From: Actinomycetales bacterium | GTDB lineage: Bacteria > Actinomycetota > Actinomycetes > Actinomycetales > Quadrisphaeraceae | Direction: 5' to 3' | NCBI GenBank assembly: GCA_022701985.1 | Contig: JAKONK010000053.1 | Span: 1,320 to 65,319, forward strand | DNA length: 64,000 bases | Shown: positions 1 to 64,000 of the stretch, piece by piece | Numbering within the stretch: position 1 is the first letter of the stretch | How the letters are laid out: each line of letters starts with the position of its first letter | Position numbers and translations under genes: made by a program | Notes under the pieces: generated by a model | What the model was told of the DNA's origin: nothing | Database searches by the model: none | What the model saw: the letters and a program-made list of their open reading frames with translations, nothing else

Positions 1-38
1 TCACGCCCCCGATGCTCCCAGACCCCTCCCACCCCCTC

Positions 39-120
39 CGTGATCATGGGCTCCACGCACGCGGACGACCGTGATCATGGGACCTGTGCACGGCGCTCGT
101 GCGTGGATCCCATGATCACG
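39..120. repeat. REP-like palindromic element with three CGTGATCATGGG copies
   Basis: Arm 39-61 (CGTGATCATGGGCTCCACGCACG) pairs with arm 98-120 with one mismatch; a third direct copy lies at 70-81; intergenic, downstream of the kinase gene. Confidence 0.7.
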
Positions 121-132
121 GTCGGGAGGGGG

Positions 133-1542
133 TCAGCGCAGGGGCAGGCGGGCCTCCACCACGGTCGGGCCTCCGGCGGGGCTGGCCACGGTGAGCGCGC
201 CGTCCACCGACTCCGCACGGGCCTTCAGACCCCTCAGCCCGGTGCCCGCGGCGCCGGCCGGATCGGCGCCCCCGATGCCGTCGTCCTCCACGCGCACGAC
301 GAGCCACGTCGCCTCGGGCTGCGGCTCGCCGCGCAGGTCGACGACCACGGCGCGCGCCCCGCTGTGCTTGGCGGCGTTGGTCAGCGCCTCCGCGACCACG
401 AAGTAGGCGGTGCGCTCGACGGCGCTGGGCAGGCGGCGCCCCGCCAGTGACGGTCCCAGGTCGGCGCGGACCACCGCGGGGACGGCGCTGCGGGAGGCCA
501 GCGACTCCACCGCCGCCACCAGGCCGCGGTCGACCAGGACCGGCGGGGCGATCCCGCGGGAGAGGGCGCGCAGCTCGGCCAGGGCCTCCTGCGCCTGCTG
601 CCGGGCCTCGCCGAGCGCGGCGGTGGCGGCCTCCGCGTCTCCCGATGCCAGGCGGCGCTGGGTGGCGGCGAGATCCATCTCCAGGCGCACCAGGCGCTGC
701 TGGGGACCGTCGTGCAGGTCGCGCTCCAGGGAGCGCAGGGCGGCGGCCTCGGCGTCGGAGGCGGCGGCGCGGGTGGCGGTCAGCACCTCGACGCGCTGGG
801 CCAGGGCCCGCACCGAGGAGTTCCCGATGGTGCCGCGGGCGAAGGCCGCGTGGGCGAAGGCGAGACCGCGGGCGACCGGGACGAGGGTCACGAGCAGGAC
901 GACGCCGACCACGACCTGCCAGGCGACGGGGAGCCCGGTGATCCCGGCGACCGTGATGCTCCCCCGGCCGGCGGCGGCCTCGGCCCGCTCGCCCCACGCC
1001 CAGTAGCTGACCCCGGCGAGCCCAGTGACCAGCCAGGTGACGGTGGTGGTCCAGGTCAGGGTGGCGAGGGCGATGGCGATGGCGCCGTGCAGGAGGTCGA
1101 GCCAGAGCTGGCCGTCACGCAGCCAGTCCCACCAGCGCCACCAGCGCCCGGTGCGGTTCGGGGCGGGCGGGGTCAGCGGGGAGCCGGCGGGGGCCGGCGG
1201 CGGGATCCGCTCACCGGTCCAGGAGAGGCGGAACCGCTCCAGGTGGGCGAACCCGCGGGCGCAGGCCAGCGTCGCCAGGAGCACGAGCAGGGCCACGGGC
1301 AGCAGCACCACGGTGCTGGCGAGCCCGGTGACGAGGCTGGAGAGCACCCAGCCCACCGCCGCCGAGGCGACGGCGACCGGCAGGCCGGTCAGCAGGTAGA
1401 GCAGGTCGCCGGGGGTCCTGCGGAGCCAGCCCAGCGGCGGGGCGGAGCGGCCGGGCGCGGGGCCCGCCGGAGGCGGAGGGGGCGGGGTCACGCCCGCGCC
1501 GTCGGAGGGAGGGAGGGGGGCGGTGTCGGTCGCTGCGGACAT
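133..1542 (-). CDS. Membrane sensor histidine kinase (HisKA_3/NarL-type pair, putative-sensor TM domain)
   Basis: H-box LERDLHDGPQQRL, N-box EALTNAAKHS, G-box DDGIGG, several TM helices; start reset to ATG 1542 (MSAATD), with CAGGCT 7 nt upstream. Confidence 0.9.
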   Translation of the reverse strand: MSAATDTAPLPPSDGAGVTPPPPPPAGPAPGRSAPPLGWLRRTPGDLLYLLTGLPVAVASAAVGWVLSSLVTGLASTVVLLPVALLVLLATLACARGFAHLERFRLSWTGERIPPPAPAGSPLTPPAPNRTGRWWRWWDWLRDGQLWLDLLHGAIAIALATLTWTTTVTWLVTGLAGVSYWAWGERAEAAAGRGSITVAGITGLPVAWQVVVGVVLLVTLVPVARGLAFAHAAFARGTIGNSSVRALAQRVEVLTATRAAASDAEAAALRSLERDLHDGPQQRLVRLEMDLAATQRRLASGDAEAATAALGEARQQAQEALAELRALSRGIAPPVLVDRGLVAAVESLASRSAVPAVVRADLGPSLAGRRLPSAVERTAYFVVAEALTNAAKHSGARAVVVDLRGEPQPEATWLVVRVEDDGIGGADPAGAAGTGLRGLKARAESVDGALTVASPAGGPTVVEARLPLR

Positions 1543-1598
1543 GTCCTCGAGCCTGGTCTCCGGAGCGCCACGCTCCCAGGGTGCTCCCCGGCGTCTGC

Positions 1599-1620
1599 GG
1601 GGTGGGGCCAGCCCCACCCC
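1599..1620. promoter_or_regulatory. Palindrome GGGGTGGGGC-CA-GCCCCACCCC upstream of the kinase gene (candidate operator)
   Basis: Perfect 10-bp arms with a 2-nt spacer, about 45 bp upstream of the kinase -10 element. Confidence 0.4.
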
Positions 1621-1654
1621 GGCGGGGCCGCCACCCCCCGGCCTCAGGTCCCCG

Positions 1655-2386
1655 TCACCCCAGGGCGAACCGGTGCAGGTCTCCCGCGTACGCCTTGGCC
1701 GGCGGGCGGGCGTACTCCCCGCGCCGGCTGGTGGACAGGCCCGCCAGCACCAGGGCCTGCGCCATGCCGACGGCCGCGGCCACGCCGTCGACGACGGGCA
1801 CACCGAGCTCGGCGGACAGCGACGTCGCGAGGTCGCTCATCCCGGCGCAGCCCAGGACGACGACGTCGCTGCCGTCGTCGTCCAGCGCCCTCGCGCACGC
1901 CGCCGCGATCGTGGCGCGGGCGAGGGGGTCGGTCTCCAGCTCCAGGACCGGGATCTCGCAGGCGTGCACGCCGGCGCAGTGCTCCCCGAAGCCGTAGCGG
2001 ACGGCCAGCTCCCGCGCCCGCGCCGTGGTGCGCCCGAGGGTGGTGACCACGCTGAAGGTGCGCCCGACCACGACCGCGGCGTGCATGGCGGCCTCGGCGA
2101 TGCCCAGGACGGGCCCGGCCGCCACCTCGCGGCAGGCGTCCAGCCCCGGGTCGCCGAAGCAGGCGACCACGTGGGCGTCGGCGCCGCTGGCGCTGCCCTC
2201 GAGCACGGCCTCCAGGAGGCCGGGGACGGCGAGCGCCTCGTCGTAGTGGCTCTCGATGCTGGCCGGTCCCGAGCGGGACGTGACGGCGCGCACGGTGGTG
2301 CCCGGGCCGGCGGCGGCCCGGGCACCCTCCGCGACGAGCGCCGTCATGGATCCCGTGGTGTTGGGGTTGACGACGTCGACGATCAC
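1655..2386 (-). CDS. Asp/Glu/hydantoin racemase family protein (allantoin racemase-like)
   Basis: VVNPNTT, ACFGDPG and LGCAGM motifs with two catalytic Cys; GTG start overlaps the NCS1 stop (GTGA). Confidence 0.88.
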   Translation of the reverse strand: MIVDVVNPNTTGSMTALVAEGARAAAGPGTTVRAVTSRSGPASIESHYDEALAVPGLLEAVLEGSASGADAHVVACFGDPGLDACREVAAGPVLGIAEAAMHAAVVVGRTFSVVTTLGRTTARARELAVRYGFGEHCAGVHACEIPVLELETDPLARATIAAACARALDDDGSDVVVLGCAGMSDLATSLSAELGVPVVDGVAAAVGMAQALVLAGLSTSRRGEYARPPAKAYAGDLHRFALG

Positions 2387-4020
2387 CGGACGTCGACCAC
2401 CGCGGGCGCGGCGGGACGCGCGTCGTGGGTGGTGCCGTCCGTGAGGTCGGGCTCGGTCTCGGCGAGGGCCATGGCCGCCAGCGTCGGCGAGCCGGGGCGC
2501 AGCGCCAGGGCGCGGTAGACCACCAGCCCCAGGCCGCAGCCGACGAACCAGGACCAGTCGCTGACCCAGAGGCCCTGCCCGAGCAGGCGGGGCAGCAGCA
2601 CCGAGGCGATGGCGACGGCTCCGGCGACCGCCGTGGCGGTGATGGCGTCGGGGTTGTAGCCGCCCCGGTACCAGTAGGCGCTGCGGTCGCTCATGGAGTA
2701 CATGGCGTCGACGGCGATGCGCTGGCGGCGGACCAGGTAGTAGTCGGCGATGAGCACGCCGAACAGCGGGCCGATCAGCGCGCCGAGGATGCCGAGGGTG
2801 TAGTGGATCGCGGTGTCGTTGGCGTACCAGTTCCACGGCGTGAGCAGCACCGACCCGACGGCGGCGATCATGCCGCCGGCGCGCCAGGAGATCTTCTGGG
2901 GGCTGACGTTGGAGAAGTCGAACGCCGGCGCGATGAAGTTGGCGACGATGTTGATGCCGATGGTCGCGGTGGTGAAGGTGACGGCGCCGAGCACCACCGC
3001 GAAGGTCGAGTCGATCTGGGCGACGGTCTCCACCGGGTCGGTGATGAGGCGGCCGTACACGGGCAGCGTCGCGGCGGCCGTCAGCACGGTGAGCAGCGAG
3101 AACAGCACGAAGTTCACCGGCAGGCCGAGGAAGTTGCCCCGCTTCACCGCCTTGAAGGAGCGCGCGTAGCGGGAGAAGTCGCCGAAGTTGAGCATCGGGC
3201 CGGAGAAGTAGGCGACCACCAGGGCCGTCGCGGAGAGCATCGTGCCGAGCTGCTGCAGCGGGGTCAGGGACACCTCGGACAGCGTCAGCGAGACGGCGAA
3301 GTCGGCCTTCACCAGCAGGTAGCCGCACAGCACGAACATCACGACGTAGACCGCGGGTCCGCAGAAGTCGATGAACCTCCTGATGGCCTCCATGCCCCGC
3401 CAGAACACGGCCGCCTGCACCGCCCAGAGGAAGGCGTAGGTGGCGTAGCCGAGCAGGCTGAGCCCCAGGAAGCCGTGCTGGGAGGCGTCGGCGTAGGGCG
3501 CCAGACCCGGCCAGAGGCGGATGAGGACGACGTCGAGCGCCGCCGAGGCGAGGTAGGTCTGGATGCCGTACCACGCCACGGCGATGGCACCGCGGATGAT
3601 CGCGGGGAGGTTCGCGCCCCTGACGCCGAAGACCGCCCGGTTCACCACGGCGTAGGGCACCCCGGTGACCTGGCTCGGCTTGGCGACGAGGTTGCACAGG
3701 ACGTAGACGATGGTGATGCCGGCGATCAGCGCCACGAAGACCTGCCAGCTGGCCAGGCCCAGCGCGAACAGGCTGCCCGCCGTCACGTACCCGCCGACGC
3801 TGTGCACGTCCGACATCCAGAAGGCGAAGAGGTTGTACGAGCCCCACCGCTGCTGGCGCAGCGGGGCGAGGTCGGCGTTGGTCAGGCGCGGGTCGTAACC
3901 CGGCTTGATGAGGGCGTCGCCGGCGGCGCCGTGCGCCGCGAGCGGGACGGGGGTGGCGTCGACGACGACCGCCGGCGGAGCTCCGCCGGTGACGTGCGAG
4001 CGCGTGGTGAGGTCGGGCAC
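2383..4020 (-). CDS. NCS1 nucleobase:cation symporter (allantoin/uracil permease-like)
   Basis: 12-TM pattern; FAFWMSDVHSVGGY, LNFGDFSRY and NIVANF motifs; GAGGAG SD. Confidence 0.9.
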   Translation of the reverse strand: MPDLTTRSHVTGGAPPAVVVDATPVPLAAHGAAGDALIKPGYDPRLTNADLAPLRQQRWGSYNLFAFWMSDVHSVGGYVTAGSLFALGLASWQVFVALIAGITIVYVLCNLVAKPSQVTGVPYAVVNRAVFGVRGANLPAIIRGAIAVAWYGIQTYLASAALDVVLIRLWPGLAPYADASQHGFLGLSLLGYATYAFLWAVQAAVFWRGMEAIRRFIDFCGPAVYVVMFVLCGYLLVKADFAVSLTLSEVSLTPLQQLGTMLSATALVVAYFSGPMLNFGDFSRYARSFKAVKRGNFLGLPVNFVLFSLLTVLTAAATLPVYGRLITDPVETVAQIDSTFAVVLGAVTFTTATIGINIVANFIAPAFDFSNVSPQKISWRAGGMIAAVGSVLLTPWNWYANDTAIHYTLGILGALIGPLFGVLIADYYLVRRQRIAVDAMYSMSDRSAYWYRGGYNPDAITATAVAGAVAIASVLLPRLLGQGLWVSDWSWFVGCGLGLVVYRALALRPGSPTLAAMALAETEPDLTDGTTHDARPAAPAVVDVR

Positions 4021-4124
4021 GGGGGGCTCCTCGCGGTGGGGTTCCTGCGTGGCTGCTGCTGGGTGATGACGCTAGGAAGCCCGTGTTGCGCCTGGGTTGC
4101 CGTCGTCGTATATCTCCGCGCGGC

Positions 4125-4811
4125 TCACGCGCCCTCGAGGGGGGCCTCGGCCACGACGTCCTCGAGGTGCCGGTGGTGGGCCGCCGCCACCTCCAGCAGC
4201 GCCTCGGCGTCACGGACGGCGAACGCCTCCAGCATCGCGGCGTGCTCGGTGTGGAGGTGCTCCCGCGCCTGCAGCGTCGACCAGCGCATCGGCTGCTCCG
4301 GCTCGGTGAGGTTCCAGGCCTGCTCGACCATGCCCAGCAGCCGGGGCATCGCCGACGGCGCCATCAGCGCCAGGTGGAAGGCGCGGCTGTGCTCGTGGTA
4401 CGCCCGCAGGTCGCCCTCGCCGAGCGCCTGGCGCAGCGCGTCGAGGGCCGCCCGGGCCGCGCGGACGTGCCCGTCGGCCACGCGGGGGGCCGCGGCGCGC
4501 AGGGCGGCCGCCTCCAGAGCGCCCCGGACGACGTAGAGCTCGGAGAGCTCCCCGCGGGAGAGCCGCGCCACCGCGTAGCCGGCGTGGGCGCGGTGGACCA
4601 CCAGCCCCTCCCCCACGAGGACCTGCAGCGCCTCGCGCACCGGGATGGGACTGACCCCGAAGGCCTCGGCCACCTCCCGCAGCGGGATGGCGCACCCGGG
4701 GGTGGCGTCGCCGGACAGGACGGCGCGCCGCAGCTCGGCCAGGACCTCCCGGGCGGGCTGGCGCCCCGTCGGTGCCCGCAGGCGCGCGACGAGGGGTGAG
4801 GGGTGCCGCAC
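4125..4811 (-). CDS. GntR-family (FCD) transcriptional regulator
   Basis: wHTH with VSPIPVREAL and a C-terminal FCD domain; TAGCCT 6 nt upstream of the GTG. Confidence 0.88.
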   Translation of the reverse strand: MRHPSPLVARLRAPTGRQPAREVLAELRRAVLSGDATPGCAIPLREVAEAFGVSPIPVREALQVLVGEGLVVHRAHAGYAVARLSRGELSELYVVRGALEAAALRAAAPRVADGHVRAARAALDALRQALGEGDLRAYHEHSRAFHLALMAPSAMPRLLGMVEQAWNLTEPEQPMRWSTLQAREHLHTEHAAMLEAFAVRDAEALLEVAAAHHRHLEDVVAEAPLEGA

Positions 4812-4869
4812 CGGCGCAGGCTAGGTCCGCTGGTGCGCCCGCAGGGGGTCGCGCGCCCGATCCGCCGGC

Positions 4870-4910
4870 ACCAGAAGACCCCCCGCCGCTGCCGCGACGA
4901 GGGGTCTGGT
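4870..4910 (-). terminator. Imperfect hairpin after tRNA-Thr
   Basis: AGACCCC (4876-4882) pairs with GGGGTCT (4901-4907); no U-tract. Confidence 0.35.
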
Positions 4911-4985
4911 GGAGCCGCCTCGGGGAATCGAACCCCGGACCTATTCATTACGAGTGAATCGCTCTGCCGACTGAGCTAAGGCGGC
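4910..4985 (-). tRNA. tRNA-Thr (anticodon CGT)
   Basis: Reverse complement GCCGCCTTAGCTCAGTCGGCAGAGCG-ATTCA-CT-CGT-AA-TGAAT-AGGTCCGGGGTTCGATTCCCCGAGGCGGCTCCA; 76 nt with encoded CCA. Confidence 0.97.
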
Positions 4986-5233
4986 GCGCACGACGGCCAG
5001 CGCCGTGCAGCGCGCCCACCATACCCGGCGCGCCCGCCCGGACACGCCGGACTCCTCAAGACCGCGGCGCGTCGCGCCGTTGGGGGGGCATGCGCAACGG
5101 TGCGACGCCCCTCCAAACCACCTCCAGCACGGCGGACCGGCCCGCGGGCCCGCCTCCAGGCCCCCGCTCGGCGGGCCTGACCCCCACCGCCCCCCTCGTG
5201 CAGCGCGCACCGCGCCGGCGCCCCGCGCCGCCG

Positions 5234-5371
5234 GTGAGCCGGGTCGTCGACCTGGAGGCCGGGTCCCTCCTGGAGCTGGTGGACGGACCGGTGGACCGAG
5301 CGGTCGACGAGTCGGCCCTGAGCATCCAGGACCGCGTCCGGCTGCGCGCCGACGAGGCCGCCCGGCGCTGA
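5234..5371 (+). CDS. Small hypothetical protein, 45 aa
   Basis: GTG start; all but two codons (GGA, CGA) end in G/C; fills the gap between the tRNA and a convergent gene. Confidence 0.55.
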   Translation: MSRVVDLEAGSLLELVDGPVDRAVDESALSIQDRVRLRADEAARR

Positions 5372-5386
5372 CGGAGCGCCCGGACA

Positions 5387-6967
5387 TCAGCTGGAGCAGG
5401 TGGCTCCCTGTCCCGGCAGCACGCCGTCGACCAGGTAGCCGTCGACGGCGGCGTCGACGCACGCCGAGCCCCGGCGGTAGGCGGTGTGCCCCTCGCCCTG
5501 CCACGTCAGCAGCCGGCTGCCCGACAGCTGCGCGGCGAGCGACTGGGCCCACACGTACGGCGTGGCCGGGTCGTTGGTGGTGCCCACCACCAGGGACGGC
5601 GCCGCCCCCTCGGCGGAGACGGGCCCGGGGGTGCGCGTGGGAGCGACGGGCCACACCGAGCACTGCAGCGCGCCGTAGCTCAGCGACCTGCCGAACGTCG
5701 GTGACCGCTGCTCCAGCTGGGCGGCCTCGGCGGCCATCGCCTCCGGGCTCGCGTCGACGGGGCGGTCGAGGCAGTTGACCGCCGTGAACGCCTCGAGGAG
5801 GTTGGAGCTGTACTGCCCGCTGGGCAGGCGCCCGGCGTAGGCGTCGGCCAGCTGCAGCAGGGGCGCCCCGTCACCGGACTCCGCGGCCGCGGTGGCGCGG
5901 TCGAGGTAGGGCCAGCTGGTCTGGTTGTACAGCGTGGCCACCACGCCCTGGAACGCCAGCGGCGCCGTCACCGGGCGCGCGGGGTCGGACGTGGCCAGGG
6001 GGCGCTCGCGCGCGCCGTCCAGGACCGCGCGGACGCGCTCGACGACGGCGTCGGCGGTGTCACCGAGCTCGCAGCCGGAGCGCTGGGGGCAGTCGGCGGC
6101 GTACGCGCGCAGCGCCTGCTCGAGGCCCTGCGCCTGGACCAGGGTGACGTCGCTGGAGCTCGAGGCGGGGTCGAGGGCCCCGTCGAGCACGAGGCGGCCC
6201 ACGCGCTGGGGGAACTCCTGCGCGTACACGGCGCCGAGCATCGTGCCGTAGGACTTGCCCAGGTAGTCCAGGTGCTCCGAGCCCACCACCGCGCGCAGCA
6301 CGTCGAGGTCGCGGGCGGCGTCGACGGTGCCCAGGTGGCCCAGGAGCAGGCCGGCGTCGACCTCGCACCCCTGCGCGAACGCCTCGTCCTGCGCCGTCGC
6401 CTCCGCCAGGCCCTCCGGCGTGCTGGCGTCGGAGGTCGCGGCGCGGTAGGCGTCGAACTCGGCGTCGGGCAGGCAGTCGACGGGCTGGGAGGCCCCGGTG
6501 CCGCGCGGGTCGAAGCCGACGACGTCGTAGCGGGCGGCGACCGCGTCGGAGACGACCGCCTGGCTCCCGCCGCGCAGCCACGCCACCCCTGAGGCTCCGG
6601 GACCGCCGGGGTTCACCAGCAGCGCCCCGAGGCGCTCGGAGGAGTCCGTGGCCGGCTGGCGGGCGACGGCGATGCCGACCTCGTCGCGGTCGGGGGCCGA
6701 CCAGTCGACGGGCACCTGGACCGTGGCGCACTCGAGCCCGCCGCCGCAGTCGGCCCACGCGGGGCTCTGGCCGTAGAAGCGCGCCAGGGCGGGGTCGGAG
6801 GCCGCCTCGCCCGGGGCGCTGACGCCGGTGCTGGGCGCCGGGAGGGTGGTGGGGGCGCCGCCGCTGGGCTGCGGCGGACCGCTGCAGCCGGTGACCACCA
6901 CGGCGGCGGCCGCCAGGAGCGAGGCGAGCGCCAGGCGCGCCCGCGGAGCGCGCTGCGTCCCGCTCAC
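5387..6967 (-). CDS. Alpha/beta-hydrolase lipoprotein, TAP-like/Hip1-type peptidase
   Basis: Lipobox VVTGC, NPGGPG, GFDPRG, nucleophile GKSYG, C-terminal GEGH. Confidence 0.88.
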   Translation of the reverse strand: MSGTQRAPRARLALASLLAAAAVVVTGCSGPPQPSGGAPTTLPAPSTGVSAPGEAASDPALARFYGQSPAWADCGGGLECATVQVPVDWSAPDRDEVGIAVARQPATDSSERLGALLVNPGGPGASGVAWLRGGSQAVVSDAVAARYDVVGFDPRGTGASQPVDCLPDAEFDAYRAATSDASTPEGLAEATAQDEAFAQGCEVDAGLLLGHLGTVDAARDLDVLRAVVGSEHLDYLGKSYGTMLGAVYAQEFPQRVGRLVLDGALDPASSSSDVTLVQAQGLEQALRAYAADCPQRSGCELGDTADAVVERVRAVLDGARERPLATSDPARPVTAPLAFQGVVATLYNQTSWPYLDRATAAAESGDGAPLLQLADAYAGRLPSGQYSSNLLEAFTAVNCLDRPVDASPEAMAAEAAQLEQRSPTFGRSLSYGALQCSVWPVAPTRTPGPVSAEGAAPSLVVGTTNDPATPYVWAQSLAAQLSGSRLLTWQGEGHTAYRRGSACVDAAVDGYLVDGVLPGQGATCSS

Positions 6968-8103
6968 GGGCGCAGCGCCAGGGCCATCGCCTCGACGGCG
7001 AGCAGGGGGTTGACGTTGGCAGCGATGCGGGTGCGCGCCCTGCCGACCGCGTCGAGGCGGGCGAGGGTCTGCTCGGGGGCGGTGCGGCGCGCCATCGCCG
7101 CGACCTCGGTGGCCAGCTCGGCGTTCACCAGCTCGACGGTGGCACCCAGCTGCACCACGAGCACGTCGCGGTACAGCGAGGACAGGTCGACCAGGGAGCG
7201 GTCGAGCGCGTCGCGCCGGGACCGGGTGGCCCGCTTCTTCTGGTCGTCCTCCAGGGCGCGCACCTGCGAGCGCAGCGCGGGCGGCAGGGCCCCGGCCGCC
7301 TCGGCGCCCAGCGAGCGGAGCAGCGCCGCGCGCTCTACCGCGTCGCGCTCCGCCGTCGCGGCGGCGGCCTCCTCCGACGCGACCTCGACCAGCTCGCCCG
7401 CGCGCACCACGGCATCCCCCACGCCCGTCACCTCGAGCGCCAGCTGCAGCACCTGCCGGCGCCGCAGCCGCGCTCCCTCGTCACGCGCCAGGCGGCGCGC
7501 GAGGCCGACGTGGCTCTGCGCGGCACGCGCTGCGTGAGCCGCCATCGTCGGGTCGATCCCGTCGCGGCGCACCAGGAGCGCGGCGACGTCGTCGACGGAC
7601 GGCACCCGCAGGCGCACCGGGCGGCACCGCGACTGGATGGTGGTGACCATGTCCTCGGGGCTCGGGGCGCACAGCAGCCACACCGTGCGCGGCGGCGGCT
7701 CCTCGATCGACTTCAGGAGCGTGTTGGCGCTGTGCTCGGTGAAGCGGTCGGCGTCCTCCACGAGCACCACCCTCCACGGTCCGGACGACGGGCGGCGCGC
7801 GGCGCGCTGGACGAGGACGCGGACGTCGTCGACGCCGATGCTGAGCTTCTCGGTGGCGACCACCTCCACGTCGGCGTGACTGCCCGCCAGCACCGTCCGG
7901 CAGGCGTGGCAGCGGCCGCAGCCGGGCTCGCCGTCCCGCTCGCACTGCAGGGCCGCGGCGAAGGCGCGGGCCGCGGTCGACCGCCCGGACCCCGGCGGGC
8001 CGGTGAAGAGCCAGGCGTGGGTCATGGCGGAGGGGTCCTGCGCCGCGCCGCGGAGCTGGGCCACCACCTCGGGCTGCCCGGCGACGTCGTCCCAGACGCT
8101 CAC
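6964..8103 (-). CDS. holB: DNA polymerase III subunit delta'
   Basis: HAWLFTGPPGSG, Zn-binding Cys cluster, NTLLKSIEEP; GTG start overlaps the tmk stop. Confidence 0.93.
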   Translation of the reverse strand: MSVWDDVAGQPEVVAQLRGAAQDPSAMTHAWLFTGPPGSGRSTAARAFAAALQCERDGEPGCGRCHACRTVLAGSHADVEVVATEKLSIGVDDVRVLVQRAARRPSSGPWRVVLVEDADRFTEHSANTLLKSIEEPPPRTVWLLCAPSPEDMVTTIQSRCRPVRLRVPSVDDVAALLVRRDGIDPTMAAHAARAAQSHVGLARRLARDEGARLRRRQVLQLALEVTGVGDAVVRAGELVEVASEEAAAATAERDAVERAALLRSLGAEAAGALPPALRSQVRALEDDQKKRATRSRRDALDRSLVDLSSLYRDVLVVQLGATVELVNAELATEVAAMARRTAPEQTLARLDAVGRARTRIAANVNPLLAVEAMALALRP

Positions 8104-10286
8104 CGGCCGGCGTCCCAGCCGTCGGCGGGGTCGTCGAGGGCCCGCGCCGGGGGCGTCGGGTGCGCAGCGGGGGCCGTTGGGGGGGATGCAGGGGCCTGCG
8201 CCGCCCGGTCCGGCTGTTCGCGGCGGCGGCGGTCGAGGTGCGGCGGGGGCGGCAGCAGCGGCTCGAGCCCGTGGCGCACCTGCTCCGCGACGGCCTCGGC
8301 CGGGGCGCCGGCGTCGACCACGAGGTAGCGGCGGCGGCTGCGCCGGGCGATCTCGCGGAACCGCTCGCGGACGGCGGCGTGGAACTCCTCCGGCTCGCGC
8401 TCGAGACGGTCGAGGTCGGAGCCGAGGCGCCCGCGGGCACGGGCCGGGTCCAGGTCGAGCAGGACGGTCACGTCGGGGAGCAGGTCCTCGGTGCCCCACA
8501 TCGACAGCGAGGCGACCTCGTCGCCGTCGAGGTGGCGACCCGCGCCCTGGTAGGCCACGGAGGAGTCGACGTAGCGGTCGGTGACCACCACCACCCCCCG
8601 GGCCAGGGCGGGCCGCACCACGGTCGCGACGTGGTGGGCGCGGTCGGCCGCGTAGAGCAGGGCCTCGGCGCGCGGGGCCACGTCACCGCCGTGGAGCAGC
8701 AGCTCGCGGATGCGCAGGCCGAGCTCGGTGGCCCCCGGCTCACGGGTGAGCAGCACCTCGTGCCCCTGCGCGCGGAGCCGCTCGGCGAGCAGCCGCGCCT
8801 GCGTGCTCTTGCCCGCGCCGTCGCCGCCCTCGAGGGCCACGAAGAAGCCCGGGCCGGAGCGGCGCCGCTCCGGCCGGGCGGTGGCGCGCAGCCGCCAGGC
8901 GCGGGCGAGGTCGTCGCGCAGCGGGCCCGCCTGCCCGTCGTCGAGCACGCGGTAGGCGGCCAGGCCGATGCCGGTGGCGAGCACCGCGGCGACCAGCAGC
9001 GTCAGGGCGGCGCCGTTGTAGGTGACGCCCGCGTCGTCGGTGATGTCGATCCGGTGCGTGCCGAAGAGGGCGGCGAGCGCCGGCGCGAGGGCCAGGACGC
9101 CGACGAGCACCACGCGGGCCGAGGACTGGACGAACGCGAAGGTGCGGCCGCGCACCTCGTCGGCCACCTCCAGGCCGAGCAGCGTGTAGCCGGTCACCCA
9201 GGCGACGCCGCCGCAGGCGCCGACCACCACGGACAGCGCAGCGACGATGACGATGTTGGGCACCAGCGCCAGCGGGAACAGCGCCAGGCCCGCCAGCACC
9301 AGGGACAGGGCGAAGAGCCGCCAGCGCGGCAGGGCGGCCAGCACCCGCGGGCCCGTCCACATGCCGAGCGCCAGCCCGGTGAACACGGCGGCGAACAGGA
9401 CGCCGTAGCCGGGGTCACCGGCGCCGAGGTCCTCGACGAAGGTCCGGGCGACGCCGATGACGAACCCGCCGGCCGCGAAGGCGCCGAGCATGCCGACCAC
9501 CAGGCCGCGCACCAGGGGCGTCACCCAGACGTAGCGCCAGCCGTCGAGGATGCTCCGGCCCACGCCGAGCGGCTCCTCGCCGTCGTCGGTGCGCGCGGCG
9601 GTGGAGCGCGGGGGGATGACGAGGCCCGCGACCACCACGGCGGCCACCAGGTAGGTGACCCCGTTGCCGTACAGCGACAGCGAGACGCCGTCGAGGCCGC
9701 CGGGCAGCACGGGGTTGAGCAGCGAGAGGCCGCTGAAGAGGAGGGCGGCCACCGGCGCGGTGCCGTAGGTGACCACCAGGGTGAGCTGGTTGGCCGCCTC
9801 CAGGCTCCTGCGGGGCACGAGGTTGGGGACGGTCGCGTCCTTGGCGGGGGTCCAGAACAGCCCGACCACCTCGATCAGGACCGTGGCGACCAGCAGCCAC
9901 CACAGCTCGCCCACCACCGGGATCGTGATGAACAGCAGGCCGCGGAGCACGTCGCCGACGACCATCGTGGTCTTGCGGTCCCACCGGTCGGCGACGACGC
10001 CGGCGAGCGGCCCGAAGACGATGGCCGGGGCCAGGCGCAGGACGAGCACGCCGGCCACCGCGAGGTTGGCGGCGGCGTAGTCCTCCAGGCCGCCGCCCTC
10101 GGCCGTGCCGCCCGACAGGCTCACGGCGAGCGCCGTGGTGGCGAGCAGACCGAGCCAGTCACCGAGGCTCGACAGCCCCAGGCACCACCACAGCTGCCGG
10201 AACGGCCTGATGGCGAGCACGGCGCGCACGCCGTGGTCGGGCTCGACCTGCGCGGCGGCGCCGCCCGGCACCGCTGCGTCCGTCAC
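8100..10286 (-). CDS. tmk: MFS transporter-dTMP kinase fusion
   Basis: N-terminal ~12-TM MFS domain (GVVADRWDRK), C-terminal EGGDGAGKST, TREPG and DRY; start GTG 10286 with TACCCT 6 nt upstream. Confidence 0.9.
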   Translation of the reverse strand: MTDAAVPGGAAAQVEPDHGVRAVLAIRPFRQLWWCLGLSSLGDWLGLLATTALAVSLSGGTAEGGGLEDYAAANLAVAGVLVLRLAPAIVFGPLAGVVADRWDRKTTMVVGDVLRGLLFITIPVVGELWWLLVATVLIEVVGLFWTPAKDATVPNLVPRRSLEAANQLTLVVTYGTAPVAALLFSGLSLLNPVLPGGLDGVSLSLYGNGVTYLVAAVVVAGLVIPPRSTAARTDDGEEPLGVGRSILDGWRYVWVTPLVRGLVVGMLGAFAAGGFVIGVARTFVEDLGAGDPGYGVLFAAVFTGLALGMWTGPRVLAALPRWRLFALSLVLAGLALFPLALVPNIVIVAALSVVVGACGGVAWVTGYTLLGLEVADEVRGRTFAFVQSSARVVLVGVLALAPALAALFGTHRIDITDDAGVTYNGAALTLLVAAVLATGIGLAAYRVLDDGQAGPLRDDLARAWRLRATARPERRRSGPGFFVALEGGDGAGKSTQARLLAERLRAQGHEVLLTREPGATELGLRIRELLLHGGDVAPRAEALLYAADRAHHVATVVRPALARGVVVVTDRYVDSSVAYQGAGRHLDGDEVASLSMWGTEDLLPDVTVLLDLDPARARGRLGSDLDRLEREPEEFHAAVRERFREIARRSRRRYLVVDAGAPAEAVAEQVRHGLEPLLPPPPHLDRRRREQPDRAAQAPASPPTAPAAHPTPPARALDDPADGWDAGR

Positions 10287-10370
10287 CGCAGCAGGGTAGC
10301 CGCGCCGACCGCTGCCGGCGGCACCGTCCACAGCCCGAGCCGGACGGAGCCTGCGGGGGCTGCCGGCCGG

Positions 10371-11255
10371 TCAGGCGGTGAGCGGGTAGACCGCCACCGG
10401 GGTGGAGGTCGGGGTCTCGCTCCCGCCGGCCGGCTCGAGGGTCACCGCGACCGCGTCGGCACCGTCGACCGCCCCGGAGAGCACGGCCGCGGAGCCGGCG
10501 CCGGCGAAGGTGCCCGCCGGGCGGGCCGCGTCACCGGTGACGAACCAGAGCTGCCACGTGCGCCCCGAGGGGGCGTCCTCGACGCCGGTCGGCACCAGCA
10601 CGGCCTCCCCCAGCGAGCGCGACACCACGACCCGGCTGCTGCCCCAGCCCTCGGCGCCGCCCTGGGCGTCCACGAGCTGGGCGTCCGGCGCACCGGCGAC
10701 CTGGGTCACCGCCAGCGCCACCTGCTGGGCGGACCGCGCCTCCTCGCGCCACTGCAGCGCGGCGTACCCGCTGACCGCGGCGCCGGCGACGACCACGGCC
10801 GCGGCGGCCGCGGCCAGGCCCTGCACCCAGCGGCGGGGGGCCCTGCGGCCGGTGGTGCCACCGGCGCGAGCGGCGGAGGTCCGGTCGGTCTCGCGCCGCG
10901 CACGGCGGCGGGACAGCTCGTCGTCGGGCTCGGACGCCGACGCCGCGGGGGCGACCGCGGCCGGGAGCGCCGGCAGCTGGGGGACGTCGTCGAGCGCCGC
11001 CATCACCCGGGCGCGCAGAGCCGCCGACGGCGCCTCGGCGGGCTCGTCGGCCACGGCAGCCGCCAGCGCTTCGCGCACCTCGACCAGCTCCTCACGGCAG
11101 TCGGCACAGCCGCGGAGGTGGGCCTCGGCGGCCGCGGCCTCCTGGGGGTCGAGGGCGTCGACGGCGTACAGGGACGTCAAGCCGTGCGCACCGCCGTCGT
11201 ACCCGTCCACGCCTCCCCCTCCGCTCCTCACGTCTCCCCGACCCGTCTGGCTCAT
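10371..11255 (-). CDS. rskA: Anti-sigma factor, RskA-like, with a ZAS motif
   Basis: HLRGCADC (HxxxCxxC), one TM helix, C-terminal WQLW and AVTLEPAGGS; ATGA overlap with the sigma gene. Confidence 0.85.
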   Translation of the reverse strand: MSQTGRGDVRSGGGGVDGYDGGAHGLTSLYAVDALDPQEAAAAEAHLRGCADCREELVEVREALAAAVADEPAEAPSAALRARVMAALDDVPQLPALPAAVAPAASASEPDDELSRRRARRETDRTSAARAGGTTGRRAPRRWVQGLAAAAAAVVVAGAAVSGYAALQWREEARSAQQVALAVTQVAGAPDAQLVDAQGGAEGWGSSRVVVSRSLGEAVLVPTGVEDAPSGRTWQLWFVTGDAARPAGTFAGAGSAAVLSGAVDGADAVAVTLEPAGGSETPTSTPVAVYPLTA

Positions 11256-11860
11256 GATGCGCTCCCGGCCGCGGGCTCCCCGCGGGCCAGGTCGACCCTC
11301 AACCGCTGCAGGCCGTCGCGCAGGCGCGTCTTGACCGTGGGCACGGGGACCCCCAGCTGCGCGGAGATCTCCGTGGACGTCCGGCCGCCCCAGTAGGCCA
11401 TCACCACGGCCTCGCGCTGCAGCTCGGTCAGGCCCGTGAGCGCCTTCCGCACCCGGGACTCGTCCTCGTGCTGGAGCACCTGCTCGGACACCTCGTCGTA
11501 CTCCACACGGCCCTCGCCCGCCACGACGCGGTCCTCGCGGTCCTCGCGGGCGCGCACCGAGCGCACCCTGTCGACGGCGCGGCGGTGGCCGATGGTGGTG
11601 GCCCACGCGCCCACCGACCCCGCGGAGGGGTCGTAGCGGGCGGCCTGGCGCCAGACCTCCAGCAGCACCTCCTGCGTGACCTCCTCGGCCATGGAGGGGT
11701 TGCGCAGCACCGCGCGCGTCACGGCCAGGACCTTGGGCGCCACGGCGTCGTAGACCTCGCCGAAGGCGTCCCGGTCACCGGCGGCGACCCTCGCCATGGA
11801 CGCGGCCAGGGGGTCGACGGCGCGCTCGCGGTCCGCACCGGTCCCACCTCCCCCGCTCAC
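11252..11860 (-). CDS. sigK: ECF sigma factor, SigK-like
   Basis: Region 2 AEEVTQEVLLEVWRQAARYD, HRRAVDRVRS; region 4 TVKTRLRDGL. Confidence 0.85.
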   Translation of the reverse strand: MSGGGGTGADRERAVDPLAASMARVAAGDRDAFGEVYDAVAPKVLAVTRAVLRNPSMAEEVTQEVLLEVWRQAARYDPSAGSVGAWATTIGHRRAVDRVRSVRAREDREDRVVAGEGRVEYDEVSEQVLQHEDESRVRKALTGLTELQREAVVMAYWGGRTSTEISAQLGVPVPTVKTRLRDGLQRLRVDLARGEPAAGSAS

Positions 11861-11888
11861 CGCGCCACCTCGGCGCTCTCAGGACGTG

Positions 11889-11914
11889 TTCGGTCCTGAG
11901 GGGGTCGCGGATGG
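11889..11914 (-). promoter_or_regulatory. SigK-type promoter of sigK-rskA
   Basis: Minus strand CCATCC-GCGACCCCCTCAGGA-CCGAA (N15), 28 nt upstream of the start. Confidence 0.75.
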
Positions 11915-11981
11915 GAGCCGATCGGGTGGACCACGCTCGCGACCGTAACCGCTCGGTGCTGCTCGGCGCGCGCGATGGTGA

Positions 11982-14804
11982 TCAGCCCTTGCGCGCCGCC
12001 CCGGCGCTCTTGGCCGCGGGCTTCCTCGCCGCCGGCTTGCGCGCGGCGGGCTTCTTGGCGCCCTTGGTGGCCGGGCCCTTGGCGCGCTTCTCGGCGAGCA
12101 GCTCCGCCGCCCGCTCGATCGTCACGGACTCGACGGAGTCGGCGGTGCGCAGGGTCGCGTTCGTGGTGCCGTCGGTGACGTAGGGGCCGAAGCGCCCCTC
12201 CTTGACGACGACGGGCGCGCCGCTCGCGGGGTCGGTGCCCAGCTCCCGCAGGGGCGCCGCCGCCGCGCGACCGCCGCGGCCCCGCTTGGGCTCGGCGTAC
12301 AGGGCCAGGGCCGCCTCGAGGGTCACGTCGAAGAGCTGGTCCTCGCTGGTGAGCGACCGGGAGTCGGTGCCCTTCTTCAGGTAGGGCCCGTAGCGGCCGT
12401 TCTGGGCGGTGATCTCCTCACCGGTGGCGGGGTCGGTGCCCACCAGGCGCGGCAGCGACAGCAGGCGCAGCGCGTCGTCGAGGGTGACGGTCTGCAGCTG
12501 CATGCTCTTGAACAGCGACCCGGTGCGCGGCTTGGCGCTCTTGGGCGCGCCGTCCTCCAGCACCTCGGTGACGTACGGGCCGAAGCGCCCGGCCCGCACG
12601 ACGACGGTCCGCCCCGTGGCCGGGTCGGTGCCGAGCTCGCGGTCGCCGTCGCCGGCGGCCTCGAGCAGCTCGCGCGCCTTGGCGGGCGTGAGCTCGTCGG
12701 GGGCGAGGTCGTCGGGCACGGGCGCGCGCTGCGGGTCGGAGCCCTCCGGGGAGCCCTCCGCCGGGGGCAGCTCCAGGTAGGGCCCGTAGCGCCCGACGCG
12801 CAGCGTGATGCCCTCGCCGACGTCGAGGGAGTTGATGCCGCGCGCGTCGATGTCGCCGAGGTCGTCGACCAGGGGCTTCAGGCCCGTGCGCGCACCCGGT
12901 GCGGCCGGGCCCGAGCCGGTGCCCGCACCGCCGGAGGCGGCGGCACCGCCCTCGGCGCCGAAGTAGAACCGGCTCAGCCAGGCGCGGCGGTCCTCGGACC
13001 CGCCGGCGATCCTGTCGAGGTCGTCCTCCATCTCGGCGGTGAAGTCGTAGTCGACGAGGTGGTCGAAGTGGTCCTCGAGCAGCCTGATGACGGCGAACGC
13101 CAGCCAGCTGGGCACGAGGGCGCTGCCCCGGCGCCAGACGTACCCGCGGTCGGAGATCGTGGCGATGGTGGCGGCGTAGGTGGAGGGGCGGCCGATGCCG
13201 CGCTCCTCCAGCGCCTTCACCAGGCTCGCCTCGGTGTAGCGCGGCGGCGGGGAGGTCTCGTGGCCGTCCGCGGAGGCGTCGAGGACGTCGACGCGCTGGC
13301 CCTGGACGAGCTCGGGCAGGCGGCGCTCGGCGTCGCCGCCACCGGAGTGCCGCTCCTCGTCGCGGCCCTCCTCGTAGGCGGCGAGGAAGCCGCGGAAGGT
13401 GATGACGGTGCCCGAGGTCGACAGCTCGACCTCGCGGGCGCCGGCGGTCAGCGAGCCGGTGCCGGGAGCGAGGGCGACGTCGCCGGCGAGGCGGACCGTG
13501 GCGGTGGAGCCGCGGGCGTCGGCCATCTGGCTGGCGACGGTGCGCTGCCAGATCATCTCGTAGAGGCGGAACTCCTCGCCCCGCAGCTGGCCCGCGACCT
13601 GCGCCGGGGTGCGGAAGACGTCGCCGGAGGGGCGGATCGCCTCGTGGGCCTCCTGGGCGTTCTTGGCCTTGGAGGAGTAGGTGCGGGGCGCCGCCGGCAC
13701 GTACTCGGCGCCGTACAGCTCGGCGGCCTGGGAGCGCGCCGCGCTCACGGCCTGCTGCGACAGCGAGACCGAGTCGGTGCGCATGTAGGTGATCCAGCCG
13801 TTCTCGTACAACGACTGGGCGGTGCGCATCGTCTGCCGCGCGGACGAGCCGAGCTTGCGGCTGGCCTCCTGCTGCAGCGTGGAGGTGGTGAACGGCGCCG
13901 CGGGCTTGCGCGTGTAGGGCTTGGTCTCGAGCGAGCGGACCACGAGGGCGTCGGAGCCGGCGTCGCGCAGGGCGCCGGCGACGGCGGTGGCGGCGGTCTC
14001 GTCCAGGCGCACCAGGCCGGCGCCGAGGCCGGCGGCGCGCTCGGTGAGCTGGCCGCTGTCGGCGAAGTCGCGGCCGGTGGCCACGCGGGCGCCGTCGACG
14101 GCCACCAGCCGGGTGGTGAAGCGCTGGGACGCCCCGGCGCCGGCCGGGGAGGTGCCGGCCTGGACGTCCCAGTACGACGCCGAGCGGAAGGCCATGCGCT
14201 CGCGCTCGCGCTCGACCACCATCCGGGTGGCCACCGACTGCACGCGGCCGGCGGACAGGCCGGCGCGGACCTTGCGCCACAGCACCGGGGAGACCTCGTA
14301 GCCGTAGAGCCGGTCGAGGATGCGGCGGGTCTCCTGCGCGTCGACCATGTGCGCGTCGATGTCGCGGGTGGACTCCAGCGCCCGCTGGATGGCCTCGCGG
14401 GTGATCTCGTGGAAGACCATCCGCTTGACCGGGACCGTCGGCTGCAGCGTCTGCAGCAGGTGCCAGGCGATCGCCTCGCCCTCGCGGTCCTCGTCGGTGG
14501 CGAGGTAGAGCTCGTCGGCGTCCTTCAGGGCCCGCTTGAGCTCGGTGACCTTCTTCTTCTTGTCGGCGTCGACGACGTAGTACGGCTCGAAGCCGTTGTC
14601 GACGTCGACGGCGAACTTGCCGAAGGGGCCCTTCTTCATCTCCGCGGGCAGCTCCGAGGGCTGCGGCAGGTCGCGGATGTGGCCGACGCTGGCCTCGACC
14701 TCGTACCCGTCGCCCAGGTAGCTGGCGATGGTGCGCGCCTTGGCGGGCGACTCGACGATGACGAGCCGGCGCACGGGCGCTGCGGAGGTGGAGCTTCGGG
14801 CCAC
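11982..14804 (-). CDS. topA: DNA topoisomerase I
   Basis: IVESPAKA, ATDEDREGE, SAGRVQS, ITYMRTD; actinobacterial C-terminal repeats and Lys-rich tail. Confidence 0.98.
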   Translation of the reverse strand: MARSSTSAAPVRRLVIVESPAKARTIASYLGDGYEVEASVGHIRDLPQPSELPAEMKKGPFGKFAVDVDNGFEPYYVVDADKKKKVTELKRALKDADELYLATDEDREGEAIAWHLLQTLQPTVPVKRMVFHEITREAIQRALESTRDIDAHMVDAQETRRILDRLYGYEVSPVLWRKVRAGLSAGRVQSVATRMVVERERERMAFRSASYWDVQAGTSPAGAGASQRFTTRLVAVDGARVATGRDFADSGQLTERAAGLGAGLVRLDETAATAVAGALRDAGSDALVVRSLETKPYTRKPAAPFTTSTLQQEASRKLGSSARQTMRTAQSLYENGWITYMRTDSVSLSQQAVSAARSQAAELYGAEYVPAAPRTYSSKAKNAQEAHEAIRPSGDVFRTPAQVAGQLRGEEFRLYEMIWQRTVASQMADARGSTATVRLAGDVALAPGTGSLTAGAREVELSTSGTVITFRGFLAAYEEGRDEERHSGGGDAERRLPELVQGQRVDVLDASADGHETSPPPRYTEASLVKALEERGIGRPSTYAATIATISDRGYVWRRGSALVPSWLAFAVIRLLEDHFDHLVDYDFTAEMEDDLDRIAGGSEDRRAWLSRFYFGAEGGAAASGGAGTGSGPAAPGARTGLKPLVDDLGDIDARGINSLDVGEGITLRVGRYGPYLELPPAEGSPEGSDPQRAPVPDDLAPDELTPAKARELLEAAGDGDRELGTDPATGRTVVVRAGRFGPYVTEVLEDGAPKSAKPRTGSLFKSMQLQTVTLDDALRLLSLPRLVGTDPATGEEITAQNGRYGPYLKKGTDSRSLTSEDQLFDVTLEAALALYAEPKRGRGGRAAAAPLRELGTDPASGAPVVVKEGRFGPYVTDGTTNATLRTADSVESVTIERAAELLAEKRAKGPATKGAKKPAARKPAARKPAAKSAGAARKG

Positions 14805-14964
14805 GGACGGGCCTGCCTTCCGGGTGGGGACGGTCTGGGACGGGGTTCGGGACGAGCGCTCGGCGACGGCTGGCGGTGGTCTTCACGGCCGCTGCGCCAC
14901 GGCGAGTGTGCAGGACGCAGCGGTGGGGCGTGGGCCGGACGGGTCCGGCCGGGTCGCCCGGGCC

Positions 14965-15972
14965 TCAGCCGGAGCTGCGCCCCTCGGGGCCCGGCGGCCG
15001 CGCGGCGGGCGCCGCAGCGGGCTGCTCGCCGAGCACGGTACCCCCCGCCGGTCCGGCCGCTCCCCCGCCGCTCGGTCGGCGCGCCCCGACGACGGGTCCG
15101 GAGGACGCCGGAACCATCCGGTCGGCGGCCCGGTCGCCGGCCCGCTGGAGCAGGAGCAGCACCAGCAGCCCCGCGCACGCGGCCCCGCCGACGCCGAGGG
15201 CGCCGCCGACGCCCGCGACCAGCTGCCCCGCGCGGCCGGTCGGCTCGGGGGGCACGGCCACCCACACCGCCGCCAGCGCCGCCGCTCCGCCCGCCAGGCC
15301 GACCGCCGCCCCGACGACCAGGACGGTCCCCGCGGCCGCGCGGGCCGAGGAGCCCGCCCCGCCCGAGGCCCGGCCGCCGGCCAGGGGCGCGAGCAGGGCG
15401 CCCCAGGCCAGGACCACCAGCGCGGCGGCGACGACGTCGCTGGGCCGGTGCCACCCCGCGGCGAGGGTCCCGACGCCGATGACCGCCGTGTACGCGGCGC
15501 CGACCACGGCCACGAGCGGGCGCAGGCGCACCGGGGAGACGAGCAGCGCAGCGGCGGAGACCGCCGCCGCGAACGTGGTGTGCCCGGAGGGCAGGGAGTT
15601 GTCGAGGGCGTAGGTGACGTCGAGGTCGGGCCTGACGAGCAGCAGGCGCTTGACCACCTGGGTGGTCGCCAGCGCGCCCACCACCAGCGCCACGGCCGCC
15701 AGGGCGAGCCGGACCCGCCGCTGCACCAGCGCGGCCACCGCCACCGCCGCCAGCGCCGCGAGCACCGCGAGCGCCGAGACGCTGTCGAGCACGAGGTCGG
15801 CGCTGTCCTGCAGGCGCCACAGCCGGGCGCGGGCGCCGGACAGGGCGGCCTCGTCGACGGCCTGGCCGTGCGCGGTGGCGACGAAGACGCGGTGGAGCAC
15901 CACGACCCCGGCGGCGCAGGCCAGGGCGACGAGCACCCCGGCCACGAGGGGCGGGCGGGCACCGCGGGTCAC
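14965..15972 (-). CDS. PAP2-family membrane phosphatase
   Basis: KRLLLVRP, SLPSGHT and WHRPSDV motifs; GTG start overlaps the methyltransferase stop. Confidence 0.82.
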   Translation of the reverse strand: MTRGARPPLVAGVLVALACAAGVVVLHRVFVATAHGQAVDEAALSGARARLWRLQDSADLVLDSVSALAVLAALAAVAVAALVQRRVRLALAAVALVVGALATTQVVKRLLLVRPDLDVTYALDNSLPSGHTTFAAAVSAAALLVSPVRLRPLVAVVGAAYTAVIGVGTLAAGWHRPSDVVAAALVVLAWGALLAPLAGGRASGGAGSSARAAAGTVLVVGAAVGLAGGAAALAAVWVAVPPEPTGRAGQLVAGVGGALGVGGAACAGLLVLLLLQRAGDRAADRMVPASSGPVVGARRPSGGGAAGPAGGTVLGEQPAAAPAARPPGPEGRSSG

Positions 15973-17543
15973 GAGGGCCACTCCAGGAGGCCGTCCTCCA
16001 CCAGCCCGCGCACCTGCGGCAGCAGCTCGGCGCGCAGCTGCGCGGCGTCGACCTCCAGCAGCACGGCCAGCGCCCCCACCACCTGGCCGACCGCCAGCTC
16101 GCCGTCGCAGGCGCCGACCAGGCCGGCCAGGGCGGTCCCGACCGACGCCGTGCGCCCCAGCCCGCCGCCGGCCCGCAGCAGGACGGCGCGGGGTCCGCCC
16201 TCGCCGGGGCGGGCGTGGCGCTCCTCGGTGACGTCGTCGGCCACGCGCAGGCGCGCGGCGAGCAGGTCCTCGTCGCGCGCGGTGGCGAGGCGGTCCCGCG
16301 CCGCCAGGACGGCGGCGACGTGGCCGCCGAGCGGGCCGTCCAGGCGGCCGGTGACCTCCTCGACGCGGCGCCAGCGCGGTCGCGCAGGGGAGCCGGCCGC
16401 GCCGGCGGGCGGGGCGTGCAGGACGACGAAGCCCAGCCCCACCGCCTCGACGCCGCGGGCGGCGAAGTCGTCGAGCCACGCCTCCAGCAGGGCGTCGGCG
16501 ACCGGGCCGGGGCGCTGGCCGCCGTCGCGGATCCAGGTCTCGGCGTAGTCGGCCGGGTCCTGCACCTCGCGCTGCACCACCCAGCCGTCGAGGCCCGACT
16601 CCTCCAGCCATCCGGTGACCCGGTCGTGCCAGCCCTCGCCGGCGCGGTGCTCCCAGTTGCCGAGCAGCTGCGCGCTGCCGCCGGGCGCCAGCACGGCGCC
16701 GAGGCCGGTGACCAGGCGCCGCACCACCTCGTCGCCGACGAGGCCCCCGTCGCGGTACTCCCAGCCGGGCACCCCCGCGGCCCGGGGGGTCACCACGAAC
16801 GGCGGGTTGGAGACCACCTGGTCGTACCGCTCGCCGGCCACGGGCTCCAGCAGGCTCCCTCGGCGCAGGTCGAGCTCCACCCCGGCGAGCGCGGCGTTGA
16901 AGGCGGCGAAGTCCAGGCAGCGCTGGGAGGTGTCCGTGGCGGTGACCGAGCGGGCGTGGCGCGAGGCGTGCAGCGCCTGGACCCCGCTGCCCGTGCCGAT
17001 GTCCAGCACGCGGCCCACGGGCTCGCGCACCGCGAGGCGGGCCAGGGAGGCCGAGGCCCCGCCGATGCCGAGGACGTGCTCGACGGGCAGCGCCTCCCCG
17101 GTGACGGGCTCACCGAGGTCGGAGGCGACCCACCAGGTCACCTCGCCGCCGGTGCCGGTGGCGCTGCCCGCGGCGCTGTGGGGGCGCAGGTCGACGGCGG
17201 CGCGGACCTCGTCGTCGGGCGCGGCGCCCGCGGCGCGCACCAGGCCGGCGGCCTCCGCGCCCGCGGCACCCGCGGCCGGCAGCGCGCGGTCGAGGGCGGC
17301 GCGCGGCACCGGCCGGCCGAGGAGGAAGAGCCGGGTGAGCACGGCGGCGGGGTCGCCCGCGGCGGCGGGCGCCTCGGTCACCCGCAGCGCGGGCACCAGC
17401 GACTCCCGGCGCAGCGCGGCCTCGGCGACCGTGCCCAGCAGCTCCTCGACGCCGTCCACGGTCCACCCGGAGGCCTCGAGGTCGTCCCTCAGGGGTGCGA
17501 CGACGCCCCCCGGCAGCACGGGCGCGGGGGGCGTCGTCGTCAT
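15969..17543 (-). CDS. Class I SAM-dependent methyltransferase (HemK/MTS-like)
   Basis: LDIGTGSG and VSNPPF motifs; TACCGT 7 nt upstream of the ATG. Confidence 0.85.
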   Translation of the reverse strand: MTTTPPAPVLPGGVVAPLRDDLEASGWTVDGVEELLGTVAEAALRRESLVPALRVTEAPAAAGDPAAVLTRLFLLGRPVPRAALDRALPAAGAAGAEAAGLVRAAGAAPDDEVRAAVDLRPHSAAGSATGTGGEVTWWVASDLGEPVTGEALPVEHVLGIGGASASLARLAVREPVGRVLDIGTGSGVQALHASRHARSVTATDTSQRCLDFAAFNAALAGVELDLRRGSLLEPVAGERYDQVVSNPPFVVTPRAAGVPGWEYRDGGLVGDEVVRRLVTGLGAVLAPGGSAQLLGNWEHRAGEGWHDRVTGWLEESGLDGWVVQREVQDPADYAETWIRDGGQRPGPVADALLEAWLDDFAARGVEAVGLGFVVLHAPPAGAAGSPARPRWRRVEEVTGRLDGPLGGHVAAVLAARDRLATARDEDLLAARLRVADDVTEERHARPGEGGPRAVLLRAGGGLGRTASVGTALAGLVGACDGELAVGQVVGALAVLLEVDAAQLRAELLPQVRGLVEDGLLEWPS

Positions 17544-17558
17544 GGTGCCGACGGTACG

Positions 17559-20096
17559 TCAGCGGGTGGGGCGCTCCGCGGGCTCGCGCTCGGCCGACGC
17601 CTCGGTGGTCGGCTCGGTGGTCGGCTCGGTGGTCGGCTCGGTGGACGGCTCGGTGGACGCCCCGGTGGTCGGCTCGACGGCGTCGCCGTCGCCGTCGTCG
17701 TCCAGGTCGTCGTCGAGGTCGTCGTCCTCGTCCTCGTCGAGGGCGCTGGTGCGGCGGGCCGAGACGACCACCGCGATGACGATGACCAGCAGCGCCGCAC
17801 CGGCGATGCCCAGGCGCACCGGGGTGCTGGCGCCGTCGCCGATGGTGAGGGTCACGATCGCCGGGACCACGAGGATCGCCACCAGGTTCATCACCTTGAG
17901 CAGCGGGTTGATGGCCGGGCCGGCGGTGTCCTTGAACGGGTCGCCGACGGTGTCGCCGATGACCGTGGCGGCGTGGGCCTCCGAGCCCTTGCCGCCGTGG
18001 CTGCCGTCCTCGACCAGCTTCTTGGCGTTGTCCCACGCCCCGCCGGCGTTGGCCAGGAAGACCGCCATGAGGCAGCCGGTGCCGATGGCACCGGCGAGGA
18101 AGCCCACCAGGGCGGAGACGCCGAGGCCGAAGCCGACCACGACGGGCGCGAGGACCGCGAGCAGCCCGGGGGTGGCCAGCTCGCGCAGCGAGTCGCGGGT
18201 GCAGATGTCGACGACGCGGCCGTACTCCGGCTTCTCCGTGCCGTCCATGATCCCGGGCTTCTCGCGGAACTGGCGGCGCACCTCGAAGACGATGGCGCCG
18301 GCGGCGCGGGTGACCGCGTCGATGGCCAGGCCCGAGAACAGGAAGACCACCGCGGCGCCGACCAGCAGGCCCACCAGCACCGAGGGCACCGAGACCAGCC
18401 CGAGCGCCACCGCGACGTCGAGGTTGTTGCGGGAGGGGACCAGGCCCAGGGAGAGGATGTCGTAGTACGAGGGCTGGTTGGCCTGGGTCAGGGTGGTGGC
18501 GGCGTTGTTCAGCGCCGTCCCGAAGCTGTCGGCGAGGGAGCCGAACAGGGCCGTCGCGGCGAGCACCGCCGTCGCGATCGCGATGCCCTTGGTGATCGCC
18601 TTGGTGGTGTTGCCCACCGCGTCGAGGTCGGTGAGCGTGCGGGCGGCCTCCTCGTCGACGTCGCCGGACATCTCGGCGATGCCCTGGGCGTTGTCGCTGA
18701 CGGGGCCGAACGTGTCCATGGCCACGATGACGCCCACCGTGGTCAGCAGGCCGGTGCCGGCCAGCGCCACGAGGAACAGCGAGAGCGCGACGGCGCCGCC
18801 GGCCAGCAGGAAGCACAGCAGGACGGCGGTGCCGATGATCAGCGTGGTGTAGACGGCCGAGGTGAGGCCCAGCCCGATGCCCGAGAGCACCACGGTGGCC
18901 GGGCCGGTCAGCGACGTGCGCGCCACCGCCCGGGTCGGCTTCGACTCGGTGCCCGTGTAGTAGCCGGTGATCCACAGGATGACGACGGCCAGCAGGATCC
19001 CGACGATCACGGCGGCGGAGGCGAGGAAGCGGGGGTCGCCCGCGCTCTGCGCCGCGGCGAGGCCGGGGAGGTCGGCGAAGCTGGCGGGCAGGTAGAGGAA
19101 CGCCACGACCGTGCTGCCGACGGCGGAGACGACGGCCGAGATGTAGAAGCCGCGCTGGATGGCGGTCAGGCCGCTCTCGGTGCCGCGGGTGCGGGTGAGC
19201 AGGATGCCCAGGACCGCGGTGAGGGCACCGACGGCGGGCACGAGCAGCGGGAAGACCAGACCGGCGTCGCCGAAGGCGGCCCGGCCCAGGATCAGCGCGG
19301 CCACCAGGGTCACGGCGTACGACTCGAACAGGTCGGCGGCCATGCCGGCGCAGTCGCCGACGTTGTCACCGACGTTGTCGGCGATGGTGGCGGCGTTGCG
19401 CGGGTCGTCCTCGGGGATGCCCTGCTCGACCTTGCCGACGAGGTCGGCGCCGACGTCGGCGGCCTTGGTGAAGATGCCGCCGCCGACGCGCATGAACATC
19501 GCCACGAGCGCGGCCCCGAAGCCGAAGCCCTCCAGCATCGTGGGGGCGTCGGCCTTGAAGAGGAGCACCACCAGGGCGGAGCCGAGCAGGCCGAGACCGA
19601 CGGTGGCCATGCCGACGGTGCCGCCGGTGCGGATGGCGAGGCGGAAGCCCGCCGCGCGGCCCTCGGGGTCGCGCGAGGCCGCGGCCACGCGCACGTTGGC
19701 GCGCACCGCCAGGGACATGCCGAGGTAGCCCACCGCGGCGGAGAAGAGCGCTCCGACCAGGAACAGGACGGCGCGCCCGATGCGCACCTCCGCGTCGCCG
19801 GGCAGCAGGAAGAGCAGCGCCACGACCGGCAGGGCGAAGACCGCCAGCGTGCGGAACTGGCGCCGCAGGTAGGCGCTCGCGCCCTCCTGGACCGCCGAGG
19901 CGATCTCCTGCATGCGCTCGGTGCCGGTGCCGGCGGCGAGCACCTGGCGGCGGAAGACGAAGGCCGTCGCCAGCCCGAGGGCGGCGACCACCGCCACCCC
20001 GATGACGATCCACTGGTCACGACCGGTCACGGCCGTGCTGGCGGTGGTGGCGCTGCCGGCCGCAGCCAGCACGGTCCCGCTCGTCAGCCCGAGCAT
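17559..20096 (-). CDS. hppA: Membrane-bound ion-translocating pyrophosphatase (K+-independent type)
   Basis: DVGADLVGKVE, EDDPRN, DNVGDNVGD, GDTVGDPFKD; GNTTKA has the Lys of K+-independent enzymes. Confidence 0.96.
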   Translation of the reverse strand: MLGLTSGTVLAAAGSATTASTAVTGRDQWIVIGVAVVAALGLATAFVFRRQVLAAGTGTERMQEIASAVQEGASAYLRRQFRTLAVFALPVVALLFLLPGDAEVRIGRAVLFLVGALFSAAVGYLGMSLAVRANVRVAAASRDPEGRAAGFRLAIRTGGTVGMATVGLGLLGSALVVLLFKADAPTMLEGFGFGAALVAMFMRVGGGIFTKAADVGADLVGKVEQGIPEDDPRNAATIADNVGDNVGDCAGMAADLFESYAVTLVAALILGRAAFGDAGLVFPLLVPAVGALTAVLGILLTRTRGTESGLTAIQRGFYISAVVSAVGSTVVAFLYLPASFADLPGLAAAQSAGDPRFLASAAVIVGILLAVVILWITGYYTGTESKPTRAVARTSLTGPATVVLSGIGLGLTSAVYTTLIIGTAVLLCFLLAGGAVALSLFLVALAGTGLLTTVGVIVAMDTFGPVSDNAQGIAEMSGDVDEEAARTLTDLDAVGNTTKAITKGIAIATAVLAATALFGSLADSFGTALNNAATTLTQANQPSYYDILSLGLVPSRNNLDVAVALGLVSVPSVLVGLLVGAAVVFLFSGLAIDAVTRAAGAIVFEVRRQFREKPGIMDGTEKPEYGRVVDICTRDSLRELATPGLLAVLAPVVVGFGLGVSALVGFLAGAIGTGCLMAVFLANAGGAWDNAKKLVEDGSHGGKGSEAHAATVIGDTVGDPFKDTAGPAINPLLKVMNLVAILVVPAIVTLTIGDGASTPVRLGIAGAALLVIVIAVVVSARRTSALDEDEDDDLDDDLDDDGDGDAVEPTTGASTEPSTEPTTEPTTEPTTEASAEREPAERPTR
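17601..17676. repeat. 12-bp tandem repeat (CTCGGTGGTCGG, about 6 copies) encoding EPTT/EPST in the HppA tail
   Basis: Direct reading of the sequence. Confidence 0.85.
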
Positions 20097-20202
20097 CCGT
20101 CCTCCTCGACGAGGCTGGGGCGAGCCCCTCCTGGTGGCCTCGCGGCACCCGTCGGAGGGACAGAAGGTCGGCGTGAGACTACAAGGCGCTCCGCCGGGGG
20201 CG

Positions 20203-20643
20203 TCAGGACGCCGCGTCGGCGGGCAGGCCCCACGTCAGCCGGGTGGTGCCTCCCGGGCCACCGGGGCCCGCGGAGACGGAGACCTCGTCGGCGAGGCCCT
20301 CCATGAGCAGCATGGCGACCTCCTCGGACTCCACGCCGTCGTCACCGGCGCCGTCGACCACCTCGACGACGAGCACCCCCTCCGCCGCGGTCAGGACCAT
20401 CTGCACCAGCTCGGCGGTGCCCGCGGACTCGCTGCGCTGCACGGCGCGCCCGCAGGCCTCGCCCACGGCCAGGCGGACGCCCTCGACGTCGGTGGTGTCC
20501 AGGCCCGCCCGCCGCGACAGGGAGGTCGCCACGAGCCGCGCGGTGCGCACGTGCTCGGGCAGGGCCGTGAAGCGCAGCACGACCGGCCCCAGCGGCGCGG
20601 GGGCGCCGCCGGGGCCGGTCGGGTGCTGCAGAGGGGGAGCCAC
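20203..20643 (-). CDS. Anti-sigma factor / HATPase_c_2 protein (ApgA-like)
   Basis: PEHVRTARLVA and VRLAVGEAC; directly downstream of bldG. Confidence 0.8.
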   Translation of the reverse strand: MAPPLQHPTGPGGAPAPLGPVVLRFTALPEHVRTARLVATSLSRRAGLDTTDVEGVRLAVGEACGRAVQRSESAGTAELVQMVLTAAEGVLVVEVVDGAGDDGVESEEVAMLLMEGLADEVSVSAGPGGPGGTTRLTWGLPADAAS

Positions 20644-20645
20644 GG

Positions 20646-21002
20646 TCAGGAGGCGGACTCTCCGCTGGACGCGGCGACCGCGTCGTCGACGGTGCTGTGG
20701 ATCGGGAAGACCTTGGTCAGGCCGGTGATGCGGAAGACCTTGAGGATCTTCTCCTGGGTGCACACCAGGTGCAGCGAGCCGTCGTGGGAGCGCACGCGCT
20801 TGAGGCCGCCGACGAGGACGCCGAGGCCGGTCGAGTCGAGGAAGTCGACCTTCTCCATGTCGACGACCAGGTGGTGGCGGCCCTCGCCGACGAGGTCGTT
20901 CAGGCGCTCGCGCAGGACGGGGGCGGTGTAGACGTCGATCTCGCCGCCGACCTCGACGACGGTCCGGCCGCCCTGCTCGCGGCTGGTCACGGACAGGTCC
21001 AC
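20646..21002 (-). CDS. bldG: Anti-sigma-factor antagonist (STAS), BldG/RsbV-like
   Basis: [18 protein letters not shown] (phospho-Ser), FRITGL. Confidence 0.93.
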
Positions 21003-21143
21003 GGTGGCTCCTCGGGGTCGGGCTGGAACTCGGTCGGGTGATCGGGCTCGCGGCGGCGCCGGCGCTGGCGACAGCGGGCCCCTGCCGGGAAGTCAACCAC
21101 CCGCACCCGACGTCGGCCACGCGCGGTGGTCATCCCGCGGTCC

Positions 21144-21183
21144 TCCGGCGGCCGTCCGGCGGCCGTCCGGCGGCCGTCCGGCG
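21144..21183. repeat. 11-bp tandem repeat (TCCGGCGGCCG x3.6)
   Basis: Lies in the bldG/helicase divergent intergenic region. Confidence 0.85.
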
Positions 21184-21216
21184 CCGCCCGCCCGGCGGGT
21201 GGGCGACCATGGGGGC

Positions 21217-23700
21217 GTGGCGACCACGGGCGGTGAGGCGGACCTCTCCGGCGCGGTCGAGCACCTGCTCGCCGCCCCCGGTCGCCGCGAGCGCGTGCTG
21301 CACGAGCACCTCGTGCCGGCCCGCCGGGGCACCACCGCCCCGTGGCCCTCGTGGGTCGACCCCGCGCTGCGGGCCGCCCTCGGCGAGCGCGGCGTCCACG
21401 AGCTCTGGCAGCACCAGGCGGTGGCCGCCGAGGCGGTGCGCGCCGGGCGCCACGTGGTGGTCGCCACCGGGACGGCGTCGGGCAAGTCGCTGGCGTACCT
21501 GCTGCCCGCCCTGACGGCCGTCGCCGAGGGGGCGGGCGAGCCCGGCGGTCGCGGCGCGACGGCGCTGTACCTCTCCCCCACCAAGGCCCTCGCCGCCGAC
21601 CAGCTGGCCTCGGTGCGGGCGCTGGGGGTGCCCGGGGTCCGGGCGGCCACCTACGACGGCGACCTGCCCTCCGAGGAGCGCCGGTGGGTGCGCGAGCACG
21701 CCAACTACGTGCTCACCAACCCCGACATGCTCCACCGCTCGCTGCTGCCCGGGCACGGCCGCTGGCAGCGGTTCCTGCGGGCGCTGCGCGTGGTGGTCGT
21801 CGACGAGTGCCACCGCTACCGGGGGCTGTTCGGGTCGCACGTCGCGGCGGTCCTGCGGCGGCTGCGGCGGCTGGCGGTGGCCGCCGGCGGACCGGGGCCG
21901 GTCTTCGTGCTGGCCTCCGCCACCGCCGCCGACCCCGCCACCACCGCCTCCCGGCTGCTCGGCGTGCCCGCCTCCGACGTGCTCGCCGTCACCGACGACA
22001 CGGCCCGGCGCGGCGCCACCCGGTTCTGGATGTGGGAGCCGCCGCTCCTGCCGGGCACCGGGGAGAACGGCGCCCCCACCCGCCGTCCCGCCCCCGCGGA
22101 GACCGCCGAGCTGCTCACCGACCTGGTCGCCTCGGGGGTGCGCACGGTCGCCTTCGTGCGCTCGCGCCGCGGCGCCGAGGCCGTCGCCGTCGCCGCGCGC
22201 CGCGCGCTGGCCGAGGTCGACCCCGACCTGCCGCGCCGCGTGGCCGCCTACCGCTCGGGCTTCCTGCCCGAGGAGCGGCGCGCCCTGGAGCAGCGGCTGC
22301 GCTCGGGCGACCTGCTCGGCGTCGCCTCCACCAGCGCCCTCGAGCTCGGCGTCGACGTCTCGGGCCTCGACGCCGTCGTCATCACCGGGTGGCCCGGCAC
22401 GCGCTCGGCGCTGTGGCAGCAGGCCGGACGCGCCGGACGCTCGGGCACCGACGCGCTCGCCGTCCTGGTGGCCGACGACGACCCGCTGGACACCTACGTG
22501 GTCCACCACCCCGAGGCGGTGCTGGGGGCCCCGGTCGAGCAGACCGTGCTCGACCCGGACAACCCGTACGTCCTCGGGCCCCACCTGTGCGCCGCCGCCG
22601 CGGAGCGGCCCCTGGTCCGCGACGACCTCGCCCTCTTCGGCCCGTCAGCGGAGCCGGTGCTGCGCCACCTCGTGGCGGGCGGCCTGCTGCGCGCGCGCCC
22701 CGGCGGGTGGTTCTGGACGTCGCGCCAGCGCGCGACCGACCTCGCCGACCTGCGCGGCACCGGCGGCGAGCCCGTGCGCCTGGTCGAGAGCTCCACCGGC
22801 CGCGTCCTCGGCAGCGTCGACGCCGCCTCCGCCCACCACGCCGTGCACCCGGGCGCGGTCTACCTGCACCAGGGCGAGACGCACGTGGTCGAGGAGCTCG
22901 ACGAGGAGGGCTCGGTCGCGCTGGTCCGCCGCGAGGACGTCGAGCACACCACCTCGGCGCGCACGACGACGGAGGTGCGGATCCTGGCCGAGGCCCGCTC
23001 GCGCGACTGGGGACCCGTGCGCCTGAGCACGGGCACGGTCGAGGTGACCTCCCAGGTCACCTCCTACCTGCGCCGGCGGGCGGCCACGGGCCAGGTGCTG
23101 GGCGAGGAGCCGTTGGACCTGCCCGAGCGGGTGCTGCGCACGAGCGCCGTGTGGTGGACGGTGCCGCCCGACCTCCTCGAGGCCGCCGGGGTCGCCCCCG
23201 CCGACGTGCCGGGGGCGGCCCACGCCGCCGAGCACGCCGCGATCGGCCTCCTGCCGCTGGTCGCCACCTGCGACCGCTGGGACGTGGGCGGCGTCTCCAC
23301 GGCCCTGCACCCCGACACCGGCCTGCCCACCGTGGTGGTGCACGACGCCGCCGCGGGCGGCGCGGGCTTCGCCGAGCGGGGCTTCAGCGCGGCGCGGACG
23401 TGGCTGCGCGCCACGGCCGACCTGGTCGCCGAGTGCGAGTGCGCCACCGGCTGCCCCTCGTGCGTGCAGTCGCCGAAGTGCGGCAACGGCAACGAGCCGC
23501 TCGACAAGGCCGGGGCCCTGGCGGTGCTCGAGCTGGTGCTCGCGCAGGCGGACGACGACGGCGGCCCGACCGGCCGGGAGTCCTCCGGCGCGCCGGGGGC
23601 GGGCGTCGTCGTCGACCTCAGGGACGGCGCGGCGGGCGACCCGCCGGGGGTTGCGCCGGACGCGCTGCGCCAGCGCGCCGAGCGGGCCCCCCGGCGCTAG
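21217..23700 (+). CDS. DEAD/DEAH helicase with DUF1998 (SftH/MrfA-like)
   Basis: TASGKS, PTKALAADQ, DECH, QQAGRAGR and a C-terminal Cys cluster; start reset to GTG 21217. Confidence 0.92.
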   Translation: MATTGGEADLSGAVEHLLAAPGRRERVLHEHLVPARRGTTAPWPSWVDPALRAALGERGVHELWQHQAVAAEAVRAGRHVVVATGTASGKSLAYLLPALTAVAEGAGEPGGRGATALYLSPTKALAADQLASVRALGVPGVRAATYDGDLPSEERRWVREHANYVLTNPDMLHRSLLPGHGRWQRFLRALRVVVVDECHRYRGLFGSHVAAVLRRLRRLAVAAGGPGPVFVLASATAADPATTASRLLGVPASDVLAVTDDTARRGATRFWMWEPPLLPGTGENGAPTRRPAPAETAELLTDLVASGVRTVAFVRSRRGAEAVAVAARRALAEVDPDLPRRVAAYRSGFLPEERRALEQRLRSGDLLGVASTSALELGVDVSGLDAVVITGWPGTRSALWQQAGRAGRSGTDALAVLVADDDPLDTYVVHHPEAVLGAPVEQTVLDPDNPYVLGPHLCAAAAERPLVRDDLALFGPSAEPVLRHLVAGGLLRARPGGWFWTSRQRATDLADLRGTGGEPVRLVESSTGRVLGSVDAASAHHAVHPGAVYLHQGETHVVEELDEEGSVALVRREDVEHTTSARTTTEVRILAEARSRDWGPVRLSTGTVEVTSQVTSYLRRRAATGQVLGEEPLDLPERVLRTSAVWWTVPPDLLEAAGVAPADVPGAAHAAEHAAIGLLPLVATCDRWDVGGVSTALHPDTGLPTVVVHDAAAGGAGFAERGFSAARTWLRATADLVAECECATGCPSCVQSPKCGNGNEPLDKAGALAVLELVLAQADDDGGPTGRESSGAPGAGVVVDLRDGAAGDPPGVAPDALRQRAERAPRR

Positions 23701-23752
23701 CGTCCGAGCCCCGGCCGGCGGGCAGCGCCGGCCCGTCCCCTGGAGCGCTCTC

Positions 23753-24148
23753 GTGATCGTCCTCGCCGTGCTGCTGCTCCTCGTGGTGGCGCTCGTGGTC
23801 CTGTTCGTGGTCGTCACGGGCACCACCCCGACCGTCTCGCTGGAGTGGGCCCAGATCAACACCACCATCACCCTGACCGCGCTCGCGGTCTTCCTGCTCG
23901 GGGCGGCGTGCCTCCTCGTGGCGCAGCTGGGGCTGAGCATGCTCCTGCGCGGCAACCGCAAGAGCGCTGAGCGCCGCAAGGAGCTCAAGCACCTGCGCCG
24001 GGTCGAGGCCGAGCGCGCCCGCCACGGCGACGCGCCGACCGCCCCCTCCGGTGCTGCGGCTCCCGCCGAGCCCGCGCGCTCCGGGGGCGCCCCCGCCCAG
24101 GGGTCGCGGCCCGACACCGGCGGCAGGGCGGGCTCCAGCCGGTCCTGA
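23753..24148 (+). CDS. Small two-TM membrane protein (LapA-domain-like)
   Basis: Two hydrophobic helices followed by a basic coiled segment (RRKELKHLRR) and a Pro/Ala tail. Confidence 0.6.
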   Translation: MIVLAVLLLLVVALVVLFVVVTGTTPTVSLEWAQINTTITLTALAVFLLGAACLLVAQLGLSMLLRGNRKSAERRKELKHLRRVEAERARHGDAPTAPSGAAAPAEPARSGGAPAQGSRPDTGGRAGSSRS

Positions 24149-24153
24149 GCCCC

Positions 24154-24198
24154 GCTGCGGGTCCCGTCCGCGCCCGGCGCTCGGGCGGGACCCGCAGC
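24154..24198. terminator. Bidirectional hairpin between convergent genes
   Basis: Perfect 13-bp arms GCTGCGGGTCCCG / CGGGACCCGCAGC. Confidence 0.6.
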
Positions 24199-24579
24199 TC
24201 ACGGGACCGGGCCGGCGCGCGCCCGCGCGGTGGCGGGGCCGGTCAGCTCCCCCACCGCACCACCCGGCACGGCGGCGACCCGGACGTCGACCACCCCGCC
24301 CCCGGCGGGGGCGCAGCCCACCAGCTCGGTCCGAGCAGCCCGGGCAGCGGCGTCGGCTGCCGCACAGGGGTCCTGGCCGGTCGTGGCCGCCGCTGACGCG
24401 GCGAGGGCCGAGGCGTCAGCAGCCCCGGCCGCCCGCACCGCGGCCAGGGCCACCGAGGCGACGGCGGCCGACCCCGCCCCCAGGACGAGGGCTGCCGCCA
24501 CCACCGCGAGGACCAGCACGCTCCCCGACCCGCCGTCCCCGCGGGTCAGGGGTCCCGCACCCGCCCGGCGCGCGGTCAC
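24199..24579 (-). CDS. TadE-like pseudopilin (Rv3654c family)
   Basis: DGGSGSVLVL, AADASALAA and DPCAAA..C motifs. Confidence 0.82.
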   Translation of the reverse strand: MTARRAGAGPLTRGDGGSGSVLVLAVVAAALVLGAGSAAVASVALAAVRAAGAADASALAASAAATTGQDPCAAADAAARAARTELVGCAPAGGGVVDVRVAAVPGGAVGELTGPATARARAGPVP

Positions 24580-24962
24580 ACCCCGGCCACCGCCGGCTCG
24601 GCAGCGGCCTCGAGAGGGGCCACCGCCTCCCCGGAGACCTCGAGCCGGACGTCCAGCACCGGCACCTCCAGGGGCGCCGCGACCCGGACGCGCACCAGCC
24701 CCGACGCGTCGACGCGCTCGCTCCTGGCCCCCTCCCCGACGGCCGCGGCCACGCGCTGCTGCACGACGGCCGGGTCCTCACCGCGGGCGAGGGCCCGCGC
24801 GGCGGCCCCCGCGGCCAGCTGCACCCTCACCTGGGCCGTTCCCGCCGCGGCGAGCCACCCCGCAAGCAGCAGGACGACACCGACCACCACGAGCCCGACG
24901 GCGAGCTCGGCCGTGACCGCCCCGCGGTCGGCGCTGCTCCGGAGCGGGGCCGAGCGGGTCAC
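24576..24962 (-). CDS. TadE-family minor pilin
   Basis: DRGAVTAELA prepilin motif, AARALARG. Confidence 0.82.
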   Translation of the reverse strand: MTRSAPLRSSADRGAVTAELAVGLVVVGVVLLLAGWLAAAGTAQVRVQLAAGAAARALARGEDPAVVQQRVAAAVGEGARSERVDASGLVRVRVAAPLEVPVLDVRLEVSGEAVAPLEAAAEPAVAGV

Positions 24963-25189
24963 ACGAGGCTCAGCGCGCGCTGCACGAGGGCCAGCAGCAT
25001 CTCGCGCACCTCGCCGCTGGACAGGACCGCGAGCAGCAGCGCCGCGAATCCGCACGCCGCGAGCGTCGCGATGGCGTACTCGGCGGTGGCCATCCCCGCG
25101 TCGGCGGTGGGCCCGGCGGCGGCAGGGGTCCCAGCTGGTGCCTCGGCAGGGGTCTCGCGGGTGCGGCTGGTGTCGGTGGGGCTGGTCAC
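24959..25189 (-). CDS. Flp-like pilin (DUF4244)
   Basis: DAGMATAEYAIATLAA motif; GGAGG SD 6 nt upstream of GTG 25189. Confidence 0.85.
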   Translation of the reverse strand: MTSPTDTSRTRETPAEAPAGTPAAAGPTADAGMATAEYAIATLAACGFAALLLAVLSSGEVREMLLALVQRALSLV

Positions 25190-25272
25190 GGTGGGCCTCC
25201 GGTGGTCGTCCGTCCTGGTGCCGGCGGGTCGTCCCGCCGGCGGCCGCGGTGGGGTCCACCCGGCCTGGACCC

Positions 25273-25361
25273 ACCGTGGCCGCGTCGAGCGACCACGACC
25301 GGCGGGACGCCCTCCCCTGTGGACGGTGAGCGCGAGCGCACCGCCTGTGGGCGCAGCGGCG
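25273..25361 (-). promoter_or_regulatory. Tad element copy 1 plus putative -10 (flp pilin promoter)
   Basis: CCTGTGGAC (25316-24), N19, CCTGTGGGCGCAGCGGCG (25344-61); minus-strand CACGGT at 25273-78. Confidence 0.65.
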
Positions 25362-25364
25362 GGC

Positions 25365-25973
25365 TCACCCCGCGAGCAGGTCGCGCCCGAGCGAGATGAG
25401 CACGGGCACGACGGCGAGGGCCGCGAAGGCCGGCAGGGTGCACAGGCCCAGCGGGGCCACGACCCGCACGCCGAGGCGCGCCGCGGCCAGGGCGGCGGCG
25501 CGCCGCCGGCGACGGCGCAGCTCGTCGGCGGAGGAGCGCAGCAGCACCGCGACGGGCGCACCGGTCTGCTCCGCCAGCTGCAGGCACCGCTCCAGCGGGC
25601 CCCGCAGGGACGCGACGGCGTGCTCCGCGCCGCGGTCGAGGTGCCCCTCGCCGCCCGGGGGCCCCGGCGGCGAGGGGCGTGCCGGGGGCGCCGGGCGCTG
25701 GAGGCCCGCCCGCGCCAGGTGGTCGGCGACCGGTGACCCGGCCTCGCGCAGCACCCGCGCCACCGCCTCGACCGCCGAGGCCGGCGGGGCTCCCGCCTCC
25801 ACGACCGCGGCGACCAGGTCGAGCACGAGCGGGGCGTCCGGGAGGGGTGGCTGCAGGCAGCGGGCCCTGCCGGCGGCCCGTGCGCGAGCCGGCCGGGGGC
25901 GTCCGGGCGGCAGCACGACCGCCAGCGCCACGAGCACCGCTGCGGCCAGCGACGTCACCGCGGCCGCGCTCAC
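25365..25973 (-). CDS. TadC / type II secretion system F family protein
   Basis: LDLVAAVVEAGAP and VVAPLGLCTLPAF motifs. Confidence 0.8.
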   Translation of the reverse strand: MSAAAVTSLAAAVLVALAVVLPPGRPRPARARAAGRARCLQPPLPDAPLVLDLVAAVVEAGAPPASAVEAVARVLREAGSPVADHLARAGLQRPAPPARPSPPGPPGGEGHLDRGAEHAVASLRGPLERCLQLAEQTGAPVAVLLRSSADELRRRRRRAAALAAARLGVRVVAPLGLCTLPAFAALAVVPVLISLGRDLLAG

Positions 25974-26016
25974 CAGCCGCTCCCAGGAACCCCCACCGGA
26001 CCCTCCACCGGGGCGC

Positions 26017-26751
26017 TCACCGGGCGCGCTCCGCGGCGCGCACGAGCAGGGCCGTCCACGCCCAGCCCAGGGCGGTGGCGGTCAGGCCGACCGCAGCGCA
26101 CCACCGCCCGGGCGCCGTGCCGAGGAGCACGGCGACGGGGTCGGCGCCGACCAGCACGCCCAGCAGCACCCCGGCCAGGGGCAGGACGGCGAGGAGCCGG
26201 GCGGTGGCGCGCGGACCGGCGAGCGCCGCGTCGCGGGCGTCCCGGGCGCTCGCGTCGTCGAGGAGCGAGGTGACGAGCCGGTCGAGGACCGCCGCGGCCG
26301 GGGCCCCGGTGGTCTCGCTGGTGCGCCACGCGAGCGCGAGGGAGTCGAGGGCAGCCGCGGCCCGGGGCGGTCGCGAGCCCGAGCGGAGCTCGGCCACCAG
26401 GTCCTCGCCCCTCACCGCGGCCCGGGCCGCGCGGTCGAGGACCCCGCCCAGCGGAGCGGGGCCGGCCGCCGGGTCCCAGCGCTGCGGCGCCCAGGCGGCC
26501 GGCGGCGGCGCGCCCGCGCGCAGGAGTGCCGCCACCTCGGCGGCCGCACGCGCGACGACGACCCCGGCCGGCTCAGCGGTCCCGGCGGCCCCGGCGCGGA
26601 GGGCGGTGCGCCACCGCGCGAGCGCCGGAGGACCCGCCCCGGCGCGCCGTCCGCGCCCCCGGGCGGCCCCGGGAGAGGCGACCGGCCCCAGGAGGAGCCA
26701 CGCCGCCAGCCCCGCGGCGCAACCCGCCGCTGCGGGCAGCACGCCGCTCAC
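26017..26751 (-). CDS. TadB / type II secretion system F family protein
   Basis: AALLRAGA, TGAPAAAVL, AGPRATARLLAVLP; start overlaps the tadA stop. Confidence 0.8.
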   Translation of the reverse strand: MSGVLPAAAGCAAGLAAWLLLGPVASPGAARGRGRRAGAGPPALARWRTALRAGAAGTAEPAGVVVARAAAEVAALLRAGAPPPAAWAPQRWDPAAGPAPLGGVLDRAARAAVRGEDLVAELRSGSRPPRAAAALDSLALAWRTSETTGAPAAAVLDRLVTSLLDDASARDARDAALAGPRATARLLAVLPLAGVLLGVLVGADPVAVLLGTAPGRWCAAVGLTATALGWAWTALLVRAAERAR

Positions 26752-27788
26752 GCCGTCGCCAGCAGCGGCACGGCCGCCACCTGGAGCAGCTCGGCGAGCC
26801 GCTCCCACCCGGGGCCGCGGGTGCCGGGGCGCTGCGGGGAGCGGTCGGCGACCAGCGCGGGCACCACCGCGAGCGCCCCGTCGGTGCTGCTGCGGCCGAC
26901 CACGCCCACCTCGACGACGCGGCGCAGGGCCCCCTCGCGGCGCAGGTGCACGACCACCTGGAGCCCCGCCTCCGCCTGGGCGGCCAGGGCGTCCGGACCG
27001 AGGCCCCCCAGAGCTCCCAGCGCCGCCAGGCGGGCCGGGACGGCGGACGCGGCGTTGGCGTGCACGGTGCAGCAGCCGCCCTCGTGGCCGGTGTTGAGGG
27101 CGAGCAGCAGGTCGGCGACCTCCGCGCCGCGCACCTCGCCCACCACCAGCCGGTCGGGGCGCATCCGCAGCGCCTGGCGCACGAGCTCGCGCTGGCCCAC
27201 GGCGCCGGCGCCCTCGACGTTGCCGTGCCGCGCCTGCAGGCGCACGACGTGGGGGTGGGCGGGCGCCAGCTCGCCGGCGTCCTCGACGAGCACGATCCGC
27301 TCGCGCGGGTCGGCGAGGCCGAGCAGCGCGGCCAGCAGGGTCGTCTTGCCGCTGCCCGTGCCCCCCGAGACGAGCAGCGACAGCCGGCGCCGCACGACCG
27401 CCGCGAGCACCGGCCCCCACCCCGGGGGCACCGACCCGCCCGCCTCGAGCTCGGACAGGCGCAGCGGTGCCCGGCTGGGGACCCGCAGCGACAGCAGGGT
27501 CCCGCTGCCGGAGACCGGGGGCAGCACGGCGTGCAGGCGGGTCCCGTCGGCGAGGACGGCGTCGACGCAGGGGCTGGCGTCGTCCAGCCGCCGGCCGGCG
27601 GTCGCTGCGAGCCGCACCGCCAGGGCGCGCAGGCCGTCCTCCGACCCGACGTCCAGGTCGACGCGCTCCAGCCCGTCGCCGCGGTCGACCCAGACGGAGC
27701 CGGGCCCGTTGACCAGCACGTCGGTGGTGCCCGGGAGGTCGAGGAGCTGCTGCAGCGGACCGGCGACCGGGGTACCGGCGGGTGTCAT
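26748..27788 (-). CDS. tadA: TadA/CpaF pilus assembly ATPase
   Basis: Walker A GGTGSGKTT, ALRMRPDRLVVGEVRG, NTGHEG. Confidence 0.93.
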   Translation of the reverse strand: MTPAGTPVAGPLQQLLDLPGTTDVLVNGPGSVWVDRGDGLERVDLDVGSEDGLRALAVRLAATAGRRLDDASPCVDAVLADGTRLHAVLPPVSGSGTLLSLRVPSRAPLRLSELEAGGSVPPGWGPVLAAVVRRRLSLLVSGGTGSGKTTLLAALLGLADPRERIVLVEDAGELAPAHPHVVRLQARHGNVEGAGAVGQRELVRQALRMRPDRLVVGEVRGAEVADLLLALNTGHEGGCCTVHANAASAVPARLAALGALGGLGPDALAAQAEAGLQVVVHLRREGALRRVVEVGVVGRSSTDGALAVVPALVADRSPQRPGTRGPGWERLAELLQVAAVPLLATA

Positions 27789-29032
27789 GCGCGCCTCCGC
27801 CGTCCGCGGCCGGCGCGGGACCCGCCACCGGGTGCCGCACCGCCAGCACCGGCACCGCTCGCACCGCTGGCTGCGGGGACGGGGTCACGGGGGTCGAGCT
27901 CGTCGACGGCGTGGAGCACCGAGCGCGCGCACCGGGCGAGGGCCCCGCGCGGTCGGGGCAGCGGCTCACCGCGACCGAGGGCCGCGCGCACGTCCGCGGC
28001 GTGGCCGAGGTGGTCGAGCAGCGGCAGGGCGAGCGCGTCGGCCACGTCGTCGGGGGCCAGGGGCGCCCCGGGGCGCGTCGAGACGACGAGGCGCACGTCA
28101 CCGGCGGGACCGACGAGCCCCGGCAGCAGCGCCTGAGCGGCGGCCACGGCGCGGAGCTGGGCGGGCACCAGCACCACGAGCAGGTCCAGCTGCCACAGCA
28201 GGGACTCCAGCGCGGGACCCGTGCGGGGGAGGTCGACGACCACCAGGTCGCTGGCGCGGGCCGCGGCCGCCACCACCGCCTCCACGGCCTGCACCGGTGC
28301 CGCTCCACCGGTCGTCGCGGAGCCCCGTGGTCCCTCCCCCGGGCCCGCTGACCAGGCGAGCACGGGCAGGCCGCTGCCGGTGCGCGGCAGGCCGTCGCGC
28401 AGGGAGGCAGCGCGCAGGCGGGGCCCGGCCCCGAGCAGGTCGGGCCAGCGCAGGCCCGGCTCGTCGTGGACCCCCAGCAGGAGGTCGGCGCCTCCGCCCA
28501 CGGGGTCGGCGTCGAGCAGGAGCGCGGTGCGGGCGGGGGCGGTGCGGGCCGCAGCCGCGGCCAGGACGGAGGCCCCCGCTCCCCCGCAGGCGCCGACGAC
28601 CCCCACCAGCCGGCCCCGCAGACCGGGGCCCTCCGCGGCGGCGGCGAGCGCGCTCGCCACGAGCGGCGACTGGTCGGGCAGCACGGCGACGGCCTCCGCC
28701 CCGGCGTCGACGGCGGCGCGCCAGAGCCGGGCGCTCCCGTCGGTGCCGTCGGTGCCGTCGGTGCCGTCGGGAGCGACGAGCAGCACCCCCGGCCGCCTCA
28801 GGGGCACGCCGCGGGCGGCGGCGTCGTCGCCGAGCAGCACGGTGCCCGCGTCGCGCCACAGGCCGCCGGCCGCGGCGACGTCGGCGGCGACCCGGACCCG
28901 GGCGCCCTCGGCCGCGGCCAGCCGCAGCACGTGCTCCACGAGCACCGAGCGACCGGTCACGAGCAGCACCTCGTCGGTCGCGGAGGGAGCTGCCGCCCGC
29001 GCGACCCGGTCCTCACCAGCACCTGCGTCCAC
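27785..29032 (-). CDS. ssd: Ssd/TadZ-like septum-site-determining protein
   Basis: Degenerate Walker A GACGGAGAS, DADPVGGG, GLRWPDL. Confidence 0.85.
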   Translation of the reverse strand: MDAGAGEDRVARAAAPSATDEVLLVTGRSVLVEHVLRLAAAEGARVRVAADVAAAGGLWRDAGTVLLGDDAAARGVPLRRPGVLLVAPDGTDGTDGTDGSARLWRAAVDAGAEAVAVLPDQSPLVASALAAAAEGPGLRGRLVGVVGACGGAGASVLAAAAARTAPARTALLLDADPVGGGADLLLGVHDEPGLRWPDLLGAGPRLRAASLRDGLPRTGSGLPVLAWSAGPGEGPRGSATTGGAAPVQAVEAVVAAAARASDLVVVDLPRTGPALESLLWQLDLLVVLVPAQLRAVAAAQALLPGLVGPAGDVRLVVSTRPGAPLAPDDVADALALPLLDHLGHAADVRAALGRGEPLPRPRGALARCARSVLHAVDELDPRDPVPAASGASGAGAGGAAPGGGSRAGRGRRRRA

Positions 29033-29039
29033 GGGACCG

Positions 29040-29128
29040 ACCCTGGGGCGTCCGTCCCGCCCCCCGTCGGCTCCGGCGGCCGCCTGTGGACAGCGGCGCG
29101 CCGGGGCCGCCCTGTGGGCGCAGCGGCG
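29040..29128 (-). promoter_or_regulatory. Tad element copy 2 plus putative -10 (ssd promoter)
   Basis: CCTGTGGAC (29083-91), N19, CCTGTGGGCGCAGCGGCG (29111-28); minus-strand CAGGGT at 29040-45, 7 nt from the GTG. Confidence 0.65.
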
Positions 29129-29250
29129 CCCGGCACCGTGATGACCACCCCGTGACCCGCGCTTGACCTCCCCTTGACGGACGCTCCGCCACGGGCTGTG
29201 CTGTGGGCCGGTCGTGCGCGACGAGGCGCCGACCCGCCCCAGGAGGTTCC

Positions 29251-29601
29251 ATGACCGCCGACCACCGCCCGCCCGCCGGGGCGCAGCGCCCGCCGGGCTT
29301 CGACGAGGTGCGCGACAGCGCCGAGTTCGCGGCGCTGCGCCGCTCCTTCCGCCGCGTCGTCTTCCCGACCACCGCCGGGTTCCTCGCCTGGTACGCCCTC
29401 TACGTGCTCCTGGCCGCCTACGCGCCGGAGCTCATGGGCACCCGCCTCGGCGGCAGCACCATCACGGTCGGGCTGCTGATGGGCCTCGGGCAGTTCGTGA
29501 CCACGTTCGCCATCACCATGGCCTACCGGCGCTGGGCCGACCGCCGCTTCGACGCCCGTGCCGAGGCGCTGCGCGACCGCATCACCGGGGGTGCCCGGTG
29601 A
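29251..29601 (+). CDS. DUF485 (YjcH-like) membrane protein
   Basis: Two TM helices, AGGAGG SD, coupled to actP. Confidence 0.85.
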   Translation: MTADHRPPAGAQRPPGFDEVRDSAEFAALRRSFRRVVFPTTAGFLAWYALYVLLAAYAPELMGTRLGGSTITVGLLMGLGQFVTTFAITMAYRRWADRRFDARAEALRDRITGGAR

Positions 29602-31229
29602 ACCTCGGCAACCCGCTCGTCAACATCGCGATCTTCGGGGCCTTCGTCGCGGTGACGATGGTCATCGTCCTGAGGGCCTCGCGGAACAACAAGACCGCCG
29701 CGGACTACTACGCCGCCGGCCGCTCCTTCTCCGGCCCCCAGAACGGCACCGCGATCGCCGGTGACTACCTCTCGGCGGCCAGCTTCCTCGGCATCGCGGG
29801 CGCCATCGCCATCTACGGCTACGACGGCTTCCTGTACTCGATCGGGTTCCTCGTCGCCTGGCTCGTGGCGCTGCTGCTCGTGGCCGAGCTGCTGCGCAAC
29901 ACCGGCAAGTTCACGATGGCAGACGTCCTCAGCTTCCGGCTGCGCCAGCGGCCCGTCCGCATGGCCGCCGCCCTGGCGACGCTGGCGGTCTGCTTCTTCT
30001 ACCTGCTGGCGCAGATGGCCGGCGCGGGCGGCCTGGTGGCGCTGCTGCTGGGCATCACCGCGCCCGCCGGGCAGTACGTGGTCGTCGCCGTCGTCGGCGT
30101 GCTCATGATCGTGTACGTGCTGGTCGGCGGCATGAAGGGCACCACGTGGGTGCAGATCGTCAAGGCGGTGCTCCTCATCGTCGGCGCCGGCGCGATGACG
30201 GTGTGGGTGCTCGCCACCTACGACTTCAACGTCTCGAGCCTGATGCAGGCGGCGATCGACACCGCCGCCGCGCAGGGCGTGGAGGACCCCGAGGGCCTCA
30301 TCGAGCCGATGAACCAGTACGGCGCCACCGCGCTGACCAAGCTGAACTTCCTGTCGCTGGCCCTGGCGCTGGTGCTGGGCACCGCCGGCCTGCCCCACGT
30401 GCTGATGCGCTTCTACACGGTCCCCGACGCCAAGCAGGCCCGCCGCAGCGTGGTCTGGGCGATCTGGCTGATCGGCCTCTTCTACCTGTTCACGCTGGTG
30501 CTGGGCTACGGCGCCGGGGCCCTCGTGGGGCCGGAGGCGATCCGCGCCGCCCCGGGCGGGGTCAACAGCGCGGCACCGCTGCTCGCCTACGAGCTGGGCG
30601 GCACCCTGCTGCTGGGCTTCATCGCGGCGGTGGCCTTCGCGACGATCCTCGCCGTCGTCGCCGGCCTGGCCATCACCGCGGCGGCCTCCTTCGCGCACGA
30701 CGTCTACGCCAGCGTCGTCAAGGACGGGAAGCCCGACCCGGGCGCCGAGGTGAGGGTCGCGCGGCGGACGGTCGTGGTCATCGGTGCCGTCGCGATCCTC
30801 GGCGGCATGTTCGCGGTCGGGCAGAACGTGGCGTTCCTGGTGGCCCTCGCCTTCGCCGTCGCCGCGAGCGCCAACCTGCCGACGCTCGTGTACTCGCTTT
30901 TCTGGCGGCGCTTCACCACCCGCGGTGCGCTGTGGTCGATCTACGGCGGGCTGGGCAGCTGCCTGCTGCTCATCGCCTTCTCACCCGTGGTCTCGGGCAA
31001 GGTCGACCCGGTGACGGGTGCGAGCCTGTCGCTGGTCAAGGACGTCGGCGTCGACTTCGCCCTGTTCCCGCTGGAGAACCCCGGGATCGTCTCGATCCCG
31101 CTGGCCTTCCTGCTCGGGTGGGTCGGGACGATGACGAGCCGGCCGGAGCCCGACCACGAGGCGAAGGCCGACGAGATGGAGGTGCGCGCGCTCACCGGCG
31201 CGGGCGCCGAGGGCGCCGTCGACCACTGA
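29598..31229 (+). CDS. actP: Cation/acetate symporter (SSS family)
   Basis: AIAGDYLSAASFLG and GTAGLPHVLMRFYT motifs; GTGA overlap with the upstream gene. Confidence 0.92.
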   Translation: MNLGNPLVNIAIFGAFVAVTMVIVLRASRNNKTAADYYAAGRSFSGPQNGTAIAGDYLSAASFLGIAGAIAIYGYDGFLYSIGFLVAWLVALLLVAELLRNTGKFTMADVLSFRLRQRPVRMAAALATLAVCFFYLLAQMAGAGGLVALLLGITAPAGQYVVVAVVGVLMIVYVLVGGMKGTTWVQIVKAVLLIVGAGAMTVWVLATYDFNVSSLMQAAIDTAAAQGVEDPEGLIEPMNQYGATALTKLNFLSLALALVLGTAGLPHVLMRFYTVPDAKQARRSVVWAIWLIGLFYLFTLVLGYGAGALVGPEAIRAAPGGVNSAAPLLAYELGGTLLLGFIAAVAFATILAVVAGLAITAAASFAHDVYASVVKDGKPDPGAEVRVARRTVVVIGAVAILGGMFAVGQNVAFLVALAFAVAASANLPTLVYSLFWRRFTTRGALWSIYGGLGSCLLLIAFSPVVSGKVDPVTGASLSLVKDVGVDFALFPLENPGIVSIPLAFLLGWVGTMTSRPEPDHEAKADEMEVRALTGAGAEGAVDH

Positions 31230-31405
31230 CGCCCGCGCCGGGGTCGTCGGTCGGCCGCAGCCCGCCGCCCAGCAGCGGGTGACCGACCGGCGACCAACCC
31301 CGCCGGACCACCCTGATCCGCACCAGACCCGCTGGCTAGGGTCGGCCACGGCCGTTCCCTGCCGACCGTGAAGCACCACGACGCGTGCACGACCCGGAGG
31401 ACGCG

Positions 31406-33394
<1,989 letters not shown>

Positions 33395-33401
33395 CCCGCG
33401 G

Positions 33402-33469
33402 CCCACCCGGGGGGCGGTGACCCGGCGGTGACCGGCGGGGTCCCCGCCGGTCACCGCCCCCCGGGTGGG
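33402..33469. terminator. Nested or alternative hairpins downstream of acs
   Basis: 21-bp perfect inverted repeat (33402-22/33449-69) and 17-bp perfect inverted repeat (33424-40/33442-58). Confidence 0.6.
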
Positions 33470-33573
33470 GGCCTCCACCGCGCGTGAGGGCCGGGGCCCC
33501 CCTACGCTCGCCGAGCAGAGTCCGCGGCAGGACAGGTCACCCGCAGCGGACCCGACGACCAGGAGGAACACCG

Positions 33574-33972
33574 GTGAGCCACACCACGGGCACCACGGGC
33601 AGCGAGCGCACCATCGGCCAGCTCGTCGCCGACGCCAGTCGCGACCTGTCGGCGCTCGTGCGCGCCGAGATCGCGCTCGCCAAGGCGGAGATCACCACCG
33701 AGGTGAAGCAGGGCGCGATCGGCGCGGGCCTCTTCGTCGGCGCGGCCGTCTTCGGCGGCATCGGCGGCCTCTTCGTGCTGCTGGCGATCGCCTGGCTGCT
33801 CTCGGAGTGGCTGCCCACCTGGGCGGGCTTCCTCATCGTGGCCGTGGTGCTGCTGGTCGTCGCGGGGGCCCTGGCGCTCGTGGGCAAGAGCCGGATCGGC
33901 AAGGTCGGCAAGCCCGAGCGCACCATCTCGACGTCCAAGCAGTCGATCGAGGCGCTGAAGGGCCACCGCTGA
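33574..33972 (+). CDS. Phage-holin-like membrane protein (DUF1469 type)
   Basis: IGQLVADASRDLSALVRAEIALAKAE motif, two TM helices, AGGAGG SD. Confidence 0.85.
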   Translation: MSHTTGTTGSERTIGQLVADASRDLSALVRAEIALAKAEITTEVKQGAIGAGLFVGAAVFGGIGGLFVLLAIAWLLSEWLPTWAGFLIVAVVLLVVAGALALVGKSRIGKVGKPERTISTSKQSIEALKGHR

Positions 33973-33994
33973 CCGCTGCCGGGGTGCTGGGGCG

Positions 33995-34942
33995 GTGAGG
34001 CAGCCACCGCGCGGTCTGAGGGCGGGCCCTCCCGTCGACGCGGCCGAGCTGCTCGACGAGGGCCCCTGGCGGCACCGCTACGTCACCGCGAACGGCTGCC
34101 GCTTCCACGTCGCGGAGGCGGGTCCGGACGACGGCTCCGCGCCGCTCGTCCTCCTGCTCCACGGCTTCCCGCAGACCTGGCGCGCCTGGAAGCACCAGCT
34201 GGTGGCGCTGCCGGCCGCCGGCTACCGCGCCGCAGCGCTCGACCTGCGCGGCAGCGGGGCCTCCGACAAGCCGCCCCGCGGCTACGACACCGCCACCCTG
34301 GCCGCCGACGCGGCCGGGGTGGTGCGCGCGCTCGGGGCCAGCAGCGCCGTCCTCGCGGGCAGCGGCTGGGGCGGCTGGGTCGCGTGGGCCTCCCCCGCGC
34401 TGCAGCCCGCCACGACCGCGGCCGTCGCCTCCCTGGGCGAGCCCCACCCCCTCATCGCGCTGCGCGAGCCGTGGCGGGCGCTGACGCCGTCCGCCCTGCG
34501 CCACCTCGCGCGGTCGCAGGTGCCGGTCGAGCCCGAGTGGGCCGTCCGCGACGGCTCGACGGTCGAGCAGGTGCTGCGCGGCTGGGGCGCCCCCGGCTGG
34601 GCGACCCCGGAGGTCGTGGCCGAGCACGCCGCGGCGCTGCGCGTGCCGTTCGCCGCGCACGCTGCCATGGAGTGCTACCGCTGGGTGGTGCGGTCCCGGG
34701 TGCGCCCCGACGGCCGCGCCCTCGCGAGCGCGCTGGCGCGGCCCGTGGCGGTGCCCGTGCTGCACGCGCAGGGCGCTGAGGACGGCGCCGTCGTCGCCCG
34801 GGCCGCTCGCCGCAGCGGCGAGCGCGCCGGCTCGTCCTACCGCTGGTCGCTGGTGCCCGGTGCTGGGCACTTCCTCGGCGAGGAGGCCCCCGGGGCGGCC
34901 AGCGAGCTGCTGCTCGACTGGCTGGGCGACCTGCGCCTCTGA
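33995..34942 (+). CDS. Alpha/beta-fold hydrolase (epoxide-hydrolase-like)
   Basis: LLHGFPQ, DLRGSG, GAGHF; the nucleophile loop reads GSGWGG. Confidence 0.85.
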   Translation: MRQPPRGLRAGPPVDAAELLDEGPWRHRYVTANGCRFHVAEAGPDDGSAPLVLLLHGFPQTWRAWKHQLVALPAAGYRAAALDLRGSGASDKPPRGYDTATLAADAAGVVRALGASSAVLAGSGWGGWVAWASPALQPATTAAVASLGEPHPLIALREPWRALTPSALRHLARSQVPVEPEWAVRDGSTVEQVLRGWGAPGWATPEVVAEHAAALRVPFAAHAAMECYRWVVRSRVRPDGRALASALARPVAVPVLHAQGAEDGAVVARAARRSGERAGSSYRWSLVPGAGHFLGEEAPGAASELLLDWLGDLRL

Positions 34943-34943
34943 C

Positions 34944-36128
34944 TCAGCTCGTCGTGCAGGCCCCGGTGGACACCGGGGTCGTGGCCTCCTGGGCCTCCTG
35001 CAGCACCGGGCGCGCCTCGTCGAGGGTGAGGGCGTAGCCCGTGCCCGGGTCGGTGAGGGAGCGCGCGAAGACGACGCCGACCACGTTGCCGCCCGGGTCG
35101 AGCAGCGGGCCCCCGGAGTTGCCGGGCTCGACCTCGGCGGCCAGGGAGTAGACCTCGCGCACCACCGCAGAGGTGCCGTAGATGTCCTGCCCCTCGGCGC
35201 GCACCACCTCGCGCACGCGGGCCGGGACGGCGGTGAACGGGCCGTCCTGGGGGAACCCGGCGACGACGGCGTCTGCGGAGCTCCCCAGCTGGCGCCCGGT
35301 GCCCAGCGGCTCGGCGCGCAGCCCGGGCACGGCGAGCACGGCGAGGTCCTCCGCGGGGTCGAACAGGACCACGGTGGCCTCGAGCGCCTCGCCCTCGCCG
35401 CCGACCTGGACGGTGGGCCGCTCGACGCCGGCCACGACGTGCGCGTTGGTGACCACCCGCTGCGGGGCGACGACGAAGCCGCTGCCCTCGCTCCCGCGCC
35501 GGCACGCCTGCGCCGTTCCCGTGATCTTCACGACGCCCCGCTGGGCGACCGAGACGGCCCCGCCGACGACGGCGTCGTTCGGGGGCGCCACCTGCGTCAG
35601 CGGCTCCTCGCCGGTGCCGCTGAAGACGCGGGGGAAGTCGTTGGCCTCGACCACGGAGCGGAACCCGGCGAACAGGGTCTCGGCCTGGGGCGGGACCAGG
35701 GTGCCGATCGTCGCGATGACCTTCGAGGACGCGACGGCCCGCGCGAGGGAGGGCATCGGCCCGGCGCGCACGGCCCCGGCCACGAACCACGACACGAGCG
35801 CGACGGCGACGACGGCGGCCACCGCGCCCAGGGCGGAGTCGACCACCTGGGCGGGCTGCCAGGTGATGACGTCGCGCAGCTTCCGGCCGACCAGGGAGCC
35901 CAGCAGCTGGCAGCCCCACGCGACGAGGAGCACCCCGACCACCACGAGGACGGTGCGGGTGCGCCCGGGCTCCATCGAGGTGACCACCAGAGGCAGCAAC
36001 CACATGCCGAGACCGGCGCCGGCGATGAAGGCGCCCACCGACAGCACGCCCACCACCAGGCCCTGCCGCAGCCCGGAGAGCCCGTAGACGATGAGGAGCA
36101 GGAGCAGGACGACGTCGAGCGTGCTCAC
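34944..36128 (-). CDS. marP: MarP-family membrane serine protease
   Basis: CvpA-like TM domain, TNAHVV, DLAVL, GNSGGP; two Cys for the disulfide. Confidence 0.92.
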   Translation of the reverse strand: MSTLDVVLLLLLIVYGLSGLRQGLVVGVLSVGAFIAGAGLGMWLLPLVVTSMEPGRTRTVLVVVGVLLVAWGCQLLGSLVGRKLRDVITWQPAQVVDSALGAVAAVVAVALVSWFVAGAVRAGPMPSLARAVASSKVIATIGTLVPPQAETLFAGFRSVVEANDFPRVFSGTGEEPLTQVAPPNDAVVGGAVSVAQRGVVKITGTAQACRRGSEGSGFVVAPQRVVTNAHVVAGVERPTVQVGGEGEALEATVVLFDPAEDLAVLAVPGLRAEPLGTGRQLGSSADAVVAGFPQDGPFTAVPARVREVVRAEGQDIYGTSAVVREVYSLAAEVEPGNSGGPLLDPGGNVVGVVFARSLTDPGTGYALTLDEARPVLQEAQEATTPVSTGACTTS

Positions 36129-36832
36129 GAGCGGCCCGCCCCGCGGGTGGCCGCCCCGGTGACCGAGCTCAGGGGCACCTCGCGCGCGGCGTCCCACGGC
36201 CGCTCCAGGCCCCCGGCGCGCAGCAGGGCGTCGAGGAGCACCGCGGTGAAGCCCCAGACCACGAGGTCGTCGACGGCGAAGGTGGGCCCCGTCCACCCCG
36301 AGGGGCTGCGCACCACGGCGCGGGCCGCCGGGTCGGCCAGGGCCCGCAGCGGCACCCGCAGCACCCGGGCGACCTCGGCGGGGTCGCCGACCACCGGCGC
36401 GGCGGGCACCGCCTGCCAGCCCAGCACCGGCACCACGGACGTCCCCGTCGGGGGCACCACGAGCGCCGGCATCCGACCCACCACGGCGACGCCGGCGGGG
36501 TCGACGCCCGCCTCCTCGTGGGCCTCGCGGAGGGCGGCGCGCACCGGGTCGCCGCCGTCGACGTCGTCGACGCCCCCTCCGGGGAAGGCGACCTGGCCGG
36601 CGTGGGTGCGCAGGCCGGAGGCCCGCTCGGTGAGCACCACGTCACCCGCGCCGTCGTCGCCCGGCCCCAGCAGCACGAGGACGGCGGCGCGGCGCCCCGC
36701 TCGGGCTCCGAGGGGGACGCCCTCGGAGCGCGCGGCACCGGCGCGACCGGCGAGGAGCTCGGCGACGGCGCTCCCGGCGGCGGGGAGCTCGCCGGCCAGC
36801 CGCTCCACCCACCCGGGCAGGGCGGCGCTCAC
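36125..36832 (-). CDS. Nudix CoA pyrophosphatase
   Basis: [20 protein letters not shown] and REAHEEAG motifs. Confidence 0.9.
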
Positions 36833-37563
36833 TCCAGACCGGCCTCGGTGAGCCCCTTGACCAGCGCGCGGGCCTTGGCGGGGTCGGTCTCGCCGGCGCC
36901 GTAGGAGGGGCAGTCGCGGGCGAGGGGGCAGGCGCCGCACGCCGGCCGCCGGGCGTGGCAGGTGCGGCGGCCGTGGAAGATCACGCGGTGGCTCAGCGGC
37001 GTCCAGTCGCTCCGGGGGAACAGGGCGGCGAGGTCGTCCTCGACGGCGACCGGGTCGTCGTGCTCGGTCCACCCGAAGCGCCGCGACAGGCGCCCGACGT
37101 GGGTGTCGACCGTGATGCCGGGCAGCCCGAAGGCGTCGCCCCGGACCACGTTGGCGGTCTTGCGGCCCACGCCGGGCAGGGTCACCAGGTCCTCGAGGCG
37201 GCGCGGCACCTCACCGCCGTAGGCGTCCACCAGGCGGGCCGCCAGGCCCTGCACCGAGGCGGCCTTCGCCCGGTAGAAGCCGACCGGCCGCAGCACCGCC
37301 TCGAGGGCCTCGCGGTCGGCGCCGGCGAGGTCGGCCGGGGTGGGCCAGGTGGCGAACAGGGCGGGCGTGACGGAGTTGACCCGCACGTCGGTGGTCTGCG
37401 CCGAGAGCACCGTGGCGACCAGCAGCTGGAACGGGGAGGTGAAGTCCAGCTCGCAGTGCGCGTCGGGGTAGCGCGCGGCCAGCACGCGGTGCATGCGTCG
37501 TGCGCGCCGCACGCGCCCCAGCGGCGTCTCGTGCGGGGCACCCCCTCCCGGCGTCGGCGTCAC
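36829..37563 (-). CDS. nth: Endonuclease III
   Basis: LSAQTTD, Hh[11 protein letters not shown], 4Fe-4[18 protein letters not shown]. Confidence 0.96.
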
Positions 37564-37612
37564 CAGCGAAGGGTACGGGCGCTCCCCGGCGGGGCCGGGG
37601 AGGTCGGCGGGG

Positions 37613-38293
37613 TCAGCGCGCGCGGCGGCGCAGGCGCTCGACGTCGAGCAGGCTCACCGACCGCGCCTCGAGCTTGACCCAGCCGCGGGCGGCGAAGTCG
37701 GCGAGGGCCTTGTTGACCGTCTCGCGGGAGGCGCCGACCAGCTGGGCGAGCTCCTCCTGGGTGAGGTCGTGCTGCACGAGCAGCCCGGACTCGGTGGTGC
37801 GCCCGAAGCGCAGGGCCAGGTCGAGCAGGGTGCCGGCCACGCGGCCGGGCACGTCGGTGAAGACGAGGTCGGCGAGGGCCGTGGTGGTGCGGCGCAGGCG
37901 GCGGGCCAGGGCGCGCAGCAGCTGCTGGGCCACCTCCGGCCGCGGCGCCATCCAGGCGTAGAGCTCCTCGTAGTCGAGGGCGGCCAGGGTGGCCGGGCCG
38001 ACGGCCACGGCGCTGGAGGTGCGCGGGCCCGGGTCGAACCAGCTCAGCTCGCCGAACATCTCCCCCGGCCCGAGCACGGCGAGGAGGTTCTCGCGGCCGT
38101 CCGGGGAGGTGCGCCCGAGCTTGATCTTGCCGGTCTGGACGACGAAGAGGTCGGCGGGCTCGTCGCCCTGGGCGAAGAGGACCTGACCCCGCCGCAGCTC
38201 GACCATGCGCGCCAGGGACAGGAGGACCTCCACGGCGTCGTCGTCGACGCCCACGAACAGCGGGGCGCGTCGCAGCACGTCACGGTCGACCAC
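37613..38293 (-). CDS. crp: Crp/Fnr-family cAMP receptor protein (GlxR-like)
   Basis: [35 protein letters not shown]; CAGACT 6 nt before GTG 38293. Confidence 0.95.
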
Positions 38294-38373
38294 GGCCGCA
38301 GTCTGCCGCACCCCCGGGCGGGGGCCACCTGCAGGCCCGCCACCCGGGGGAACGCGCGCCGGGCGCACCGCCG

Positions 38374-38850
38374 TCAGGCGACCTCGACGACCAGCTCGAC
38401 CTCGACGGGCGAGCCCAGGGGCAGCTCGGCCACGCCGACGGCGCTGCGGGCGTGCCGGCCGGCCTCTCCGAAGACGTCCACGAGCAGGTCGCTGGTGCCG
38501 TTGACGACGCCCGGCTGCCCGGTGAACCCCGGTGCGCTCGCCACGAAGCCGGTCACCTTGACCACCCGGACGACGGCGTCGAGACCACCGCTGCCGCCCA
38601 GCGCCGCGTCGATGACGGCGAGGCCGTTCAGGGCCGCGGTGCGGGCCAGCTCCTTCGCGGTGGCGGGGCTGACGTCGCCGTCGCGCTCGCCCACGAGACC
38701 GGTGACGCCGAGCGCGCCGTCGACCAGGGGCAGCTGGCCCGAGGTGAAGACCAGGTCCCCGGTGCGCACGGCCGTCACGTAGGAGGCGACGGGCTGCGGC
38801 GCCGGCGGCAGCTGCAGGCCGAGCTCGGCCAGCCGGTCGAGGGCGCCCAC
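38374..38850 (-). CDS. RidA family protein
   Basis: FTSGQLP, VVKVTGFVAS, HARSAVGVAELP. Confidence 0.92.
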   Translation of the reverse strand: MGALDRLAELGLQLPPAPQPVASYVTAVRTGDLVFTSGQLPLVDGALGVTGLVGERDGDVSPATAKELARTAALNGLAVIDAALGGSGGLDAVVRVVKVTGFVASAPGFTGQPGVVNGTSDLLVDVFGEAGRHARSAVGVAELPLGSPVEVELVVEVA

Positions 38851-38853
38851 GGG

Positions 38854-39024
38854 TCAGGCCCCCTGGCGGGGGCGCTTGAGGTAGGCGACGAGGCCGTTGC
38901 CGCCCGGTCCGGGGACGACCTGGACGAGCTCCCAGCCCTCCTCGCCGAAGTTGTCGAGGATCGCCTTCGTGCTGTGCACGATGAGCGGCGCGGTCAGGTA
39001 CTCCCACTGGGTCAGCTGAGTCAC
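38854..39024 (-). CDS. DUF4177 small protein
   Basis: QWEY..GEEGWELV..YLKRP; TAGGCT 7 nt before GTG 39024. Confidence 0.85.
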   Translation of the reverse strand: MTQLTQWEYLTAPLIVHSTKAILDNFGEEGWELVQVVPGPGGNGLVAYLKRPRQGA

Positions 39025-39080
39025 GACCGCGAGCCTAGCCACGCCGGGCGGGGGTGCCGCGCCGTCCGTACTGTCGGCGG

Positions 39081-40154
39081 GTGGCTCCTCCCGGTCCGCC
39101 CAGCAGCAGCCCCGCCGACGAGCCGTCCGAGGACCCCGCGGACGGCGGGGCTCCCCGCCTGCACGTGGTGACCGGCAAGGGGGGCACGGGCAAGACCACC
39201 CTCGCCGTGGCCCTGGCCGTCGCCCTGGCCGACGAGGGCCGCCGCGTGCTGCTGTGCGAGGTGGAGGGCCGGCAGGGCCTGGCCCGCCTCCTGGGCACCG
39301 CCGAGCTCCCCTACGAGGAGGTCGAGGTGGCCGAGGGCGCCGGCGGCGGCCAGGTGGTGGGCCTGGCGGTCGAGCCGCGGGCCGCCCTGCTGGACTACCT
39401 CGACACCTTCCACGGCGGGGTGCTCGGCGGGCGGGGCCGGGGCGGGCGCGCCTCGGCGGTCCTCGACCGCGCGGGCGCCGTCGACGTCATCGCGACGGTG
39501 GCACCGGGCCTGCGCGACGTCCTGCTCATCGGCAAGGTCTACGAGGCGGTGCTGCGGACCACCACCGCCCGCGGCGGCAGCTCGGCGACGGGTACGCCGG
39601 TCTACGACGCCGTCGTGCTCGACGCCCCGCCGACCGGCCGCATCACCCGCTTCCTGGGCATCGGCGCCGAGCTGGCGCAGCTGGCCGGCGGCGGGCCGAT
39701 CGCCGGGCGCGCCGCGTCCGTGGCCGCCCTGCTCACCTCCCCGCGGACCGCCGTCCACCTCGTGAGCCTGCTGGAGGAGCTGCCCGTGACCGAGACCGCC
39801 GAGGCCGCCGCCGAGCTGCGCGGCGCCGGGCTCCCCCTGGGAGCCGTCGTCGCCAACCGCACCCTGCCGGGGTCGTCGGCGCCGCAGGCGGCGCCGGACG
39901 ACGACGTGGCGCGGGCCCTCGGGCAGGCGCTCGGCGCGGCCGCGGGCGGCGACGGGCTGGTCGCAGCGCTGGTCGCCCAGAACCGGAGGCGCACCGCCCA
40001 GGTGGGCGAGCAGGAGCGCTGGCGCGCAGAGCTCGAGGCGCTCGGGCGCCCGGTGCGGTCCCTGCCCGACCTGCCCGGCGGCGTCGACCTCGACGGCCTC
40101 TACCGGCTCGCGGACCACCTCGTGGCCTCGCCGCTGCTCGGGAGCGCGCGGTGA
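39081..40154 (+). CDS. ArsA/Get3-like ATPase (Rv3679-like)
   Basis: GKGGTGKTT and DAPPTG motifs; TACTGT 6 nt before GTG 39081. Confidence 0.9.
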   Translation: MAPPGPPSSSPADEPSEDPADGGAPRLHVVTGKGGTGKTTLAVALAVALADEGRRVLLCEVEGRQGLARLLGTAELPYEEVEVAEGAGGGQVVGLAVEPRAALLDYLDTFHGGVLGGRGRGGRASAVLDRAGAVDVIATVAPGLRDVLLIGKVYEAVLRTTTARGGSSATGTPVYDAVVLDAPPTGRITRFLGIGAELAQLAGGGPIAGRAASVAALLTSPRTAVHLVSLLEELPVTETAEAAAELRGAGLPLGAVVANRTLPGSSAPQAAPDDDVARALGQALGAAAGGDGLVAALVAQNRRRTAQVGEQERWRAELEALGRPVRSLPDLPGGVDLDGLYRLADHLVASPLLGSAR

Positions 40155-41392
40155 GCGCGGGCGGCTGGGACGTCGACGCCCTCCTGGACGACCCGGGCAC
40201 CGAGGTGCTCGTCTGCTGCGGCTCCGGCGGCGTGGGCAAGACCACCACGGCGGCCGCCATCGCCCTGCGGGCCGCCGAGCGCGGGCGCCGCGTGGCGGTG
40301 CTGACCGTCGACCCGGCGCGCCGGCTCGCCCAGGCCCTCGGCACGGACGCCGCGGGCGCTCCGGACGGGCAGGACGACGACGGCCCCGCCCCCGACGAGC
40401 CGCGCCGCGTGCCCGGGGTCGACACCTCCGCCGGGGGCAGCCTGGACGCCCTCGTGCTGGACGCCCGGCGCACCCTCGACGGCCTGGTCGACGCGGCGCT
40501 CCCCCCGCAGCGGGCGGCCGCGGTCAAGGCGAACCCGGTCTACACCTCGCTGGCGACGTCGTTCTCCGGCACGCAGGAGTACATGGCGATGGAGCGCCTC
40601 GGCCAGCTCCGCGCGGGCCGCGACGCCCCCGGGGGCTGGGACCTCGTCGTCGTCGACACCCCGCCCAGCCGCTCGGCGCTGGACTTCCTCGACGCGCCGG
40701 CGCGCCTGGCGGGGTTCCTCGACGGGCGCTTCGCCCGGCTGCTGACGGCTCCCGCGCGGTTCGCGGCCGGTGGCGCCGCAGGCGGGGCAGCGGCGGGGTC
40801 GGGTCCGGCCCGCGGCGTGCGCGCGGCGGGCGGCCGCGTGGTCGGCGCGCTGGCCGGCGGTGCCGCGGCGGCGATGGACAAGGTGCTGGGCGGGAGGCTG
40901 CTGCGCGACGTGCAGTCGCTGGTGGCCGGCCTCGACGAGGTGTTCGGCGGCTTCCGGGCCCGGGCCGAGGCGACGTCGGCGGCACTGCAGGACGCGCGGA
41001 CGGCGTTCGTGGTGGTCACGGCCCCGGAGGCCGAGCCGCTGGCCGAGGCGGCGTTCCTGGTGGAGCGGCTGCGGTCCTCGGGGCTGCACCCGGCCGCGGT
41101 GGTCGTCAACCGGGCTGCGGGCGCTGCGCCCGGGCTGGACGCCGGTCGCGCCGCTGCGGCGGCGGAGCGGCTGCGGAGCGGGCCCGGCGCCGGGGAGGCG
41201 GAGCTCGCGGCGGCCCGCGCCCTGGACCTGCACGTCGAGCTGGTGGAGCGGGTCGAGCGGGAGCGGGAGCTGGTCGGCGCCCTGGTGGCCGGGAGCCCGG
41301 CGACCACGACGGCCGTGGTGCCCGCGCTGGACGGCGACGTCGCCGACCTCGGAGCCCTGCGCACCGTGGGCGGGGCACTGGCGGCGGGCTGA
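40151..41392 (+). CDS. ArsA/Get3-like ATPase (Rv3680-like)
   Basis: CGSGGVGKTT, TVDPARRLA, DTPPSRSALDFL; GTGA overlap. Confidence 0.9.
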   Translation: MSAGGWDVDALLDDPGTEVLVCCGSGGVGKTTTAAAIALRAAERGRRVAVLTVDPARRLAQALGTDAAGAPDGQDDDGPAPDEPRRVPGVDTSAGGSLDALVLDARRTLDGLVDAALPPQRAAAVKANPVYTSLATSFSGTQEYMAMERLGQLRAGRDAPGGWDLVVVDTPPSRSALDFLDAPARLAGFLDGRFARLLTAPARFAAGGAAGGAAAGSGPARGVRAAGGRVVGALAGGAAAAMDKVLGGRLLRDVQSLVAGLDEVFGGFRARAEATSAALQDARTAFVVVTAPEAEPLAEAAFLVERLRSSGLHPAAVVVNRAAGAAPGLDAGRAAAAAERLRSGPGAGEAELAAARALDLHVELVERVERERELVGALVAGSPATTTAVVPALDGDVADLGALRTVGGALAAG

Positions 41393-41436
41393 GCCCCTCG
41401 CCGTCCGGCCCCCAGCCGAGTGCGAGGGGGCGGGTC

Positions 41437-41760
41437 TCAGGCGGTGCGAGCGGTGGCGGCGGCCTCGACGCGGGCGTGCTCGGCCTTGGCGGCCTGCAGC
41501 AGGCGGCTCCAGGACTGGACGTTCGGGCGGCGCTTGAGGATGGCGCGGCGCTCGCGCTCGGTCATGCCGCCCCAGACGCCGAACTCGATGCGGTTGTCGA
41601 GGGAGTCCGCGAGGCACTCGGTGCGCACGGGGCAGGCCTGGCAGACGACCTTGGCGCGGTTCTGCTCGGCGCCCTGGACGAACAGCGCGTCCGGGTCGGT
41701 GTCGCGGCAGGCGGCCTGGGTGGTCCACTCGGCGGGCTCGAGGATCGCGGTCTCGCTCAT
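41437..41760 (-). CDS. whiB4: WhiB-family regulator (WhiB4/WblA type)
   Basis: Four Cys, LFVQGAEQNRAK, GVWGGMTERERR; ponA/arsA synteny. Confidence 0.9.
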   Translation of the reverse strand: MSETAILEPAEWTTQAACRDTDPDALFVQGAEQNRAKVVCQACPVRTECLADSLDNRIEFGVWGGMTERERRAILKRRPNVQSWSRLLQAAKAEHARVEAAATARTA

Positions 41761-41877
41761 GGTGGTGCCTTCCGGTCGGTGGAGCGGCGGGGAAGCGCCG
41801 ATCGGGGATCCCGCCGCGGGGGGCGATCCGGACCTTTCGGCCCGTTCCGCTCGCTCCGGGCGAGTGACACAGATGAA

Positions 41878-41893
41878 GTTACGAACTGGTCAC
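41878..41893. promoter_or_regulatory. Direct repeat GTTAC-N6-GTCAC (OmpR-family box, MtrA/GlnR-like)
   Basis: 11-bp periodic repeat in the AT-richer whiB4/ponA intergenic region. Confidence 0.4.
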
Positions 41894-41933
41894 GCCCTGA
41901 GGCACCCCTCTCCCGGGCCATTTCGAGGACCAC

Positions 41934-41949
41934 CGGTGACTAGTCACCG
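41934..41949. promoter_or_regulatory. Perfect 16-bp palindrome CGGTGACTAGTCACCG
   Basis: Direct reading; lies between divergent whiB4 and ponA. Confidence 0.45.
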
Positions 41950-42034
41950 TCGGCCCGGCCAGCACCCGTCCGGGTCTGGTATGGAGCTTCCTGGGAGGAC
42001 CGGGTGAGCGGTCTTCTCCCCGTACTCTTGACGC

Positions 42035-44587
42035 ATGCCGCAGCGCTCTCCCGAGTCCTCTCCGCGCCGGGCGCCGTCCGCGGGCCGCGCGGTGAAGCTG
42101 CTGGCCGGCTTCCTCGCCGCGAGCGTCGGTGCGGGCGTGCTGGTCGCAGGCATCGCAGCACCCGCCGTCATCGCCGCGGGGCGCACCAGCAACGACGTGG
42201 TGGGGGCCTTCAACGACCTCCCCTCGGCCCTGGAGCAGCCCCCGCTGAGCCAGCAGTCGCGGATCCTCTACGCCGACGGCAGCCCGATGGCCACCTTCTA
42301 CTACGAGAACCGCATCTCGGTGCCGCTCGACCAGGTCAACCCGGTCATGCGCTCGGCGATCGTGGCCATCGAGGACAACCGCTTCTACGAGCACGGCGGG
42401 GTCGACCCGCGCGGCCTGACCCGCGCGCTGGTCCAGAACGCCCAGGGCGGTGACGTCCAGGGCGCGTCGACGCTGACGCAGCAGTGGATCAAGAACGTCC
42501 AGGTGGAGGAGGCCCTCTCCGACCTGCCCACCAACGCCAGCGCCGAGGAGCGCCAGGCGGCGTTCAACGACGTGACCGTCAGGTCGGGCCTGGAGGGCTA
42601 CACCCGCAAGCTGCGCGAGATGAAGCTCGCGATCGCGGCGGAGAAGCAGTACTCGAAGGACACGATCCTCGAGAACTACCTGAACATCGCCAACTTCGGC
42701 GGTGGGCAGTACGGCGTCGAGGCCGCGAGCCGCCACTGGTTCAACCGCTCCGCCGAGGACCTCGACCTGCCCCAGGCGGCGCTGCTGGCGGGCATCGTGC
42801 AGAACCCGGTGGGCTACGACCCGGCGAAGAACCCGCAGGACGCCCAGGGCCGCCGCGACGTGGTGCTGAACCGCATGCTGCAGCTCGGCGCGATCTCCCA
42901 GGCCGACCACGACGCCGCCGTCGCCACGCCGATCGAGGCCATGCTCGACATCCAGCCGACGCCGAACGGCTGCGAGCAGGCCGGCCAGGCCGGCTACTTC
43001 TGCGACTACGCCGTCAAGCAGTTCCGCGACGACGACGCCTTCGGCGGCACCAAGGAGGAGCGCCTCAAGCTGCTCTACCGCGGTGGCCTGACCATCACCA
43101 CGACCCTCGACCCGGGCAAGCAGCAGGCGGCCTTCGAGGAGGTCGCCAACGCGGTGCCCGCCACCGACTCGACGGTGCGGACCAACCACGTCAACGGCGA
43201 GGGCGAGGTGGTCCGCGACGACGGCACCTCGAACCTCGGCGCCTCGATCGTCTCCGTGGAGCCGGGCACCGGCAACATCATCGCGATGGCGCAGAACCGC
43301 ACCTACAGCACCTCGCCCGACGCCCCGCTGGGCTACACGTCCATCAACTACAACACCGACTTCCTCGAGGGCGGCTCGGGCGGCTTCCAGCCCGGGTCGA
43401 ACTTCAAGCCGTTCGTGCTGGCCCAGTGGCTGGCCTCGGGCCGCACCCTCAACGCCACCGTCAACGGCACCGAGCGCGACTACCCGAACAACAGCTGGAA
43501 GTACGGCAGCTGCTACTCCGGCTCGGGCTTCCAGGGCCCCGAGTACGGCCCCGGGAACGCCGGGGACGGCGAGGAGAGCGGGACCATGCCCGTGATCGAG
43601 GCCACCTACAAGTCCATCAACACCGGCTACGCGGCCATGGAGAACCAGCTGCAGCTGTGCGACGTGGGCGCCACGGCCCAGGCGCTCGGCATGCACAAGG
43701 CCAAGGCCGACAAGCGCAACATCACCGGTCAGGTCAGCACGGACATCAACGTGACCCCGGCGATGATGCTCGGCGTCGACGAGGTGGCCCCGCTCAGCGT
43801 GGCCACGGCCTACGCCGCCTTCGCGGCGCGGGGCAACTACTGCGCGCCGCGCGCCATCGCGTCCATCACGGGGGCCGACGGCCAGGCCCTGACCGTCCCG
43901 GGCGCCGAGTGCAACCAGGCCATCCCGCAGCCCGTCGCCGACGGCGTGAACTACGCCCTCCAGCGCGTGCTCACGGACGGCACGGCCCGGGGACGCGGGC
44001 TCGCCGGGGGCCGCGAGGCCGCCGGCAAGACGGGGACGACCAACAACTCCGTCGCCACCTGGTTCACCGGCTACACCCCGCAGCTGGCCACCTCGGTGTG
44101 GATCGGCGTCCCGGAGCGGAGCATGTCGATCAACGGGGCCCGCATCGCCGGCCGCACCTACGGGACCATGTACGGCGGCACCGTCGCCGCGCCGATGTGG
44201 CAGAGCTACATGAACCGCGCCCTCGACGGCGCCGAGGAGCTCAGCTTCACCGACCCGCCGCAGAACATCATCGGCCGGGCCCCGGCCCCGCCGCGCCCGC
44301 AGGCGACCCGCGGTCCGAGCGGCGGTGGCGGTGGCGGTGGCGGCCAGACCAGCGCCCCCGCCGACGGCGGCGACCAGGGCCAGGGCGGCGGTGACCAGGG
44401 CGGCGGTGACCAGGGCGGCGGCCAGGACGCTGGTCAGGGCGGCGACCAGGGCCAGGGCGGCGGTGACCAGGGCCAGGGCGGTGACCAGGGCGGTGGCCAG
44501 GGCGCCGGTCAGGGCGGCGGCACGCAGGGCACCACCGTCGAGCCGGCCCCCGAGGGCGGCGGCGGCGAGGACGGCGGCCAGGGCTGA
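42035..44587 (+). CDS. ponA: Class A penicillin-binding protein (PonA2-like)
   Basis: EDNRFYEH and GASTLTQQ (transglycosylase), SNFK, SIN and KTGT (transpeptidase); N-terminal TM. Confidence 0.95.
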   Translation: MPQRSPESSPRRAPSAGRAVKLLAGFLAASVGAGVLVAGIAAPAVIAAGRTSNDVVGAFNDLPSALEQPPLSQQSRILYADGSPMATFYYENRISVPLDQVNPVMRSAIVAIEDNRFYEHGGVDPRGLTRALVQNAQGGDVQGASTLTQQWIKNVQVEEALSDLPTNASAEERQAAFNDVTVRSGLEGYTRKLREMKLAIAAEKQYSKDTILENYLNIANFGGGQYGVEAASRHWFNRSAEDLDLPQAALLAGIVQNPVGYDPAKNPQDAQGRRDVVLNRMLQLGAISQADHDAAVATPIEAMLDIQPTPNGCEQAGQAGYFCDYAVKQFRDDDAFGGTKEERLKLLYRGGLTITTTLDPGKQQAAFEEVANAVPATDSTVRTNHVNGEGEVVRDDGTSNLGASIVSVEPGTGNIIAMAQNRTYSTSPDAPLGYTSINYNTDFLEGGSGGFQPGSNFKPFVLAQWLASGRTLNATVNGTERDYPNNSWKYGSCYSGSGFQGPEYGPGNAGDGEESGTMPVIEATYKSINTGYAAMENQLQLCDVGATAQALGMHKAKADKRNITGQVSTDINVTPAMMLGVDEVAPLSVATAYAAFAARGNYCAPRAIASITGADGQALTVPGAECNQAIPQPVADGVNYALQRVLTDGTARGRGLAGGREAAGKTGTTNNSVATWFTGYTPQLATSVWIGVPERSMSINGARIAGRTYGTMYGGTVAAPMWQSYMNRALDGAEELSFTDPPQNIIGRAPAPPRPQATRGPSGGGGGGGGQTSAPADGGDQGQGGGDQGGGDQGGGQDAGQGGDQGQGGGDQGQGGDQGGGQGAGQGGGTQGTTVEPAPEGGGGEDGGQG
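44367..44530 (+). repeat. GGDQG/GQG low-complexity repeats in the PonA tail
   Basis: Repeated GGCGGTGACCAGGGC-type units. Confidence 0.8.
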
Positions 44588-44637
44588 TGCTCGCCCGCTG
44601 ACCACCTGACTGGCAGCCGCGGCACCGCGGCTGTTGG

Positions 44638-45870
44638 GTGTGGCCCGTGCGCGGACTCCTGGGCCTGGCGGTCCTCCTCGGCGTCGGGGTGCTGTTCTCC
44701 GTGCACCGCCGGCGCATCCCGTGGCGGACGGTGGGCGCAGCGCTCGCGCTGCAGGTGGTCTTCGCGCTGCTGGTGCTCCGCTGGGGCCCCGGCCGTGCGG
44801 CGCTTGACGCCGTCGCAGGGGGCGTCGAGCGCCTGATCGGCTACGCCGACGAGGGCACGACGTTCCTCTTCGGGCCCCTGACCGAGGTGGGGCCCTCCCT
44901 CGGCTCGGTCTTCGCCTTCGGCGTCCTCCCGGTGATCATCTTCCTCGGCGCCATCATCCAGCTGCTGTTCTACCTGCGGGTGGTCCAGCACGTGGCGTGG
45001 GCCCTCGGCGGGACCATCGGCTGGCTGCTGCGCGTCTCGCGGCTGGAGAGCTTCTTCGCCTCCGTGGTCATCTTCCTGGGGCAGAGCGAGGCGCCGCTGA
45101 TGATTGCGCCCTACCTCGGGCGCCTCACGCGCTCCCAGCTGTTCGCCGTCATGACCGGTGGGTTCGCCGCGGCCGCCGGCTCGACGCTGCTGGGGTACGC
45201 CCAGCTGGGCGCCCCGCTCCCCTACCTCCTGGCGGCGACCGCGATGAACGCCCCGGCGTCGCTGCTCATGGCCAAGCTGCTCCTGCCGGAGACCGAGCCG
45301 GTGCAGGAGACCACCGGTGACGACGACGTGCGGAGGGTCCGCGACACCGAGTCCGCGAACGCCATCGACGCCCTGGGCCGCGGGGCGCTGGCGGGCGGGC
45401 GCATCGCCGTCGTCGTCGGTGCGCTGCTGATCGCGTTCATCGCCCTGCTGGCGCTGGTCAACGGCGTCGTCGGCGGGATCGCGAGCTGGTTCGGCGCCGA
45501 CGGCGTCACGGTGCAGGGCGTGCTCGGCTGGCTGCTCGCACCGCTGGCGTGGCTGCTGGGCGTGCCGTGGTCGGAGGCGGGGCTGGCCGGCTCCTGGATC
45601 GGCCAGAAGACGTTCCTCAACGAGTTCGTGGCGTACTCCGACTTCGGCCCGCAGGTCGGCTCGCTCGACCCGCTGACCGTGGCGGTCGTGACGATCGCGC
45701 TGGCGGGCTTCGCGAACCTCGGCTCGATCGCCATCATGATCGGCGTCATCGGCTCGCTGTCGCCGGAGCGCCGTGGCGAGGTGGCCGCTCTCGCCCCACG
45801 GGCGCTGCTCGCGGGTGCGATGGCCAACCTCGCCAACGCCGCGGTCGCCGCCGTCGTCCTGTCCCTGTAG
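44638..45870 (+). CDS. Concentrative nucleoside transporter (NupC/CNT family)
   Basis: VLPVIIF, FLGQSE, NEFVAY and GFANLGSI motifs. Confidence 0.92.
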   Translation: MWPVRGLLGLAVLLGVGVLFSVHRRRIPWRTVGAALALQVVFALLVLRWGPGRAALDAVAGGVERLIGYADEGTTFLFGPLTEVGPSLGSVFAFGVLPVIIFLGAIIQLLFYLRVVQHVAWALGGTIGWLLRVSRLESFFASVVIFLGQSEAPLMIAPYLGRLTRSQLFAVMTGGFAAAAGSTLLGYAQLGAPLPYLLAATAMNAPASLLMAKLLLPETEPVQETTGDDDVRRVRDTESANAIDALGRGALAGGRIAVVVGALLIAFIALLALVNGVVGGIASWFGADGVTVQGVLGWLLAPLAWLLGVPWSEAGLAGSWIGQKTFLNEFVAYSDFGPQVGSLDPLTVAVVTIALAGFANLGSIAIMIGVIGSLSPERRGEVAALAPRALLAGAMANLANAAVAAVVLSL

Positions 45871-45946
45871 GCACGGCGGAGGAGCCCCGTCTCCAGGAGG
45901 GCGGCCCTCCGGGACGGGACTCCACCGCGGCGGCCCGGTGGCGCCG

Positions 45947-46447
45947 TCAGGCGGAGAGCTGGCGGCGCACCTCGGCGGACAGGCGCCCGCCGTCGACCGT
46001 GGAGCCCAGCTGCGGGCGCAGCACGCCCATGACGGCACCCATGGCGCTCATCCCGGTCTTGCCGCCGGCGGCGGCCTGCTCCACGGCGGCGGCGACGGCG
46101 GCCTGCAGCGCGGCGTCGTCGACCTGTGCGGGCAGGTAGCCGGCCAGCACGGCCTCCTCGGCGCGCTCGCGCTCGGCGGACTCGGCGCGGCCGGCACCGG
46201 CGAAGGCCTCGGCTGCCTCCTTGCGCTTCTTCACCTCGGTGCGCAGGACGGCGAGGACCTCCTCGTCGGAGAGCTCGCGCGCCTCGGTGCCCGCCACCGA
46301 GGCGGTCTTCACGGCGGTCAGGGCCATGCGCAGGGTGTCGCGGCGGACGGCGTCCTGGGCCTTGAGGGCGGTGTTCAGGTCGTCGCGGAGGCGGTCCGCG
46401 AGGGACCCGCCGCTGCCCGTGCTGGTGGAGGTGCTCGTCGTGCTCAC
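45947..46447 (-). CDS. GatB/YqeY domain protein
   Basis: ALKAQD, EVKKRKEA, YLPAQ, VDGGRLSAEV. Confidence 0.9.
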   Translation of the reverse strand: MSTTSTSTSTGSGGSLADRLRDDLNTALKAQDAVRRDTLRMALTAVKTASVAGTEARELSDEEVLAVLRTEVKKRKEAAEAFAGAGRAESAERERAEEAVLAGYLPAQVDDAALQAAVAAAVEQAAAGGKTGMSAMGAVMGVLRPQLGSTVDGGRLSAEVRRQLSA

Positions 46448-46473
46448 CCGGCGAGTCTGGCAGGGTTCGCGAG

Positions 46474-47385
46474 GTGGAGCACCGAGGTATCCGACGGGCA
46501 GCGCTGGTCACGGGGGCCCTGGCCGCCGTCGGAGCCGGGTGCGTGGCCTGGGGCGCGGGGTACGAGGTGCGGTCGTTCCGCCTGCGCCGCTTCCAGGTGC
46601 CGGTGCTGCCCTCGGGCCAGGCACCGCTGAAGGTGCTGCACGTCTCCGACATCCACATGATCGCCGGGCAGCGGGCCAAGAAGGAGTGGGTGCGCGGCCT
46701 GGCGGCCCTCGAGCCCGACCTGGTGGTCGACACCGGCGACAACATCACCTCCCCGCAGGCCGTGCCGGAGGTGCTGGAGGCGCTCGAGCCCCTGCTGGAG
46801 CTGCCGGGTGCGTTCGTGCTCGGCTCCAACGACTACTACGCGCCGAAGCCCAAGAACCCCGCCGCCTACCTCTGGCGCCCCTCTCGCGCGCACGCCACCC
46901 CCACCCCGCTGCCCACCGAGCGCCTGGTCGGCGCGTTCGGCGACGCCGGGTGGGTCGACCTCACGAACGCCAAGGGCCGCCTGGACGTCGACGGGCGCCG
47001 CCTGGACCTCGTCGGCGTCGACGACCCGCACCTGCAGCGCGACCGCTACCTCGACCTCGCCGGTGCCCCCGACCCGGCCGCCGACCTGTCGATCGGCATC
47101 ACCCACGCCCCGTACCGCCGAGTGCTCGACGCGATGACCGCCGACGGTCACCCGCTGATCATCGCGGGGCACACGCACGGCGGGCAGCTGTGCGTGCCGG
47201 GCTTCGGCGCCCTGACCACGAACTGCGACCTGCCCCGCTCGATGGCCAAGGGCCTGCACCGGTGGGAGCGGGGGCGCCGCTCCAGCTGGCTCCACGTGTC
47301 GGCGGGCCTGGGCACCAGCCCCTACGCGCCGGTGCGCTTCGCCTGCGCCCCGGAGGCGACCCTGCTGGAGCTCGTCAGCGCCTGA
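46474..47385 (+). CDS. Metallophosphoesterase
   Basis: SDIH, TGDN, GSND, GHTHGGQ motifs; N-terminal hydrophobic segment. Confidence 0.9.
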   Translation: MEHRGIRRAALVTGALAAVGAGCVAWGAGYEVRSFRLRRFQVPVLPSGQAPLKVLHVSDIHMIAGQRAKKEWVRGLAALEPDLVVDTGDNITSPQAVPEVLEALEPLLELPGAFVLGSNDYYAPKPKNPAAYLWRPSRAHATPTPLPTERLVGAFGDAGWVDLTNAKGRLDVDGRRLDLVGVDDPHLQRDRYLDLAGAPDPAADLSIGITHAPYRRVLDAMTADGHPLIIAGHTHGGQLCVPGFGALTTNCDLPRSMAKGLHRWERGRRSSWLHVSAGLGTSPYAPVRFACAPEATLLELVSA

Positions 47386-47461
47386 GCGGGGGCTCGGGGG
47401 CCGCCCGGAGGAACCGCGTCGAGCAGCACCCCCGGCCTCGGCTAGAGTGGGTGCGCTCCAC

Positions 47462-47535
<74 letters not shown>

Positions 47536-47540
47536 CCCTC

Positions 47541-47573
47541 CAGAGGGCCCCTGCAGCTCGCAGGGGCCCTCTG
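47541..47573 (+). terminator. 14-bp perfect hairpin after tRNA-Pro
   Basis: CAGAGGGCCCCTGC-AGCTC-GCAGGGGCCCTCTG. Confidence 0.7.
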
Positions 47574-47727
47574 CTCGTCACGGGGTGCTCGCGCGCCACC
47601 CGACCGGCCCGCGCTCGCCGGCTCTCACAGGCGCCGTTCATGCGCACGACACACGGACGGGACCACACTGCCGCCCGGCATGCCCGCAGAGCCGGGCGCA
47701 GGCGCGTGACCAGCAGGTGGGTGCGAC

Positions 47728-49287
47728 GTGGCAGCAGCAGGGGTCCAGGAGCCGGTGGGTCCGGTCGGTCTCGCACCGGACGGCGAGACGGTCAGCAGCA
47801 CCGCCGCGGCGGAGAAGAGCAAGCTGCGCAAGCACTTCGGCCGCGCCGACATCTTCTTCTTCCTCGTGTGCACGCTCGTCGGCATCGACGCGCTCGGCAC
47901 GCTCTCCTCCGAGGGCGGGCAGGGCTTCACGTGGCTGGTGGTGTGCCTGCTGCTCTTCGCGGTGCCCTCGTCGGTCCTCCTGGCCGAGCTCGGCGCCACC
48001 TTCCCCGAGGAGGGCGGGCCCTACGTCTGGGTGCGCATGGCCTTCGGGCGCCTCGCGGGCGCCGTCAACAACCTCTTCTACTGGGTGACCAACCCGGTCT
48101 GGATGGGCGGCACCCTGGTCGGCACGGCGCTCGGCGGCCTCATGACCTTCTTCCACGGCGGCGAGGCCTTCTCGCTGCCGTTCCAGTACGCCTTCGCGAT
48201 GGTGTTCATCTGGGCGGGCGTGCTCTTCGCCGTCCTGAGCTTCCGCGTGGGCAAGTGGGTCGCCACCGTCGGGGCCCTGGCCCGCTTCGCCCTGCTGGGG
48301 CTGTTCAGCGCGCTGGTGCTCGCCTACGGCCTGCAGCACGGCTTCCACGGCCCGTCGGTCGGCAGCTACGCGCCGACGTTCGCCGGGTTCGTGCTGCTGG
48401 CGCCCGTGGTGCTGTTCAGCCTGGTGGGCTTCGAGCTGCCCAGCGCCGCGGGCGAGGAGATGCAGGACGCCGCGAAGGACGTGCCCGCGGGCATCCGGAA
48501 GTCCGTCGTCGCCACCGGGCTGCTGTACGCGCTGCCCGTGCTGGGCATCCTCGTGGTGCTCCCGGAGTCCCAGGCCAGCGGCCTGGCCGGCTTCTCCGAC
48601 GCGATCCGCCAGACCCTGACCGTGCTCGGCGGGTCCGTCACCGCCGCCGCCGACGGCACCACCGCGGTCACCCTGGCGCCGTTCTCCACCGCCGTCGGCT
48701 GGGCGATGGGCGTGCTCGTGGCGGTGGTCGCCTTCACCTCGGGGCTGACCTGGATCATGGGCTCGGACCGCACGCTGGCGGTCTCCTGCTACGACGGCGC
48801 GGGGCCCCGGGCCCTGGGCCGGTTCTCGGAGCGCTTCGGCACCCCGCTGCGGGTCAACGTGCTCTCGGGGGTCATCTCGACGCTCGTCTTCGTGGCCGCC
48901 AGCACCGTGACCTCGGGTGACGCCGGCAAGTTCTTCACCGTCGTCCTGGCGCTGGCCGTCTCGACCACGCTCATCAGCTACCTGGGCATCTTCCCGGCGG
49001 CGTGGGTGCTGCGGCGCCGCCTGCCCGACGCGCCGCGCCCCTACCGCGCCCCCGCCATCGGGCTGCTGACGGTCGTCTCGACGGGCTGGATCGTCTTCTG
49101 CACCGTGCAGATCCTCTTCCCGGGCCTGGGCGCGGGGTGGTTCACCGAGGAGTTCCGCGCCGACGGCTGGGCGTTCTCCGAGCGGTGGACCTACCTCTTC
49201 GTGGAGCTGGTGCCGCTGCTGGCCTTCACGGCGCTGGCCGTGGCCTTCTGGGCGGTGGGCCGCAGGGAGTCGAGCACCGCGGCCTGA
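47728..49287 (+). CDS. APC-family amino acid/polyamine permease
   Basis: AELGATFPEEGGPYVWV and GFELPS motifs; 12 TM. Confidence 0.9.
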   Translation: MAAAGVQEPVGPVGLAPDGETVSSTAAAEKSKLRKHFGRADIFFFLVCTLVGIDALGTLSSEGGQGFTWLVVCLLLFAVPSSVLLAELGATFPEEGGPYVWVRMAFGRLAGAVNNLFYWVTNPVWMGGTLVGTALGGLMTFFHGGEAFSLPFQYAFAMVFIWAGVLFAVLSFRVGKWVATVGALARFALLGLFSALVLAYGLQHGFHGPSVGSYAPTFAGFVLLAPVVLFSLVGFELPSAAGEEMQDAAKDVPAGIRKSVVATGLLYALPVLGILVVLPESQASGLAGFSDAIRQTLTVLGGSVTAAADGTTAVTLAPFSTAVGWAMGVLVAVVAFTSGLTWIMGSDRTLAVSCYDGAGPRALGRFSERFGTPLRVNVLSGVISTLVFVAASTVTSGDAGKFFTVVLALAVSTTLISYLGIFPAAWVLRRRLPDAPRPYRAPAIGLLTVVSTGWIVFCTVQILFPGLGAGWFTEEFRADGWAFSERWTYLFVELVPLLAFTALAVAFWAVGRRESSTAA

Positions 49288-49320
49288 CAGCGCTGGCAGC
49301 GTCGGCGGCGCTGGCGGCCG

Positions 49321-49377
49321 CGATCGTGCAGAAGACCCGCAGCCGGGAGTCCCGGGTGCGGGTCTTCTGCACGATCG
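49321..49377. repeat. Long inverted repeat (REP-like or bidirectional terminator)
   Basis: Perfect 21-bp arms CGATCGTGCAGAAGACCCGCA plus an inner CCGGG/CCCGG stem. Confidence 0.75.
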
Positions 49378-49397
49378 GCGCCTGGTCGGCGTCCGCG

Positions 49398-50500
49398 TCA
49401 GCGGCCGGCGAGCTCCAGCGCGACCAGCTCCGCGATCTGCGCGGTGTTCAGCGCGGCGCCCTTGCGCAGGTTGTCACCGCAGACGAACAGGTCGAGCGTG
49501 TTCGGGAAGTCCAGCGACTGCCGGATGCGCCCCACCCACGTCGGGTCGGAGCCGACGACGTCGGCAGGGGTCGGGAAGTCGCCGTTGGCCGGGTCGTCCA
49601 GGACCACCACGCTGGGCGCCTCGACGAGCGCCTGGCGCGCGTCGTCGACCTTGATGGCCTTCTGGAACGTGGCGTGCACCGCGAGGGAGTGCGTGGTCAC
49701 CACGGGCACCCGGACGCAGGTGGCGGAGACCTTGAGGTCGGGGATCCCGAGGATCTTGCGGCTCTCGGCGCGGACCTTCAGCTCCTCGCTGGACCAGCCG
49801 TCGTCCTTCAGCGAGCCGGCCCACGGCACGACGTTGAGGGCCAGCGGCGCCGGGAACGGCGAGGGCTCGTCGCCCAGGGCCTCGGCGATGGCGCCGCGCA
49901 CGTCACCCGAGCGGCTGCCGAGGCTGCGGTCGGCGGCGACCACGGCGAGCTCGTCGTGGAGCCTGTCGACGCCGGGCTGGCCGGCGCCGGAGGCGGCCTG
50001 GTAGGAGGCGACGACCAGCTCGGTGAGGCCCCAGCGGCGGTGGAGGGCGCCGAGCGCGTCCATCATCGTCAGGGTCGTGCAGTTGGGGTTCGCGATGATC
50101 CCCTTCGGCCGGGTCCGCGCCGCGGCGGCGTTGACCTCGGGCACCACGAGCGGGACGTCGGGGTCCATCCGGAAGGCGCCGGAGTTGTCGACCACGACGG
50201 CGCCGCGCGCCGCGGCAACCGGGCCCCACTCGGCGCTGACCTCGTCGGGGACGTCGAACATGGCGACGTCGACGCCGTCGAAGACCTCGGGCGCCAGGGC
50301 GACGACCTCGACCTCCTCGCCGCGCACGCGCAGCTTCCTGCCGGCCGAGCGGGCGGAGGCGACCAGGCGGATCTCGCCCCAGACGTCCTCGCGCGTCGAC
50401 AGGATGCCCAGCATCACGGTGCCGACGGCGCCGGTGGCGCCGACGACGGCCAGGACGGGCCTGCGGCCGGCCTGCGCGCCGGGGGTGGGGGTGCTCTCGC

Positions 50501-50504
<4 letters not shown>
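49398..50504 (-). CDS. asd: Aspartate-semialdehyde dehydrogenase
   Basis: [24 protein letters not shown]; ATGA overlap with ask. Confidence 0.96.
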
Positions 50505-51775
<1,271 letters not shown>

Positions 51776-51934
51776 CTCCGGCACCTCCTGCACGTCGGGC
51801 GCCGCCCGGCGGCACGAGTCACGACGGGGGCGCTGCGCCCGGCCGGGTGGTCCCGCGGCCTCACCAGCGCGGTGACCGACTCTACCGGCGCGGGTCGGCA
51901 GCGCCGACCGCCTCCGGTGCGGGAGGATCGGCGC

Positions 51935-53290
51935 ATGGCGCTGCCCCTGCAGATCACCGCCCTCGGCTCCGCGCCGGCGGCGCTGGCGCTCCCCGACCTG
52001 CCGTGGGACGTGCCGCTGAGCCAGTGGCCCGCCGACGTCCTGGCGGCGCTGCCCCGCGGCATCTCCCGGCACGTGGTGCGCTTCGTGCGCCTGCAGGACA
52101 CCGTCGCGGCGGTCAAGGAGAACACCGAGGAGCTCGTGCGCCGCGAGTACGGCCTGCTGCGCGTGCTGCGCCGCCTGGAGGTCCCCTGCGTGGTGCCGAT
52201 CGCCGTCGTCACCGGGCGCTCCAAGGCCGACGGCGAGCCGCTCGACCCGGCGCTGGTGACCCAGCACCTGCAGTTCTCGCTGCCCTACCGGGCGCTGTTC
52301 AGCCAGTCGCTGCGTCCCGACACGGCGACGCGCCTGGTCGACGCGCTCGCCGTGCTGCTGGTGCGCCTGCACCTCGCCGGCTTCTACTGGGGCGACGTGT
52401 CCCTGTCGAACACCCTGTTCCGCCGCGACGCCGGGGAGTTCGCCGCCTACCTGGTCGACGCCGAGACCGGTGAGCTGCACAACGAGCTGTCCGACGGGCA
52501 GCGCAGCAACGACGTCGAGGTCGCGCGCATCAACATCGCCGGCGAGCTGATGGACCTGGAGGCCGCGGAGTACCTCGACGAGGGCGTCGACCCGGTGGAG
52601 GTCGCGAACTCGATCGTCGAGCGGTACTACTCGCTCTGGGACGAGCTCACCGGCACCGAGTCCTTCGAGCAGGGCGAGCGCTGGCGCGTGCAGGCCCGCA
52701 TCGAGCGCCTCAACGAGCTGGGCTTCGACGTGGGCGAGCTGTCCATCAGCACCGACGTGGGCGGCTCGGTGGTGCAGATCCAGCCGAAGGTCGTCGACGC
52801 CGGGCACCACTCCCGCCGGCTGCTGCGCCTGACCGGCATCGACGCCGAGAACAACCAGGCCCGCCGCCTGCTCAACGACCTCGACGGCTACATCGCCGCC
52901 ACGGACCGCCAGAACGACCAGGAGGAGATCGTCGCCCACGAGTGGCTGGCGCGGGTCTTCGAGCCGGTCGTAAAGGCCGTGCCGCGCGAGCTGCGCCGCA
53001 AGCTGGAGCCGGCGGAGATCTTCCACGAGGTGCTGGAGCACCGCTGGTACCGCTCCCAGGAGCGCCAGCGCGACATCCCGCTGCTGGAGGCCGCCCGCTG
53101 GTACGTCGAGGACGTGCTGGCCCAGCGCCCCGACGAGCAGGCGCTCATCCTGCAGGCGGGGCTCATGAACACCGGTCAGCTGGCGGCGGTGGGCATGGAC
53201 GGCGACGAGGCGCCGCTGCTGTCGGGCGTCGACGACCCCGACGACCCCGAGTCCGACCGCATCGACGGCTGGCTGTCCAGCCACGGCTGA
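51935..53290 (+). CDS. DUF4032 protein with a Kdo/WaaP-like kinase fold
   Basis: [33 protein letters not shown]; start reset to ATG 51935. Confidence 0.85.
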
Positions 53291-54312
53291 GCCTCGGCCA
53301 GGGCCGGCGTCCACACCGCGGTGCGACCGCGTCCGGCGCGCTTGGCCGCGTAGAGGGCCTGGTCGGCGCGCGGGAGCGCGGTGTCGAGGTCGTCCCCGGC
53401 GGCGAGCCCCGTGACGCCGGCGGTGCAGCTGCGCCCGGTCGGGAGCGCCGACCGCAGGCGGTCGGTGAGGTCCGCGGCCCCGGCGGGGTCGAGGCGGACG
53501 ACGAGCACGAACTCGTCGCCGCCCCAGCGCCCGAGCACCGCTGACGGCGGCAGCAGCGCGCTCCACGCCGTCGCCGCGCGGCGCAGCAGCTCGTCACCGG
53601 CGGCGTGGCCGGTGGTGTCGTTCACCTGCTTGAAGTGGTCGAGGTCGAGGACCGCCAGCGACAGGGGCGCGTCCCCGCGGTGCGCTGCGAGGGAGGCGGC
53701 GAGGCGGTTCTCGGTGCCCCGCCGGTTGGGCAGCCCCGTGAGCACGTCGACCTCCGCGGCCGTCGTCGCCGTCGCGATGGACCGGGACAGCAGCCCGACG
53801 ACGACGCCCGTGGTCACCAGCTCGCCGATCAGCACGACGAGGTCCCCCGCCGAGACGCCCGGCACCGAGCTGAGCGCGACGGACGCGACCGCGGCGGTCA
53901 GCAGCGTCAGGGCCGCGGCGGTGGCCCAGGTGAAGAAGAAGAAGGCGACCACCACCATCACCGCGAACAGCCCGGCGTCGGTGGCGCTCGGCGTGCCGCC
54001 GCCGTCGAGGTGGACACCGGCGCCGATGGCGAGGGTGACCACCGGGTACACGGCCAGGTGGTGCGAGGCGCGCATGCGCCGGCGGAACGGCCAGACCACC
54101 AGTCCCCCCGCGACGGCCAGCAGGGCGACCGCGAGCGAGGGCCAGGAGTGCGGCCAGCCGGGCCGCAGGAGCGTGGCGAACGCCACGGTCCCACCGCACA
54201 GCACCATGACCAGCGACGTCGTCGTACCGATCGTGGTGCTGTGCACCGCCGGCTGGGTGCGGGCGGCGCCGGCCAGCGCCCGCAGGAGCTGGGGGAGGGC
54301 CCGGCGGGTCAT
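53176..54312 (-). CDS. Membrane diguanylate cyclase
   Basis: [20 protein letters not shown], intact [14 protein letters not shown]. Confidence 0.9.
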
Positions 54313-56126
54313 CGGAGGTCCCCTGCCGGGACCGCGGGGCGGGGCACCGGGACGCCCACCTCGCGCAGGAGCCGCTCGGTGAAGTCCGAGGCGGGGAGGG
54401 CCGGGGCCCACAACCAGCCCTGGGCCTCCTCGCAGCCGCGCTCGCGCAGCCAGGCGGCCTGGTGCTCGGTCTCGACGCCCTCGGCCACGACCGACATGTC
54501 CAGCGCCTGCGCCAGCGCGACCACGCCGGCGCACAGCGCCGCGTCGCTGCCGGGGGCGACGGTGGTGACGAAGCTCCGGTCGATCTTCAGCACGTCCAGC
54601 GGCAGGCGGCCCAGCCGGGCCAGGCTCGACCACCCGGTGCCGAAGTCGTCGACGGCGAGGCGCACCCCGGCGGCGCGCAGCGCGTGCAGGTTGTCGGCCA
54701 CCACCGGGGAGTCCTCGTCGAGCAGGCCCTCGACGACCTCCACCACGAGGCGGTGCCCGGGCAGGTCCGCGGCGTGGAGCGCGGAGACCACCCAGGCGGC
54801 GTAGTCGGGGCTCGCCAGCTCGGTGCCCGAGGCGTTGACGGCCACCGTCAGCGGTTCCGGGCCGGCGGGGCACGGCCAGGAGGCGGCGTCGGCGCAGGCC
54901 CGCCGGAGCACGAAGCGGCCCAGGTCGACGACGGCACCGCTGGTCTCGGCGTGCGGCAGGAAGTCCGACGGGGGCACGAAGCCGCCGCTGGCGCGCCGCC
55001 ACCTCACGAGGGCCTCGGCCCCGGTGGTGCGGCCCGTGGCCAGGGAGACGACGGGCTGGTAGTGCACCTCGACCTCACCGGCCTCCAGGGCCGCGAGGAA
55101 GCCCCGCCCGGTGGGGGTGCCGGGCGCCCACAGGTGGGTGGAGCCCCGCTGGGCGCGCTTGGCGGCGGCCAGGGAGCCGTCGGCGTGGTCGACCACGTCC
55201 TCGAGCTCGTCGTCCATCTCGGCGGCGACGACCCCGGCGCTGAAGGTCAGGTCCTCGGGGCAGCGGGCCCGCAGCCCCTGCACCAGGTCCCAGGCGGCGT
55301 CCAGGTCGCCCCGGACCACGAGGGCGAACTGGTCACCGCTCCAGCGGCCGAGGACGGCCCCGCGCGGCAGCACCCCCGACCAGTCCAGGGCGAGCCGCTG
55401 CAGGACGGCGTCGCCGGCGGCGTGCCCGCGGGTGTCGTTGACGGCGGTGAACCTGTCCAGGCCCAGCACCGCGAAGACGACCGGATCGCCACCGCGGACG
55501 GCCTGGTCCAGGCTCCGCGACAGCTTGGCGGTGGTGCTGGTGCGGTCGGGCAGGCGGGTCAGCGGGTCGCGCCCCGCGCCCTCCGAGGCGCGGGCCAGCA
55601 GGCGCACGAGCACCGCCACGACGACCACGACGACCCCGCCGGCGAGGACGTCGTCCACCGAGGAGCCGGTGCTCGCCAGGGCGGCGACCAGCACCGCGGC
55701 GGCGACGGCGGCGTGGGCGGCGTGGGCGCGGCCGCTGAAGTAGAAGGCGCTGCTGACGACGGGGAGCACCATCAGCCAGGAGTCAGCCGCCGCGTGGGTC
55801 CCGGGGCCGTAGAGGTGCAGGCCCGCGCCGATGGCCAGCAGGGCGACCAGCTGGGTGACGTGGAAGTGCCACACCGCCGTCATCCGGTGGCGCAGGGCGT
55901 GGATCGCTCCCGCGGCGGCCGCTGCACCGACGGCGAAGCCCCACACGGCACCGGGGCGGGGCAGGTCGCCGCGCAGCAGCAGGCCGGCGCCGGTGACGGC
56001 GGCCCCGACGAGGTACAGCGCGACCGAGGCCCGGCGCATGACCTCGACCGAGGCGCCCTCCCGGGGCGTCACGGCCTCGTGGCGCACCGCGCGGGCGAGG
56101 CGGCCCAGGGCGGCGGGGAGGCTCAC
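54309..56126 (-). CDS. Membrane GGDEF(degenerate)-EAL phosphodiesterase
   Basis: SGDQF in place of GGDEF; EAL, DDFGTG, KIDRSF and EGVE intact. Confidence 0.9.
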   Translation of the reverse strand: MSLPAALGRLARAVRHEAVTPREGASVEVMRRASVALYLVGAAVTGAGLLLRGDLPRPGAVWGFAVGAAAAAGAIHALRHRMTAVWHFHVTQLVALLAIGAGLHLYGPGTHAAADSWLMVLPVVSSAFYFSGRAHAAHAAVAAAVLVAALASTGSSVDDVLAGGVVVVVVAVLVRLLARASEGAGRDPLTRLPDRTSTTAKLSRSLDQAVRGGDPVVFAVLGLDRFTAVNDTRGHAAGDAVLQRLALDWSGVLPRGAVLGRWSGDQFALVVRGDLDAAWDLVQGLRARCPEDLTFSAGVVAAEMDDELEDVVDHADGSLAAAKRAQRGSTHLWAPGTPTGRGFLAALEAGEVEVHYQPVVSLATGRTTGAEALVRWRRASGGFVPPSDFLPHAETSGAVVDLGRFVLRRACADAASWPCPAGPEPLTVAVNASGTELASPDYAAWVVSALHAADLPGHRLVVEVVEGLLDEDSPVVADNLHALRAAGVRLAVDDFGTGWSSLARLGRLPLDVLKIDRSFVTTVAPGSDAALCAGVVALAQALDMSVVAEGVETEHQAAWLRERGCEEAQGWLWAPALPASDFTERLLREVGVPVPRPAVPAGDLR

Positions 56127-56200
56127 GTCCCCCTCATCGGACCGCCGGCGCGCCCGCTTGAGGCGGACGGCCGGCGGACCGCCGACCGGCTCCCACCCGG

Positions 56201-56236
56201 AGGCGGTCAGAGGCGGTCAGAGGCGGTCAGAGGCGG
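56201..56236. repeat. 10-bp tandem repeat (AGGCGGTCAG x3.6) at the rlmB 3' end
   Basis: Direct reading; the last full copy contains the rlmB stop. Confidence 0.85.
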
Positions 56237-57276
56237 GCGCGGGCCCCCGCCGCCGTGCGGGCGCGCGCCACCTCGTACAGCGCGATGCTGCAGGCGACGC
56301 CGGCGTTGAGCGACTCCACGGCACCGGCCATGGGGATCGAGGCGACCAGGTCGCAGCCCTCCCGCACCAGGCGCGACAGCCCCCGGCCCTCGGAGCCGAT
56401 GACGATGGCCACCGGGCCCTCGGCGATGCGCGCGACCTCGGCGGAGCCCACGGGGGCGTCGGCGTCGGCGTCCAGTCCGATGACGAAGCAGCCGGCGTCC
56501 TTCGCGACCTTCAGCGCACGGGTCAGGTTGGTCTCCCGGGCGACCGGCAGACGGGCCGCGGCACCGGCGGAGGTCTTCCAGGCGCTGGCGGTCATGCCCG
56601 CCGAGCGGCGCTCGGGCAGCAGCACGCACGAGGCGCCGAAGGCGGCGGCCGAGCGGACGACGGCCCCCAGGTTGCGCGGGTCGGTCACCCCGTCGAGGGC
56701 CACGACCAGCGGTGCGCGGCCCGCGGCGGCGTCGTCGTCGAGGACGTCGGCCAGGGTGGTGTACGAGTACGGCGGCACGGTGAGCACCAGGCCCTGGTGC
56801 ACCGCCCCGTCGGTCATGCGGTCGAGGTCGGTGCGGGTCGTCTCCAGCACCGGCAGGCCGCGGTCGGCGGCCGCGCGGAGCACCTCGCGCACGCGGTCGT
56901 CGGTCTCGATGCGGGTCGCGACGTGCAGCGCGGTCGCCGGGACGCCGGTGCGCAGCGCCTCGACCACGGAGTTGCGGCCCGCCACCGCCTCGTTGCCGGA
57001 GCGGCTGGTGGTGGTGCGGCCCGCGCGGGGAGAGCCGACCGGGGGCCGCCCTCCCGAGCGCGCCGGGGCGGAGGCCGCCGCGGGCGGGCCCTGCTCGGCG
57101 CGGCGCGCGGCTGCTGCGGCGCGCTTGGCGGCGGGGTGCTTGGTGCGCTCCTCGGCGGGGGGCGTGGGGCCGCGGCCCTCGAGGGCCCGGCGGCCCTTGC
57201 CCCCGGTGCCGGTGGTGGCGCCCTTCTTGCTGCCGGCGTTGCGCACGGCGCCGCGGCGGGTCGAGTTGCCGGCCAT
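56227..57276 (-). CDS. rlmB: 23S rRNA Gm2251 methyltransferase
   Basis: [25 protein letters not shown] (SPOUT); next to cysS. Confidence 0.94.
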
Positions 57277-57312
57277 GGGTGGGTCTCCTGTCGAGGGGGT
57301 GGGTGGGCGGCG

Positions 57313-58764
57313 TCAGCCGCCGAGCGACCAGCGGGCGCCGTCGGACGAGTCCTGGACGCGCACGCCGGCGGCGGCGAGGGTGTCGCGCACGGCGTCGGCC
57401 GCGGCGAAGTCCCTGCGGGCCCTGGCCTGCGCGCGGGCGTCGAGCTGTGCCTGCACCAGGGCGGCGAGGGCCTTCTCCTGGGCGGCCTGCGCCGACGACG
57501 CGGCGCCGGTGCCGCCGCTCCAGTGCGGGTCGAGCGGGTCGATGCCGAGCGCCCGCACGATGGCGGTCACGTCGTTGGCGGCGGCGACGGCGAACTGCTC
57601 GCGGTCGTTGTCGAGCGCGACGTTCCCGGCGCGCACCGTGTCGTGGAGCACCGCGAGCGCGCCGGGGACGTTGAGGTCGTCGTCCATGGCGGCGCGGAAG
57701 GCGGGCGGGAGGCGCAGCGCCGGGGCTCCGGAGCCGGCGGGGCGGGAGGCGTAGGCGTCGACGACCGGCTGCACCCGGCGCAGGAAGGTCTCCACGCGCC
57801 CGACGGCGCTCTCCGCCTCGGTGAGCGACGTGGCCGAGTGCTCCAGGTTGGACCGGTAGTGCGCCGAGCCGAGGTAGTAGCGCAGCGCCAGCGGGGTCGT
57901 GCTCCTCAGCACCTCGGTGACCAGCAGGGAGTTGCCGAGCGACTTGCTCATCTTCTCCCCGCCCTGCGTGACCCAGCCGTTGTGCAGCCAGTAGGAGGCG
58001 AACCCGAGGCCGGCGGCGCGGCTCTGCGCCTGCTCGTTCTCGTGGTGGGGGAAGCGCAGGTCGAGGCCGCCGCCGTGGACGTCGAAGGCGTCGCCGAGGT
58101 AGCGGCGGGCCATCGCGGAGCACTCCAGGTGCCAGCCCGGTCGGCCGCGGCCGAACGGCGTGGGCCACGAGGCCGTGGCGGGCTCGCCGGGCTTGGAGCC
58201 CTTCCAGAGGGCGAAGTCGCGGGGGTCGCGCTTGCCGCGGGGGTCGGCGTCCTCGGCGGGGGCGACGTCGTCGATCCTGACGTGCGTCAGCGCGCCGTAC
58301 TCGGCGAAGGAGCGGACGTCGAAGTAGACGTCGCCCGAGCCGTCGGCGGCGGCGTACGCGTGACCGCGCTCGACCAGGAGCTCCACGAGCTCGACCATCT
58401 CCGGCACGTGGCCGGTGGCGCGCGGCTCGTAGGTGGGGCGGCGCACGCCCACGGCGTCGTAGGCGGCCGTGAAGGCCTGCTCGTGGGTGTACGCCCACGC
58501 CCACCAGGGGCGGCCGGCGTCGGCGGCCTTCGTGAGGATCTTGTCGTCGATGTCGGTGACGTTGCGCACGAACGTCACCTCGAGGCCGTGGCCGACCTCG
58601 AGCCAGCGGGCCAGCACGTCGAAGGCGACGCCGGAGCGCAGGTGCCCGATGTGCGGCGGCGCCTGCACGGTGGCGCCGCAGAGGTAGATGGAGGCCGCTC
58701 CGGGGCGCAGGGGCTCGAAGTCGCGCACGGCGGCGGCCTCGGTGTCGTACAGGCGGAGGGGCAC
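57313..58764 (-). CDS. cysS: Cysteinyl-tRNA synthetase
   Basis: CGATV, HIGH, GWHLECS, KMSKS. Confidence 0.98.
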
Positions 58765-58898
58765 CCCCCCAGGTTATCGGCGCTGGCGGGCCGCCCGGTC
58801 CAGCGCCGCGGACCCCGGTCGCCCCGCCGGTGCACCAGCGGCCGCCGGTGCGCCGGTCCGTGGGTGACGACGGGCGAGCGGCTCGCTAGCGTCGCCCC

Positions 58899-59984
58899 AT
58901 GCCTCACACCGTCAAGGGCGTCGTCGCCCTCAGCAAGGGAGCTCCCGTCGAGCTCGTCGACGTCGTGGTCCCCGACCCGGGCCCCTTCGAGGCCGTGGTC
59001 GACGTCCAGGCCTGCGGCGTCTGCCACACCGACCTGCACTACCGCGAGGGCGGCATCTCCGACGACTACCCCTTCCTGCTGGGCCACGAGGCCGCGGGCG
59101 TGGTCTCCGCGGTCGGCGAGGCGGTGACCGACGTCGCCGTGGGCGACTACGTCGTCCTCAACTGGCGCGCGGTCTGCGGCAGCTGCCGCGCCTGCCGCCG
59201 CGGCCGCCCCTGGTACTGCTTCGCCACGCACAACGCCGAGCAGAAGATGACCCTGGCCGACGGGACGCCCCTGTCCCCCGCCCTCGGCATCGGCGCCTTC
59301 GCCGAGAAGACCCTCGTGCACGCCGGGCAGTGCACCAAGGTCGACCCGGCCCTCCCCGCCGCCGCCGCGGGCCTCCTGGGCTGCGGGATCATGGCGGGCT
59401 TCGGCGCGGCCGTGAACACCGGCGCGGTGACCCGCGGTGACTCCGTGGCCGTCATCGGGTGCGGCGGCGTCGGCGACGCCGCCATCGCCGGCGCGAAGCT
59501 CGCCGGGGCGACCACCGTCATCGCGGTGGACGTCGACGACCGCAAGCTCGAGGTCGCGAGGCGCTTCGGGGCCACCCACACCGTGAACAGCCGCTCCTCC
59601 GACGCCGTGGAGAGCATCCGCGCACTGACCGGCGGCAACGGTGCCGACGTCGTCGTGGAGGCCGTGGGTCGCCCGGAGACGTACGAGCAGGCGTTCTACG
59701 CCCGCGACCTCGCCGGCACCGTGGTGCTCGTGGGCGTCCCGACCCCGCAGATGAGGATCGAGCTGCCCCTGCTCGACGTCTTCGGCCGGGGAGGCGCGCT
59801 GAAGTCGAGCTGGTACGGCGACTGCCTGCCCGAGCGCGACTTCCCGATGCTCGCCGCCCTGGCGCTGCAGGGCAGGTTCCCCCTGCAGGACTTCGTCACC
59901 GAGACGGTGGGCCTGGGCGACGTCGAGGCCGCGTTCGCCGCCATGGGCCGCGGCGACGTGCTGCGCTCGGTGGTGGTCCTGTGA
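58899..59984 (+). CDS. mscR: S-(hydroxymethyl)mycothiol dehydrogenase
   Basis: CHTD, GHE, structural Zn Cys cluster, [14 protein letters not shown]. Confidence 0.92.
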
Positions 59985-60625
59985 CCGCCGCGACGGGGAC
60001 CTTCCGCCTCGACCGGGGCACCGCCGAGGGCACCTTCAGCCTCGACGGGCAGACCTTCGACGTCGAGAACAACGTCCTGGTGCTCGGGGACGACGCCGAG
60101 TGCCTCGTCGTCGACGCGCCGCACGACCTCGAGGCCATCGCCGCGCTGGTGGGCGGCCGGCGCGTCGTCGCCGTCGTGTGCACCCACGCCCACGACGACC
60201 ACGTGCGCCGCGCCCCCGCGGCCGGGGAGCGCTTCGCGGCGCCGGTGATGCTGCACCGCGACGACCTCGGCCTGTGGACGCTGACCCACCCGACGTCGGC
60301 GCCGAGCGAGCTCCTCGAGGACGGCCAGGTCCTCGTCGTGGCCGGCCACGAGGTGCACGTGCTGCACACCCCGGGGCACTCCCCCGGCTCGGTGTGCCTC
60401 TACGTGCCCTCGCTGGAGACCGTGCTCACCGGTGACACGCTCTTCGCCGGGGGGCCCGGGGCCACCGGCCGCTCCTTCAGCGACTTCCCGACGATCATCA
60501 CCTCCATCCGGGAGCGCCTGCTCGCGCTGCCCCCGGGCACCGCAGTGGTGCCGGGTCACGGCGGCTCGACCACGGTCGGCGACGAGTCGCCGCACCTGCA
60601 GGAGTGGGTCGACAGGGGCCACTGA
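59981..60625 (+). CDS. MBL-fold metallo-hydrolase (Rv2260-like)
   Basis: [20 protein letters not shown]; GTGA overlap with mscR. Confidence 0.9.
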
Positions 60626-60626
60626 G

Positions 60627-61031
60627 GTGGCTCCCGACCGGGCGGCCGGACCGGGGCTGCGCGTCGACCTCGACCGCGGCCCCGGCGCCGCCGCGCCCTG
60701 GCAGCAGGTGCACGACCAGGTCGTCGCCGCCGTCGACGACGGCGTCCTGACCCCCGGCGACCGCCTGCCCACGGTCCGGGGGCTCGCCGAGCAGCTGGGG
60801 GTCTCCGCCGGGACGGTGGCGCGCGCCTACCGCGCGCTGGAGGCGTCCGACGTGGTGGCGACCGCCAGCCGCGCCGGCACCGTGGTGCGCGACCGCGCAG
60901 CACCCCGCGGTGACGCGGCGGCCCGCAGCGCCGCAGCGGCGCTCGCGCGGGAGGCGGTGGCCGCGGGGCTGGACGACGAGGCGGCCCTGTCGCTGCTGCG
61001 CGGCGCGCTGGCGGTGGCGCGGGGCCGCTGA
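60627..61031 (+). CDS. GntR-family regulator (YtrA-like)
   Basis: PGDRLPTVRGLA..TVARAYRAL; short C-terminus. Confidence 0.85.
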   Translation: MAPDRAAGPGLRVDLDRGPGAAAPWQQVHDQVVAAVDDGVLTPGDRLPTVRGLAEQLGVSAGTVARAYRALEASDVVATASRAGTVVRDRAAPRGDAAARSAAAALAREAVAAGLDDEAALSLLRGALAVARGR

Positions 61032-61128
61032 CCCGGCGTGGGCCCGGTCCCGCGCCGACGAGCCCCGGCAGGTCGCCCCGCCGGGCCCCGGGAGCTGGTG
61101 AGCGGCCCCCGGAGCCCGGCGCCGGCCG

Positions 61129-62079
61129 TCAGGTCGTGGTGAGGCGCGCGTCCTGGTTGTTGGTGCCGGCGGGGAAGAACCCGCCGGAGCGCACGCCCTG
61201 CGCGGGGTTCAGGTAGGCGATGTTGTGCACCTGCTGGGGGGTGCGGCTGAAGGCGATCGCGTTGGCGTCGACCGGCGTCACGTTGATCCGGCCCTTCGCC
61301 TGCGAGACGCCCTGGTCGAGGTCGGTCTTCCCGTCGAGGGAGTCGCGCGCGTCGGAGATCTTGTTGGCGGCGTCGGCCAGGCCCTCGGTGTAGATGACGG
61401 TCCGCACGGCACCCGCGTGGTACGCCTCGACGGCCAGGATGCCGGCAGCGGCGTCCAGGTACGTCTTGCTGCTGATCAGGGGCGCTCCGCCCTTGTAGGC
61501 CGTGACGCCGACGTCCTCGAAGAGGTAGGCGCCGAGCAGGAAGCTCGTGTCGTCGGCGAACGCGTCGAACGACTGCCCGTCCTTGATGAGCCCGGCGGCC
61601 CTGGCGGCGGCGTTGAAGGCTCCGGTGAAGTCGATGGCCGGCCGCGCGACGGCGGCACCGCCGAGCGCACCGCGCAGGAACTTCACGTGGGCGATCTCGT
61701 CGTTGGCGATCTCCTCGGCGATCCCGCGGACGAGCTTGCTCTTGAACTCCACCTTGCGGCCGCCGTTGACGTCGCCGCGGGTGCAGGCGCCGGTGGTGAG
61801 GCCGTCGTCCAGGCCCCTGCCGTAGAAGGCGCGCGAGTAGAACTCGGCCTCCAGGTACTCCAGGTTCAGGGCGAAGTTCAGGATCGCGCCGTCGCTGATG
61901 GCGCCTCCGCCCCCGCCCCCGCCGTCCTTCGTGCCGGTCGCCGCCGCCGGGGAGGCGAGCGCCGTGGCGCCGACGACCCCGAGACCCGCGACACCGGCGG
62001 TGCGCAGGAACGCCCGCCGGTCGGCGCCGTTCTCGGCGCTGCGGCTGATCATGTCCGTGACGAGCTTGTTCCCGAACAC
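61129..62079 (-). CDS. Tat-exported ferritin-like protein (PCC13-62 desiccation-related family)
   Basis: Tat signal RRAFL..PAAA; [32 protein letters not shown]. Confidence 0.85.
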
Positions 62080-62135
62080 GTGCTCTCCCTCATCGAGGCC
62101 CGGGGGTCGACGTCGGCCCCTGCTGGCGCCACCCG

Positions 62136-62161
62136 TTCGGCGCAGCCGCGGCGCCGGATGG
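62136..62161 (-). promoter_or_regulatory. SigK-type promoter of the ferritin-like gene
   Basis: Minus strand CCATCC-GGCGCCGCGGCTGCG-CCGAA (N15), 56 nt upstream of the start. Confidence 0.72.
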
Positions 62162-62409
62162 GTGCAGAACGGGACAGAAGGGGACGAGGCGCCTCAGGCC
62201 GCCCCGCTGAGCACGGTCCCGACCCGTCCCCACCCGGAGGGGGGACACCGCGGGGGCGGCGGGGCACCCCGGTGTTGCCCGTCCCGGACGTCGGCGGAAT
62301 GCTCGGAGGGGACGGCGCACCCCGCGGCTCGCAGCCGGGCGGGTGCGGCGCACCTGACGGGCCGCCGGCACCCCTCGCGCCGGGCGGCGAGAGCGACGAG
62401 GAGGAGCCC

Positions 62410-63036
62410 ATGGCGGACTACGTCCTGCCCGACCTGCCCTACGACTACAGCGCCCTCGAGCCGCACATCAGCGGCGCGATCATGCAGCTGCACCACGACA
62501 AGCACCACGCGACCTACGTGGCCGGCGCCAACACCGCGCTGGAGCAGATGGCGGAGGCGCGGGAGAAGAACAGCTTCGGCTCCATCACCGGGCTGGAGAA
62601 GAACCTCGCCTTCAACCTCGGCGGGCACATCAACCACTCGATCTTCTGGCCGAACCTGTCCCCGGACGGCGGCGACAAGCCCGTCGGCGACCTGGCCGCG
62701 GCGATCGACGAGTTCTTCGGCTCCTTCGACGGCTTCCGCGCGCACTTCACCGCCAACGCCCTCGGCATCCAGGGCTCCGGCTGGTCGATCCTCGCGTGGG
62801 ACTCCGTGGGCCAGCGCCTGGTCATCGTGCAGCTCTACGACCAGCAGGGCAACGTCCCGGTGACCCTCGTGCCGGTCCTCATGCTGGACATGTGGGAGCA
62901 CGCGTTCTACCTGGACTACAAGAACGTCAAGCCCGACTACGTCAAGGCCTGGTGGAACATCGTCAACTGGGCCGACGTCGCCGCGCGCTTCGAGGTGGCC
63001 CGCACCAAGACCTCCGGTCTGGTCGTCCCCGCCTGA
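62410..63036 (+). CDS. sodA: Fe/Mn superoxide dismutase (Mn/cambialistic signature)
   Basis: [31 protein letters not shown]; GAGGAG SD. Confidence 0.97.
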
Positions 63037-63054
63037 CGCCATCCCGTCCGCGGT

Positions 63055-63094
63055 CGTGGGCGCCGGCCACCCTCACGGGTGGCGGGCGCCCACG
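63055..63094. terminator. Bidirectional hairpin between sodA and ispF
   Basis: CGTGGGCGCC / GGCGCCCACG plus an inner CCACCC/GGGTGG stem. Confidence 0.6.
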
Positions 63095-63095
63095 G

Positions 63096-63593
63096 TCACA
63101 TCCGGGGAGCGGCGACGACGAGGGCCGTCGCGATCGCCGCGACGCCCTCACCGCGGCCGGTCAGGCCCAGGGCGTCGGTGGTGGTGCCGGAGACCGACAC
63201 GGGGGCGCCGCACGCCTGCGACAGGGCCGCCTCGGCCTCCGCGCGCCGGGTGCCGACCTTCGGGCGGTTGCCGACCACCTGGACGGCGACGTTGCCGACC
63301 TCGTAGCCCGCCTCGCGCACGCGCCGCGCCGCCTCCGCGAGCAGGACGACGCCGGCGGCACCGGCCCACTGCGGCTCCGCGGTGCCGAAGTGCGCCCCGA
63401 GGTCGCCGATGCCGGCGGCCGAGAACAGCGCGTCGCAGGCGGCGTGCGCGGCCACGTCGGCGTCGGAGTGGCCCGCCAGACCCCGCTCCCCGGGCCACAG
63501 CAGCCCGGCCACGCGGAGGGGCCGGTCGGAGCCCTCGGGCGCGACGGCGTGGACGTCGACGCCCACGCCCACGCGGGGCAGCGGCGCGCTCAC
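63096..63593 (-). CDS. ispF: 2-C-methyl-D-erythritol 2,4-cyclodiphosphate synthase
   Basis: [26 protein letters not shown]. Confidence 0.96.
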
Positions 63594-64000
63594 AGCGGGT
63601 CTCCGGCGCGCTCGCGCTCGAGCAGGGCCGACGCGACCAGCAGGTCGACGGGACGGGTCACCTTCAGGGCCTCCTCGTGGCCGGGGACGACGTGGACGCG
63701 GGCACCGAAGAGCTCGACCAGGGACGCGTCGTCGGTCACCGCGAGGGCGGCGGCGGGGGCGTCGTGACCGGCGGCGGCTGCATGGGCCCGCTCGATCAGG
63801 TCGCGGCGGAACCCCTGCGGCGTCTGGACCAGCCGGAGGACGGTCCTGTCGAGCTGGACGCTCCCGCCGGTCGTGCCGGAGCCGGGCGGGTCCGTGGCGC
63901 GCACGGTGTCGGTCACGGGGAGGCCCGGGACGACGGCCTCGTGGCCCGCCGCGACCGCGGCAGCCACGTCGGAGACCTGCACGGGCGGAGTCAGGCAGCG
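63590..64000 (-). CDS. ispD: MEP cytidylyltransferase, 3' part (runs off the window)
   Basis: [27 protein letters not shown]; overlaps the ispF start. Confidence 0.92.

Follow-up and report, generated by a model that had tools for sequence, protein, structure and literature searches.

Two promoters of the SigK (ECF19) type are predicted in the 64-kb stretch of DNA that was analysed (the window), one preceding sigK-rskA and the other a gene for a ferritin-like protein of the Ferritin_2 family, and the Ferritin_2 gene belongs, at a probability of about three in four, to the SigK regulon widely among actinobacteria, beside the classical fasciclin (MPT83-type) lipoprotein. Because the promoter type is shared with sigK-rskA and its pairing with ferritin genes recurs across actinobacterial orders, it is probable that the SigK stress regulon widely includes the ferritin-like protein, a membership that has gone unreported; no description of a SigK-Ferritin_2 regulatory link was found in the searchable literature. 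Overall, the result extends a known regulon in silico and is well supported. Research on SigK-RskA, which controls the major antigens MPT70 and MPT83, goes back some twenty years, and the function of its regulon is obscure. Earlier works on the regulon in Mycobacterium tuberculosis reportedly include those of Said-Salim in 2006 and Veyrier in 2008. The M. tuberculosis regulon comprises mpt70, mpt83, dipZ and the Rv0449c-Rv0444c operon, and the signal that induces SigK-RskA is still unknown (PMC7509140). M. smegmatis has no sigK-rskA (PMC7509140).

An exact CCATCC-N15-CCGAA is found just twice in the window, each time on the minus strand, namely PsigK at 11889-11914 (CCATCCGCGACCCCCTCAGGACCGAA) and Pfer at 62136-62161 (CCATCCGGCGCCGCGGCTGCGCCGAA), each with CCATCC as the predicted -35 element, a 15-nt spacer and CCGAA as the predicted -10 element. 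An earlier note on this DNA had described these as the only exact matches, which a motif search of the window confirmed, and its estimate of about 77% GC matches the 75-79% GC of the window. It had put the chance expectation at about 0.03 matches per window; dinucleotide-preserving shuffles gave 0.02 (at least two matches in 0/100). The identity between the two sites exceeds what had been reported, since the extended core CCCATCCG-N14-CCGAAC is found at both, and both show the bipartite arrangement CC(A/C/G)(A/T)CC-N15/16-CCGAA(C/T), properly oriented 5' of a gene. Widening the spacer to 13-18 nt gave no further match in the window (0.06 expected), while allowing up to one mismatch added one site, at 4665-4690, which is at chance level (0.83 expected); long ORFs cover the stretch around it. 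At PsigK, 28 nt separate the end of the -10 block from the GTG of the sigma gene (11860), and at Pfer 56 nt separate it from the GTG of the ferritin-like gene (62079); Shine-Dalgarno-like GAGGTGG or GGGAGAG stands 3-6 nt 5' of the two start codons (GGGAGAG at 62083-62089, minus strand, for the ferritin-like gene). The predicted leader of the ferritin-like mRNA, within 62080-62135 on the minus strand, would be about 48 nt long if transcription started 6-8 nt past CCGAA, and the intergenic region that holds Pfer yielded no sigma-70-like promoter. The assignment of the motif to the M. tuberculosis SigK consensus holds as to type but not letter for letter, as the sigK operon heads of the M. tuberculosis complex and M. 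marinum carry CCGTCC/CCAACC-N15-CCGAAT, the site of the M. tuberculosis complex being CCGTCC-N15-CCGAAT.

The sigK gene (11252-11860, minus strand) encodes a 202-aa sigma factor with Pfam matches to Sigma70_r2 (2.5e-16) and Sigma70_r4_2 (3.3e-13) and to nothing else, the architecture of an ECF sigma factor. Its assignment as a SigK-like (ECF19-like) factor, as proposed earlier, is supported by the best NCBIfam model, SigK NF007228 (222.2 bits, 4 below the cutoff of 226, with the next family at 110.7), and by the best PDB match, M. tuberculosis SigK (4NQW, E 1.7e-36). Likewise borne out was the RskA-type anti-sigma gene directly 3' of it: rskA (10371-11255, minus strand), whose ATG overlaps the sigK TGA (ATGA), encodes a 294-aa membrane anti-sigma-K factor with an N-terminal zf-HC2 domain containing H-x3-C-x2-C (Pfam, 1.1e-5) and a C-terminal RskA_C domain (1.6e-19), and it scores 159 bits against the NCBIfam anti-sigma model NF052375 (cutoff 100). 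Two near-identical metagenome copies (L081 and L082) also carry the PsigK motif, and variants of the form CAATCC...[ACT]CGAA occur upstream of the sigK homologues L083-L090 and L095.

This pair resembles SigK-RskA of M. tuberculosis in the best match of its ECF sigma factor, the adjacent RskA_C anti-sigma factor, the promoter type, the autoregulation implied in the window, and the presence of fasciclin genes behind the same motif in related actinobacteria. It differs in lying between topA and a tmk fusion gene rather than behind amine-oxidase and cyclopropane-synthase genes, and in that no fasciclin gene was found in the 64-kb window by tblastn with the fasciclin protein of locus L010 as query (best E 2.0). 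Furthermore, the window SigK has no cysteines, with Ala and Val at the positions aligned to Cys133 and Cys183, whereas M. tuberculosis requires these two residues for RskA-mediated activation; a cysteine pair of this type is conserved in 56-94% of ECF18/19 members and is, thus, frequent rather than universal (PMC7509140). Finally, a Tat-exported Ferritin_2 protein is not among the eleven targets reported for M. tuberculosis (PMC7509140). The score 4 bits under the SigK cutoff, the missing cysteine pair and the lack of a fasciclin gene in the window count against the proposed regulon membership.

Linkage in other species brings the two genes together. Six loci from six species have a SigK-like sigma gene no more than about 3 kb from a ferritin gene, and four of the six also contain an RskA gene. 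Five of these sigma genes are complete, and each of the five has SigK as its top NCBIfam model, two of them (in L010 and L042) above the cutoff. In L042, back-to-back motifs serve sigK and the ferritin gene, respectively, while the ferritin gene of L010 adjoins sigK yet has no detectable motif. L010 and L038 additionally carry a fasciclin (MPT83-like) lipoprotein gene behind the same motif, an arrangement that corresponds to the minimal mpt83-sigK-rskA cassette (PMC7509140). Pfer might nevertheless be a genuine ECF promoter whose sigma factor is not the one at 11252-11860 but another SigK-like paralogue, with its gene beyond the window. The sigma genes beside ferritin in L049, L060 and L065 are indeed more divergent SigK relatives (140-218 bits against the cutoff of 226), 4157 SigK-like sequences are spread over several ECF groups in representative genomes (PMC7509140), and the part of the genome covered here is 64 kb. 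This alternative is considered unlikely, as PsigK and Pfer have the same extended core, the -35 variant co-varies between the sigK promoter and its neighbours within loci (CCAATCC in L060 and L038; CCCATCC in the window, L010 and L042), and the ferritin-adjacent sigma genes of L010 and L042 exceed the SigK cutoff. The ECF classification of Staron from 2009 is said to include the ECF18 and ECF19 groups. The main text of Casas-Pastor 2021 (PMC7826278) mentions no ferritin-like neighbour for ECF18/ECF19; its group descriptions are placed in the supplement, where a Ferritin_2 context may be listed.

The regulatory link from sigK to the ferritin gene that the earlier note proposed now has strong comparative-genomic backing from footprint, enrichment and linkage, and the motif, on whose conservation upstream of orthologues that proposal had been made to depend, is conserved there. 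A comparison of five orthologous sodA-ferritin intergenic regions (protein identity 74-100%) showed no change in CCCATCC or CCGAACGGGTG, whereas the 15-nt spacer varies and most of the flanking sequence has diverged. Across 80 actinobacterial Ferritin_2 loci, one per species, the exact motif was found, correctly oriented in the 400 nt before the gene, in 8 (about 0.04 expected), from Quadrisphaera, Kineococcus, Friedmanniella, Nocardioides, Promicromonospora and MAGs, and a motif with at most one mismatch in 22 (0.8 expected from a control rate of 0.010 per region). A non-iterated PWM was passed by 35/80 regions on the forward strand, 3/80 on the reverse strand and 0/80 within coding sequence; about half of the loci have no detectable motif, which counts against the proposed link. 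Conservation extended beyond the enforced pattern, as C precedes CCATCC in 14 of 16 sites and CCGAA follows G-C-(T/G), and the predicted promoter-ferritin pairing is common to many actinobacterial orders.

The same conservation could in principle mark an operator instead of a promoter, bound, for example, by the GntR-family protein whose gene lies past the 3' end of the ferritin gene and converges with it, or by a redox or metal regulator that would also control sodA, which lies across the promoter-bearing intergenic region; in Quadrisphaera, conservation does run past the -10 element (CCGAACGGGTGGCG). Such an operator is very improbable, because the half-sites are non-palindromic, the gap is fixed at 15-16 nt and the spacer is free to vary, as is characteristic of the -35 and -10 elements recognised by a sigma factor, and because sigK and fasciclin genes of unrelated genomes, with neither GntR nor sodA in the neighbourhood, are preceded by the same element. 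That Pfer is a functionless chance match, as short motifs recur in DNA of 76% GC and 0-8 exact matches arose per 2.4 Mb in Markov simulations of related loci, is effectively refuted by the expectation of only 0.02 matches per window, by the invariance of the element amid variable spacers and by its frequency in independent species loci.

The product of the candidate SigK target gene (61129-62079, minus strand) is a 316-aa member of PF13668, the PCC13-62/DRB0118/FeMP family (Pfam 2.7e-46; 157.6 bits over residues 62-230 against a gathering score of 24.7). Its N-terminus (about aa 1-46; nt 61942-62079, minus strand) has the twin-arginine signal DRRAFLR, a (S/T)RRxFLK-type motif, followed by hydrophobic and Ala-rich cleavage regions; D20, R21, R22 and F24 are invariant across 17 homologues, one of which (P0105) bears the NCBI name of a Tat signal sequence protein, and the window protein is predicted to be exported to the envelope by the Tat pathway. 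A Gly-rich linker leads to a four-helix bundle, which the AF2 model places at residues 63-86, 115-142, 177-201 and 205-231 (pLDDT >90 in the bundle, <50 for residues 1-58). The predicted metal ligands E74, E128xxH131, E188 and E218xxH221 are likewise invariant across the 17 homologues, so that model and alignment agree on a bundle with a putative dinuclear metal site.

The best PDB fold match of the model is the tardigrade protein RvFeMP-1 (RvY_06210; 8w9k/8kce; E 2e-3, TM 0.35-0.40). The Pfam family and four-helix bundle are shared with PCC13-62 of Craterostigma plantagineum, DRB0118 of Deinococcus radiodurans and RvFeMP-1/2 of tardigrades (PMC11616004), and PCC13-62 is secreted, as is predicted for the window protein. 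In contrast to these proteins, the latter has a bacterial Tat signal, predictive of export, and no IgG-like domain; its identity to RvFeMP-1 is about 19%, and it has the full E/ExxH/E/ExxH set where RvFeMP-1 has Asp ligands at the second site. The earlier description as an exported di-iron PCC13-62-type protein, therefore, stands as to family and conserved signal, while "di-iron" was an assumption: the only biochemically characterised PF13668 members (RvFeMP-1 and DRB0118) are Zn/Mg dinuclear metabolite phosphatases (PMC11616004).

The identity, rarity, conservation and co-variation of the promoters, the linkage in other species, the family assignments and in situ transcription are observations, and SigK dependence of the gene, its transcription start, and the export, bound metal and physiological role of its product are inferred. 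In the proposed mechanism, an envelope or redox signal would act on membrane-bound RskA and release SigK to RNA polymerase, which would then initiate at the shared extended core. Initiation at PsigK would result in positive autoregulation of the translationally coupled sigK-rskA, and initiation at Pfer in a probably monocistronic ferritin mRNA with the short leader described above. The dimetal-carboxylate protein would be folded and loaded with metal in the cytoplasm before Tat export to the cell envelope, where it could conceivably have an oxidative or desiccation role. A broader and more doubtful, if possible, extension is that the core output of SigK-RskA has included the Tat-exported Ferritin_2 protein since ancestral times, for as long as mpt83-sigK-rskA has existed, that SigK-RskA at its root senses extracytoplasmic desiccation, UV or oxidative damage, and that the exported dimetal enzyme cleans damaged metabolites or peroxides in the envelope.

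In plants, tardigrades and Deinococcus, PF13668 proteins have repeatedly been linked with the ability to withstand desiccation and radiation. To our knowledge, bacterial PF13668 proteins have no known regulator, and no prior assignment of one was found in the literature searched. A conserved SigK-type promoter before exported PF13668 genes would join this question to that of the SigK signal, suggesting drying, UV, peroxide, and metal or phosphate limitation as candidate inducers and offering, in non-pathogenic Actinobacteria such as the leaf-surface Quadrisphaera, an envelope enzyme through which ECF19 activity could be read out. If the ancestral-output reading is true, the bacterial "desiccation-related" PF13668 proteins would have their first regulator, and the SigK regulon would gain its first enzymatically tractable effector.

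The ferritin-like gene is transcribed in situ in the phyllosphere: contigs of its coding sequence, reaching up to 62104, were present in five phyllosphere or plant-associated RNA runs, the RNA nature of the run whose contig reaches 62104 (X26) being a guess. These assembled contigs only bound the 5' end; no metatranscriptome contig covers 62105-62319, and ferritin coverage stops downstream of Pfer. One metatranscriptome contig spans PsigK (11043-12193), which indicates either additional transcription of sigK by read-through from topA or the presence of DNA in the library. The bacterium expressing the ferritin gene inhabits leaf surfaces, a habitat prone to drying and UV exposure.

The 64-kb window holds exactly two copies of the motif CCATCC-N15-CCGAA and, as the earlier note had it, both are on the minus strand: at site 1 (PsigK, 11889-11914), 28 nt upstream of the GTG start codon of sigK (11860), and at site 2 (Pfer, 62136-62161), 56 nt upstream of the GTG (62079) of a gene for a Ferritin_2 protein. 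Identity between the two sites exceeds what was reported there and takes the form CCCATCCG-N14-CCGAAC. Dinucleotide-preserving shuffles (n=100) gave an expectation of 0.02 exact matches per window, with two matches in 0/100 shuffles; the rough estimate made in that note was 0.03. The computed GC content of 75-79% agrees with its figure of about 77%. Scanning the window with spacers of 13-18 nt yielded no extra site. Allowing up to one mismatch yielded one, at 4665-4690, which was dismissed in view of the chance-level count and the long ORFs over that stretch. A literature search for CCATCC and CCGAA in combination with sigma returned noise only.

The claim that a sigK-rskA pair lies behind site 1 was supported. 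The first gene (11252-11860, minus strand) encodes a 202-aa ECF sigma factor with Sigma70_r2 and Sigma70_r4_2 domains, for which SigK is the top NCBIfam model (222.2 bits, cutoff 226; runner-up 110.7) and M. tuberculosis SigK (4NQW) is the closest solved structure by sequence (E 1.7e-36). Its TGA overlaps the ATG of rskA (10371-11255, minus strand), encoding a 294-aa anti-sigma factor with zf-HC2 (H-x3-C-x2-C) and RskA_C domains. The pair is flanked by topA (11982-14804) and by a 743-aa ORF (8100-10331, minus strand) in which an MFS transporter (aa 38-457) is fused to a thymidylate kinase (aa 500-684); the topA-sigK order recurs in a metagenome locus, L083, whose SigK is 72% identical. A metagenome scan with SigK, used solely as qualitative support for autoregulation, found about 15 close relatives among the matches listed, the others being distantly related ECF sigma factors, and these lacked the motif. 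Cysteine-less SigK proteins are reported to be more often paired with truncated or abnormal RskA (23% vs 2%; PMC7509140), and the window pair combines a SigK without cysteine with a retained full-length RskA. As SigK has zero cysteines and RskA carries H-x3-C-x2-C, the sensing seat, if the system is redox-sensitive, would more likely be the anti-sigma factor than the sigma factor.

With the M. tuberculosis-complex and M. marinum sigK loci standing in for the published consensus, CCGTCC-N15-CCGAATAC and CCAACC-N15-CCGAATAC, respectively, were found at the head of the gene row running from amine oxidase to sigK-rskA, and the window motif is thus of the mycobacterial SigK type. Its earlier description as the M. 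tuberculosis SigK consensus holds as to type, but the motif is not identical to the sigK-operon site of the M. tuberculosis complex (CCGTCC). In both mycobacterial references the sole SigK-type site of the sigK locus lies about 4 kb upstream, before the amine-oxidase gene (L164:1815, L165:1821), and the stretch directly before sigK contains nothing that matches the motif with up to one mismatch. According to PMC7509140, SigK controls eleven genes in M. tuberculosis; the paper names only mpt70 and mpt83, along with an influence on katG. The word "ferritin" is absent from that paper, and a text search, its scope being the literature outside the ECF19 context tables, found no paper tying SigK, RskA or ECF19 to ferritin-like/PF13668 proteins.

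The gene downstream of Pfer (61129-62079, minus strand) encodes a 316-aa PF13668 protein (E 2.7e-46) and is divergent from the Fe/Mn superoxide dismutase gene sodA (62422-63036, plus strand) and convergent with a GntR-family gene. The closest named relatives of the protein are from Quadrisphaera (96% identity in strain INWT6), and the window DNA occurs chiefly in phyllosphere and plant-associated sequencing runs. Tat export, as previously proposed, is predicted from the twin-arginine start, whose D-R-R-x-F motif is invariant in an alignment of 17 homologues. Residues E74, E128, H131, E188, E218 and H221 are likewise invariant in the 17 and form an E/ExxH/E/ExxH dimetal-carboxylate pattern. The AlphaFold model is a confident four-helix bundle with 58 disordered N-terminal residues, and the top fold matches among solved structures were to tardigrade RvY_06210 (E ~2e-3, identity ~19%, TM 0.35-0.40); searching PDB sequences with this profile of the ferritin family gave nothing meaningful, the RvFeMP-1 link coming from the fold search only. 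RvY_06210 and Deinococcus DRB0118, both in PF13668, have been shown to act as Zn/Mg dinuclear metabolite phosphatases, and the family also takes in the desiccation-related PCC13-62 (PMC11616004). Of the designation "di-iron PCC13-62-type", the family assignment stands on the PF13668 match and the RvY_06210 fold, whereas di-iron is unproven, the characterised members being Zn/Mg proteins. The Tat-signal n-region (about 20 residues, MFGKxxVxDMIxRSAENxxDRR; window 61942-62079, columns 14-45 of alignment A1) is, for a signal peptide, unusually conserved across orders and may serve to dock a chaperone or metal-insertion factor; a run of 7-9 glycines comes after it in Quadrisphaera. Quadrisphaera genomes also hold a second Ferritin_2 paralogue with 64-66% identity (locus L008; proteins P0019, P0027). 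Because an exact CCATCC-N15-CCGAA lies 147 nt upstream of the L008 paralogue, both paralogues may be SigK targets.

We place the overall probability that the window SigK reads both promoters at about 0.75. A signal acting via RskA would release or activate SigK, and SigK-RNA polymerase would then start at PsigK, producing positive feedback on the coupled sigK-rskA genes, and also at Pfer, producing a probably monocistronic mRNA. The Ferritin_2 protein would acquire its fold, and presumably its metal, in the cytoplasm before Tat export; judged by general Tat biology, use of the Tat pathway is consistent with cofactor loading ahead of export. The ferritin gene as a new member of the known SigK regulon type is well supported computationally, the functional steps being predicted. 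Pfer might instead be read by a paralogous SigK-like sigma factor, for which the 64 kb of sequence covered leaves room, but we regard this as rather improbable.

Transcript data fit initiation at Pfer in that contig coverage is compatible with transcription beginning shortly downstream of 62136; the RNA runs, as assembled contigs without read-start pile-ups, bound the 5' end and give no start site. Within the ferritin coding sequence, 61133-61977 was represented by contigs in phyllosphere metatranscriptomes X25, X27, X29 and X31, and a contig in X26, a probable RNA run, extends to 62104, stopping 32 nt before the -10 block. Nothing between 62105 and 62319 was covered by an RNA contig, and sodA RNA begins at 62320-62349. 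One contig (11043-12193) crosses the sigK promoter, pointing to topA read-through or DNA carry-over. Runs X3 and X8 behaved like DNA, and an 18-nt piece in X28 (62137-62154) was set aside as part of an unrelated 2.5-kb contig.

Comparison of the sodA-ferritin intergenic region with four orthologous regions, from Quadrisphaera sp. INWT6, Q. setariae, Quadrisphaera sp. KR29 and a MAG whose protein is 74% identical, revealed CCCATCC and CCGAACGGGTG to be invariant in all five, while the 15-nt spacer differed in 5/5 and the remainder was mostly poorly conserved; the motif is thus conserved upstream of these orthologues, the lack of which the earlier note had named as a refutation. Such an element could be an operator rather than a promoter, but this is unlikely, as the half-sites are non-palindromic, their spacing is fixed and the same element also stands before sigK and before fasciclin genes in other genomes. 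In 6/80 Ferritin_2 loci the ferritin gene has a SigK-like sigma gene no more than about 3 kb away, four of these loci also have an RskA gene, and SigK was the top NCBIfam model for all five complete linked sigma genes, with those of L010 and L042 exceeding the cutoff. In Promicromonospora (L042) two oppositely directed motifs face sigK and the ferritin gene, and in Actinoplanes (L010) one motif precedes sigK and another follows rskA, ahead of a gene for a fasciclin-domain lipoprotein. Amycolatopsis (L038) has a fasciclin gene, sigK-rskA and the ferritin gene in an uninterrupted row, with motifs ahead of them; Veyrier and colleagues call fasciclin-sigK-rskA the "minimal cassette mpt83-sigK-rskA" (PMC7509140). 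Within a locus the -35 variant agrees between sigK and its neighbours, being CCAATCC at L060 and L038 and CCCATCC in the window, L010 and L042. The sigK frame of Amycolatopsis sp. NPDC101161 (L038:6599-6970) appears truncated (112 aa, region 4 alone aligning), perhaps because it is a pseudogene or was misassembled.

The 80 loci, each from a different actinobacterial species, came from a Ferritin_2 profile scan with one genome per species. Eight carried the exact motif within 400 nt upstream on the correct strand, against about 0.04 expected from a Markov-simulated rate (~3.4 exact matches per 2.4 Mb), and 22 had a site with up to one mismatch (control 0.010 per region). A non-iterated two-block PWM, thresholded at ~1% per region, matched 35/80 forward, 3/80 on the reverse strand and 0/80 within coding sequence; this count is preferred to the 39/80 of an iterated PWM, which could drift. 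The base preceding CCATCC is C in 14/16 sites and G-C-(T/G) precedes CCGAA, a bias beyond the enforced pattern not expected of chance matches, and a chance origin of the second motif copy is effectively excluded. The taxonomic reach of the SigK-motif/Ferritin_2 pairing is broad: the exact-motif loci belong to Quadrisphaera, Kineococcus, Friedmanniella, Nocardioides, Promicromonospora and uncultured lineages, and CCAATCC is a common -35 variant (Nocardioides, Amycolatopsis).

SigK-type motifs also precede genes for a DUF4383 membrane protein in Streptomyces cyaneofuscatus (L045:11199, minus strand), a 233-aa lipoprotein without Pfam match in Arthrobacter (L020:9804, plus strand) and a sortase-like protein, judged by eye, in Microlunatus speluncae (L060:2229, plus strand); a weaker, PWM-only match (score 15.4) precedes a 262-aa secreted protein gene in Actinoplanes (L010:12412, minus strand). 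These genes are candidates for a broader envelope-directed SigK regulon.

Scans of 60900-62500, including the ferritin intergenic region, detected neither sigma-70 promoters nor terminators. A second conserved block, CCCTCCGAGCATTCCGCC (62293-62310, minus strand; columns ~214-232 of alignment A2), is common to the four Quadrisphaera regions and absent from the 74% MAG; as it sits just upstream of the sodA RNA contig starts (62320-62349), it may be a sodA promoter or operator. Lastly, a GC-rich hairpin with a ~15-bp stem and no U-tract (61080-61123, minus strand) lies 3' of the ferritin stop codon. Its fold is no better than shuffles (z -0.71); metatranscriptome coverage stops near 61133, and the hairpin is a candidate for an actinobacterial-type terminator that acts independently of factors.

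Follow-up and report, generated by a model that had tools for sequence, protein, structure and literature searches.

Paired DnaA-box-like sequences at Tad pilus promoters, a probable natural-competence control element of Actinobacteria

Results

Two paired arrays in the Tad locus

Why should two units of a Tad pilus locus be headed by the same bipartite sequence, and which protein might read it? The locus lies in a 64-kb stretch of actinobacterial DNA (the window, to which all positions refer), in which CCTGTGGAC-N19-CCTGTGGGCGCAGCGGCG occurs only at 25316–25361 and 29083–29128, with no occurrence expected by chance. The 9-bp block CCTGTGGAC (25316–25324 and 29083–29091) and the 18-bp block CCTGTGGGCGCAGCGGCG (25344–25361 and 29111–29128) are identical at both sites, the 19-nt spacers show no relation to each other (ggtgagcgcgagcgcaccg and agcggcgcgccggggccgc), and a −10-like hexamer on the minus strand (CACGGT, 25273–25278; CAGGGT, 29040–29045) follows the 9-bp block at a distance of exactly 37 nt in each case. 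An earlier note on this DNA had described these coordinates, blocks, spacers and distances, all of which were reproduced exactly, and its gene calls also proved right.

Those genes, all on the minus strand, are ssd (27785–29032; TIGR03815, E = 2e-69), an actinobacterial CpaE/TadZ homologue whose product is 66% identical to a Quadrisphaera oryzae protein; the secretion ATPase gene tadA/cpaF (26748–27788; Pfam T2SSE, E = 1e-48, homologues found); tadB (26017–26754, start codon uncertain; Pfam T2SSF and codon-position G+C profile); tadC (25365–25973; Pfam T2SSF); and the flp prepilin gene (24959–25189; DUF4244, with a G/MATAEY processing motif). Two further minus-strand ORFs (24576–24968 and 24199–24579) are placed in the TadE/TadF-like pseudopilin position by synteny only; a Pfam search of both (24199–24968) gave no match in the window, and their counterparts in locus L013 match TadE and Tad.

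Read in the sense of the tad genes, both sites present a distal box GCGCCCACAGG, then a proximal box C[C/T]GTCCACAGG, then the hexamer. Upstream of ssd, the distal box (29111–29121, minus strand) contains the 9-mer GCGCCCACA, which agrees with TTGTCCACA at six of nine positions and is followed by GG; this box is also kept in two Quadrisphaera loci, L005 and L009. The 9-mer of the proximal box CTGTCCACAGG (29083–29093, minus strand) scores 14.2, against a maximum of 15.2, with a DnaA-box matrix from the Mycobacterium tuberculosis oriC. The hexamer CAGGGT begins 39 nt past that 9-mer, stands at an equal distance in L005 and L009, and is followed after 7 nt by the ssd GTG (29030–29032), a spacing that suggests a leaderless mRNA with its predicted start at this codon. 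Upstream of flp, the distal box GCGCCCACAGG (25344–25354, minus strand) was recovered by sequence match and by matrix scan, the proximal box CCGTCCACAGG (25316–25326, minus strand) has a 9-mer score of 13.6, and CACGGT is again 39 nt past the proximal 9-mer; CCACGGTGG is kept at the flp-hexamer distance in L001, L005 and L009. The flp site begins 3 nt past the tadC stop codon and 126 nt from the flp GTG; the flp transcription start is predicted near 25266, so that the mRNA would have ∼76 untranslated nt at its 5' end, with GGAGG ahead of the GTG.

The pattern CTGTGGRC-N15-25-CTGTGGRC has two matches in the 64 kb and none in 100 dinucleotide-preserving shuffles, whereas the single 8-mer is at chance level in the window (8 found versus 8.4 expected); the signal therefore resides in the paired arrangement. 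Further single copies lie away from promoter-like places, and the one inspected, at 60271, is inside a coding gene. When both strands of the window were scanned with a relaxed matrix, these two arrays alone came up.

Conservation across actinobacterial tad loci

We compared 86 non-redundant actinobacterial tad loci with the oriC-derived matrix (PMC7738170, Table S10), which was built independently of the window sites. Sense-strand matches rose ∼10-fold above the background level precisely in front of ssd and flp: counted from tadA, their density was 4.0 per kb between −1500 and −1200 and 1.8 per kb between +2400 and +2700. In other intervals, and for antisense matches, it mostly stayed at 0.1–0.5 per kb, with a maximum of about 0.8. 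Arrays are present at the ssd and flp promoters of Quadrisphaera, Thalassiella and Kineococcus and in ∼45 of 80 metagenomic tad loci, and boxes are absent from the Pseudokineococcus locus L011. Across 516 kb, every tandem CCACAG pair but one is in the sense orientation.

The boxes are conserved from relatives with 94% TadA identity to those with 54–70%, and across 54–82% G+C. Each of the nine box positions fits YY[G/A]TCCACA, and the boxes of lower-GC loci are TTATCCACAG or TTGTCCACAG, perfect DnaA boxes. Spacing between boxes clusters at 18–20, 28–30 and 40 bp. In 53 of 70 arrays, a NANNNT hexamer starts 37–40 nt past the proximal 9-mer (background ∼1–2 per offset). The aligned arrays show a start-codon signal 6 nt past the hexamer; a conserved −35 element, also looked for in these alignments, was not found. 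Before orthologous ssd and flp genes, boxes and hexamer distance are thus kept as spacers and flanks diverge, and the earlier preference for selection over simple duplication stands.

The same architecture at DNA-uptake and recombination genes

Species-representative genomes were scanned with the lower-GC consensus form TGTCCACA-N20-22-TGTCCACA, a pattern that the window's own boxes do not fit. At least 86 actinobacterial loci with at least 96 pattern matches were obtained. Among the matches listed, the downstream gene is ssd in at least 4 cases, comEA in at least 2, comEC in at least 1, a comF-like gene in at least 2, yraN-comM-dprA in at least 3, recA in at least 3 and an SSB-family gene in at least 6; none is a replication gene, and no dnaA-adjacent tandem site is among the 86 loci listed. 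The non-tad members among these matches come only from actinobacterial orders other than that of the window. The 9-mer is followed by G in ∼75% of the 96 listed matches versus 2 of 30 low-GC chance hits, and preceded by G in ∼60%. The hexamer starts at offset 38–40 in 56 of the 96, and at ∼30 listed loci the downstream start codon lies 49–53 nt past the proximal 9-mer.

As judged from these neighbouring genes, a competence-type regulon shares the array architecture of the window. The earlier note had suggested a scan before comEA/comEC, dprA, comM and ssb, where the same architecture was indeed found, using a different pattern. Its idea of a dedicated Tad, possibly competence, regulon holds in its competence part and fails in its restriction to Tad, as arrays also head com, recA and SSB-family genes.

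Discussion

A probable competence control element

Since other Actinobacteria have the same arrangement before genes for DNA uptake and recombination, the array is probably a natural-competence control element of this phylum, previously undescribed. The element would be a promoter-upstream operator of two same-orientation boxes of 10–11 bp, with the consensus (G)YY[G/A]TCCACAG(G/C). Its proximal 9-mer would span about −60 to −52 relative to the predicted start of transcription, and its distal box would lie two, three or four helical turns farther upstream on the same DNA face; downstream of both would follow a promoter with a −10 hexamer and no conserved −35. In the window, the arrays would head two Tad units, ssd-tadABC (predicted leaderless) and flp with the pseudopilin genes; elsewhere they head comEA, comEC, comF, yraN-comM-dprA, recA and SSB-family genes, and would therefore form the shared cis-element of a natural-competence regulon.

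From the observed sequences, conservation, geometry and regulon content we infer that a protein binds the boxes. A sequence-specific protein would fill both cooperatively and, from its fixed upstream position, aid initiation by RNA polymerase at a promoter without a −35, a feature that suggests activator dependence. Judged from position alone, the sign of regulation leans towards activation. We put the probability of operator architecture, competence regulon and cooperative activation, with the protein left unnamed, at roughly 0.85.

Which protein might read the boxes

We found no regulator and no description of such a box pair in the literature, in line with the earlier note, which knew of no described regulator. 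Since the boxes of lower-GC relatives are perfect TTATCCACA or TTGTCCACA, the supposed unknown regulator may simply be the replication initiator DnaA; the likeness to DnaA boxes that the note had called loose is real, and in those relatives it is not loose. High-affinity DnaA boxes of Escherichia coli, M. tuberculosis and Streptomyces coelicolor equal TTATCCACAG/TTGTCCACAG (PMC4285127, Table 1), and the E. coli oriC boxes R1 and R4 (TTATCCACAg) include the trailing g; the distal box of the window, at 6/9, is a poor DnaA box. We tentatively regard DnaA as the single best candidate, at slightly under even odds, and hold the full explanation with DnaA as reader just as tentatively. With DnaA in this role, pilus synthesis and DNA uptake would both be tied to the state of replication.

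A dedicated competence regulator, with an 11–12-bp specificity, (G)YYGTCCACAG(G), that overlaps or mimics the DnaA box, is nearly as likely, because ∼75% of boxes carry a trailing G that is rare at genuine mycobacterial DnaA sites. The conserved flanking G's (∼75% after, ∼60% before) fall outside the DnaA 9-mer, and in M. tuberculosis and M. marseillense only 3 of 17 boxes at genuine DnaA-bound regions, oriC and the dnaA promoter, show the trailing G, although this mycobacterial comparison may not carry over to other orders. The coherent competence gene set, in which the 86 listed loci include no replication gene and no dnaA site, argues in the same direction, as does box spacing by integral helical turns, which recalls ComK K-boxes. 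Bacillus Spo0A boxes likewise overlap DnaA boxes. The DnaA binding maps of M. tuberculosis (IDAP-seq) and M. smegmatis (ChIP-seq) list no tad, com or recA sites, which counts against DnaA only if mycobacteria carry these boxes. In Micrococcus luteus, genetics points to an essential HTH_17 protein and ClpXP, not to dnaA, in control of the comEA/EC promoter, whose activity is altered by mutations in the HTH_17 gene Mlut_14660 and in clpX/clpP; this excisionase-type protein would be one candidate, and a regulator whose gene belongs to the regulon another. Against a dedicated regulator, an unrelated protein would be improbable to share all nine DnaA-box positions without special reason, DnaA, present in every cell, should occupy tandem TTGTCCACA boxes anyway, and the 64-kb window shows no candidate gene linked to it. 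Mimicry of the DnaA box might also let a dedicated regulator compete with DnaA at oriC during competence.

It is unlikely that the boxes are instead a repressor operator, at which bound DnaA or another protein silences the tad and com promoters until its release. DnaA does repress several promoters, its own included (PMC8203912), the M. luteus authors suggest that the HTH_17 protein represses com genes, and competence genes are normally silent; but the boxes never overlap the −10 or −35 region, their fixed 37–40-nt distance and strict orientation are typical of upstream activators and needless for occlusion, and the missing −35 suggests dependence on an activator.

Very improbable is a cluster that titrates DnaA or controls replication, of the type of E. 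coli datA or of the Bacillus and Streptomyces clusters, with no direct role in transcription. DnaA-box clusters are known in Streptomyces, a precedent for this reading, and the boxes are tandem and DnaA-box-like; yet each site has just two, the sites are spread across many promoters of one functional class, and a fixed distance and orientation to hexamer and start codon would be purposeless. We give still less credence to a promoter for an alternative (ECF-type) sigma factor, with the two blocks as its −35 and −10: in Kineosporiales the proximal box often starts with CGTC, like an ECF −10, but this becomes TGTC or TATC in lower-GC relatives, the 18–40-bp box spacing in ∼10-bp steps would be intolerable for a −35/−10 pair, and a separate conserved hexamer lies 37–40 nt downstream.

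Finally, a recent local duplication, gene-conversion tract or RNA-level structure of no regulatory meaning could account for the partly palindromic spacers and for an 18-nt block that is the same at both sites even in the 7 nt outside the box (CGCCGCT, 29122–29128 and 25355–25361, minus strand; variable between genomes), with comparable within-genome flank identity elsewhere (8/12 here, 10/12 in L009 and 7/12 in L013; between-genome mean 3.9), but it is scarcely credible, as the comparative data contradict it (boxes kept across 54–94% TadA identity while surroundings and spacers diverged), 42 arrays show no surplus folding energy (mean z = −0.07) and the sites match no Rfam family.

Relation to known systems

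DnaA boxes (TTATCCACA in E. coli; TTGTCCACA in M. tuberculosis and S. coelicolor; PMC4285127, PMC8203912) agree with the 9-mer consensus at every position: a matrix derived from oriC detects window-type boxes, sites of DnaA oligomers likewise consist of same-orientation, helically phased copies, and E. coli R1 and R4 share the trailing G. Window-type arrays differ in that they stand at a set distance and in a set orientation to a −10 hexamer and have conserved flanking G's, which are rare at mycobacterial oriC and dnaA-promoter boxes; the boxes of the window have lost the 5' TT. Instead of replication genes, the array regulon comprises competence genes, and its loci are absent from mycobacterial DnaA maps.

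The K-boxes of Bacillus subtilis ComK (AT-rich, AAAA-N5-TTTT) stand upstream of late competence operons (pilus, comE, comF, recA, ssbB), a position common to the arrays, and are likewise paired on one DNA face at variable whole helical turns. The arrays, in contrast, are asymmetric 10–11-mers in direct repeat, the pilus is of the Tad/Flp type, and ComK is absent from Actinobacteria (PMC12849477).

As with the CRP-S/Sxy(TfoX) element and the cin-box, a short promoter element marks a clade-wide DNA-uptake regulon (pilus, comEA, comEC, comF, dprA, ssb). The former, in Pasteurellaceae and Vibrionaceae, is a palindromic CRP site; the latter, of streptococcal ComX, lies in the −10 region and is recognized by an alternative sigma factor. 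Neither has the form of tandem direct repeats placed upstream.

Among actinobacterial direct repeats with a CACAG core are two response-regulator sites, the mycobacterial PhoP site (TCACAGC-N4-TCACAGC) and the MtrA site GTCACAGCG (PMC4285127). These repeat every 11 bp as dimer sites, whereas our boxes are at least 18 bp apart, have an additional C (TCCACAG) and show no half-site at 10–11 bp.

The RecA-NDp/RDRM motif (TTGTCRGTG-N8-TANNNT) of the actinobacterial PafBC DNA-damage regulon is, like the boxes, a phylum-wide promoter motif that starts with TTGTC and is present at recA. It sits where a −35 would be, with 8 nt between it and the −10, whereas the boxes are paired and lie 37–40 nt upstream of the −10; in the recA promoters of L144, L172 and L203, array and RDRM are both present, in succession.

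The tad locus and its surroundings

The minus strand of the window carries ssd (27785–29032, TIGR03815), tadA (26748–27788, T2SSE), tadB (about 26017–26754, T2SSF), tadC (25365–25973, T2SSF) and flp (24959–25189, DUF4244, with a G/MATAEY processing motif), together with two ORFs in the pseudopilin position. This gene order is that of the actinobacterial Tad/Flp pilus locus (Rv3654c–Rv3660c type), and its synteny with an MrfA-like helicase gene and topA agrees with that in relatives; the TadA protein is 80% identical to Quadrisphaera proteins, which places the organism in the Kineosporiales. No regulator gene was found adjoining the tad locus in the window, and the regulators encoded there (a GntR-FCD protein, an ECF-type sigma factor, a WhiB protein, a second GntR protein and a histidine kinase) are not linked to it. 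Among public reads, only four probable RNA runs, sparse in coverage, hold 6–8% of the words, and their contigs span fragments of ssd, tadA and tadB without transcript ends.

Several further features of this region were observed. Relative to its Quadrisphaera homologues, ssd contains an in-frame 54-nt (18-codon) insertion right after codon 2 (28973–29026); the predicted leaderless GTGGAC start is kept. Further inside the gene (28732–28767), a 9-bp tandem repeat, CGGTGCCGT, is present three times and encodes TDGTDGTDG. A DUF485-actP-acs operon diverges from ssd, and the region between them contains two copies of a GTCAAG direct repeat with an 11-bp period (29168–29195), with four GTCAAG/GTAAAG copies in the corresponding divergent region of a Quadrisphaera MAG (locus L009, 2740–2800). 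In appearance these repeats are either a site for a response regulator or overlapping TTGAC −35 elements serving the acetate-uptake operon.

Anatomy of the element at the two tad promoters

An earlier note had proposed that one bipartite element, an activator site for a dedicated Tad and possibly competence regulon, precedes both ssd and flp; both copies were located exactly where it had placed them (29083–29128 and 25316–25361, respectively). The bipartite pattern matches twice in the window and not at all in 100 dinucleotide-preserving shuffles; the single 8-mer, with 8 copies against 8.4 expected, shows no enrichment. No third array of this kind emerged when both strands of the window were scanned with a relaxed matrix, and a lone box at 60271, within an MBL-fold hydrolase gene, looks like a chance match.

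As the genes are transcribed, each site comprises CGCCGCT-GCGCCCACAGG (a 7-nt flank and the distal box), 19 nt, C(T/C)GTCCACAGG (the proximal box), 37 nt and a −10-like hexamer, which is CAGGGT at ssd and CACGGT at flp. The ssd arrangement CAGGGT-N7-GTG is that of a −10-only promoter with a predicted leaderless mRNA, a class marked by a NANNNT hexamer 6–7 nt ahead of the start codon and by the lack of a conserved −35. At flp the hexamer is followed by a predicted 5′ untranslated region of ∼76 nt that contains GGAGG. Across the aligned sites the −35 region carries no information, and a signal for the start codon is seen 6 nt past the hexamer.

A 7-nt flank of the distal box is common to both window sites. 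Comparable identity within a genome is found in L009 and in a Kineococcus locus (L013), not generally, and gene conversion is a possibility for its origin in the window. A weak third box of the same orientation, CGGCCCACAGC (29199–29210), is found 87 nt further upstream than the distal ssd box and ∼42 nt short of where DUF485 starts on the opposite strand; it may be a matter of chance.

Conservation at the tad promoters of relatives

Both boxes are kept at both promoters in a 94% relative (L001), in Quadrisphaera oryzae (L005) and in the Quadrisphaera MAG L009, in all of which the spacers and flanks diverge from those of the window. The ssd spacer of close relatives is 30–31 nt versus 19 nt in the window, a difference of one helical turn. 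The boxes are also kept in Quadrisphaera sp. DSM 44207, Thalassiella and Kineococcus (TadA identity 66–73%); the tad locus of Pseudokineococcus (L011) is without them. The tadC–flp gap of that Pseudokineococcus locus (6893–8623) contains long tandem arrays of 14-nt units, GTGCCCGGTCGGAC, and of 18-nt units, GCTGCCGACGACGAGCGC, the latter in ∼16 copies.

Sense-strand tandem CCACAG pairs occupy the position upstream of ssd or flp in ∼45 of 80 metagenomic tad loci (TadA identity 54–71%, G+C 54–82%), versus a single antisense pair in 516 kb. A DnaA-box matrix built by others from the M. tuberculosis oriC (PMC7738170, Table S10) matches the sense strand 4.0 times per kb in the stretch directly before ssd and 1.8 times per kb in that before flp, against a background, elsewhere and antisense, of mostly 0.1–0.5 per kb (maximum ∼0.8). 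Across 70 tad arrays the start-to-start spacing of the boxes peaks at 18–20, 28–30 and 40 bp, and the boxes therefore lie on one face of the DNA. The position relative to the core promoter is likewise fixed, with a NANNNT hexamer beginning 37–40 nt past the proximal 9-mer in 53 of the 70 arrays versus 1–2 arrays per offset elsewhere.

In Kineococcus, a 6C RNA (RF01066; L013, 2664–2735) lies directly upstream of the box pair, a position matching that of the B11/6C sRNA beside Rv3660c in M. tuberculosis. A similar C-rich double hairpin is present in Thalassiella (L012, about 2640–2720). The window has no 6C RNA, and its actP-acs genes fill the corresponding side.

The element upstream of competence genes in other orders

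A scan of species-representative genomes with TGTCCACA-N20-22-TGTCCACA, the consensus as it reads in lower-GC loci, yielded at least 120 loci; 86 of those listed belong to high-GC Actinobacteria of many orders and hold 96 matches, which are built like the tad arrays. The 9-mer is followed by G in ∼75% of these 96 listed matches versus 2 of 30 low-GC chance hits. No −35 is conserved among them, a hexamer is found at an offset of 38–40 in 56 of the 96, and at ∼30 of the 86 listed loci the downstream ORF has its start codon 49–53 nt past the box.

The genes downstream of the matches listed include tad genes (four loci only), comEA (two), comEC (one), comF-like genes (two), yraN followed by comM and dprA (three), recA (three) and SSB-family genes (six), as well as genes for M23 peptidases (seven), AbiEi_4/DUF559 proteins (nine) and DUF222-HNH nucleases (three). 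Pilus, ComEA, ComEC, ComF, DprA, RecA and SSB make up the canonical late-competence set, and ∼21 of the 86 listed sites fall on the tad, comEA, comEC, comF, yraN-comM-dprA, recA and SSB families. Among the matches listed, one motif is common to pilus, comEA/EC, comF, dprA, recA and ssb promoters across other actinobacterial orders; for the window's own genome the analysis covered the two tad promoters, the com-gene members coming from those other orders. Upstream of recA (L144, L156, L172 and L203 of the scan), the box pair is followed ∼20–30 nt on by a promoter, TGTCGGTG-N8-TA(G/A)CGT, that resembles RDRM, the motif of the actinobacterial PafBC DNA-damage regulon, so that recA joins two promoter motifs that each occur phylum-wide.

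Some scanned genomes contain multi-copy box arrays (L133, 1770–1900; L207, 2600–2700; L194, 7650–7760). Five copies with a 30-bp period precede an SSB-family gene in Streptosporangium, and one Streptomyces and one Actinomadura genome contain arrays of GGTGTCCACAGGCG with a 14–15-bp period. Two Kribbella hits (L107, 1420–1480; L193, 3650–3710) are palindromic, GTGGACAC-TGTCCACA...GTGGACAG-TGTCCACA, and are probably an unrelated operator rather than the regulon element.

Relation of the boxes to the DnaA box

The unbiased family consensus is YY[G/A]TCCACA, then G. As a family the boxes conform to the DnaA-box 9-mer TT[A/G]TCCACA, which lower-GC loci contain in perfect form as TTATCCACA or TTGTCCACA, and the lower-GC forms TTATCCACAG and TTGTCCACAG equal DnaA boxes of high affinity published for E. 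coli, and for M. tuberculosis and S. coelicolor (PMC4285127). Scored with the matrix from M. tuberculosis oriC (maximum 15.2), the proximal boxes of the window reach 14.2 and 13.6 and the distal boxes only 9.7; the 5′ TT of the boxes is decayed in this very G+C-rich window. Judged by its sequence, the closest relative of the element is the DnaA box.

The bases flanking the 9-mer do not resemble those of actinobacterial DnaA-bound sites: G follows ∼75% of regulon boxes versus 3 of 17 boxes at oriC and the dnaA promoter in M. tuberculosis and M. marseillense. This is a weak test, because the comparison comprises mycobacteria only and the two strongest boxes of the E. coli oriC, R1 and R4 (TTATCCACAg), carry the trailing G.

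Candidate readers of the boxes

We tentatively put forward DnaA as the leading candidate for the protein that may read the boxes, at slightly less than even odds. In its favour, the 9-mer equals the DnaA box, direct repeats phased in this way suit oligomers of DnaA, and such sequences would be expected to be bound by DnaA in any case. The trailing G, present in only those 3 of 17 boxes from DnaA-bound mycobacterial regions, argues against it, as does the finding that none of the 86 listed actinobacterial loci adjoins dnaA. Published IDAP-seq and ChIP-seq sites of mycobacterial DnaA lie at dnaB-rplI, oriC, Rv3843c, Rv0010c-11c and rpmH-dnaA; tad, com and recA sites are absent from these maps, which describe mycobacteria that may not carry the boxes. 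RNA-seq of M. tuberculosis dnaA mutants showed a slight change in Rv3660c (ssd) transcripts in one mutant (log2 fold change 0.35, adjusted p = 0.017) and none in the other two (PMC7738170, S3 Table). A dedicated regulator that mimics DnaA in its choice of site is a nearly as likely reader, and the points that count against DnaA include the effect of an essential HTH_17 protein and of ClpXP on the M. luteus comEA/EC promoter.

Whichever protein is involved, the fixed upstream position, strict orientation and missing −35 of the boxes lead us to favour a probable role in activation.

Other kinds of explanation were set aside. Repeats of an MtrA- or PhoP-type response regulator would contain an 11-bp periodic half-site, which is missing here, and their core differs by one base. 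The −35 and −10 elements of an alternative-sigma promoter are ruled out because the spacing of the boxes ranges from 18 to 40 bp. RNA structure is dismissed, since 42 arrays have no excess folding energy, as is a known RNA family, the only Rfam matches in the window being two tRNAs.

A probable competence regulon and its known counterparts

We consider it likely, at a probability of roughly three in four, that the element marks a phylum-wide natural-competence regulon of Actinomycetota that comprises the Tad pilus, ComEA, ComEC, ComF, YraN-ComM-DprA, RecA, an SSB paralogue, cell-wall hydrolases and nucleases, all switched by a single promoter layout made up of DnaA boxes, with DnaA or a dedicated DnaA-box mimic as its master regulator. 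Were DnaA the master regulator, DNA uptake and recombination would be tied directly to replication status, and the start of replication might thereby be linked mechanistically to uptake; the alternative would be a dedicated factor with an evolved mimicry of the DnaA box.

The element bears on how high-GC Gram-positive bacteria control competence. We found no description of the motif or of an actinobacterial competence regulon in the literature searched, nor of a tad or com regulator, and a search with the bare sequence returned primers only. Recent M. luteus papers describe the competence regulators as unidentified, and a 2026 study of that species leaves the regulatory cascade still to be identified (PMC12849477). 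Being fixed in position, the element could serve as bait for finding the regulator and would allow the competence regulon to be predicted in any actinobacterial genome, including genes new to transformation such as those for M23 peptidases, AbiEi-DUF559 proteins and DUF222-HNH nucleases. The element likewise suggests a place in a DNA-uptake programme for the conserved ssd-tad locus, whose study in mycobacteria has concerned cell division and adhesion. To our knowledge ComK, ComX and Sxy are absent from Actinobacteria. The closest functional analogue of the element is the K-box of ComK, which likewise consists of two boxes placed whole helical turns apart before late com operons.
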